Origin: an uncultured virus (IMG/VR IMGVR_UViG_2579778730_000001) | Lineage: Duplodnaviria > Heunggongvirae > Uroviricota > Caudoviricetes | Direction: 5' to 3' (one strand) | DNA: 36,363 nt | IMG/VR virus record: IMGVR_UViG_2579778730_000001 | In this document: positions 1 through 36,363 of the stretch, piece by piece | Layout: every line of letters begins with the position of its first letter | Position numbering within the stretch: the stretch's first letter is position 1 | Notes under the pieces: model-generated | The model's database searches: none | Told to the model about the DNA's origin: nothing | The model's input: only the letters and a program-made list of their open reading frames with translations | Translations under genes and position numbers: made by a program

Positions 1-3000
1 CACCACCAGCATTATTATCGTAAATAAAGATAGAATATCCAGTGAAGCCATCGATATCGCGCGCTTGCTGTGTCGTCACGCCCAGCTCAGTATTTTCGAT
101 ACCCAATTTATGCGCTAATCCTTCACGCAAAGCAACCGCAAGGGAACGCGCGGCAACATCATCCCTGATCAGTAAGCCACTATCATCACTGAGTTGCAGC
201 TCAACCATATCTGTACGGCTGCTATATCCCAACCACAGATCTTTATGAACATGACCGTGGCACAATTTATTGTTCCCCTGCCGATCATTACTACCGCCTC
301 TCAACAGGTAGTGTGTATTTTCCTTCTCCGGGTTCTTTAGATTCTCCGGAGTACGCTGGGGCTGGGTTTGAGATTCTGCCCGGCCACAGGAAAGACAAAT
401 TGCGTAGCCATGACCAAATTCACCCTCACTAAAGTGGAACAATTCCCCGCTATGACTAAAACGGTAACGTCCGAGTCCAGCATCGGGTAAGGAGACCCAT
501 ACCGAAGAAGGTACAAGAACACGAGGATCTTTCCAGGGAAGTTGCGCAGGCATGGATACATCATTATGTGCCTGATAACGAATGTCTGTCGCGAAACCGA
601 CAGGCTGTAAATGCCGCTTCACATCAAGCTGCTGTATATCTGCCTTGCAGTGGCAACATTCGACAGGCCGGGTGGCGCTGGTCGCTCCCGCGCCGCATTT
701 ACGGCAATGCCAGAACCACGGAATATGATGATCGCCAGACAGCTCCTGCCCGCTGGCAAGTACTTTACCAAGCATAATACCCGAGGAACGATATACTTTT
801 CCGCCCAATACCACATCAGCACCAGGAGCATATTCACGTAATGCTGTGGGCAGGTCACGGCTGGGCAGTTTTTCAATGCGGCGAGAAAAGTTTTCTCCCC
901 CTTCATTAGGGTCAGCCTGAGTGGCTTTTATTGCGCGACGTCTTTCCAGTTCATCCGCAGTCAGATAATTGAAATTGACCACGCCAACCGGGAAACCATG
1001 ACCCGGCAGGAACGCTTCACTGATGAGTTTAGAAAACAGATAAGCACCGCGATAATCACGAAGCTGATAAGTGATTGCTTTGCCTGCTGGCGTTTCTTCC
1101 CACGCGCTGTTATCTGCTTTCAACGCTTCGATGTTTTCCAACAGTATGGCAAGTTGGCTTCTCCAACGAGTATCAACCAGCTGCATCATCGTTTGCGTAC
1201 GAGTCAAGAGCTGTGGCGGCGTCAATGACATCAGTACAGTTCCCTGGGTAAGGCGTTTAAGTTTATCCGCCAGCTGATCGGCCTGATGATTTAACCAATG
1301 GAGAAAACGAAGACACTGGCTCTCATCACCTTCAAAGAACCATTTACAACTCAGTTTTGTCGCATCAGGAACTTCAGCCCGTAAAAACGCACCTAAAACC
1401 AATGCGTTAACATGCCGCTGAACAATACTACTGCTACCAAAACGAACCCGTGGGGCACTCGCAACGGTGTTGAACGCCCAGAGAGGGTCTTTGAATACCT
1501 CCATTCCATGCGCGGTGTTTTTACATAACGTAATGGCGGCAGATGCGCTTTCACCGCGACGGCCAGCACGGCCAGCACGCTGCAAATAATTCGCCGGAGC
1601 CGGAGGAACGTTATTCATCGCGACCAAACTCATACCACCAATATCCACGCCCATTTCCATGGTCGTGGAACAGTTCAACACATTGACTTTCCCTGCTTTA
1701 AATTGTTTTTCATTAAACTGGTTCTTCTCTGGTGTTCGCTGCGCTGAGTGTTCCTCCAGACGATACCAGCTATCTTTCAGGGCCAATCGATCACTGCGAG
1801 TAGACCATACCCCCTCCTCCCGAGCATGTTGAATGCGTTCATTACATTCCAGCCAGTTCAGGCGCTCTTCTCGCGCCATTTCTCCACCACCAGATAAACG
1901 CCAGTGACGCGCAGGAAGCTCAGGCATTTCAATCAATACAGCTTTTTCAGGTGCTATCTCTTTGCTACCTGGTAAATACGGAGAATAACCCAATAAAGTG
2001 ACATCTAACGCACGGCGAGTATAGGGGCAACGCCAGACTTGCTTTGGACTGTAAAATTCAGCTTGTTGTTTAATGTCCAATTGATAACCCGATTCAAACT
2101 GACGCAGGCATGGTCGAATAGCTTCCCAGACCTCATTCATTAAGTAATTAACCAGCGCTTTCCAGTGAGCCTGCTCAGGCTGTATTGCCGGAAAGACAGC
2201 AATTAATAGCTTAATGACCCGGTTATAATGACGGTCGCGTATTTGTGGCCAAAGTTGATCACGTTTCTGCCCTTTGTATTTTTTATCTGGCCCCTGCAGC
2301 ATTTTTACCGGGAAACGTGCTCCCATCCAGCGAGGGTACTCCTCGTTTTCGTAAAAAACGGCACTGTTTTCACGTATAAAGAAATCAAGGGTAATCTTCA
2401 ATAAATTACGCCATTCCGGTAATTGCTTATCGGGGTCGGGTAATAATGTCTTCCAGTCCTGCGGGCAGGTTGTGACTTTATCAATAAATGGATAGTGAAT
2501 GGCCACCAGCCCCAGACTTTCGAGGGTCCAAGCATTTTTAGGGCGGCGACCAAACTCACTGTATAAACAAAAATCAGCAAACTGTTGTTTAGTAAGCTCA
2601 AGTCCAGACAAGTCTTTAAAACTGCCTCTCATTCTGTCCGCAAGATCCACACTGCCAACAAGTTGTTCAGACAGAGTTTGCCACGACATGGTTTTCTTCT
2701 GCTGATTGCCTGAATTGACGAGGAGTATTTGCATTGCTTCAGCATGTTCCTGACTTAAGGAACTAACCATCGGCTCGATAATTCTAAGCGCCTGAACGTC
2801 TGCTGGGCTAAGCTTCTCATTCGAAACCATCGCTTTTCTCAGTGCGTCGATGGAATTTTTTAACGGAGGGATAGAAAACTGGGTAATAAAACTCTCTAAC
2901 AATGCACAATGTGCCGGACTGAGCTTTACTGATGGCTCATTAATATTTGCCAGTTCCTGATAACAAAGGGTTCGTAACGTAGCTTTATCTGCGTCCTGCT

Positions 3001-3945
3001 GTAATCGGGCAGAGATACGGGCGGTTCCCTGACGTGAATCCGTAAAGGTGAGCAAACGTCGACCATTAAACGGTCCTAACTGCTCTTCTCTTGTTTGCGG
3101 TAAAGGCGAAAATTCAAGCAGAGTAGGAATAATTTCATTTAAAAAAAAGGGTGCACCGAGTCGAAGCGGACGGAACAAAGGATTATTTTTCCGTTGGGTG
3201 TCACCACAACAAACACAAGCAAAGGAATTATTGCGTCCCTCACCTCGAGATTCAGGTCTTAGCAGATTTATCTCATAGTGCTTTTGCGCCTCGCGGTCGA
3301 TTTTACCCGCCGTCGCTTCCTCCAGTGAAATGATATATTTTTCACCATTGCTCGCTATAAGACGATCAAATTGGGAGTTATTTTCTAATTCGTTGTTATC
3401 TTCATCTTCAGAATAAACATCGAGATCAAGAGCAAACTCATCCTCTTCGGCAGCAGCAGGTTGCGCCACCAACCAGCTCGTTCCATCACCGCGCACTTCC
3501 TCCTTGGCAGACAAATAAGCTGAACCACACCCGGAGCAACGTAAGATTTCAAATACAGGCGCACCACATTCACAATATTGGCGTTGTTCAAACCATACCT
3601 GACCAAATGGCCAGTCACTCTCACCTAATTCACTCGCTTTATGTGCGCATTGTTTATTTGAACATGCCCATAGGCCCGCGAGTGTTCGGATAAACCCATG
3701 CATACGTAATGGCGTAAAAGCTAGTGAAAATTTAGATTCACCCTCTCGCGATTTCGCCATCAGATCGAGAAGCTGCAGCAGCTCACGGTGATTAATGTCT
3801 GGCCAGGTTCTTCTGGCAACATTGAGCAATTCACTCAAACGTACCGCCAGGCGTCCGGGGCGAGTTAACGCCTGACGCAATTGCTGGGCCACACGGTAAT
3901 GGCACAGCTGTTGGTAAAGTTCCTGAGAACTTAGTGAGTTAAGAG
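1..3945 (-). pseudogene. druE: 5'-truncated DEAD/DEAH-box helicase with DUF1998 (Druantia DruE-like); runs off the left edge
   Basis: Manual translation of segments, all in one frame from 3943 to the window edge: PLRMHGFIRTLAGLWAC, CECGAPVFEILRCSGCG, GRRLLTFTDSRQGTAR, EEHSAQ, CSTTMEMGVDIG, YLQRAGRAGRR, FLPGHGFP, ALREYAPG, IYDNNAGG. No motif I/II seen; cut at IS1. Missing from the ORF track, consistent with no stop in the window. Confidence 0.7.
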
Positions 3946-4000
3946 GGTAATGCTGCCAACTTACTGATTTAGTGTATGATGGTGATTTTAAGGTGCTTGC

Positions 4001-4276
4001 GTGGCTTCCATTTCCATCAGATGTCCTTCCTGCTCCGCTACTGAAGGCGTGGTGCGTAACGGCAAAAGCACTGCCGGACATCAGCGCTATCTCTGCTCTC
4101 ATTGCCGTAAAACATGGCAACTACAGTTCACTTACACCGCCTCTCAGCCCGGTACGCACCAGAAAATCATTGATATGGCCATGAATGGCGTCGGATGTCG
4201 CGCCAGTGCACGCATTATGGGCGTTGGCCTCAACACGGTTTTACGTCACTTAAAAAACTCAGGCCGCAGTCGGTAA
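4001..4276 (+). CDS. insA: IS1 InsA
   Basis: [35 protein letters not shown], typical InsA zinc finger/HTH. Confidence 0.97.
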
Positions 4277-4698
4277 CCTCGCGCATACAACCGGGCAGTG
4301 ATGGGATTGTCTGCGCTGAAATGGACGAACAGTGGGGCTACGTCGGTGCTAAATCACGTCAGCGCTGGCTGTTTTACGCGTATGACAGGATACGGAGGAC
4401 GGTTGTGGCGCACGTCTTCGGTGAACGCACTCTGGCCACACTGGAGCGTCTTCTGAGCCTGCTGTCGGCCTTTGAGGTCGTGGTATGGATGACGGATGGC
4501 TGGCCGCTGTATGAACCCCGCCTGAAGGGAAAGCTGCACGTTATCAGCAAGCGTTACACTCAGCGCATTGAGCGACATAACCTGAATCTGAGACAACATC
4601 TGGCAAGGCTGGGACGGAAGTCACTGTCGTTCTCAAAATCGGTGGAGCTGCATGACAAGGTCATCGGGCATTATCTGAACATAAAACACTATCAGTAA
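4195..4698 (+). CDS. insB: IS1 InsB (transposase C-terminal part, -1 frameshift fusion)
   Basis: [25 protein letters not shown]...[18 protein letters not shown]. Confidence 0.97.
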
Positions 4699-4713
4699 GT
4701 TGGAGTCATTACC

Positions 4714-5126
4714 CGGTAATTGGACTGCCTGCAAATCTGTTCTTCTCTACTGGTATTCCGGTATGTATTCTGGTGCTGAAAAAATGTAAAAAACCTGACG
4801 ACGTATTATTCATCAATGCTGCCGAATACTTCGATAAGGGTAAACGGCAGAATCAGATTTCGTCTGATCATATTAAAAAAATCATTGATACTTACAAGTT
4901 CCGTAAAGAAGAACCACGATACGCGCGTCGCGTTAGCATGGAAGAAATCGAAAAAAATGATTTTAATTTAAACATCTCACGCTATGTAAGTACGGCTGAG
5001 GCTGAAGAAGAAATCAAACTTTCTTCAGTACATGCTGAGTTGGTTTCTCTGGATAACCAGATAAAATCAGCAACTCAAAAACATAACGAATTTCTAAAAG
5101 AGTTAGGCTTACCTCTTTTACCGTAA
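4714..5126 (+). pseudogene. hsdM: 3' remnant of type I restriction-modification methyltransferase
   Basis: Frame from 4716 reads VIGLPANLFFSTGIPVCILVLKK...DVLFINA...NDFNLNISRYV, the HsdM C-terminus; 5' part removed at IS1. Confidence 0.9.
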
Positions 5127-5155
5127 TTCGCGCCGTTTTATTTTCATGTTAATAA

Positions 5156-5184
5156 AATGCCCTTTTCATTGCGACAAGGGCATT
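5156..5184. terminator. Stem-loop between convergent hsdM remnant and yagK-like gene
   Basis: AATGCCCTT...AAGGGCATT inverted repeat. Confidence 0.55.
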
Positions 5185-5198
5185 AAAACTCATTGGTA

Positions 5199-5822
5199 TT
5201 AATTATTACTACACCCAAACGATCTGTTCCCGTCATCAAAGATCTTGCTTTTCACTTTGGTGAGATAATCAATCCGGTTCAGTAAATCGCCGGGATAAAT
5301 ATCATTGAGAATATCATCACGGTTCAGGGTATATTTACCATTAGCAGGGTACTGCACCAAGTGCTGCCCCTCTTCGGGAGTCAGGTTTAATGCGCTACAC
5401 CATGCTGATGTAATCATGGTTCTTAGCGTATCTTCATCCAGATTAAAATCCCCTAAGTGGTAGTAAGCATCCTTGTTCAGAAACAGAAATACGTGAAAAT
5501 GACGCTTACCATTCTGGGTAAATTCCCTCACCCACGCATAGCGGAGCGTATTCGGGTGTACCCGTTTACCTTCTTTACGCTTGCGCTGTTCATCTGCTGC
5601 CAGTTTGGCTTTCAGTGAATTGGTAAATCTTGATATAGCTCCTGAATCAGTATTCGCGATACAGGAAATGGTATCACCATTATCCAGAATAACCGGGTCA
5701 TGCAGATCCACGCGTATTGCCAGTGTACGTCCGTGTTCTTTAACAGCTTTATTAATAACTTCGATAATTCTTTCTTTGTATGACTTAACATGACTTCCAT
5801 ACTCGCTATCGTAGAGGTTCAT
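5199..5822 (-). CDS. Inovirus Gp2 / YagK-YfjJ family HUH protein
   Basis: AIRVDLH, YAWVRE, RHFHVFLFLNKD (HUH), RIDYLTK (Tyr), RSFGCS C-terminus. Confidence 0.85.
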   Translation of the reverse strand: MNLYDSEYGSHVKSYKERIIEVINKAVKEHGRTLAIRVDLHDPVILDNGDTISCIANTDSGAISRFTNSLKAKLAADEQRKRKEGKRVHPNTLRYAWVREFTQNGKRHFHVFLFLNKDAYYHLGDFNLDEDTLRTMITSAWCSALNLTPEEGQHLVQYPANGKYTLNRDDILNDIYPGDLLNRIDYLTKVKSKIFDDGNRSFGCSNN

Positions 5823-5846
5823 AATAATTTATTCCTTGATAGATAG

Positions 5847-5972
5847 CAGTCATCGCATTACTGGTATGGCTATTAGTATGGTGGATATACAGATATTGTT
5901 AATGACAGTACAATATAATAACTATCCGACACTTAATTTCAGGCAAAGAATAGCCACAGCCTGCGATGACTG
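5847..5972. repeat. Nested inverted repeat upstream of the HUH gene
   Basis: CAGTCATCGCA (5847-5857)/TGCGATGACTG (5962-5972) enclosing TGGCTATT (5867-5874)/AATAGCCA (5949-5956). Confidence 0.7.
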
Positions 5973-6051
5973 ATTAAAAGTTACTCTGTAATTAGTTACA
6001 GTAATGACTGTTTAATAAAGTGATTATTCCGTCTTGTCTTTGCTCTGTTCG

Positions 6052-7464
6052 TTATATAAAACCATCGACAGGTTGTATGAAAATGGTTTTCCCTCTTTTC
6101 TCTGCCCGTATTTTATTTTGCGAATAAAGTGTACTGAGCAGTTCATTCACTTTACTCCGGTTCCTGAACCGATTCGGGCCATATTGCAGGATGGTTGTCT
6201 TCCTGATATACGGCACCACACACCTGTAGCAATAATCTTTTATCCACGAGTAAAGTTCGTCTGCTTCTGAACTTACCAGCAGCAACGTCTGGGGTTTAGA
6301 GAAAATTCTCACATACTCATCCACATACCAGGCGATTATATCTACTGCGGCTTCCACGGCAGTAAGGGATATTTCTCCTTCATCGCCGTTGAAGTAATGC
6401 AGCAGTGCGGCGATCCTCGCCATATTCTCCGCCATTTTAGAAGCATAATCCTTAAAATCAGACAGGAAGCCAATCAGCCCCATTTCTGACTCGACTTTGT
6501 TATAAAATTCGAGCCAGCGTTTTTCTGCTTCGGGAGAGAAACGCAGACACTGACGCTCATTTTCCTCATTTCTGGCAATGCTCTCGTTAACAATGTCTAT
6601 CAGTCGTTGATGAAATACCGGCAGATGCTCACTTGAGACAACCGGACTGGTAATTTGTCTGTAGCCCTGTGTTGAACCCGGTTGACATATCAGACATCGG
6701 GCGAAGAATCCGATCCCTTTCGCGGCATCGCCTTTTCGTTCCAGATACCCTTTTTTAAACACATCAGGCTGAATCATCAGCCCCAGCGTCATTCTGGCAT
6801 CTTTGATTAATTTATCTGGCTCGCTTTTTCTTTCCACGGGAAACATTGCGCCATCCCACATTTTATTGATGAAAGGCAGTTCATTCAGCGCGTAGCCGTT
6901 AAAAATGGTGCCAGCTTCATCAGACATAAGCCCGATGGACCGCCAGCGTCCACAGAGAGAGTCTTTCATCGCCGCAGGTGTGGCATCGTTGTATATCTGC
7001 CTGAACCTGACCGGTGCTTTCGGGGACGCGGCCAGTAGCTCTTTCAGCCGTTCATTCGTTGTGGAGTGATCTTTATTACGGCGAATATCGGATTTCAATT
7101 TTGACATCAGGGCTTTCTTTTCAATATTAAAAACCGTTTCTTCATTCCTCCAGACAACCAGGTCCTGGGTATATTTTTCAAACCATTCTTCTTCCAGTTG
7201 ATACAATGGCTTCATCAGTAGTTTGTCCACAGTGCTTTTGCGTTCACCAGATTCCGCCAGAGTCAGTAAGAAAAGCGAGACCGGACTGCGCAGATTTTTC
7301 AGTCGGCACACATCAATCCGGTTCTGGCAGGCAAGTGAAATAACCCCCAGTACCGATGCGGCAATCAAAGCCTGAGGAGCCTGCGTGTGCTGTTCCACTT
7401 CATATACCGCATTTCTGATGATCTGCGGGAACACATGCACAGGGAAAGGACGACCACACAGCAT
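6052..7464 (-). CDS. YfjI / DUF3987 family protein (P-loop, putative replicative helicase-like)
   Basis: FPVHVFP, LAESGERKSTVD Walker-A-like, DATPAA, SDEAG, GFFARCL. Confidence 0.85.
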   Translation of the reverse strand: MLCGRPFPVHVFPQIIRNAVYEVEQHTQAPQALIAASVLGVISLACQNRIDVCRLKNLRSPVSLFLLTLAESGERKSTVDKLLMKPLYQLEEEWFEKYTQDLVVWRNEETVFNIEKKALMSKLKSDIRRNKDHSTTNERLKELLAASPKAPVRFRQIYNDATPAAMKDSLCGRWRSIGLMSDEAGTIFNGYALNELPFINKMWDGAMFPVERKSEPDKLIKDARMTLGLMIQPDVFKKGYLERKGDAAKGIGFFARCLICQPGSTQGYRQITSPVVSSEHLPVFHQRLIDIVNESIARNEENERQCLRFSPEAEKRWLEFYNKVESEMGLIGFLSDFKDYASKMAENMARIAALLHYFNGDEGEISLTAVEAAVDIIAWYVDEYVRIFSKPQTLLLVSSEADELYSWIKDYCYRCVVPYIRKTTILQYGPNRFRNRSKVNELLSTLYSQNKIRAEKRGKTIFIQPVDGFI

Positions 7465-7596
7465 AGATACCTCTTATTCAGTTAACGTTTAAAACGATTC
7501 CCCTCACATTGCTATTCCGCTATTAATGGAAGAAATAGCAGGATGAACACGGGGCATTTAAGGAAAAAACAAAAAAATAAATAAAAAAACCTAAGG

Positions 7597-7833
7597 TTAA
7601 CGATAATTGATCCAACAAAGCAGGTCACTTAACAGCCATCCGCAGGATTTCAGGCCGATAGACTTACGCTGTGGAAACTTTCCAACCTGTTCCAGTTTCC
7701 ACGCGGTAGAGCGGGAAATGGACGTGATACGCTGGCGTTCCCGTTCACGCACCAGACGATCACCATGCTCGCCGTAATCACGCAGGATTTTCAGGCGTTC
7801 TTCCGGGGTGGGGGTGATAAATGTTGTACTCAT
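7597..7833 (-). CDS. alpA: AlpA family regulator / excisionase
   Basis: RITSISRSTAWKLEQVGKFPQRKSIGLKSCGWLLSDL. Confidence 0.88.
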   Translation of the reverse strand: MSTTFITPTPEERLKILRDYGEHGDRLVRERERQRITSISRSTAWKLEQVGKFPQRKSIGLKSCGWLLSDLLCWINYR

Positions 7834-8045
7834 ACTGCCTCCTTTGTTTCAGTGGGGGCAGTATGTCGCAGATGGGTAACTGAATGACAGCAGCGGACAC
7901 CTTATTAAGGTGTTAGCGCTTATTGCGGGGATTAATGCGGTTGCTGTAATTCTCGATTCAACTGGCGTGCCCACTTATTGATGATTTTCCATCTTTAAAG
8001 TGGACGAAGCGCCATTATGGCGATTTATTACCAGCGGGAGAGGGT

Positions 8046-8834
8046 CTATTGATTTTCATTCTCAATACGTTTTATCCACTTAGCGATAGTGTCATCACTG
8101 AATGAGTCACTGAATCCATATTTTTTGGATGCCACAGTAAGCATCTCCGCCATTTTTGAAAAATTAACCTCACCATTGCCATCAAGATAATGCTCTTTCA
8201 GCATGACATACAGGGCTATTCTTTCTGGCCTAGAAATGCGGGTTTGTTTTTCTTTTTTCACGCCGGGCATGCTTTCTACACTTTGTGGTGACAATTCATT
8301 TGCATCAAAAAACAGTTCTGATTTATCTCGAAAAACTCCACTTGGAAATATCAAATAATCCCTATCATCTTTACCATATACCACAATCGCACCTGCAATA
8401 TTATTATTTTCTCTGACAGTATCCATATCCGTTAGCACGTAATGGTCTTCAGCAAAACGAGTCACTGGCGTAGCCTTTACCCGCCAGTAACCATGTGCAT
8501 GCCCATTGTAGGTATAACGACATATCCCCAAATCACCTTCCAGAAGTCGAGATTCAATTTCTGCATCTTTCTCCGGGTAAAACTGCCTTATTTTAAACTC
8601 TGGCATTTTTTCATGCTGATAATAATCCATGCCTGATTTAATTTTCCTCTCCCAATCTTTAAGAAGAAATTGGCCTCCACCAAGGTACCTGACGATCTGG
8701 CATGGCAAAGCATCCAACCGAATGTAGAGTGGAACTTTATGATCAAGCCAATCATTCAGTAAATTTTCAGACATGATATGGCACTTTTCAGATGCCATTG
8801 CCAAAGGGTAAAAATCGGGCCGCTTTAATGTCAT
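8046..8834 (-). CDS. Hypothetical island protein, possible C-terminal HTH
   Basis: 262-aa ORF co-oriented with alpA; C-terminal VNFSKMAEML...SDDTIAKWIKR. Confidence 0.6.
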   Translation of the reverse strand: MTLKRPDFYPLAMASEKCHIMSENLLNDWLDHKVPLYIRLDALPCQIVRYLGGGQFLLKDWERKIKSGMDYYQHEKMPEFKIRQFYPEKDAEIESRLLEGDLGICRYTYNGHAHGYWRVKATPVTRFAEDHYVLTDMDTVRENNNIAGAIVVYGKDDRDYLIFPSGVFRDKSELFFDANELSPQSVESMPGVKKEKQTRISRPERIALYVMLKEHYLDGNGEVNFSKMAEMLTVASKKYGFSDSFSDDTIAKWIKRIENENQ

Positions 8835-8928
8835 TCGACTTGTCGTCCTGTGTGGCGCTTCGCTGCTTGCGCTATATGTGCTTTATATATTGATTTATAT
8901 AACTGAAAAGTGGCATTCAGTCTATGCC

Positions 8929-8957
8929 TTGCAAGCAGCCCCGTTACCCTCTAAAAT
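8929..8957 (+). promoter_or_regulatory. Putative sigma70 promoter for the antitoxin-like ORF
   Basis: TTGCAA-N17-TAAAAT, 30 bp upstream of ATG 8988. Confidence 0.55.
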
Positions 8958-8987
8958 TTCCGGATTAACTTAAGAGAACACAGCATC

Positions 8988-9134
8988 ATGAAGAAAACAC
9001 CTGTAACAAAAGCCCAAATCTATCGTGCCGTTGCCAGCTCAACCGCGATCGAAACCGGTGTTTCTGTGCAAAAAATTGAGCAGCAACTGAAACAAAATCA
9101 GGCACAGGCGAAAGCCGTTGGCCTCGCCCGCTAG
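8988..9134 (+). CDS. Small Fic antitoxin-like protein (48 aa, below ORF-track cutoff)
   Basis: MKKTPVTKAQIYRAVASSTAIETGVSVQKIEQQLKQNQAQAKAVGLAR; STAIE resembles the (S/T)xxxE(G/N) inhibitory motif; stop overlaps the fic stop in CTAG. Confidence 0.7.
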   Translation: MKKTPVTKAQIYRAVASSTAIETGVSVQKIEQQLKQNQAQAKAVGLAR

Positions 9135-9745
9135 TCTGGCAAGATATCGTTCACCAGTTGTATCATGGGGCTGTAGTTCCCTGACACGCCTGCCTGTATT
9201 GCCTTGAAGTAAAACGCCTTGTGCTCATCCCACAGGCTGTAATCAAGTAAGCCCTTCCCTGCCAGAACCGACAGCACATCGCAAAGTAGCCGCGACAGAC
9301 GCCCGTTACCTTCTCTGAAGGGGTGGATCAAAATAAACTCCACATGGCATACGGCCAGATAACTTATCAGCTCCAGACGAGCCAGGGATTTGAGTTCACC
9401 AGACCGAGAAAGAAACTGCTTCTCGAAGCCATCAAGCAGCAGCGGAATCCTGTCGGCAGCCGCAAACTGAAAACCATCCTTAGTCAGGTTAGCGTTACGT
9501 AGCCTCCCTGCCCAGTCGTACACATTCCCCAGCCATTGACGATGCCAGCCGCTGATATGTTCAAAAGCCAGCTCAGCAGGCGGCTGGCCTTCGATAAATA
9601 ACTGCTCATAAAGCATCAACAACAAGCCAGACTCCAGCGCCTCCATTTCCTGCTCATCAACTATCCCCAATTTATTGGCAAGCACCAGGTCGTTAGAGCC
9701 TGGCTGATAACGCTCTTCCGCTGAATTAAGCTCATATTTTGACAA
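9131..9745 (-). CDS. fic: Fic/DOC family adenylyltransferase
   Basis: Canonical HPFREGNGRLSR; likely TTG start at 9745 after GGAGG, just past the integrase stop. Confidence 0.9.
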   Translation of the reverse strand: MSKYELNSAEERYQPGSNDLVLANKLGIVDEQEMEALESGLLLMLYEQLFIEGQPPAELAFEHISGWHRQWLGNVYDWAGRLRNANLTKDGFQFAAADRIPLLLDGFEKQFLSRSGELKSLARLELISYLAVCHVEFILIHPFREGNGRLSRLLCDVLSVLAGKGLLDYSLWDEHKAFYFKAIQAGVSGNYSPMIQLVNDILPD

Positions 9746-9749
9746 CCCC

Positions 9750-11066
9750 TTACCTCCGCCCAAACAGGTTCACAACGTTGTTTTCCTGCTGCCGCTGATA
9801 GTTGTTAACCCGGTCTTCCCAGATCTCAAGCGCCCTACGCTTTTCAGGCAGGTAATCATAACGGTCATAATGTTTTGAGCTGACGTCATTCAGAGCATGG
9901 TTCTGAATACGGTCCCGGATCTCTTTGCTGATCCCCGCCTCCCCCATCAGCGTTTTACAGGTGCGGCGTAAATCTCGTGCGGTGAAAACTTTAAACTCAG
10001 GATTAAAGGCACGAAAATACATGATGGAACGCGCCAGGCTATCAGTACGTACCGGACGCTCACCGTTAGTTGATAGCGGGAAAATATAGGGACTGTTACT
10101 TTCCTTAGTCAGTTCTTTCACTGAGGCTAATTCCTGTAGCGCCGATTCAGTCAGCGGGATCAGGTGTTCGCGCTTGTTTTTCGATACATCGGCTATGACC
10201 AGTAACGTCTTTTGCTGCCAGTCAATCGCGCTCCACTGGCTGGCAATCATTTCAAACGGTCGCTGCCCACCAGCATAAACACAAAAGCGGATAAGATGCT
10301 GCATCAACGGTCCTACGTTGGTGGACTCTGCAAACCGCTCCATGACAAAACGAAGCTCTTCCAGCGTTAACCATGTATCACCCACTTTTTCCGCCGAAGA
10401 CTGCTTCGGTATAGCCGAGACCGGGTTAACTTCAAGACCGAACGTGATACCCACACTGGTATTCATCGGATCGTTATCGGCTTTCAGACCGTAGTTAAAT
10501 GCCGCCATCAGGTAGGAACGAATCCGGTTTGCATGGACCACAGCATCACGCTGGATAATGCCAGACAAGATTGTTTTGATCTGTAACGGCGTGACATCTT
10601 TCGCTTTGGTTTCGCGAGGAATGACCGAATAACACTCTTTTTCAAGACGCTTCAGCACATCGGCCCAGGTACGCTTGTTGTCGAGTTTCATCTTGTTAAC
10701 ATAGCCATGCACCAGTTCTTCAAACGATCCCTGCGAACGATGTAGCTGCATGATGTGCTGTTCGGCCAGGCGCTGTTGTTCAAGCTCTTGCTGGGGATCT
10801 TTTCCTTCAACAAGCCAGGCACCATACTTTTTCGCCAGATCATTGGCCGTCACCAGTTTCATCTCAGGCCAGATGCCCAACTGGATGAATTTCTCTTTCT
10901 TCCCTTTCTCAACGTAGTAACGGAAATAAAAAACCTTGCTACCTGAAGGCTGAACTTTGACGCCAAGCCTGCCGGTACCGCGCTGAGCGCTGTTGCTCCA
11001 CACGTAGTACGACGTGCTTTTTGTCTTCAATCCGCGTATAGCAGTCTCGGTAAGATTAGCGGCCAT
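9750..11066 (-). CDS. int: Tyrosine integrase with arm-binding N-domain (P4-like)
   Basis: LTETAIRGLK, GRLGVKVQPSGSKVFYFRY, GQRPFE, RDLRRT, IQNH, HYDRYDYLPEKRRALEIW; likely start ATG 11066. Confidence 0.93.
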   Translation of the reverse strand: MAANLTETAIRGLKTKSTSYYVWSNSAQRGTGRLGVKVQPSGSKVFYFRYYVEKGKKEKFIQLGIWPEMKLVTANDLAKKYGAWLVEGKDPQQELEQQRLAEQHIMQLHRSQGSFEELVHGYVNKMKLDNKRTWADVLKRLEKECYSVIPRETKAKDVTPLQIKTILSGIIQRDAVVHANRIRSYLMAAFNYGLKADNDPMNTSVGITFGLEVNPVSAIPKQSSAEKVGDTWLTLEELRFVMERFAESTNVGPLMQHLIRFCVYAGGQRPFEMIASQWSAIDWQQKTLLVIADVSKNKREHLIPLTESALQELASVKELTKESNSPYIFPLSTNGERPVRTDSLARSIMYFRAFNPEFKVFTARDLRRTCKTLMGEAGISKEIRDRIQNHALNDVSSKHYDRYDYLPEKRRALEIWEDRVNNYQRQQENNVVNLFGRR

Positions 11067-11091
11067 GAGGTTACCTTTCTGAGGATAAGCG

Positions 11092-11137
11092 TTACCTGAC
11101 CCAATGCCCATTTTGGGTCAGGTAATGGGTCAGGTAA
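11092..11137. repeat. Three copies of TGGGTCAGGTAA (likely integrase arm sites)
   Basis: Direct copies 11114-11125 and 11126-11137, inverted copy 11092-11103. Confidence 0.75.
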
Positions 11138-11263
11138 GGATAGTACAATGAGGAAATAAGAGAACCAATCAGAAACAAAAATTACTTTGTAACTAGTTGA
11201 TTATTAACAATTAAAAATACAAATAGAGGCAATGGCGAACAATTAGAAACATGCTGATTTTAT

Positions 11264-11310
11264 GACTCATAATCGCTTGGTCGCTGGTTCAAACCCAGCA
11301 GGGGCCACCA
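11264..11310 (+). repeat. att site: 3' 47 nt of tRNA-Ile2(CAT) (ileX/ileY-like), not a complete tRNA
   Basis: GACTCATAATCGCTTGGTCGCTGGTTCAAACCCAGCAGGGGCCACCA; 5' acceptor strand and D arm absent. Confidence 0.9.
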
Positions 11311-11318
11311 AATAAAAC

Positions 11319-11354
11319 AAGGGCTTACGTTAAAAACGTCAGCCCTTATTTTTT
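11319..11354 (+). terminator. Terminator-like hairpin after the tRNA fragment
   Basis: AAGGGCT-tacgtt...acgtc-AGCCCTT followed by T-run. Confidence 0.6.
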
Positions 11355-11507
11355 GCCAGGATATTTATAGGATATTTTGCACAGGTCACTATAGGTACTA
11401 ATGGTGAACAAAATAAATTTTGTTATTTCGCGGGTGTAAAAAAATTACTAAGCGGGCCGTAGCCGCTTTTTAACCGCCTGGCGATTCTCTGCCCCCCTAC
11501 CCCACGC

Positions 11508-11741
11508 GAACCGGAAACGTCCTCAACGCGCTCCAGACCGCACCACGCGTCGCTTTAACGCTATAACCAGCCATTTAACCTGAAACGGCTCGCTTCTATT
11601 TCCAGTTGGATCAATTGCAGGGCATTTCCGGTTAGCAAACACGTTTAAGCCGCGCCGCATCTGTATTCTGCACGAAACGGAACCGGAAACATCCCAAACA
11701 GAAAAATGCCAAAACGAGCTCCTTTTTGCAGGTGCGCGTCC
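11508..11741 (-). other. Putative lambda-type cos region (cosN-like plus cosB-like R sites)
   Basis: Minus strand GGACGCGCACCT (11741-11730), then GTTTCCGGTTC (11690-11680), inverted AACCGGAAA (11633-11625), CCGTTTCA (11588-11581), extra GTTTCCGGTTC (11518-11508); spacing resembles lambda cosN-R3-R2-R1. Confidence 0.45.
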
Positions 11742-11835
11742 CTTCTCTTACAACTCTCGTTTGGCTTTATTCATCATGAGTAGTCCCAGCATGCACCTTC
11801 AGTTCAAGTATTTAATTGAGGATGGTTTACAACTA

Positions 11836-14067
11836 TCAGAATGATTTACTGAGCTCAATAGCATCTCTGATTTCTTCTGTCTGAGCAGGAAATTTCCCTT
11901 CAGCCTCAATACGTTCGAGTTTGTTCAGCAGCAACTCATCACCACCGAACATATATCCAACATCGCTTAGTTCAAGAACCAGGTAATGCCCATGCGAACT
12001 GGAAATAATATGGTTACGCAGGCTTAGTACCAGCGTCAGAAAATCTTCATCACTGGCAGAGTGTTGCGTGATCCAAGCTTTCAACGCTTCCTCGCCAGCA
12101 ATATCCCTCCATGCCCATACAAAGCTTCTCAGTGATATCCCTACGGGAAGTTGAGACATACGTTTATCGCCATTTATACGCTTATAGAAATGACTCCGAA
12201 CCTGTTCCAGCTCTTCGTTGGTTAGTATACGTTCCTGCTCTGGCAAAACCCGATTTCCGGCCAGTCCGTTTTGCCATAATAAATGGCGTATATAATCTGC
12301 AATCCAGAATAATGATTCTCCCTTAACTGTTAGGGACAAAAGAAGCTCAATTGCCTTATCACGATTAGCATCAAGCATTTGTTTCAGGAATCGATCGACA
12401 ACCCGCTTTATATCCAGATCATGCGGGGAAAACCAGCGATTTCGCTGCCGATAACGAGCAATGATTTCATCTCCAAAATGAAAAAAGAAGGTCAGCATAC
12501 CAGCACAATCATTCTCAGAACGCGTGTTAATCATTGGCCAGGTTAGCTGGCTCAGGATATGCTCAAACCAGGTACGGGAGGAGATACCGTTACTGTTGAT
12601 ACGCGACAGCAGCTCTTCAGCCAGAGCAGAATACGTTTCTGCAGAACTCGCCATATCGAAGAGATGATTAAAGTAGTCAGGTGGCAGAACATTCTGCGGA
12701 GAGGAAAAAGCAAAGTAATATCGCCAGTAAGCTCCACTTCCCAGCCGGCGTTTTGTCGTCATTTCCGCCTTTTCTTCATCCGGAATTTGTCCGAACAGGG
12801 ACAAATTTTCGACGTTATATCCTGAGATACCTGGTATCAGTCTGCGCAGTGAAGTAGCTGACTTCGCTTGGGATGATTTAAAACGTGCGAGACATGCCCC
12901 GAGTTCTTCTGTCAGCGTCCTCTTTTCTTCCTCACTGACGCTGCCGTCACCAGACTCAACCACAGCCCGTTCTGTCAGGTACTCCTCTATCCAGTTGTAC
13001 AACGCATTATGGGTAATATGAATGAGCTGCAGAAAGCACAGATCAGGCAGATAAACATAGTCACGGATTCCACTGTACCTAAAAGCCAGTCCGCTCAGTG
13101 CCAGCTGTACTTCACGCGGCGTCTTCAGACTGGCACCGTAGGTATCTGTCACCAGTGACAGGTCGCTGATAATGCTTTGATCCGGCTCAGTCCCATTGAC
13201 TGACTGGTATAAACTTACGGCTCCGGCATGAAATTCACGCCTGAGATCAAAAGCTTCCGGACGCGGCAGCGAGAAGGAAATCTGGACAATCTTTTGTAAG
13301 TACAAGTCTCCGTCGGCCACGCCAAGTCCATTCTGAATGGCCTGAGCCAGCACGGCTCGGTCATAGCACATAAGGTAGCGAAAGCGTGGAAAATCAGCGA
13401 CGGATTTGACCAGGCGAATGACCTCAATAGCCTGCGCCGGCTCCAGCCTGTCCAGGTCATCAAGTAGCACGATGAAGCTGAGATCGAGAGCAACAATTTT
13501 TTCCGCAATTTCTGTTCGTAATTCAGCCGTCGTTTTTCCTCTTCCCTTCAAGTCAGCTTCAGAAAGGGCTTTAAGTAACCCGTTGGTATTAGGTATTCCG
13601 GGGAACAATGCCGCAATCTCCGCTGCCGGAGCCAAATGGCGAGCTGTTGCCTGTGTATACCGCAGTACGTTGCCTGCGGTTTCTGTCAGTTGTTTTTTCT
13701 TCTTTAAGCTGCGACGTTGAATGGGTGAAAGGCGTCGTTCTTCTTCCCGGGCTATAATGGCGGCTACAGGAATGAGAAGGCTTTCAACTGTGCTGTTATT
13801 ACCACCGTCAAGCCAGGGTGAAATGGAAAGTACAAACGTATTATCCTCCCGCTCTTCTTCCAGTTCGTTTCGAAGCAGGTTAAGTAAGCTGGTTTTCCCG
13901 GAACCCCATGAACCTTCAATGCCGATAACGGCACAGCCTTCTCTCCCTACTCCCATGACAGAACGGGCCAGTTGTTGCGCCACATGACGAAAGCCGTATC
14001 GATCCTCATCAGGATGGCTGACTGGCCTGTCCGGCATTACAGTGTCGGTCGGGTGTTTTTCTTTCAT
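11836..14067 (-). CDS. pifA: KAP-family P-loop NTPase, PifA-like phage exclusion protein
   Basis: EDRYGF, GIEGSWGSGKTSLLNL, LLDDLDRLEP, YLQKIVQISFSLPRPEAFDLR, WRYYFAFSSPQNVLPP; 743 aa; motifs match F-plasmid PifA as recalled. Confidence 0.8.
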   Translation of the reverse strand: MKEKHPTDTVMPDRPVSHPDEDRYGFRHVAQQLARSVMGVGREGCAVIGIEGSWGSGKTSLLNLLRNELEEEREDNTFVLSISPWLDGGNNSTVESLLIPVAAIIAREEERRLSPIQRRSLKKKKQLTETAGNVLRYTQATARHLAPAAEIAALFPGIPNTNGLLKALSEADLKGRGKTTAELRTEIAEKIVALDLSFIVLLDDLDRLEPAQAIEVIRLVKSVADFPRFRYLMCYDRAVLAQAIQNGLGVADGDLYLQKIVQISFSLPRPEAFDLRREFHAGAVSLYQSVNGTEPDQSIISDLSLVTDTYGASLKTPREVQLALSGLAFRYSGIRDYVYLPDLCFLQLIHITHNALYNWIEEYLTERAVVESGDGSVSEEEKRTLTEELGACLARFKSSQAKSATSLRRLIPGISGYNVENLSLFGQIPDEEKAEMTTKRRLGSGAYWRYYFAFSSPQNVLPPDYFNHLFDMASSAETYSALAEELLSRINSNGISSRTWFEHILSQLTWPMINTRSENDCAGMLTFFFHFGDEIIARYRQRNRWFSPHDLDIKRVVDRFLKQMLDANRDKAIELLLSLTVKGESLFWIADYIRHLLWQNGLAGNRVLPEQERILTNEELEQVRSHFYKRINGDKRMSQLPVGISLRSFVWAWRDIAGEEALKAWITQHSASDEDFLTLVLSLRNHIISSSHGHYLVLELSDVGYMFGGDELLLNKLERIEAEGKFPAQTEEIRDAIELSKSF

Positions 14068-14310
14068 ACTCAGAGGTCTCCGTATAGGTAGAGCAGTCCG
14101 ATTAGAGCCTCCTTAAGGAAGCTCGCCTGAGATTTCATTGTGAGTTTTCCCAGCCCAGCATCTCAAACGCTTCAGGATAGAGTACATACAACGCGAGCAG
14201 GCCCAGCACTTCAATGAAGCTCAGCCACCCGTATGCCCTAAAAAGTCCTGACAGTTGGTCAGCCGTTACCTGCCTAAGGTAACAATGGGGTAAATTCGCC
14301 ACGAAAAATC

Positions 14311-15000
14311 TTAAAGCCCCAGGCTTTTTTTAACTAGCTCACCCACTATCGGCCAAATAACTGGCTGTAAAGCACTCCATGCAGGGCCACATACCTTCTC
14401 TAACAGGCTCTTTGCTTCTTTAGCATTGCCTTCATTCGCTTCGTTAATGACCTTTTCAAGATCAGAGCGCTGCTGAGGGTTCACCACCTGTCCCTGACTC
14501 TCCAAAATAGAAATTAACTTAGCGACAATTTCTGAATCCGTCCCATTAGTGATGGCCATTGATTGATTAACTCTCTCACCTGCAGCAAGCTGAAGATTCT
14601 CGAACTGCCCACCAGAAATATGAATATTATTTACCACTCGCTGCACTCGCTGAGGTCGGTTAGGAGATTTACGCGATTCTTTGTAACCATTTTCGGTCAG
14701 ATAAGCATACTCACGCTTACTCACAGAACCAATGAAGATCACCCCACTACCAAATGAGCTTGGATCAATAATTTCCATTGGCCCAGTTTTGATTAAACGA
14801 GCTTTCTCTAAATCTTTAAACGCTACCTCAAAATCTACTTTGGTAATGTCATCTACATTGCATACTGCGGTAGCCAGCGCTTCAATCTTGGGCCCAATAT
14901 AACCATCTTTAAGATCCTGTGCACTCAACCCTCTATCGGTAAAATCTGCTAAAAGAGTACCCAGAATTTGTTTTGCTGCTTCATCTAATTGTCCGGCCAT
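14311..15000 (-). CDS. Hypothetical protein with RHIM-like central segment; candidate defence protein
   Basis: 229-aa AT-rich ORF; aa ~122-147 VVNNIHISGGQFENLQLAAGERVNQS; helical amphipathic C-terminus. Confidence 0.6.
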   Translation of the reverse strand: MAGQLDEAAKQILGTLLADFTDRGLSAQDLKDGYIGPKIEALATAVCNVDDITKVDFEVAFKDLEKARLIKTGPMEIIDPSSFGSGVIFIGSVSKREYAYLTENGYKESRKSPNRPQRVQRVVNNIHISGGQFENLQLAAGERVNQSMAITNGTDSEIVAKLISILESQGQVVNPQQRSDLEKVINEANEGNAKEAKSLLEKVCGPAWSALQPVIWPIVGELVKKSLGL

Positions 15001-15093
15001 TTCTATTACCTTATGATTGATTAGTCATTGCAATAAATATGGTCTTTCCCTAAATAGCAACTAACGAACTTAACATTTTCAGTAACCTGTAAG

Positions 15094-15426
15094 CTAATTC
15101 ACACTTTGAGTTTGCTCGCTCTGATAAGTACCGATGCACTCGGCTGCCAGCTTTGGAAGTCGTACACCAACGCTGGCGGTCCGGTACCACATTCTGGCCA
15201 CTTTGGTACGGATCCTTTCTATCTGATAATCCGGCACCTGCGGGTAAGTTCGGTTGATGACCAGCGATAAACCGTCCAGAATTGGGGATATTTCTCCGGC
15301 CAGCCGGGAAAGCGTACAGATGCTAAACTCCGTGTCGATAATCTTCCCGTTCTTACGTTCGGTCTCCAACCCCTGCATATCAACTTGGGCATTAGTCAGT
15401 CGAATCCGTGCCTTAAGCAATTTCTC
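15094..15426 (-). pseudogene. C-terminal fragment of lambda Nu1-like terminase small subunit
   Basis: RLTNAQVDMQGL...DTEFSICTLSRLAGEISPILDGLSLVINRTYP resembles Nu1 RLTRAQADAQEL...ETAFCTFVLSRIAGEIASILDGLPLSVQRRFP; DNA-binding N-terminus missing. Confidence 0.75.
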
Positions 15427-15695
15427 GTCGGTGAACTGGATGTTTCCATCTACAATACGCCAGGTAATTTTTTCATACTGCAGACTGATGCTTTCAACAT
15501 GGTTCATTTTATCGTTACCCGCTAACTTCAGCAGTTAACATCGGTAATTTTACCATTAGCGCTGTCTACCGGCAGGTTAATTCCGTGACTTAATCCGATG
15601 ATTTCTATACTTCCTTCACGATCCTGCACATCTACAGAACCTTTAATGTCTGCACCACCGTCATCTTTAAACCACATATATGGAGGGATTGGCAT
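15427..15695 (-). pseudogene. hcp: Orphan hcp with internal deletion/frameshift and truncated end
   Basis: MPIPPYMWFKDDGGADIKGSVDVQDREGSIEIIGLSHG...GKIT then stop; a second frame gives NHVESISLQYEKITWRIVDGNIQFTD. Confidence 0.88.
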
Positions 15696-15696
15696 T

Positions 15697-15963
15697 TCAT
15701 TTGCTCCTTATTTTTTTAACAAGTTTAATCACTGTTATATAAATAACTGCTGCCATAATGAGTACAGAGAAAAAATCAATGTAAAAGCAAGCATCGTAAA
15801 TTGATTCTGCGTTTACATCACCACTCATAAACTGGGCGAGATTTCTTGCAAGATCGTGGCTTATATAAACCTCAGCGGGGCCAAGTGTCCGGGCGATAGC
15901 AAACGTGATAAAAATAAAAAATGCCACTTTGGCAACCCTACGGGCAAGTGTTTTTATAGTCAC
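15697..15963 (-). CDS. Small two-TM membrane protein, putative immunity partner of the DUF2778 effector
   Basis: Two hydrophobic segments; overlaps the DUF2778 gene end and abuts hcp. Confidence 0.55.
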   Translation of the reverse strand: MTIKTLARRVAKVAFFIFITFAIARTLGPAEVYISHDLARNLAQFMSGDVNAESIYDACFYIDFFSVLIMAAVIYITVIKLVKKIRSK

Positions 15964-16458
15964 TGGCTACTACCTCAACCCAACCGCGAGCCATGAGGGA
16001 CCGCATACAAGGAACCTGCACAGGCGTTGTATTCATCAACGCATTTCTGATTAGTGCATAATCTGAGTTATGAGCAATTGTTATACAACCCTCAGATGCA
16101 GTTCCCGGATGCAGCCTGAACAACCCCCGATGAACGCCATCAACCCATGCACCGTCATCAATCCCCCAGTCGTCCCTGTACAGGGCAAACCATTCATCAC
16201 GCCCAAATGCAGCACCATGACGTATCTTATTCCATGCATCCTGTATTTCAGATTTTCTCTGTGAAAAGAATCCTCCAGAACCACGTTCCACAATCCAGTA
16301 TTTACCCGGCGGCAAGGCCCATCACCTTTCATAGCCCCACATGCCCCTTTGTTCCGGTAAATTCCATTACCAGAAAACGCCATAAAAACCCCGACGCCAT
16401 ACAGATTTAAAGGGGAGTAATCTGCACCATTCAATAGCAGCTTTCCATTTAACGCCAT
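15938..16458 (-). pseudogene. DUF2778 / Tlde1-like L,D-transpeptidase-fold effector, 1-bp frameshift near 16315
   Basis: AFSGNG...GDGP | LPPGKYWIV...RGLFRLHPGTASEGCIT split over ORFs 16081-16458 and 15938-16315. Confidence 0.8.
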
Positions 16459-16826
16459 AAATACTCTATATCCTTATAATGTATCAGGTTAATGGTACTG
16501 CTTTTCTGTTCTGTGCCCCAAAGTAAAATGTGATTTGTTGTGATATAAAACATCAACACATCCTTAAAATTTCTGCGCATTTACGTTGTAACGATTTAGT
16601 TTATGATAATTTCTGTTTCCCGCTCCGCCCGCAGCACCCCTGCCATCAAGCTATCATCAGTCCAGTATCATGTATCACTCCCCCTCAGCTATCTAATTTA
16701 ATTATTTAAGCACGCCAGACATTCTTTATTTTTATGGTGGTTAATAATTCCACGCCATTTATTACATACTTACACTATCCACAGGCGTAACGTTTTTCCT
16801 GTCAAGTTAACAAGGAAGCGTTAAAA

Positions 16827-17183
16827 ATGCCGTGGAATAAAAAAGCCGCAGTAAATTATGCACAGCTACACGCCCAGGGGAAAAGTACCCATTATTGCGC
16901 CAGATTCGTCTGCAACGCTGTCAACGCTGGTGGTATTCACCTGACCTGCGCAAATGCGAAAGACCTTGGGCGGCATCTCGCTGACGCCGGGTTCTATGAA
17001 ACCCATGACCTGCTTCAGGCCGGTGATATTGCGGTTATTCAGGGTACGCAGCATCACCAATATGGTCACGTCTGTATATTTGATGGCCATCAGTGGATCA
17101 GCGATTTTCGTCAAAAGACGATGTACCCGGGCGTCGAATACCGCGCCTTAAAGCCTTCGTTTATTATTTATCGGCATGATTAA
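16827..17183 (+). CDS. CHAP/NlpC-P60 peptidoglycan amidase, T6SS effector-like (TseH/Tae-like)
   Basis: HYCARFV (Cys), GDIAVI, YGHVCIFDG (His), WISDFRQ; no signal peptide; AAGGAAG RBS. Confidence 0.75.
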   Translation: MPWNKKAAVNYAQLHAQGKSTHYCARFVCNAVNAGGIHLTCANAKDLGRHLADAGFYETHDLLQAGDIAVIQGTQHHQYGHVCIFDGHQWISDFRQKTMYPGVEYRALKPSFIIYRHD

Positions 17184-17616
17184 TATGACTCGTATCGCCT
17201 GTCTTCTGCTTTTGGCTACTTCGACGGTAGCCGCCTCGGAGAATACTGCGCCGCAGGACGCTGCCGTTGAGTTTAATCGCTGGTATCTTAGCCAGGTTAC
17301 TCAAAACATTGCCCCAGATTATGCCAACAATGTAATGCAAAAATACGTAACTACCGCAACGCTAGGAAAATTACGCCGCGTCAACGAACAGGAGCGCCAG
17401 TCGGGCGAACAGCTTTATGACGCCGATTTTTTTATTAAGTCGCAATATATCGGTGATGACTGGTCGAAAAATATAGCCGTTCTGTCCGCTGATGCCGATC
17501 CAGTTTGTTTCAACGTTCAGATTGCATTTGGAGCGAAGCAGGAGCATGTAGTGGCGGATTGTATGATTAAGGAAAACGAACTGTGGAAAATTCAGTCAGT
17601 GACAAATGTTAAATAA
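17176..17616 (+). CDS. DUF3828-like periplasmic immunity protein
   Basis: Signal peptide, FNRWYL, YDADFFIKSQY, WKIQSV; overlaps the amidase stop. Confidence 0.7.
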   Translation: MINMTRIACLLLLATSTVAASENTAPQDAAVEFNRWYLSQVTQNIAPDYANNVMQKYVTTATLGKLRRVNEQERQSGEQLYDADFFIKSQYIGDDWSKNIAVLSADADPVCFNVQIAFGAKQEHVVADCMIKENELWKIQSVTNVK

Positions 17617-17644
17617 AAAAGAGCGTCTCCCGACGCTCTTTTTT
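17615..17644. terminator. Bidirectional intrinsic terminator
   Basis: AAAAAAGAGCGTC-TCCC-GACGCTCTTTTTT between convergent immunity gene and ogr. Confidence 0.85.
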
Positions 17645-17656
17645 ATTTATATCCAG

Positions 17657-17854
17657 TTACATCCCGTTGCGCACCCCTGCGGCATCCGCGTTCTTCGCCT
17701 TCGCCACAATAAATCGTTCGACGGATTCCATTGTCACAAAGGTGCAACTGCAGTTTACATTGGTGCACTGGTGATAGCGCTCTTTGGTATTTTCACTTAA
17801 ATAACGGCTGGTTCTGGCGTGTGCAGAAGAACGGCACTGCGGGCAATGAAACAT
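17657..17854 (-). CDS. ogr: Ogr/Delta zinc-finger late activator
   Basis: MFHCPQC...AHARTSRYLS...ERYHQCTNVNCSCTF. Confidence 0.95.
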   Translation of the reverse strand: MFHCPQCRSSAHARTSRYLSENTKERYHQCTNVNCSCTFVTMESVERFIVAKAKNADAAGVRNGM

Positions 17855-17922
17855 ATTTTCTCTCCCTCGGTGAGCTGATGGAAATAATTATCCCACCGTT
17901 TTTCGCCATCCAGAAACGTTAT

Positions 17923-19074
17923 TCACCCTTCGCTAATACTTTCCTCATATTCAATATTATCCAGTAATGCTTCCAGCACCACCTTCGTGGTAAAGCCGCG
18001 ATCGCTCAGGCTGTGCTCGATATTTTTGATGGTCCAGGTCTGGGCATCTATCACGCGCTTGAAGCCGCTGACCGTTACCGGCGTTTCCGGATAGAGGTCG
18101 GCGCGGCCCATCGCCAGGTTGATGCTGAACGTGGCGGCAGAGCGCTGCAGCGCGTCCCACTTCGCTTTGGCGGCGCGCACCGCCTCCTCTTTGCTGTTAA
18201 AGCTGTCGGTGAGGACAAAAGCGTTAGCCGGCTCGCCCATAATGTAATCTTCGCGTTTGCCCTGCCCGTCCGGCAGCGGTGCCTGCGCGCGCGGATGCGC
18301 GACGCTGGCAGCGGGTGCCGCTGTCGGCTTGCGCTGCAGGGTAACGCTGCTCGCCTGCGACTCGGGTGCGGCGGTATTGAGCCAGCTGGCGATAACGCCG
18401 GTATAGGCCATGCGGTCGGCAATGGTGAAGGCGTGGCTGTCGCCGGCGCGGCGCGTGATAGACAGCGGCGCGATTGATTGCCCGCTTACCGTGGTTCCCC
18501 GCCCCGGCTGCAGGAACAGCACGCTGCCGTTTTTTATCGTTGCCTCGGCGCCATTTTTTCCGGCCAGCCGGGTGAGAAAGGCGATGTCAGACTCCATCGA
18601 CTGGTCGATATGCGCGATAGCGATATCCGCCAGCGCCGACGCCACCGCCGATTTCAGCCCGTTGCGCGCGGCCACCAGCCCCACCAGCGCACTGAGCGTG
18701 GTGTTGTGATAAGAGGCTTCGCGCTTGACGTTAAGCGACCCGCGAAAATCAGCGCTGTGGGCTTTAATCGAGACCCGGTCCGGCGCGCCGCTGAAGGTCA
18801 CACCATCCACGGTAAAGGTGCCTTTATCAATCAGGCCACTTCCCTTCCAGCCCAGCGACAGAGCCAGCACCGCCCCCCTGGCCGGTAGCTCAACCATGCC
18901 GTCGCTGTCATCAATCTCCAGCGTCAGCGTATCGGCGTCAAAGGCCCGGTTGTCGGTCAGGGTCAGGCTTATCAGGCGCTCGCTGACGTTGCGGGTAATG
19001 TCTTTCCCGGAGAGCGTCAGCGTGAAATCCGGTGCCAGCGCGGCTCCGGCATCGGCCAGCGTCAGGTCAATCAC
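17923..19074 (-). CDS. D: P2 gpD-like baseplate hub / late control D
   Basis: LTDNRAFDADTL, SADFRGSLN, HIDQSMESD, GRADLYPETPV. Confidence 0.92.
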   Translation of the reverse strand: MIDLTLADAGAALAPDFTLTLSGKDITRNVSERLISLTLTDNRAFDADTLTLEIDDSDGMVELPARGAVLALSLGWKGSGLIDKGTFTVDGVTFSGAPDRVSIKAHSADFRGSLNVKREASYHNTTLSALVGLVAARNGLKSAVASALADIAIAHIDQSMESDIAFLTRLAGKNGAEATIKNGSVLFLQPGRGTTVSGQSIAPLSITRRAGDSHAFTIADRMAYTGVIASWLNTAAPESQASSVTLQRKPTAAPAASVAHPRAQAPLPDGQGKREDYIMGEPANAFVLTDSFNSKEEAVRAAKAKWDALQRSAATFSINLAMGRADLYPETPVTVSGFKRVIDAQTWTIKNIEHSLSDRGFTTKVVLEALLDNIEYEESISEG

Positions 19075-19544
19075 AGCACGCCTCCCGTTACCGTCGTGAC
19101 CATCCCTTTCGCCTTACCGATCATCTCTTCGGCCTGCTGCTGCAGATCGCCAAGCTGGGCGCTGAACGGCGGGTCGACGCGGATCAGCGACACCGTAAAG
19201 TCGGTTTTGCGGGCGCTGCCGTTGCTCATCAGCTCTGAACCGTTCTCGGTAACCTTATCAATCACGTACAGGCCATAGATAAAACCGCTGCCGTCAATCA
19301 GCGGCCACGCCCGCCCCTGCTCCGCCATCAGGCGCAGCGCGGACAGCGACAGCGTGCTGCCGGTCAGCTCCGGATAAAGCGCACCGCTCAGGACGATGGT
19401 CTCCGCGTCCGGTCCCAGATACTGATAACCGGCGCGGTTGCCGACGCGACTGCCGGACGGCCAGCGATAGCCCACGGTGCGCTGCGCGCTTTGCAGGGGC
19501 AGCGTGCGGGGCATAAACACAAACATGCCTAACGCGAACATCAT
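19071..19544 (-). CDS. U: P2 gpU tail protein
   Basis: MMFALGMFVF, YRWPSGSRVG, LSGALYPELTG, GRAWPLIDG. Confidence 0.92.
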   Translation of the reverse strand: MMFALGMFVFMPRTLPLQSAQRTVGYRWPSGSRVGNRAGYQYLGPDAETIVLSGALYPELTGSTLSLSALRLMAEQGRAWPLIDGSGFIYGLYVIDKVTENGSELMSNGSARKTDFTVSLIRVDPPFSAQLGDLQQQAEEMIGKAKGMVTTVTGGVL

Positions 19545-19556
19545 GATCCCATCTCC

Positions 19557-21512
19557 TTACACGTCATATTGCATACTGGCCTGCTTACGCATCTGGCGCT
19601 GCTGTTCATAGCGCTCCAGTTCGCTACGTATGCTCTGCACCACGTCAGCGGTGGTCAGGCCGGTGCCGGATACGTTGATGTTGTAGCTGTGCTGGCTCTG
19701 GTCAACGCTGGTACGGCTGGTCGGGGCCGTCGCCGCCTGGTAGCGGGTATAGCCCTTCATCTCACCGGTGGGCGTCAGATAAGATACCGGCGCCGGGGCA
19801 CCGACCTTGTCCGCCGCCTCCTCAATCGCGCCGGACTCTTTTTTGACCACGCCCAGCTTCTCCAGCACCCAGCCAATGCCGCTGCGCAGGGTGTTAAAGG
19901 CCTTAAGCGGGGGCAGCAGCGCATCCGCCAACGACTGACCAAACAGCACACCAACATCCCGGAAGCTGTTCAGCGCCTCTTTACTCATCTGTACCGGTTC
20001 CAGCAGATCGGACAGCCACTGCCAGATGCCGCCGATGGCCTCCCCCACTTTGCCGAACAGCGCAATCTGCGGGCCAAACGCCGCCTGCACGCCTTCCCAG
20101 ATGCCGGTGAAAAGCCCACCGAGGAAGGCGCTGACCGGCTCCCAGTATTTGTACAGCAGCAGCGCGACGCCGACGATGGCGGCACCAATGGCCACTACCG
20201 GCAGGGAGATCGCGCCGATGGCCGTCGCCATGATGCCCCCGGCAATGCTGAACACCGTGCCGAGGGTGCCCGCCGCGGCAATGATGATGTTGATACCGGT
20301 CATCACCGGCCACACCACCGCGCCCATCGCGCCGATAAACCCGGCCACGCCCACGACCGCCGCAGCGATAATGGCGAGGGTGCTGGTCAGGGTCTGATTG
20401 TCGGCGATCCATGTCCCCAGGCTCTGTAACCAGCCGGTGGCGGTCTGCACCAGTTTGCGCAGGGACGACTCCTGCCCGGCAAAAATGTCGATGCTGATGG
20501 ACTCGTAAGCCGCTTTGAGCTGCGCGATATCCCCCCCGAGGCTGTCCGGGGCCGCGCTGACCCCTGGCGCGGCGGCAGTGGGATAGCGGGCTTGCAGCTG
20601 GCTCAGGGTGCCGTTGTTAACCGCGGCCATCACCACGCCGGCGTTGGTCGCCTGCGAGTCGTGGTTGGACAGGGTCATGCTGCGCACCAGCGGCATCAGC
20701 GTTGCGATCGCGGCGGCATCGCTTCCCCCCTGCGCCATCACCAGCTGCGCGCTGGTCGCGTCGGCGGCGGTGGTTGCCCCGGAGGTGCGGGCCTGCTCGC
20801 GCAGGGTGCGGAGTTCCGGCGCATCCTGAGCAAGGCCCAGCTCAGCCTGCAGTGCAGCCTGCTTCTCGGTGAAGTCATAACCGGGTTTCAGCAGTGCGGT
20901 ACCGGCGGTCACTCCGGCCGACACCACTTTCATGCCGGTATCGCTCACGCCGCTGATACGCTCCGCCCGGGCCTGGCCAGCCTGATAGCGCTGTTTCACG
21001 GCGTTGAGCTGCGCCTGCTGGCGCAGCACCCGCGCCTGAACCTCATGCTGGCGTTCAAGCTGGACGGTGGTATCGCGGATCGAAGCGCTGAGCCGCGCCC
21101 GCGTGCTGGTGAGGTTGCGGGTGCTGATACCGGCCTGCTCCAGCCCCTGACGCTGGCTTGCCAGCGAGCGTTGCAGGTCGGCGGCGTGCTGGTTCAGGGT
21201 GCGGATGTTATTCCCGGAGGCGGCCATCGCGTCCCACAGTTCCGCCGCAGGCTGTTTGCTGCTGTGGAAGGTGTCTGCCAGCGCCCGGCTCTCGCGGCGG
21301 GCGCTCTGCAATGCAGTTTCGGTGCGGGCAAGCTGCTCGCGGGTGCGCTGAAAGCTCTCCACGTCTGCCAACTGCTGATGCAGGCCGCGCAGGCTCTGCC
21401 CGATACTGCGAATATCGCCGTTGAGCGAGGCGGTCGCCGCCTCGATGGATTTGAACGGCAGCGACGCCTGACCAACGGCCCTGAGCAGTGCGTCAATGTT
21501 TGCGTTACTCAT
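19557..21512 (-). CDS. T: Tail tape measure protein (short, 651 aa)
   Basis: Position after E/E'; Ala/Gln-rich coil; LLKPGYDF, LGGD, KYWEPVSAF motifs of P2 gpT. Confidence 0.9.
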   Translation of the reverse strand: MSNANIDALLRAVGQASLPFKSIEAATASLNGDIRSIGQSLRGLHQQLADVESFQRTREQLARTETALQSARRESRALADTFHSSKQPAAELWDAMAASGNNIRTLNQHAADLQRSLASQRQGLEQAGISTRNLTSTRARLSASIRDTTVQLERQHEVQARVLRQQAQLNAVKQRYQAGQARAERISGVSDTGMKVVSAGVTAGTALLKPGYDFTEKQAALQAELGLAQDAPELRTLREQARTSGATTAADATSAQLVMAQGGSDAAAIATLMPLVRSMTLSNHDSQATNAGVVMAAVNNGTLSQLQARYPTAAAPGVSAAPDSLGGDIAQLKAAYESISIDIFAGQESSLRKLVQTATGWLQSLGTWIADNQTLTSTLAIIAAAVVGVAGFIGAMGAVVWPVMTGINIIIAAAGTLGTVFSIAGGIMATAIGAISLPVVAIGAAIVGVALLLYKYWEPVSAFLGGLFTGIWEGVQAAFGPQIALFGKVGEAIGGIWQWLSDLLEPVQMSKEALNSFRDVGVLFGQSLADALLPPLKAFNTLRSGIGWVLEKLGVVKKESGAIEEAADKVGAPAPVSYLTPTGEMKGYTRYQAATAPTSRTSVDQSQHSYNINVSGTGLTTADVVQSIRSELERYEQQRQMRKQASMQYDV

Positions 21513-21684
21513 TGGTATTTCCGCTTCGCTGTAGCGCCTTCTCGCGCCAGGTGATGAGCTCAGTCAGGCTCAGGGGATAAAGCTCAGACGGCGGCCAGTG
21601 AAAGATGACGGCGATATCCGCCATCAGATCGTCCACCGTCAGGGTTTTCGGCAGGGTTACTGCGCCGAGTTCGGCGACAAAAAA
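21505..21684 (-). CDS. gpE' extension (gpE+E' by -1 frameshift)
   Basis: TTTTTTG slippery site at 21684-21678; downstream frame MADIAVIFHWPPSELYPLSLTELITWREKALQRSG. Confidence 0.85.
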   Translation of the reverse strand, partial: FFVAELGAVTLPKTLTVDDLMADIAVIFHWPPSELYPLSLTELITWREKALQRSGNTNE

Positions 21685-21932
21685 CCTACCACCTTGCCAG
21701 CGAAGGCCAGCAGATCCGGCCAGGCCAGCTGCGCCACGTCCTGCTCGGTCAGCGTCGGGGTGGTCATGCGCGGCAGCACCTTAATCAGGGCATCCACTTC
21801 GGAGTTGGCCAGCGCTGCCAGGCCCACGCCGCGCAGAGTACCGGCGTTCGGCTGGGTAAGCGTCACGTCGCTGATGGTCAGTTCGCCGCGAACAATCGGC
21901 TGCGTCAGAATGACGGTGTTTTCGTTCTGCAT
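21657..21932 (-). CDS. E: Tail assembly chaperone gpE
   Basis: PNAGTLRGVGL, VDALIKVLPRMT, KVVGFL. Confidence 0.92.
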   Translation of the reverse strand: MQNENTVILTQPIVRGELTISDVTLTQPNAGTLRGVGLAALANSEVDALIKVLPRMTTPTLTEQDVAQLAWPDLLAFAGKVVGFLSPNSAQ

Positions 21933-21955
21933 GGAGTTCTCTCTGTGCTGAGGGG

Positions 21956-21984
21956 AAAAATAACCGGCCAGGATCTGGCCGGCT
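21956..21984 (-). terminator. Hairpin/partial terminator between FII and E
   Basis: CCGGCCAG-ATC-CTGGCCGG followed by TTATTTTT on the minus strand. Confidence 0.6.
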
Positions 21985-21989
21985 GACAG

Positions 21990-22508
21990 TTACAGGCCGA
22001 TATTGCGACGGTGCTGGGCCAGACGGTCCACGCCGTTGATGATCTCCACCATGTTGACGGTGTCGATCTCCACCAGGGTTTTGCCGTTGATGGTCAGCTT
22101 GTAGTAGGTGCAGACCGCCGCGATTTTCGCCTCGGTGTCTTCGCCCGGCTTCGCTTCCCCGGCGTCGATTTCCTTCAGACGACCGCGCATCACCACTTCA
22201 ACCGGCACGATCTCGCCGGTATCGTCGCGCTGATAGGAGCCGGCAAAGCGCACCGGCACCGCGTCCGCGCTCACCGCGCCGTACAGCGACCAGATGGCCT
22301 CATCCGGGAAGCCGCCCAGCGTCCACTCGGTGGAGAGCGCCTCATCGTCCAGCCCCAGATCCACCGGGGCGACGCCGTTCATGCCGCCGCCGCGGTAGTT
22401 CTCCAGTTTGCGGGTCAGCTTCGGCAGCGTGACCGCTGTCACTACACCCAGATAGCTGGTGCCATCCAGGAACAGGTTCATGTATTTAAGCTTGCGCGGT
22501 AATGCCAT
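21990..22508 (-). CDS. FII: Major tail tube protein
   Basis: MALPRKLKYMNLF...LPKLTRKLENYRGGGMNG; 172 aa. Confidence 0.96.
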   Translation of the reverse strand: MALPRKLKYMNLFLDGTSYLGVVTAVTLPKLTRKLENYRGGGMNGVAPVDLGLDDEALSTEWTLGGFPDEAIWSLYGAVSADAVPVRFAGSYQRDDTGEIVPVEVVMRGRLKEIDAGEAKPGEDTEAKIAAVCTYYKLTINGKTLVEIDTVNMVEIINGVDRLAQHRRNIGL

Positions 22509-22520
22509 GGGTCAGCCTCC

Positions 22521-23711
22521 TTAGCTGTTGTTGACCGAGGTGACCAGGTTCGCCAGGTACTTGTCGGTAATGCGCTGGCGCAGGGTCAGGTTTTCCAGCG
22601 GCGGCACGGGGGTATAGTCGTAATCAATCACCAGCTTGCCAGCCTTGAGCGTAGCTTCATCGTTGGCGCTCTCATCGAACCAGCACTGGGCGTCGATCAG
22701 GTAGCCGTTGGATTTCAGCTCGCGGAACTTGGCGTTAATGCCGTCGATGATGTCGCGGATCAGCGTGGCGGTAACCGGCTTGTCTACTGCCCACATGTGC
22801 GCATCGGCCATGGTGTCGGCAATCACCTGCGCGGTACGGGTGTAGTTTTCAAACAGGAACAGCGGATCGTCAGAGCAGGTGCGGTTGCCCCAGAAGCGGA
22901 AACCGTCCTTGCGGATAAGCGTGGTGACGCCCGCTTCGTTGAGCAGATCCGCATCGGTGCCGGGCTCCTGCAGATCCCAGAACACCGAGGCGCTGATGCC
23001 GGTCACGCCATTGACGCCGACGTTGGACAGGGTTTTGTGCCAGCCGGTGGACTGGTCGATGGCCGCACGCAGGCCGAGCGCGCGGGCGGTAGCGAACGCC
23101 GTTGCGCTGGCGTTAGTCGCGGTGTCCCACGCCAGGAAATCTGGCCAGATCACCATCAGCTCGCGCTGGCTGAAGTTGGCGCGGTAAGCGATGGCTTCCG
23201 ACACGGTTTTACAGCCCCAGGCGCTGACGTAGCCGAACGCACGCAGCTTCTGGCACACCGAAGCCAGCGCGGTCGCCACTTCCTGCGTATCGAGACCCGG
23301 CACGCCGAGAATACGCGGCTTCACGCCGGTCACCGCTTCGGCGGTGAGCAACGCTTTCAGGCCGGTATAGCTGCCGTTCGCGTCGGTGGTCCCGATGACG
23401 TTAGAGACGGTCTGGGCGAACGCTGCCTCAGCATCCTCACCGCTGCCCTCTTCCACGCGCACCACCACGGTGACGGGTTTGGACTGGTCGGCAATCGCCT
23501 GCAGCGCCGCACCGAGGGTGCCTTTTTTACCGGCTTTGCCAATCGCGCTCTGCACGTTGGTAATCAGCACGGGCTGGTTTAAAGGGAAAGTCGCCGCGTC
23601 AGCATCGCTGGCCGTACAGACCATACCGATAATTGCCGTTGAGACAGTTGAAATGACGCGCGTGCCGTCGTTAATTTCGACGACCTGGACGCCGTGGTGA
23701 AAATCACTCAT
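22521..23711 (-). CDS. FI: Contractile tail sheath protein
   Basis: MSDFHHGVQVVEINDGTR, GFRFWGNRTC; 396 aa from ATG 23711 with GGAG RBS. Confidence 0.96.
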   Translation of the reverse strand: MSDFHHGVQVVEINDGTRVISTVSTAIIGMVCTASDADAATFPLNQPVLITNVQSAIGKAGKKGTLGAALQAIADQSKPVTVVVRVEEGSGEDAEAAFAQTVSNVIGTTDANGSYTGLKALLTAEAVTGVKPRILGVPGLDTQEVATALASVCQKLRAFGYVSAWGCKTVSEAIAYRANFSQRELMVIWPDFLAWDTATNASATAFATARALGLRAAIDQSTGWHKTLSNVGVNGVTGISASVFWDLQEPGTDADLLNEAGVTTLIRKDGFRFWGNRTCSDDPLFLFENYTRTAQVIADTMADAHMWAVDKPVTATLIRDIIDGINAKFRELKSNGYLIDAQCWFDESANDEATLKAGKLVIDYDYTPVPPLENLTLRQRITDKYLANLVTSVNNS

Positions 23712-23735
23712 CCGGTTCACTCCATCGTTAAGGGG

Positions 23736-23801
23736 TGAGTCCATTTTCACGTCTGGCACCGTCTGGCGCTATTTGTCAGGGTTGGGAAAGGGATGGCACA
23801 A
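23736..23801 (-). promoter_or_regulatory. Ogr-dependent late promoter pF
   Basis: TTGTGCC-N9-CCA (TGT-N12-CCA, near the TGT-N12-ACA consensus)...ATAGCGCC-N16-GAAAAT upstream of FI. Confidence 0.75.
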
Positions 23802-24381
23802 CGGGGGGGGCGGGCCCGGCGTTGCCGGGAACCGGCGTTGCCGGGAACCGGCGGTACAGGGTTGAAAGGCCAATATCGAACAGGATCGCCACGCGCTGGC
23901 GCGATTCGCCGGCGGCCAGCAGCCTGCCCACCTGCGCCCACTGCGCCTCGGTCAGCTTCGGGCGACGCCCGCCAATCCGCCCCTGCGCTCGCGCCGCCGT
24001 CAGCCCGGCCCGGGTGCGTTCGACAATCAGCTCACGCTCCATCTCGGCGAGGGCGCCCATGACGTGAAAGAAGAAACGTCCCATCGGGGTGCTGGTATCA
24101 ATGCTGTCGGTGAGGCTGCGAAAATTGACGCCGCGCAGCCGCAGCTCTTCAATCAGGGTCACCAGATGCCGCATGCTGCGCCCGAGCCTGTCCAGCTTCC
24201 ACACCACCAGGGTATCGCCCTCGCTGAGCATGCGTAACAGCTTCTTAAGGCCGGGCCGTTCAGCGGTCTTGCCGCTGATTTTATCCTCGAAAATCAGCTC
24301 ACATCCTGCGCACTCCAGCGCATTTCGCTGCAGCGCGGTGTTCTGGTCGTTTGTTGATACCCTGACATAGCCGATAAGCAT
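23776..24381 (-). CDS. Serine DNA invertase (Pin/Gin/Hin family)
   Basis: MLIGYVRVST, VWKLDRLGRS, GRIGGRRPKL, C-terminal HTH. Confidence 0.95.
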   Translation of the reverse strand: MLIGYVRVSTNDQNTALQRNALECAGCELIFEDKISGKTAERPGLKKLLRMLSEGDTLVVWKLDRLGRSMRHLVTLIEELRLRGVNFRSLTDSIDTSTPMGRFFFHVMGALAEMERELIVERTRAGLTAARAQGRIGGRRPKLTEAQWAQVGRLLAAGESRQRVAILFDIGLSTLYRRFPATPVPGNAGPAPPVVPSLSQP

Positions 24382-24457
24382 ACTACTCCGCCCTTCGAAA
24401 AAGGCGTAAGCATGCCACGAGTGCGGGAAAGTGGGGTAATTCGGGTGAGAGAGTGGG

Positions 24458-24483
24458 TTCTTAAAAACCTTGGTTTGGGGGAA
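24458..24483 (+). other. Invertase crossover site (hix/gix/pix-like), left
   Basis: TTCTTAAAAACCTTGGTTTGGGGGAA, inverted partner of 26534-26559. Confidence 0.88.
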
Positions 24484-25041
24484 GGCTCCGCGCTGCCGGT
24501 GGGTGTGCCGGTACCGTGGCCATCAGCCACCGCGCCAGCAGGTTGGCTGAAATATAACGGTGCGGCATTCGATAAAGCGCGTTATCCAAAACTCGCTGCG
24601 GTTTATCCCAGTGGAGTATTACCCGATCTGCGCGGGGAATTTATTCGTGGCTGGGATGATGGTAGGGGNNNNNNNNNNNNNNAATTACCAGATATGAGTT
24701 TTTTTGGAGCCAGTTTGAACCCAAATGGTTACCAGGCTCTGCCTTCCGGATTGATTATTCAGTGGGGAAAAGTTGCTATTGATTATACCGGCTCTCATAC
24801 CGCTTACGTTGTAGCTGGAGGCAGTGTTAATAAATATACTGGCACAGGTAATTTCCCTGTCACTTTTCCCAATGCCGCATTAGTCGCATTAGGTACAAGT
24901 AATGATGTTCCTAATGCACATATTTCTTCAGTTTACGTCTCCTCAACGAGAGGCTTTATATGGTCGCATCACTCTACTCAAGCTTATTTATCCACTCCGG
25001 GTGGTGGAAATGGATTTACCTGGATTGCGTTAGGGTATTAA
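24458..25041 (+). CDS. Silent alternative tail-fibre C-terminal cassette (interrupted by assembly gap)
   Basis: LKNLGLGEGSALPVGVPVPWP collar shared with fibre H, then GYQALPSGLIIQWG...FPVTFPN...WIALGY; expressed only if inverted. Confidence 0.82.
24669..24682. other. Assembly gap (14 N)
   Basis: N run at the end of a ~210-bp inverted repeat. Confidence 0.99.
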
Positions 25042-25057
25042 CAAAAAGGATAGGAAA

Positions 25058-25480
25058 ATGAAAATGCTATTTAGCCCCTCAGTCAGTGCTTTCTATGAGG
25101 CAAATTGGGAAAGAAATTACAAGGCCAATGATAATTGGCCAAACGATTTGACCGAAGTTGAAGAAAGCATATATATAGAATTCTCTCAGCAACCGCCGGA
25201 AGGAAAGATGTTAGGTGAGGTAAATAATTTTCCAGCATGGATCGACCTTCCGGGCAAAACTCAAAGTGAGATAAAGGAGATTAATGCTTCAATAAAAAAC
25301 GCATTACTCTTTGACGCGATTACAAAAATAAGTATTTGGCAAGCAAAACTATTGATGGGGAGAATTAGTGATGCTGATAAAGCCAAGCTAGACGCCTGGC
25401 TTGATTATATTGATAGTCTTGAATTATTAAATATCAATGAAGCTAAAGATATTATTTGGCCGGTTCCACCGGAGGCGTAG
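25058..25480 (+). CDS. Tail fibre assembly chaperone of the alternative cassette
   Basis: FSPSVSAFY, WPND, PPEGK, PAWID, WLDYIDSL, WPVPP. Confidence 0.85.
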   Translation: MKMLFSPSVSAFYEANWERNYKANDNWPNDLTEVEESIYIEFSQQPPEGKMLGEVNNFPAWIDLPGKTQSEIKEINASIKNALLFDAITKISIWQAKLLMGRISDADKAKLDAWLDYIDSLELLNINEAKDIIWPVPPEA

Positions 25481-26060
25481 GCCATTCGAGATCTGGAGCA
25501 TCATTAGCCTCTACAGCCTTAACGTCTTTAATATAAGCCAGCCAGCTAATCAGGCTGGCTTTATTTGCTTCATCGATCAAGCCAAGCTGTAGCTCAGTCT
25601 GCCATTCGCTAATCATATTCTTTGCATCAGCCAGCAATTCTGATTTTTTTCTTTCCGCTTCGACGATCTGTTGGTTTTTCATTGCTTCGGTGTCAGTAAC
25701 CCATGTTGTGCCATTCCACCGATCATATGGAGTAGCAGGTTTTAACGTGGTCAAATCATCAGGATAATCACCTAAATTATTAATTAAGACCGGTTCACCT
25801 GTTCCACACTTATAAAGTGTTTCACCGCGGTGATCGCTGATATATTCCCACCGGCCATTTTCAATGGAACGACATATTGCGTAGCCTATTTTATTTTCCA
25901 GAGGAACATCTACTACAGAGTTGGCTGGGATTCCCACGCCTGCCATCAGGAATTCATGGCTGGAGGATAAATATTCCTGTGAAAGCTCATCATAGTTGTA
26001 AACCGTGACATAACCAGACTGAGTAGCGATTAATTTATCGTTTAACTTAGCTTCAGACAT
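25452..26060 (-). CDS. Tail fibre assembly protein (Tfa)
   Basis: GVGIPANS, DHRGETLY, WQTELQLG, WPTPP. Confidence 0.88.
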   Translation of the reverse strand: MSEAKLNDKLIATQSGYVTVYNYDELSQEYLSSSHEFLMAGVGIPANSVVDVPLENKIGYAICRSIENGRWEYISDHRGETLYKCGTGEPVLINNLGDYPDDLTTLKPATPYDRWNGTTWVTDTEAMKNQQIVEAERKKSELLADAKNMISEWQTELQLGLIDEANKASLISWLAYIKDVKAVEANDAPDLEWPTPPVEPAK

Positions 26061-27154
26061 TATGCAGCCCTCACAATATAATTGAATGCAATGTTGCGCG
26101 GTCGAGTTTCTGATGATGTATTTGCCACGCGTGAAGCATCATAGGTAGTTACATCCGCGCCGGATGAGGAACTGGAGCCCGCCATTTGAACATAATTTGG
26201 CCCACTTTGTTTTGCGACTGAAAAGACACCAGAAGCCTCTGTTATTGCCCCTCCACCAGTCATACTTGAAGCACGAGAACAAAATGAACCGATGATGTTT
26301 TGTAGCGCGAACGCCTGGGAGGTTAACAATCCACGCCCCGCATCCACTCCCCTACCATCATCCCAGCCACGAATAAATTCCCCGCGCAGATCGGGTAATA
26401 CTCCACTGGGATAAACCGCAGCGAGTTTTGGATAACGCGCTTTATCGAATGCCGCACCGTTATATTTCAGCCAACCTGCTGGCGCGGTGGCTGATGGCCA
26501 CGGTACCGGCACACCCACCGGCAGCGCGGAGCCTTCCCCCAAACCAAGGTTTTTGAGAACCTCGCCCACCAGCCCGGCGTCGGCCATTTCTTTTAGCGCG
26601 TTAGCGATTAACGGGTACTGCGGGTGCGGGTTCGCGGCCTCGACGTGCTTTTTCAGCAGGCCATCGGCATAGGCTTTTACCTCGATAACCTTGTCATCAA
26701 CGTACTTACGCGTTGCCAGCACCACCGCCGGATCAATTTTCAGGGTTACCGCTTCGGTGCTGGAAACAATCAGCACCATGCGGATGGTCTGGGTGCGGCC
26801 GCTGCCTTCCTGCAGCTTCGGTTTGTAGGTTTCCGGGCAGTTCGCTACCGCAACCAGAAAACCTTCGTCATCGTAAAGGCCGATCTCGCGGATCCAGAAT
26901 CCGCCCTCGTCCTCAGGGATGATCTGCTCGACGATGATTTGTCCGGGGTTGGCCGGATCGACGTCGATAAGGTTCAGCGGCGCGCGGCGCTGCTCGTGGA
27001 TCAACGCGGTCTGCGCCGGGTTCGGCATCGGCAGCACGCCGTTGGCGTCGCCCACCGCAAGCTGCGTCAGGTTCAGTCTGGTGCCGAGCGCGGTGGCATT
27101 TGCCAGCCGGGCGGCTCCCTGATTGGTCAGAATGGCAAAATATTTCGCGGTCAT
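26060..27154 (-). CDS. H: Tail fibre protein (expressed orientation)
   Basis: P2 gpH N-terminus (EQIIPEDEGGFWIREIG, ANCPETYKP), collar PDLRGEFIRGWD, end ETRPRNIAFNYIVRAA. Confidence 0.93.
   Translation of the reverse strand: MTAKYFAILTNQGAARLANATALGTRLNLTQLAVGDANGVLPMPNPAQTALIHEQRRAPLNLIDVDPANPGQIIVEQIIPEDEGGFWIREIGLYDDEGFLVAVANCPETYKPKLQEGSGRTQTIRMVLIVSSTEAVTLKIDPAVVLATRKYVDDKVIEVKAYADGLLKKHVEAANPHPQYPLIANALKEMADAGLVGEVLKNLGLGEGSALPVGVPVPWPSATAPAGWLKYNGAAFDKARYPKLAAVYPSGVLPDLRGEFIRGWDDGRGVDAGRGLLTSQAFALQNIIGSFCSRASSMTGGGAITEASGVFSVAKQSGPNYVQMAGSSSSSGADVTTYDASRVANTSSETRPRNIAFNYIVRAA
26534..26559 (-). other. Invertase crossover site within the fibre gene, right
   Basis: TTCCCCCAAACCAAGGTTTTTGAGAA, resembles hix/pix. 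Confidence 0.88.
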
Positions 27155-27762
27155 GCAGTTACTCTCATGTTGTCAACAAGATGAATCGCCTGAGCCGGGT
27201 AGAAGCCCCCGCTCACGGTGATGCTTTCAGGCACATAGGGGTAAATCGTTAGCTCGTCGCCGCCGTAGCTGTTTGCCCCGACGAAAAACGCGCCGTCGGT
27301 ACTCAGACTGATCGACAGACCAATCAGATGGCGACTGGCGGGTTTGGCATCATTAATCAGCCGCTCCAGCTCCTGAAACATTGCCTCGGTGATGCCGTTA
27401 TCCTGCACGCCCACCACCAGGCGAAACGTGCCGGGTTGCTCATCGGCCTGCCACCACTCGCGGATCTGAATCAAAAACCCCAGCGGCTCCACCACGCGGC
27501 GCAGCGCGCTGATGGTGCCCTTGTGCTTGTGGATATAGAACGCCGAGGCGATGACGCTGCGCTTGGTGGCCTCAGGCCAGTTCTCGTCCCAGCGATCCAC
27601 CGACAGCGTCCACGCCAGATACGGCAGCAGGTGCGTCGGGCAGCTTTCCGGGCTCCACAGAGTACGCAGCAGCACCGGCACGCGGGCAATCTCCGCCGCA
27701 GCGCGGGCGGCGGCGACTTCAAGCGTCGAGGTGCCGGGCGGCAGCAGGCGGTCATCACTCAT
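27151..27762 (-). CDS. I: Baseplate/tail protein gpI
   Basis: LLPYLAWTLSVDRWD, HKHKGT, DAKPASRH. Confidence 0.94.
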   Translation of the reverse strand: MSDDRLLPPGTSTLEVAAARAAAEIARVPVLLRTLWSPESCPTHLLPYLAWTLSVDRWDENWPEATKRSVIASAFYIHKHKGTISALRRVVEPLGFLIQIREWWQADEQPGTFRLVVGVQDNGITEAMFQELERLINDAKPASRHLIGLSISLSTDGAFFVGANSYGGDELTIYPYVPESITVSGGFYPAQAIHLVDNMRVTA

Positions 27763-28663
27763 CCGCGCCTCCGTTCAGCAGGGTGTAGCCGGTGCACCAC
27801 GAGGCCTGATGCTTGCCGAGGGTGATGTCTGCGGTCGGCTCGCTCAGCTCGACGCGTTGCACCCCTTCCACATGCAGTGCGGCATAAATGGCAGAGAGGC
27901 GAATATCGCGCCCGAGGCGGTGCTGGGCGGTGACGTAGCGCTGCAGCTTTTGCGCCGCCGCATCACGTATCGGCCCCGCTTCCGGCCCCGGATAGAAGAA
28001 CAGCGTGGCGTTCACCGCATAGGGCACGATCTCCGCGGCCTGCACCGTTACCCGGTCGCCCACCGGACGCACTGACTCGGCGTTCAGTGCCTGCTCAACC
28101 ACTGCCAGCAGCCCGGCATCGGCCTTGCCGTCGTTCTCACGCGACAGCACGGTAATGGTGACGCTGGCCGGGCTGGGGCTCTCCACCGAGATATCACTGA
28201 CGCGACCGTCGGCGCTGCGTCCGTGGTACTCGTAAGCGCCGGTTGGCCCGGCCACGCTCAGCCCTTCGAACGCCTGCTGGGTGCGCAGCCGCAGATCGCT
28301 GTCGGACTCCATCACCGCCGGCACCGGCGGGATGGCGCTGTCGTCAGCCGGGGTAATGACCAGGCGAGCCGTGTTGTTGTTGGTCGCCAGCACGTCGAGA
28401 TCGCTGCCGGTGGCATAGGGGAGCATCACCGCCCGCGCCGCCTCGTTCACACGCTGACGCCACATCACTTCGCGGTATGCGTTCTCTTCCAGCAGCTTCA
28501 CCAGCGGCTCGGACTCCAGCGCCAGGGTGCGGGCGATGGCCGCCTGCTCCTCAGTGGGATAGAGCGAGATCAGCGTCGCCTTACGCTCGGCGAGAATGGT
28601 TTCATAATCGAGCTCCTCGACCACATCCGGGGCGGGGAGCTGGTTCAGGTCAATGGTCGGCAT
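27755..28663 (-). CDS. J: Baseplate assembly protein gpJ
   Basis: MPTIDLNQLPAPDVVEELDYE, SVAGPTGAYEYH; 302 aa. Confidence 0.95.
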   Translation of the reverse strand: MPTIDLNQLPAPDVVEELDYETILAERKATLISLYPTEEQAAIARTLALESEPLVKLLEENAYREVMWRQRVNEAARAVMLPYATGSDLDVLATNNNTARLVITPADDSAIPPVPAVMESDSDLRLRTQQAFEGLSVAGPTGAYEYHGRSADGRVSDISVESPSPASVTITVLSRENDGKADAGLLAVVEQALNAESVRPVGDRVTVQAAEIVPYAVNATLFFYPGPEAGPIRDAAAQKLQRYVTAQHRLGRDIRLSAIYAALHVEGVQRVELSEPTADITLGKHQASWCTGYTLLNGGADE

Positions 28664-28667
28664 AGTC

Positions 28668-29015
28668 TCAGCTCAGTGGAATGGTTAACGATACGTCGCC
28701 CGCGCTGTCGACCAGCTGACCGGTCAACTCAACGATCATCTCGCCGTTATAGCGGGTCTCGAAATTCAGGGTGCTCAGGGTGATACGCGGCTCCCACTTC
28801 AGCAGCGCCATGTAGCACGCCGCCATAATCTGCAGCCGCAGCGCCGGGTTCTGCGGCTGGTCGAGCAGCGCCGACAGCAGCGAACCGTAATCCCGACGCA
28901 TCACCCGCGTGCCCACCGGCGTCATCAGAATGTCGCGCACGCTCTGGCTGATGTGCGCCTCATCCAGCAACGTCTCGCCCGTGGCCCGGTCCATGCCGGC
29001 ATAGCTCGCCGTCAT
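28668..29015 (-). CDS. W: Baseplate wedge gpW/gp25
   Basis: HISQSVRDILMTPVGTRVMRRDYGS, WEPRI. Confidence 0.95.
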   Translation of the reverse strand: MTASYAGMDRATGETLLDEAHISQSVRDILMTPVGTRVMRRDYGSLLSALLDQPQNPALRLQIMAACYMALLKWEPRITLSTLNFETRYNGEMIVELTGQLVDSAGDVSLTIPLS

Positions 29016-29653
29016 TGCGTGCCCTCCGTCCAGCTGCCGCCGCGCTGTACCGCGCCGTGACTGTGGCTGTCGATCTGCACACCGTTTGAGGTCAGCGCCC
29101 CGCCGCTGTGCGTAATGTTGCCGGTCATGGTTCCTCCTCGTTGCACCTCGATGGAGCCGGTAATCAGTCGGTTGGTGCAGACCACGTCCGGCGCATCCAG
29201 GGTGATGCGGCTTTCGGCCTTCACCAGCACCACCGGTACCGTGGCGGTAATCGACTCCGACGCGGTGACGTCTGCGGTTTTGATCCCGGCCACCTGCAAC
29301 GCGCCGGTGTCGGGTTCATAAGAGAGCGTGGCCCCGTCGGGGAACGCCATGTGCCAGCCATCCGCCGAGGCGGACGGCGCGGGATGCGCGTCGGAAAAGA
29401 TCCCCGGCAGGATAAACGCGGTGCTCAGTTCCCCACCGACGGCCAGCAGCATGACCTGTTCGCCAACGGAGGGCGCCCACCAGCTGCGTGAGCGTCCGGC
29501 GCGCTGGGTCAGCCACTGCAGCCAGTCGGTGGTGATGCCGCCGGTCTTTACCCGACAGCGCCCGGCGGCAAGGTCGGTTTCCACCACCACGCCGGTGCGG
29601 ATCAGGTTGCGCAGTAAGCGCGAAATGTCGTGAAGCGATGCGAGTGTGTTCAT
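29012..29653 (-). CDS. V: Baseplate spike gpV
   Basis: NLIRTG, WWAPSVGEQV, C-terminal HSH metal-binding motif; start ATG 29653. Confidence 0.94.
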   Translation of the reverse strand: MNTLASLHDISRLLRNLIRTGVVVETDLAAGRCRVKTGGITTDWLQWLTQRAGRSRSWWAPSVGEQVMLLAVGGELSTAFILPGIFSDAHPAPSASADGWHMAFPDGATLSYEPDTGALQVAGIKTADVTASESITATVPVVLVKAESRITLDAPDVVCTNRLITGSIEVQRGGTMTGNITHSGGALTSNGVQIDSHSHGAVQRGGSWTEGTQ

Positions 29654-29718
29654 AGGTTCAGGATGCAATAAAAGAGATTCAGCGACCATTTCATCCGGCG
29701 CGATGGCGGCTCACACAA
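29653..29718 (-). promoter_or_regulatory. Late promoter pV (probably leaderless transcript)
   Basis: TTGTG... with -10 CATCCT at the same offset as in pF; ATG follows 6 nt after the -10. Confidence 0.6.
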
Positions 29719-29759
29719 CGAGCGGTCTTGCGCCGGGATAAAATCCATGCGGCAGCGCG

Positions 29760-30236
29760 TCAGCTGCCTGATGTAGGCTGGCGGCTGACCAGCTCGTCCT
29801 TCATCCACAGCTCCACCGGCCGCGTTACCGCTGCGGGTTCTGGCGGTTCCGGCACCCAGGTGGCGTGCAGCGCCTCGCCCTGCTGACTGACCAGCGCACG
29901 CTCGGTAAGCGGGATGAGAATGGTGAGCTGCGGCGTGCCGTCTGCGGCGGTCGCGAGCTGCCAGCTGAAGCCGCCGGGCTGCTCCGGGTTCACGGGCATC
30001 AGATCCGGCTGGTTAACCCGCAGCCAGGCCAGCAGCGGCACCACCACCTCTTCCAGTTCGCCGTTAAACGGCGAGACGATGAGCCGGAGCTGATACTGCG
30101 CTTCAAACGAGAGCGTGGCGGCAAGGGTTGAGACGATACGCCCGCTTTCGGTAGTGAGACGCAAGCGGTCGGGATGGTCGCGCAGGTCCGGGATCGCCGC
30201 CGCGAGGGCCTGGCGCAGGCTAGTGGGTTTGAGCAT
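29760..30236 (-). CDS. R: Tail completion protein gpR
   Basis: MLKPTSLRQAL, LSFEAQY, LAWLRVNQPDLM, LTERALV, PEPPEP. Confidence 0.85.
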   Translation of the reverse strand: MLKPTSLRQALAAAIPDLRDHPDRLRLTTESGRIVSTLAATLSFEAQYQLRLIVSPFNGELEEVVVPLLAWLRVNQPDLMPVNPEQPGGFSWQLATAADGTPQLTILIPLTERALVSQQGEALHATWVPEPPEPAAVTRPVELWMKDELVSRQPTSGS

Positions 30237-30489
30237 CGAGTTTATCCTGGCAATGTTTAACGGTTTCAACCTGCAGCGCGCAGGCAATCAGCGCGCGCTC
30301 AAGCTGGTGAATATCGGCGCTCAGGTCGCCGTTAGTCTTTGGATCGCTGCCCGGCATCGGGCACAGGCTCACCCGTGGACAGGCGCTGGAGATCATCACC
30401 GGCGCTGGCGTAACCGGGGCGCTGGTGCAGCTGACGCACAGCATCAGGCAGCTCAGCGTCATACCAGCGGCGAAGCGATGCGTTTTCAT
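30220..30489 (-). CDS. lysC: o-spanin LysC (Rz1-like lipoprotein)
   Basis: Lipobox-like LCVSC, CPRVSLC, TNGDL, CALQVETVKHCQ. Confidence 0.82.
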   Translation of the reverse strand: MKTHRFAAGMTLSCLMLCVSCTSAPVTPAPVMISSACPRVSLCPMPGSDPKTNGDLSADIHQLERALIACALQVETVKHCQDKLDAQTH

Positions 30490-30757
30490 GAAGTAGCCTC
30501 GTAATGGTGTGTTCCCGCCGGGCCGCCCGGGTGCCGGCAGCCTCAAGCCGCTGGCGCAGCGCGACCTGGGCACGTTCGTTATCCCGGCCCAGCATCAGTG
30601 CCGCAGCCAGCCGCGTTTCCAGCGCGCCCATCGCGGCTTTCTGGCTGGCACTGAGGGCGCTGGCCTCGCTGAGCGCCTGCGCGAGCTGACCATTTTTATG
30701 GTGCAGCCACAGCACCGCGCTCAGCAGCAGCAGCGTTAATGCAGCCAGGGTTCTCAT
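30332..30757 (-). CDS. lysB: i-spanin LysB
   Basis: Start MRTLAALTLLLL at 30757; NERAQVALR, RLLHENASLRRW, LPDAV. Confidence 0.85.
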   Translation of the reverse strand: MRTLAALTLLLLSAVLWLHHKNGQLAQALSEASALSASQKAAMGALETRLAAALMLGRDNERAQVALRQRLEAAGTRAARREHTITRLLHENASLRRWYDAELPDAVRQLHQRPGYASAGDDLQRLSTGEPVPDAGQRSKD

Positions 30758-31263
30758 TGCACCCCCGTCAGGCACCAGGCCTGCTCGCGGGCGCGCCGGT
30801 GCTTCAGGCCATTGCTTGCCACGCCGTTGACGTAGATCCAGCGCGGCAGCTGATGGCACGCCTGCGCCCACTTCCCGCGGCGGAGAAATCCCGCCAGCGT
30901 GGAACGGCAGGCGGCCCCGGTGCCGACGTTGAAGGCGAAGCTGACCAGCGCGTCGTATACCGGGTCGGGCATCGACACCGTTATGCAGTTCGCCAGCCGG
31001 CGCTCGGTGTGCAGCACGTCGCTCACCAGGTTGGCAGCAGCGTCGCGCTCGGTGACAGGTCGCGTCGGCGTTACGCCGGCGGTATGACCGATGCCGCTGG
31101 TCCAGACCCCGGCGCTGCACTGATACGGACGCAGGCGGCACCCCTCCAGATCGGCAATCAGCGCCAGCCCTTCCCGGGAGGTATGCAGCAGTCGAAAGTC
31201 GGGCACCAGCAGCGTCAGAGCCAGCACCGTGGCGATGGAACAGCCCTTAGCGAGTGAGTTCAC
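30754..31263 (-). CDS. Endolysin, GH24 lysozyme
   Basis: IADLEGCRLRPYQCSAGVWTSGIGHT, SFAFNVG, hydrophobic N-terminus. Confidence 0.93.
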   Translation of the reverse strand: MNSLAKGCSIATVLALTLLVPDFRLLHTSREGLALIADLEGCRLRPYQCSAGVWTSGIGHTAGVTPTRPVTERDAAANLVSDVLHTERRLANCITVSMPDPVYDALVSFAFNVGTGAACRSTLAGFLRRGKWAQACHQLPRWIYVNGVASNGLKHRRAREQAWCLTGVQ

Positions 31264-31462
31264 GGCGCACCTCGTCGCTGCCGGATTTGATCAGCAGGTA
31301 GCTTTTGCGGCGGTAATACCAGTTAACGCCAACGGTACATACCACCCCCAGCACCCCGAACCAGGCGGCGAAATCCTGCGGCGTCATGGCGCCGAAGAAC
31401 GCCAGTCCGGCGCTGATCCAGTAGGCAACAAATGAGGTAATTCTTTCCCCGGTCAGTCCCAT
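31247..31462 (-). CDS. Holin (HP1-type)
   Basis: ERITSFVAYW, TPQDFAAW, VNWYYRRK. Confidence 0.88.
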   Translation of the reverse strand: MGLTGERITSFVAYWISAGLAFFGAMTPQDFAAWFGVLGVVCTVGVNWYYRRKSYLLIKSGSDEVRRELTR

Positions 31463-31656
31463 AGGTTGACGCTCTCCCGGGTCGGCGAGGCGGGCACCTC
31501 AGGCAGTTCGACGGCGGTGCCGTGCGGCAGCATCACCCCATGCGAGGCGAGTCCCGGATTGGCAGCCAGTACACTCTCCACCACGCCCTGAGTGCGGCCG
31601 TAGTAGCGCTGGCAAATAACGTCGAGCGTGTCCCCCTGGCTGGCTATGGTTTTCAT
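31453..31656 (-). CDS. X: Tail protein gpX (LysM-like)
   Basis: QGDTLDVICQRYYGRT, ANPGLA, VNLWD; GAGGAG RBS. Confidence 0.95.
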   Translation of the reverse strand: MKTIASQGDTLDVICQRYYGRTQGVVESVLAANPGLASHGVMLPHGTAVELPEVPASPTRESVNLWD

Positions 31657-31734
31657 TGGCGTCGCTCCTCGTTACGGTCAGTTATCCCGGCGCGACAAAG
31701 AGTCACCGCGCCGCAGCCCGATTAGCGCCGGGCC

Positions 31735-31800
31735 TGAGACTATTTTCCTGCGCCGGGCAGCCGGGCGCTATCAAGGGCGGATGGAGGAAGGCAGGCACAA
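31735..31800 (-). promoter_or_regulatory. Ogr-type late promoter directly upstream of X
   Basis: Gap-free match to pF: TTGTGCC-N9-CCA-N10-ATAGCGCC-N16-GAAAAT-N3-CTCA. Confidence 0.75.
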
Positions 31801-31818
31801 CATTGCCGGACAACGGGC

Positions 31819-31846
31819 AAAAAAAAGCCCGCCGGAGCGGGCGGGC
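31819..31846 (-). terminator. Intrinsic terminator after tum, insulating the late operon
   Basis: GCCCGC-TCCG-GCGGGC followed by T8 on the minus strand. Confidence 0.85.
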
Positions 31847-31946
31847 AAAGGCATAAAACCGGTATCACGGCGGCATAATGGTTTGAGTTGGCGCGGTAAG
31901 ACAGCGCGGGCGTCGGCACCCGGCGGCGTAGCCTGTTACCACGGCG

Positions 31947-32138
31947 CTATTTGTCGATGGGTAATACGGTGAAAGTCACGGTGTAATTGCCGTCGGTCAT
32001 CATCTGCCCGCCAGCCAGCTCGGCTATCAGATTTAATGCAATTTCCCTGTCTCTTTCCTGGCTGGCTCCTTCTGACGTCAGGCGCGCAATTAACTCGACG
32101 CGCTCTAACATCACCTGCTCTTTCAACCCCTGATCCAC
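31947..32138 (-). CDS. tum: Tum/TumA-like antirepressor
   Basis: VMLERVELIARL...RDREIALNLIAELA; downstream of A, behind an SOS box, GGAGG RBS. Confidence 0.72.
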   Translation of the reverse strand: MDQGLKEQVMLERVELIARLTSEGASQERDREIALNLIAELAGGQMMTDGNYTVTFTVLPIDK

Positions 32139-32162
32139 GTGACCTCCCCTACACCAAAAGCA

Positions 32163-32178
32163 CTGTATATCTATACAG
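32163..32178. promoter_or_regulatory. LexA (SOS) box
   Basis: CTGTATATCTATACAG (CTG-N10-CAG), 24 bp upstream of the tum start. Confidence 0.92.
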
Positions 32179-32285
32179 TATCACGCCAGGGGTTATTTGA
32201 AAACGTGTAATCGAACCAATCTTTCATTTTTTTATCATGCTGAAATTAAAAGAATATTCATCCATGACGCGCGTCACGTTCAGGG

Positions 32286-34511
32286 TCACTTTTGCGCCCG
32301 GATCGCGGCGAAGCGGGCCAGGATACGTCGGGCGTTTTGCTGGCGTTCGGCAGCCGTCTGACGCTTTGCACAGGGCGAAACGCCAAAGATTTCCCCACTG
32401 GACGATCCCCGACACCACAGGCCGTTAATACGCGCCGTGGTCCCCTTCAGCAATGAGAAACCCATGCCCGCGCTAATGCTTTCGCCGGTCATCAGCAGAA
32501 TATCTGTCTGGATCTCCCGGATCGCGTCACGATCGGTGTCGCTGCCCGGAATAAAGGGCGGCCGCCGCACGGCAGTTGGCAGGCGCAGGCGGGCAGATAA
32601 GCGCCGCCGCTGACTGCGGGTGAGCGGCGTCACGCCATCCCACCGGGTATCGTCCCGATCGTGCATCGCCCCCGTACAGTTAGTGACAGAACTCCAAGAG
32701 GAGTGAGTTTGCGCCTGCGCGGCGGCGATCTTCGGCACGATTTTCCAGCGCCGGGTACGGGTCAGCAGCGGCACGTCGCGCCCCACGCCGGTATCGTATA
32801 CGCCGCGCACGGCTACCTTTTCCTCGCCGTAGGGGTTACGCGCATCGTCCGTCTGATACCAGACGCGCACCTGCACCGCCGCGCGCGGTACGAACGGCCC
32901 GCCCTGGGCGGTGACGTATCCGGCCCAGTCGCCACGGTCCGCTGCCTGATGCACCGTGGCAAAATCCACGCTCAGGCCGCGCGCAGCCTCGCTGTCAGCC
33001 AGGCGGCGCAGCTCGCGGTAAACGGTGACCGGCGCGCCGCCGATAAACTGGAACTGTCGGATGTGCCAGCGTGCGGCCCACGCCGATACCGCCGCCGCGC
33101 TCTGGGTAAGCAGCCCGCCGGTTTCGCTGTCGCGTTCCCCGTCGAGGGCATAGCCGTCAACGTTTTTGGCAATGTATTTGGCGATGTACCCGGTGGCGGA
33201 GCCTTTTTCGGCGTCAATGGCAACCGCATGACAACGACCCTGGCGGGCGCGCTCATCGCTCAGCTCGTCAGCATCCTGCTCGCAGGCATAGTCAGCCATG
33301 ATCGCCCGCACCTGTGCCATGTTTTCAGGGCGCATAAACATCAGCATATGCCAGTGAGGCGTGCCGTCGTGATGGGGTTCGGCGACGCGAATACCGAACA
33401 CGCGGATCTGCTGGCGGTGTAAGCGAGCGCGAATCCGCGCCCAGAGCGAGGCGAACCAGCGCTGGGTCTCTGCCGGGCTGGCACCGCACCAGCGTGGATT
33501 CGGGAAGCCGGATCGCAGCGTGGCATGAAAGGATGAGGGGGCCGTCAGGGTATAGAAGTCGCCGACGTAGCCGAGGGTCTGACAGATGTTTTCGAAGCCG
33601 CGGATGCGCGTCATCAGCTCGCAGCGGCGGATCGCCGGGTTGGCATGGGAAGCGTCGTAGCGTTCAATCAGGCTGATGCGGTTGCCCTCTTCATCCTCCA
33701 GCTCCATGCCCTTTAGAAATTCACGGGTACGGCGTTTCTGCTCGCGCCATTCGCTGAGGCAGCTTTTACTGGCGTATGGCGTGCCGCGCTGGCTGACATT
33801 GCCCACGGCAATCTGCAGATGCTCGCGCCAGGCGCTGGCGATGCGGCGCAGGCGGCTGCGCCACCACAGGGCGTTGCACATGCGCAACACCGCCGGGCCA
33901 AGCTGCTCTTCACAGGCGTAGCGGCGGGTAATGCGCTCCCACGCGGGCGGGGTGATGCGAAACAGCTGGCAGAGATGGGCGGCGCGCAGATACCAGGCGT
34001 GCAGGGTTTTCAGCTCGCCCCAGTTTTCATCCGCTTCGCTGTCGATTTCACCGCGGATCAGACTGGCAATGTCCGCCGCGAGCAGATCGATGTCGGCTTT
34101 AGTCAGATCCGCCAGCCGGTTGTAGCGGGCCAGCAGATCCATCAGCCGGGTAATAAGGTAGCGGCGGTACGCATCATCGAAGCGCCAGCCAGTGAGCTCC
34201 CGCGTCAGGGTGCGCTCGATGCCGCTTGCCTGATAGCGTTCGCTCACCCGCTGCAGACGCGGCAGCATCCGCCGTCCAAAGGCAATCAGCGCCGCATTGG
34301 CTCGCGGGATACCGCGCTCGTTCGCCAGCCGGTCCATACGCTGGTAAATCCCGGCGGTGACGCAGTGAGGATGGTGCGCCAGCCAGCGTCGGGTACGCAG
34401 CAGCGTCGCGATGGTGCGGTTGCGGCGCTGCTCCTCCTCCCGGGTGAGACCGGGGCTGGTGATCGCCGGACGCGGGGCATTCCACGGCCAGGCCCAGGCA
34501 ATATCACTCAC
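32286..34511 (-). CDS. A: P2 gpA-like rolling-circle replication endonuclease
   Basis: WPWNAPR, TLTAPS, EPHHDGTPHWH (HUH), ATGYIAKYIAKN (YxxxY); 741 aa uninterrupted. Confidence 0.95.
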   Translation of the reverse strand: MSDIAWAWPWNAPRPAITSPGLTREEEQRRNRTIATLLRTRRWLAHHPHCVTAGIYQRMDRLANERGIPRANAALIAFGRRMLPRLQRVSERYQASGIERTLTRELTGWRFDDAYRRYLITRLMDLLARYNRLADLTKADIDLLAADIASLIRGEIDSEADENWGELKTLHAWYLRAAHLCQLFRITPPAWERITRRYACEEQLGPAVLRMCNALWWRSRLRRIASAWREHLQIAVGNVSQRGTPYASKSCLSEWREQKRRTREFLKGMELEDEEGNRISLIERYDASHANPAIRRCELMTRIRGFENICQTLGYVGDFYTLTAPSSFHATLRSGFPNPRWCGASPAETQRWFASLWARIRARLHRQQIRVFGIRVAEPHHDGTPHWHMLMFMRPENMAQVRAIMADYACEQDADELSDERARQGRCHAVAIDAEKGSATGYIAKYIAKNVDGYALDGERDSETGGLLTQSAAAVSAWAARWHIRQFQFIGGAPVTVYRELRRLADSEAARGLSVDFATVHQAADRGDWAGYVTAQGGPFVPRAAVQVRVWYQTDDARNPYGEEKVAVRGVYDTGVGRDVPLLTRTRRWKIVPKIAAAQAQTHSSWSSVTNCTGAMHDRDDTRWDGVTPLTRSQRRRLSARLRLPTAVRRPPFIPGSDTDRDAIREIQTDILLMTGESISAGMGFSLLKGTTARINGLWCRGSSSGEIFGVSPCAKRQTAAERQQNARRILARFAAIRAQK
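32676..32703 (-). other. Putative P2-type replication origin within A
   Basis: CTCCTCTTGGAGTTCTGTCACTAACTGT resembles the P2/186 ori, at the usual position in A. Confidence 0.6.
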
Positions 34512-34732
34512 ACGCCGCCCCGGTAGTGCTTCTGCTTCAGCTCGGCGATCTCCTGACAGGTGACGCAGCAGCTGACGCCGGGCAGGATCGCACGCCGCGA
34601 TGCCGGGATCGGTTCGTCGCAGCTTGCACAGGTCAGGCGTGATGGCCCGGTCAGGCGGCTGCGCGCCTGAACGATGTAGCGTTCGCGCGCCTCCTGCTCG
34701 TACTGCTGGGCGATATCAATTTCATCGGCCAT
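34508..34732 (-). CDS. TraR/DksA C4 zinc-finger protein
   Basis: MADEIDIAQ, CASCDEPIPASRR, CVTCQ. Confidence 0.9.
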   Translation of the reverse strand: MADEIDIAQQYEQEARERYIVQARSRLTGPSRLTCASCDEPIPASRRAILPGVSCCVTCQEIAELKQKHYRGGV

Positions 34733-34950
34733 CAGTCGATCTCCCGGGCCTGGTGTGCAAAGCGGTCGGCTTCTTCGCTCAGCAACGCTGCCGCTTCGAC
34801 GCCGTTCAGCGCTTCACGACTGATTTTGCGTGCCAGCGCGTCCAGACGCCCGGCGATGGCCTGCGCCCCGCCCTTGCGCTCCTGCATTTGCGCAGCATGG
34901 ATCATCAGCGCCAGCGCCTGTTCAGCGTCCGGATGGGGTAAAGTGTTCAT
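34732..34950 (-). CDS. DUF2732-like P2 early protein
   Basis: AQMQERK...RLDALA...LNGVEAAALLSEEA; start ATG 34950. Confidence 0.75.
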   Translation of the reverse strand: MNTLPHPDAEQALALMIHAAQMQERKGGAQAIAGRLDALARKISREALNGVEAAALLSEEADRFAHQAREID

Positions 34951-35026
34951 GTATTCCACGGTTATTCTCCTGAATTCAGGCAACAGCAGGCCAGGCGGGT
35001 TTACGCCATTGCTGTTGATTAATGGA

Positions 35027-35368
35027 TTAGTTCGGCAGGGTCAGCCGTCTGGGAAACAGGCTTACTACCGCCCGGAAGTGGTTCATCGCCGCGATCAGCG
35101 CCCGCTGTTCCTGCCGGGTGAAGGCATCCGGCGCTGCGCTGTGGCGTGCGGTGGGCAGCTTCGCAAAGTAAAAGATGGCAGCCAGCGCCCGGCAGTTATC
35201 GTGATACCCCGGGTCGCGGCGATCGCGCATCTCATTCAGGAAACGCGCCACCTCATCCCAGCCGCTGTCGCCCCAGTGCCGGGCGCGCAGCGCTGCCAGC
35301 TGGTTCAGCCCGGCAGCCCGTTCACCCGCGCTCAGCGGCACCGTGGCCGCTACACCTTCAATTGCCAT
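35027..35368 (-). CDS. DUF5347-like early protein (Fels-2/186-type)
   Basis: MAIEG...GLNQLAALR, RALAAIFYFAKL, LIAAMNHFRAVVSLFP; GGGAGG RBS. Confidence 0.72.
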   Translation of the reverse strand: MAIEGVAATVPLSAGERAAGLNQLAALRARHWGDSGWDEVARFLNEMRDRRDPGYHDNCRALAAIFYFAKLPTARHSAAPDAFTRQEQRALIAAMNHFRAVVSLFPRRLTLPN

Positions 35369-35391
35369 CTCGCCTCCCGTCAGGCTGAAAA

Positions 35392-35406
35392 TTCGCAATT
35401 AACGAA
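35392..35406. promoter_or_regulatory. Distal CI operator-like site after apl
   Basis: TTCGCAATTAACGAA, related to TTCGCATTTTGCGAA in the switch region. Confidence 0.5.
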
Positions 35407-35417
35407 TTCGTTATTCA

Positions 35418-35642
35418 TTACTGCGCGTTAAGCGAAACTGCGCAGCCGCTGAGGGCTTCCACCGTCAGCGCCGCCATGTTGACTTCAACGCGGGCGCGGC
35501 GCTTATCGCCTTTATCACGAATCGGCAGACGGCCGTCGCGGATCATGTCCCGGGCAGTGCCAATGGCGGTACCGGTCAGGCGGCAGTACTCGTGCAGCGG
35601 CAGGAAAGGGGTTGGGATAGTGATTGTAATGTCAGGACGCAT
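35418..35642 (-). CDS. apl: Apl/Cox-like repressor-excisionase
   Basis: MRPDITITIPTPFLPLHEYCRLTG...GRLPI; divergent from cI. Confidence 0.8.
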   Translation of the reverse strand: MRPDITITIPTPFLPLHEYCRLTGTAIGTARDMIRDGRLPIRDKGDKRRARVEVNMAALTVEALSGCAVSLNAQ

Positions 35643-35687
35643 AAGGCAAACTCCTCGTTTCGGTTGCGCTCGGTAATAGCCAACATT

Positions 35688-35764
35688 ATTCGCATAATCA
35701 ACAAGACGAGGTCAGAATAATTCGCATTTTGCGAAGTGTCAATTCGCAATACGCATTTTGCGGA
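35688..35764. promoter_or_regulatory. Lysis/lysogeny switch with CI operator-like repeats
   Basis: TTCGCATTTTGCGAA (35721-35735), TACGCATTTTGCGGA (35750-35764) and two further TTCGCA half-sites. Confidence 0.65.
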
Positions 35765-35778
35765 GTTCTGGATTTTAA

Positions 35779-36363
35779 GTGACTGATTTCAAAATTGATT
35801 TAAGTAGCGACAGTGCGTCCGTTCTGGACCGGGTCATTGAGGCGTACGGTTTCCCGTCCAAAATGATGCTGGCCCAGCATCTGGATATGGCTGCCAGCAG
35901 CCTCTCCTCGCGTTACAAGCGCGGCGGCTTCCCTGCGGATATCGTGGTGCGCTGCATGGCGGAAACCGGCGCATCGCTGGCATGGCTGGCAACCGGGGAA
36001 GGTAAAAAATTTGCCGACGACGAACCTGACGTGATGAAGCTGCCGCGTAAGAAGCTGGTTGACGGCCAGCTCTACGATGCGGGCTACGCCATGTTTGATA
36101 AGGTGTTTTTCCGCGCGGGCGTCCCGCTTCCCGCCGAGCCGTTTTGCCTGCAGGATGACAAAGCGCAGTACATTATCGATAGCACCTTCGACGACATCTA
36201 CGACGGCGAGTGGCTGGTGAATATCGAAGGGAAAATCAGCGTCCGATCATTAATCCGTATCCCGGTACGCAAGGTGCGCGTCAGCGGCGTCGGCACCGCC
36301 TTCGACTGCGCGCTGGAAGATATCGACGTGCTGGGACGCGTGGTGATTACAATCGTTAACTGA
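35779..36363 (+). CDS. cI: Phage 186-type CI repressor
   Basis: LDRVIEAYGF, LAQHLDMAASSLSSRYKR (HTH), ETGASLAWLATGEG, DGEWLVNIEG; 194 aa. Confidence 0.92.
   Translation: MTDFKIDLSSDSASVLDRVIEAYGFPSKMMLAQHLDMAASSLSSRYKRGGFPADIVVRCMAETGASLAWLATGEGKKFADDEPDVMKLPRKKLVDGQLYDAGYAMFDKVFFRAGVPLPAEPFCLQDDKAQYIIDSTFDDIYDGEWLVNIEGKISVRSLIRIPVRKVRVSGVGTAFDCALEDIDVLGRVVITIVN

Follow-up and report, generated by a model that had tools for sequence, protein, structure and literature searches.

A P2-like gene cluster of Kosakonia that lacks capsid genes yields contractile tail particles, as observed by TEM (Patz et al., 2019; PMC6629978). According to the portion of that paper available to us, a single hypothetical gene occupies the position of the capsid block in the kosakonicin cluster, which has several fibre genes and not an invertase switch. 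The accessible extract on xenorhabdicin describes a locus that retains OgrK, a CI repressor and DinI (PMC13280938). The available part of the pantailocin preprint reports an invertase beside the fibre genes and cites the invertase switch of carotovoricin, and dickeyocin P2D1 is given as mitomycin C-induced in the available part of its description. Reviews, in the sections at hand, define tailocins as being without replication genes (PMC10598620; pantailocin preprint).

Here we analyse a stretch of 36,363 nucleotides (the window). Positions 17657-36363 hold a P2/186-type cluster that lacks the head, packaging and integration genes and has intact tail, lysis, control and DNA-replication genes. 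We propose that this element is, in all likelihood, a chromosomally fixed and vertically inherited P2/186-derived R-type tailocin locus, encoding a headless contractile-tail bacteriocin.

Gene content and the missing head block

The features of the element are collected in Table 1. On the minus strand the genes run ogr, D, U, T, E (with E'), FII, FI, invertase, fibre chaperone, H, I, J, W, V, R, LysC/LysB, endolysin, holin, X, the tum-like gene, A, the TraR-type zinc finger, DUF2732, DUF5347 and the cox/apl-like gene; cI lies on the plus strand. As originally predicted, the tail, baseplate, lysis and regulatory reading frames are intact, and their content and coordinates hold. The contractile-tail set expected of an R-type tailocin is complete (sheath, tube, tape measure, chaperones, hub, baseplate, spike and fibre), the element has its own lysis cassette with intact holin, endolysin, LysB and LysC, and capsid and DNA-packaging genes are absent from the locus. 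The -1 frame of the E' extension is open to just short of T.

Table 1. Coordinates of the features of the element (positions in the window).
Feature	Position	Strand	Evidence and remarks
ogr/B-type zinc-finger late activator	17657..17854	-	PF04606 E 3.7e-22; 69% aa identity to 186 B; dN/dS 0.06 vs G001
D (hub), U, T (tape measure, 651 aa)	17923..21512	-	PF05954, PF06995; phrog_28 tape measure; intact in G001
E tail chaperone and E' -1 frameshift extension	21516..21932	-	PF10109; slip site TTTTTTG at 21684
FII tube and FI sheath	21990..23711	-	PF04985 E 4e-63; PF04984, PF17482, PF22671
Late promoter motif upstream of FI (GTTGTG..ATAGC)	23768..23802	-	close match to annotated 186 B-binding site and pJ region; conserved in G001
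Hin/Gin/Cin-type DNA invertase	23776..24381	-	PF00239 E 1.5e-51 and PF02796; phrog_125 E 6.7e-95
Alternative fibre tip	24412-25041	+	interrupted by 14-N assembly gap 24669-24682
Invertible fibre segment, 2.1 kb	24455..26562		inverted repeats 24455-24668 and 26349-26562
Fibre chaperone	25058-25480	+	PF02413
Fibre chaperone	25452-26060	-	PF02413
H tail fibre	26060..27154	-	PF12571 E 2e-61, PF07484
Baseplate I, J, W and spike V	27151..29689	-	PF09684, PF04865, PF04965, PF18715/PF04717
Late promoter motif upstream of V	29685..29719	-	resembles region upstream of 186 orf32; conserved in G001
R tail terminator	29760..30236	-	PF06891; phrog_65; S missing between R and V (no S match)
Lysis cassette: LysC (nested), LysB spanin, endolysin, holin	30220..31462	-	PF23793, PF00959, PF16080; phrog_89, phrog_952, phrog_20
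X (LysM-like tail protein)	31453..31656	-	PF05489 E 1.4e-27
Joint replacing cos-Q-P-O-N-M-L	31657..31946	-	terminator 31846-31827 and T run
Late promoter motif (Ogr/B-type) directly upstream of X	31767-31801	-	within the 290-bp joint
Short Tum-type antirepressor, 63 aa	31947..32138	-	phrog_189 positions 1-62 of 151, E 6.5e-22
LexA (SOS) box CTGT-N8-ACAG	32163..32178		CTGTATATCTATACAG on + strand; 24 nt upstream of tum
A, rolling-circle replication initiator	32286..34511	-	PF05840 E 9.5e-116; HUH and YxxxY motifs; dN/dS 0.20
ori core	32673-32695		inside A; third-codon-position conservation peak at annotated 186 ori
Early operon: TraR/DksA-type zinc finger, DUF2732, DUF5347, Cox/Apl-like repressor-excisionase	34508..35642	-	PF01258, PF10809, PF17282; phrog_575 E 3.8e-27
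Two operator-like palindromes TTCGCA-N3-TGCGAA	35721..35764		between cox and cI; one perfect, one with 2 mismatches
186-type CI immunity repressor	35779..36363	+	PF07022 and PF16452; dN/dS 0.13

The original prediction that the head block (Q, P, O, N, M and L) and cos are gone, and that S, cII and fil have left no remnants, is borne out. None of the 186 head, packaging, S, cII, fil and int proteins matched the element at E<=1e-4, and no cos was found in it. Nor is there space for the missing genes, the gap between R and V being ∼ 70 bp and that between cox and DUF5347 20 bp. The stretch between tum and X measures exactly 290 bp and, as predicted, holds a terminator and a promoter only. No integrase gene follows cI, and an MFS transporter gene comes next. 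The CI/Apl switch, the A initiator and the Ogr/B late activator of a functional P2/186-like temperate phage (Peduoviridae) are thus present, while the head and packaging module with cos, an integrase beside the repressor and cII for establishing lysogeny are not.

Head genes could in principle have been lost from the sequence through a mis-join at the tum–X gap, as the genome is a draft of 45 contigs with a 14-N gap inside the element. We give this practically no weight. Contigs X1, X2, X7 and X8, from four public sequencing runs, cross the joint unbroken at ∼ 99% identity, which rules out misassembly; the sister species (G001) and 20 other loci share the joint; and the run of Ns is located at the invertible repeat, away from the joint. 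When the 290-bp joint was compared with 77 loci by blastn, one locus alone (L029) matched, and that in part; sequence comparison does not place the end points of the deletion.

Head genes displaced through misassembly had been named as grounds for refuting the original prediction. The genome does contain P2-family head genes at other places, but they belong to other elements: a separate, complete HP1-like prophage of the P2 family and a P4-like satellite on another contig (C26). One PF04984 sheath gene, FI, against two P2-type capsid matches in the genome had raised the suspicion of a split phage with a head-only partner element. This idea was discarded: the HP1-like prophage upstream is complete, having a DUF2586 sheath and a tail of its own, and the capsid gene of the P4-like satellite is split by a TAG codon.

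Conservation in a sister species

The same 18-kb headless element adjoins the same right-hand chromosomal flank in G001, a sister species of the species that carries the window (G000). This close relative has the headless form and not the full prophage that would have spoken against domestication. Nucleotide identity between the two species is 81-85% in the element and 80-84% in the flank. All genes are intact in both (26/26), with dN/dS values of 0.03-0.54, the highest of which mark relaxed constraint in LysB (0.54) and DUF2732 (0.44). Synonymous divergence (dS) is 0.30-0.94 in the element, similar to the 0.65-1.39 of the eight flanking chromosomal genes scored. FI and FII are 97-98% identical at the amino acid level (dN/dS 0.03-0.05); their dS of 0.30-0.32 is below that of the flank genes and could reflect exchange between the species instead of pure vertical descent.

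The genes to the left of ogr are non-homologous between G000 and G001, and the identity of the locus in the two species therefore rests on the right flank only. Near the element we found no tRNA genes, and neither the ancestral left boundary nor an att site was located. Of the suggested signs of domestication, purifying selection stands, and vertical inheritance is backed by intact, constrained genes, flank-like dS and right-flank synteny; a fixed locus holds for two species, with the right flank alone syntenic and the left flank differing.

These data bear on whether the element is a defective prophage in neutral decay, which lost its head block by chance and is otherwise intact for want of time. 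Deletions in prophages yield the loss of head, int and cII, and the left flank in G000, with ∼ 49 kb of low-GC islands, is an insertion hot spot. We nevertheless consider neutral decay unlikely, since the element is common to two species at a dS of ∼ 0.6, every gene is open in both with dN/dS of at most 0.54, other genera show the same losses again (see below) and the joint itself holds a late promoter.

Regulatory sites

The LexA-Tum-CI-A-Ogr cascade has been kept, in line with the original prediction: the LexA box, tum, cI, cox, A and ogr are all present and conserved. The LexA box pattern has four matches in the window compared with 0.29 expected, and such a box is found upstream of tum in all 44 loci that have tum. 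Tum is of the short form, consisting of the N-terminal domain alone (62% identity to the N-terminus of 186 Tum; dN/dS 0.08 vs G001), and this short form is found in head-bearing phages too. The operator pattern occurs four times across the window (2.55 expected), which is not above chance, and the placement of the two palindromes between cox and cI is suggestive only.

Conservation of cI, cox and the operator-like sites would also fit an immunity or defence island, in which CI protects the host from superinfection by 186-like phages and the tail genes are mere passengers. This seems very improbable to us, because it leaves the strong constraint on sheath and tube, the E/E' frameshift site, the lysis cassette and the diversifying, invertible fibre tips unexplained.

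The P2 late-promoter consensus TGT-N12-ACA was rejected, having no match in the element and four in the window against 6.1 expected. It was replaced by a motif derived from the sequence, GTTGTG-N18-30-ATAG/ATGG, which was then checked against the 186 annotation. On the minus strand of the element the motif has three matches, upstream of X, V and FI, the same sequences from which it was derived; elsewhere in the window it occurs once, on the plus strand at 2469, in the island. The three places are the same in G001 and agree with the annotated B-binding sites of the 186 record.

A predicted invertible fibre switch

The element also carries a Hin-type invertase and an invertible fibre segment, which the original prediction did not mention. 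Together, the serine invertase (93% aa identity to that of G001), inverted repeats with a crossover core and two alternative tips with chaperones have the make-up of a Hin/Gin/Cin switch. The repeats match at 100% over 213 bp in inverted orientation and begin at a palindromic AAACCTTGGTTT core. The constant N-terminal part of H lies outside the segment and its present tip within. The 14-N run is native to the assembly; its position, on the inner side of the left repeat, is the one hint that both orientations may occur in a population. Compared with G001, fibre chaperone G (44% aa identity, dS not computable) is either saturated or not an orthologue. The 'Mu-like crossover site' of 186 had no match in the window with up to seven substitutions allowed.

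Headless loci across genera

The headless, S-less layout recurs in other genera, Kosakonia included, in 20 of 77 gpA-anchored and 11 of 40 X-anchored loci. S is absent from all 22 headless loci and from all 11 X-anchored headless ones but present in 23 of 24 head-bearing loci. Likewise, cII is missing from 22/22 headless loci and present in 49 of the 57 others, and cos, found in 46 of 57 others, was detected in none of 20 headless loci. Among the loci examined, loss of S tracks loss of the head with no exception, an indication that S acts in head joining and not in tail assembly. The late promoter directly before X is a feature of the headless forms across genera. The gpA of the window groups with entries that are all headless and include Kosakonia (SH-aLRT 88). 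An integrase is kept in 6 of 19 related headless loci (Pfam check), so the family is not uniformly immobile.

Retention of int in some relatives, together with the conserved A and ori and a complete HP1-like prophage at a distance of ∼ 50 kb in G000 and ∼ 4 kb in G001, would suit a helper-dependent, satellite-like replicon that excises or replicates via A and is packaged in the heads of a co-resident P2-family phage such as that prophage. Such a lifestyle is highly doubtful. Cos is missing from the window as from the other headless loci, neither species of the genus has int at the element, S, annotated as a tail-completion protein, is gone, and the element has diverged as much as its flank, which fits vertical descent. 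The cos or pac site plus integrase of a P4-like, helper-dependent satellite is not present.

Replication initiator and origin

A, ori and cox are kept though not obviously needed by a tailocin, which counts against reading the element as one. The catalytic motifs of A are intact and the origin is conserved at the nucleotide level; the motifs are kept in all 21 A-anchored headless loci, and A is retained in 8 of 11 X-anchored headless loci. Contrary to the textbook definition of tailocins, A and the origin are thus usually kept in headless loci, and the element, with A and a conserved ori, departs from the reviews' description of R-type tailocins as having no phage replication genes.

A tentative idea, less likely than not, is that headless elements might be self-amplifying tailocin replicons, in which SOS-induced gpA nicks the origin within its own gene and replication proceeds in place without excision. 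If so, in-place replication would multiply the copies of ogr and of the late operons, perhaps along with adjacent DNA, and self-amplification would account for selection on A and ori in most headless lineages despite the loss of heads, cos, S, cII and fil and, in this genus, of int. Loss of replication would then no longer define tailocins.

Discussion

Most likely, the cluster makes killing particles upon DNA damage, of a kind known from related bacteria. What we observe is which genes are present and intact, their conservation and synteny, how the losses are patterned, and the regulatory motifs; from these we infer every functional step of the model that follows. By homology with phage 186, DNA damage would take LexA off the box upstream of tum, and the short Tum antirepressor would inactivate CI. 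Expression of ogr and of the early operon (cox/apl-like, DUF5347, DUF2732, zinc finger and A) would follow, and Ogr would switch on three late promoters: one before X for the lysis genes and R, one before V for baseplate and fibre, and one before FI for sheath, tube, E/E', tape measure, U and D. Because S and all head genes are gone, tail assembly would skip the head-joining step. Holin, endolysin and spanins would lyse the producer cell and release the particles. The invertase is predicted to flip the 2.1-kb segment, exchanging fibre tip and chaperone and so altering the target range. With cos, heads and int absent, the element should be unable to package or move itself.

Domestication rather than random decay, as the original prediction had it, is supported by synteny with G001, by intact and constrained genes, by the patterned losses and by the late promoter before X. 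Further support comes from the regulators, kept and conserved, and from the Kosakonia loci, which correspond to kosakonicin, with tails seen by TEM according to the accessible text. The high novelty that was expected is not supported: a P2-derived R-type tailocin is an already known kind. The locus would add one genus to the producers of such tailocins and provides a two-species case of domestication, in which element and flank are equally diverged and every gene is under constraint. Its low-GC invertible fibre tips may be a natural source of exchangeable targeting modules.

Comparison with known systems

Coliphage 186 (NC_001317, Peduoviridae) shares with the element the gene order, the LexA box, tum, the cI/apl switch, A with an internal ori, B/Ogr with its late-promoter sites and the E/E' frameshift. 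Amino acid identities to 186 are 61% for X, 70% for V, 57% for A, 62% for the Tum N-terminus, 69% for B and 41% for CI. Present in 186 but absent from the element are cos, W/V/T/R/Q (the Q-L homologues), O (the S homologue), int, cII, fil, dhr and orf97, and the Tum of the element is without the DinI-like half of 186 Tum. Conversely, the element adds the invertase and the invertible fibre segment, whereas 186 has a relic crossover site only. As in the Mu G, P1 C and carotovoricin switches, a serine invertase stands beside inverted repeats that exchange the fibre C-terminus and chaperone; the repeats are at least 213 bp here, and inversion is predicted from the sequence.

Two Kosakonia loci (L081 and L086) have A followed directly by X and, like the element, no S, with amino acid identities to the element of 83-87% for FI, 75-76% for J and 58-61% for A; unlike the element, they have an integrase beside cI and no detectable tum. 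The kosakonicin locus is likewise P2-like, with a short stretch between early region and X in place of the capsid block. The element has the same arrangement, its early region being joined straight to X, with no S and with homologous tail proteins. Its joint, however, holds only terminator and promoter in place of the hypothetical gene.

As judged from their descriptions, xenorhabdicin (xnp1), the pantailocins, dickeyocin P2D1 and the R-type pyocins are, like the element, headless P2-related contractile bacteriocins. The available portions of these descriptions present their loci without replication genes, and on that basis the element is set apart by a constrained A and ori.

Gene content and the joint between tum and X

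The window lies in a genome of 4.26 Mb (57.1% G+C); its first 17600 bases, island DNA, have 39–51% G+C, and the sequence from ~17900 onward has 60–67%. Pfam and PHROG scans named every large ORF of 17657–36363 (see table). All 26 element genes are also open in G001, another species of the same genus; the tail, baseplate, lysis and regulatory ORFs are intact, as in the original prediction. The E/E' chaperone pair is intact as well, with a TTTTTTG slip site and a −1 frame open until just before T.

The gap between tum and X is exactly 290 bp and contains a 7-bp G+C stem followed by a T run, so the earlier description of this joint is correct to the base. Misassembly of the joint was rejected: contigs of four public sequencing runs span it at ~99% identity. 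Searches with coliphage 186 proteins (tblastn) found no portal, terminase, scaffold, capsid, small terminase or head-completion gene in the element or its G001 copy, nor S, int, cII or fil. Since the R–V gap is ~70 bp and the cox–DUF5347 gap 20 bp, there is no room for S or cII, in line with the predicted loss of S, cII and fil. The suggestion that int might follow cI failed, because an MFS transporter gene lies downstream of cI, followed by ordinary chromosomal genes. The conserved cos core of 186 was not found in the window by blastn-short (best matches were random 12-mers); it was found in 46 of 57 gpA-related loci that are not headless and in 0 of 20 headless ones. Just upstream of X, the Yokenella regensburgei locus L027 has a remnant match to head-completion gene L (61% amino acid identity), the only headless locus to do so; it is possibly a vestige of the event that removed the head block.

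Features of the window, the contigs crossing the joint and related loci
Feature	Position	Strand	Remark
Window	G000:C1:330749–367111		
Large helicase-domain ORF	2–4120		Island
IS1	4195–4698		Adjoins N6-methylase fragment, 4773–5126
YagK/YfjJ, DUF3987, AlpA, Fic	within 1–17600		Island
Tyrosine integrase	9750–11111		Island
KAP NTPase	11836–14067		Island
Tlde1-domain ORFs	15938–16315; 16081–16458		Overlapping, different frames
CHAP-domain ORF	16827–17183		After Tlde1 ORFs
DUF3828 ORF	17176–17616		After CHAP-domain ORF
ogr, D, U, T, E, FII, FI, Hin-type invertase, fibre chaperone, H		−	In this order
I, J, W, V, R, LysC/LysB, endolysin, holin, X		−	After H
63-aa Tum-like, A, TraR-type zinc finger, DUF2732, DUF5347, Cox/Apl-like		−	After X
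186-type cI		+	Stop codon is the final base of the window
E/E' slip site	21684		
Fibre-segment repeats	24455–24668; 26349–26562		
14-N gap	24669–24682		
tum–X gap	31657–31946		
Terminator	31846–31827		
LexA-type palindrome	32163–32178		
GGAGTTCTGTCAnTAACTGTACG	32673–32695		Once in window
Operator-like half-match	35392–35406		End of cox
X1 contig (record 1)	26600–33000		Crosses joint
X2 contig (record 8)	29430–32612		Crosses joint
X7 contig (record 18)	30647–33000		Crosses joint
X8 contig (record 26)	29487–33000		Crosses joint
HP1-like prophage	G000:C1:271600–298700 (271.6–298.7 kb)		L018, L019
P4-like satellite	G000:C26:25360–33590 (L021 10360–18590)		Integrase, two unnamed ORFs, split capsid, Ash-family protein, primase-helicase

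Head genes elsewhere and neighbouring islands

Genome-wide tblastn revealed no orphan head block in G000. The genome has one PF04984 sheath gene, in this element, and two P2-type capsid matches. One belongs to a complete HP1-like prophage of the P2 family with int, cI, cII, fil, A, ogr, Q–L, R and S, together with a DUF2586 sheath, tube, lysis genes, tape measure, baseplate and fibre of its own. This prophage is 92–96% identical between G000 and G001, above the 80–84% of the chromosomal flanks, and was therefore exchanged or acquired recently. The other capsid gene, split by TAG (135 + 193 aa), lies in a P4-like satellite adjoining proBA, whose primase-helicase has Zn-ribbon, Toprim and DUF927 domains.

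The low-GC bases 1–17600 are part of ~49 kb absent from G001 at the same place. The two Tlde1 ORFs are possibly one frameshifted gene, and the CHAP-domain and DUF3828 ORFs that follow have the look of an effector-immunity pair; G001 has unrelated genes at the corresponding place.

Conservation in the sister species

G001 carries the same element (C16:305291–323615) at 81–85% nucleotide identity, and synteny extends to the chromosomal genes on its right (80–84%). Values of dN/dS range from 0.03 (FII) to 0.54 (LysB), the fibre chaperone being too diverged to score; constraint is clear for the regulatory and replication genes (ogr 0.06, tum 0.08, cox 0.08, cI 0.13, A 0.20). The element genes have dS values of 0.30–0.94, compared with 0.65–1.39 for eight flank genes; codon bias or between-species exchange could explain the lower values for FI and FII. 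The left flank differs: islands of ~49 kb separate the HP1-like prophage from ogr in G000, and in G001 the distance is only ~4 kb. The comparison, which rests on two species of the genus, fits an element that was present in their common ancestor and has been under purifying selection since. Right-flank synteny, dN/dS and dS favour a fixed, vertically inherited locus, which the original prediction had named as a check; the left flank does not, and the domestication reading is supported overall.

Probable invertible fibre segment

The first reading had missed an invertase (PF00239 + HTH_7; phrog_125) adjoining a 2.1-kb segment bounded by perfect 213-bp inverted repeats, each starting at a palindromic AAACCTTGGTTT core. 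Within the segment, the − strand encodes the current fibre tip with its chaperone, and the + strand an alternative pair. Its G+C content of ~41% (25001–26000), within an element of ~64%, suggests that these are imported receptor-binding modules. Fibre tips and chaperones are also the part least conserved with G001 (chaperone 44% amino acid identity). The assembly has a native 14-N gap placed exactly where the left repeat ends on its inner side; this gap interrupts the alternative fibre-tip ORF. Mixed orientations of the segment would cause such a gap, but this is no proof of them.

Regulation and replication

The predicted retention of the LexA–Tum–CI–A–Ogr cascade is borne out by the presence of all its parts. 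A perfect LexA-type palindrome lies 24 nt before tum, and such a box precedes tum in all 44 loci having the gene, 17 of them headless. Positions 1–62 of the Tum/DinI PHROG are matched by the 63-aa protein, which shares 62% identity with the N-terminus of 186 Tum; the latter is annotated as inhibiting CI DNA binding. Since the same short form occurs in head-bearing phages, it is not a product of head deletion. At the end of cox, ~330 bp from the cox–cI operators, a third operator-like half-match (2 mismatches; without statistical support) recalls the flanking FR site of 186.

A late-promoter motif (GTTGTG, then ATAGC/ATGGT 18–30 nt on), derived from the same sequences on which it is scored, has three − strand matches in the element, upstream of X, V and FI, at the same places as in G001; the sole other match in the window is in the island (+ strand, 2469). 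A TGT-N12-ACA consensus, wrong or too strict, was set aside. Compared with the 186 annotation, the FI copy differs little from the B-binding site and pJ, and the X copy is similar to the pV/p12 site. Most headless loci have the motif 90–110 nt before X; its distance to X is ~3.5 kb in L052, a head-bearing locus, which puts it at the expected start of gene O. The O-operon promoter therefore appears to have been retained and fused to X in headless forms, a lead supported by the 186 annotation.

The HUH and YxxxY motifs of gpA, the replication initiator, are kept in 21/21 headless copies (HUH reads HWHLLA in G001). Across 70 aligned A genes, third-codon-position conservation peaks at 186 nt 28565–28600, where the 186 record places the origin (28576), reaching 0.95 in 50 other genes and 0.90 in 20 headless ones (gene-wide means 0.62 and 0.65). 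The origin core GGAGTTCTGTCAnTAACTGTACG hardly varies in either group amid an otherwise variable protein stretch, so enzyme and site are both maintained. In P2, replication is required for late expression; this points to possible amplification of the element in situ after induction.

Distribution of headless loci

A gpA search of named genomes gave 77 loci, of which 20 are headless, with X within 0.6–1.5 kb of A (Enterobacter 8, Kosakonia 2, Pantoea 2, the rest from Yokenella, Pseudocitrobacter, Lelliottia, Mixta, Erwinia, an S. turicensis record and two further ones); 48 carry head genes and nine are truncated or unclear. As this sample is biased towards A, a second was anchored on X: PF05489 matched 45 of 151 genomes (each genus of the family represented once), and the best 40 new places comprised 24 head-bearing, 11 headless and four partial or cut loci and one without an adequate X match. 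S is absent from 11/11 headless loci and present in 23/24 head-bearing ones, the exception being cut by a contig end; A lies 0.5–1.6 kb from X in eight of the 11 headless loci and is lost in three. In two headless loci (L104 in G015, L114 in G123) R directly follows X with no holin, endolysin or spanin match between; either the locus is reduced still further in this variant, or its lysis genes are at another place.

On a gpA tree (69 rows, quick method, LG+G4; ten loci with HSPs <550 aa left out) the headless state requires 5 or more changes, compared with 17.6 for shuffled data. The trait is thus clustered, but either it has no single clean origin or recombination has blurred the pattern. The window and G001 fall in an all-headless group with L084, on a long branch, and Kosakonia rows (SH-aLRT 88).

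Comparison with known tailocins

The finding is real, and the sequence comparisons support its interpretation as a domesticated tailocin. The kind is already known. Kosakonicin, 'Phage region 2' of a P2-like type in Kosakonia, is described as having one hypothetical gene in place of eight capsid-locus genes in ten strains, with 130-nm contractile particles without capsids seen by TEM (PMC6629978). Xenorhabdicin loci are described as retaining OgrK, CI repressor and DinI (PMC13280938, in part). Dickeyocin P2D1 is P2-tail-like and mitomycin C-induced; the accessible portion of its paper does not mention repressor, integrase, Ogr or LexA. A full-text literature search for Siccibacter and tailocin found no paper, and the accessible literature on tailocins with P2-like elements, Ogr and replication yielded no report of a retained gpA/ori. 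The present locus adds to this kind a further member from a new genus. Modestly new, and testable, are the family-wide regularities: loss of S accompanies loss of the heads, X is preceded by a late promoter, and A and ori are usually kept. Pantailocins, many with an invertase, are said in the accessible part of a preprint to be without capsid and replication genes, and a review, as far as its text was available, defines tailocins as prophages having lost both (PMC10598620); the element studied here, in contrast, keeps A and ori.
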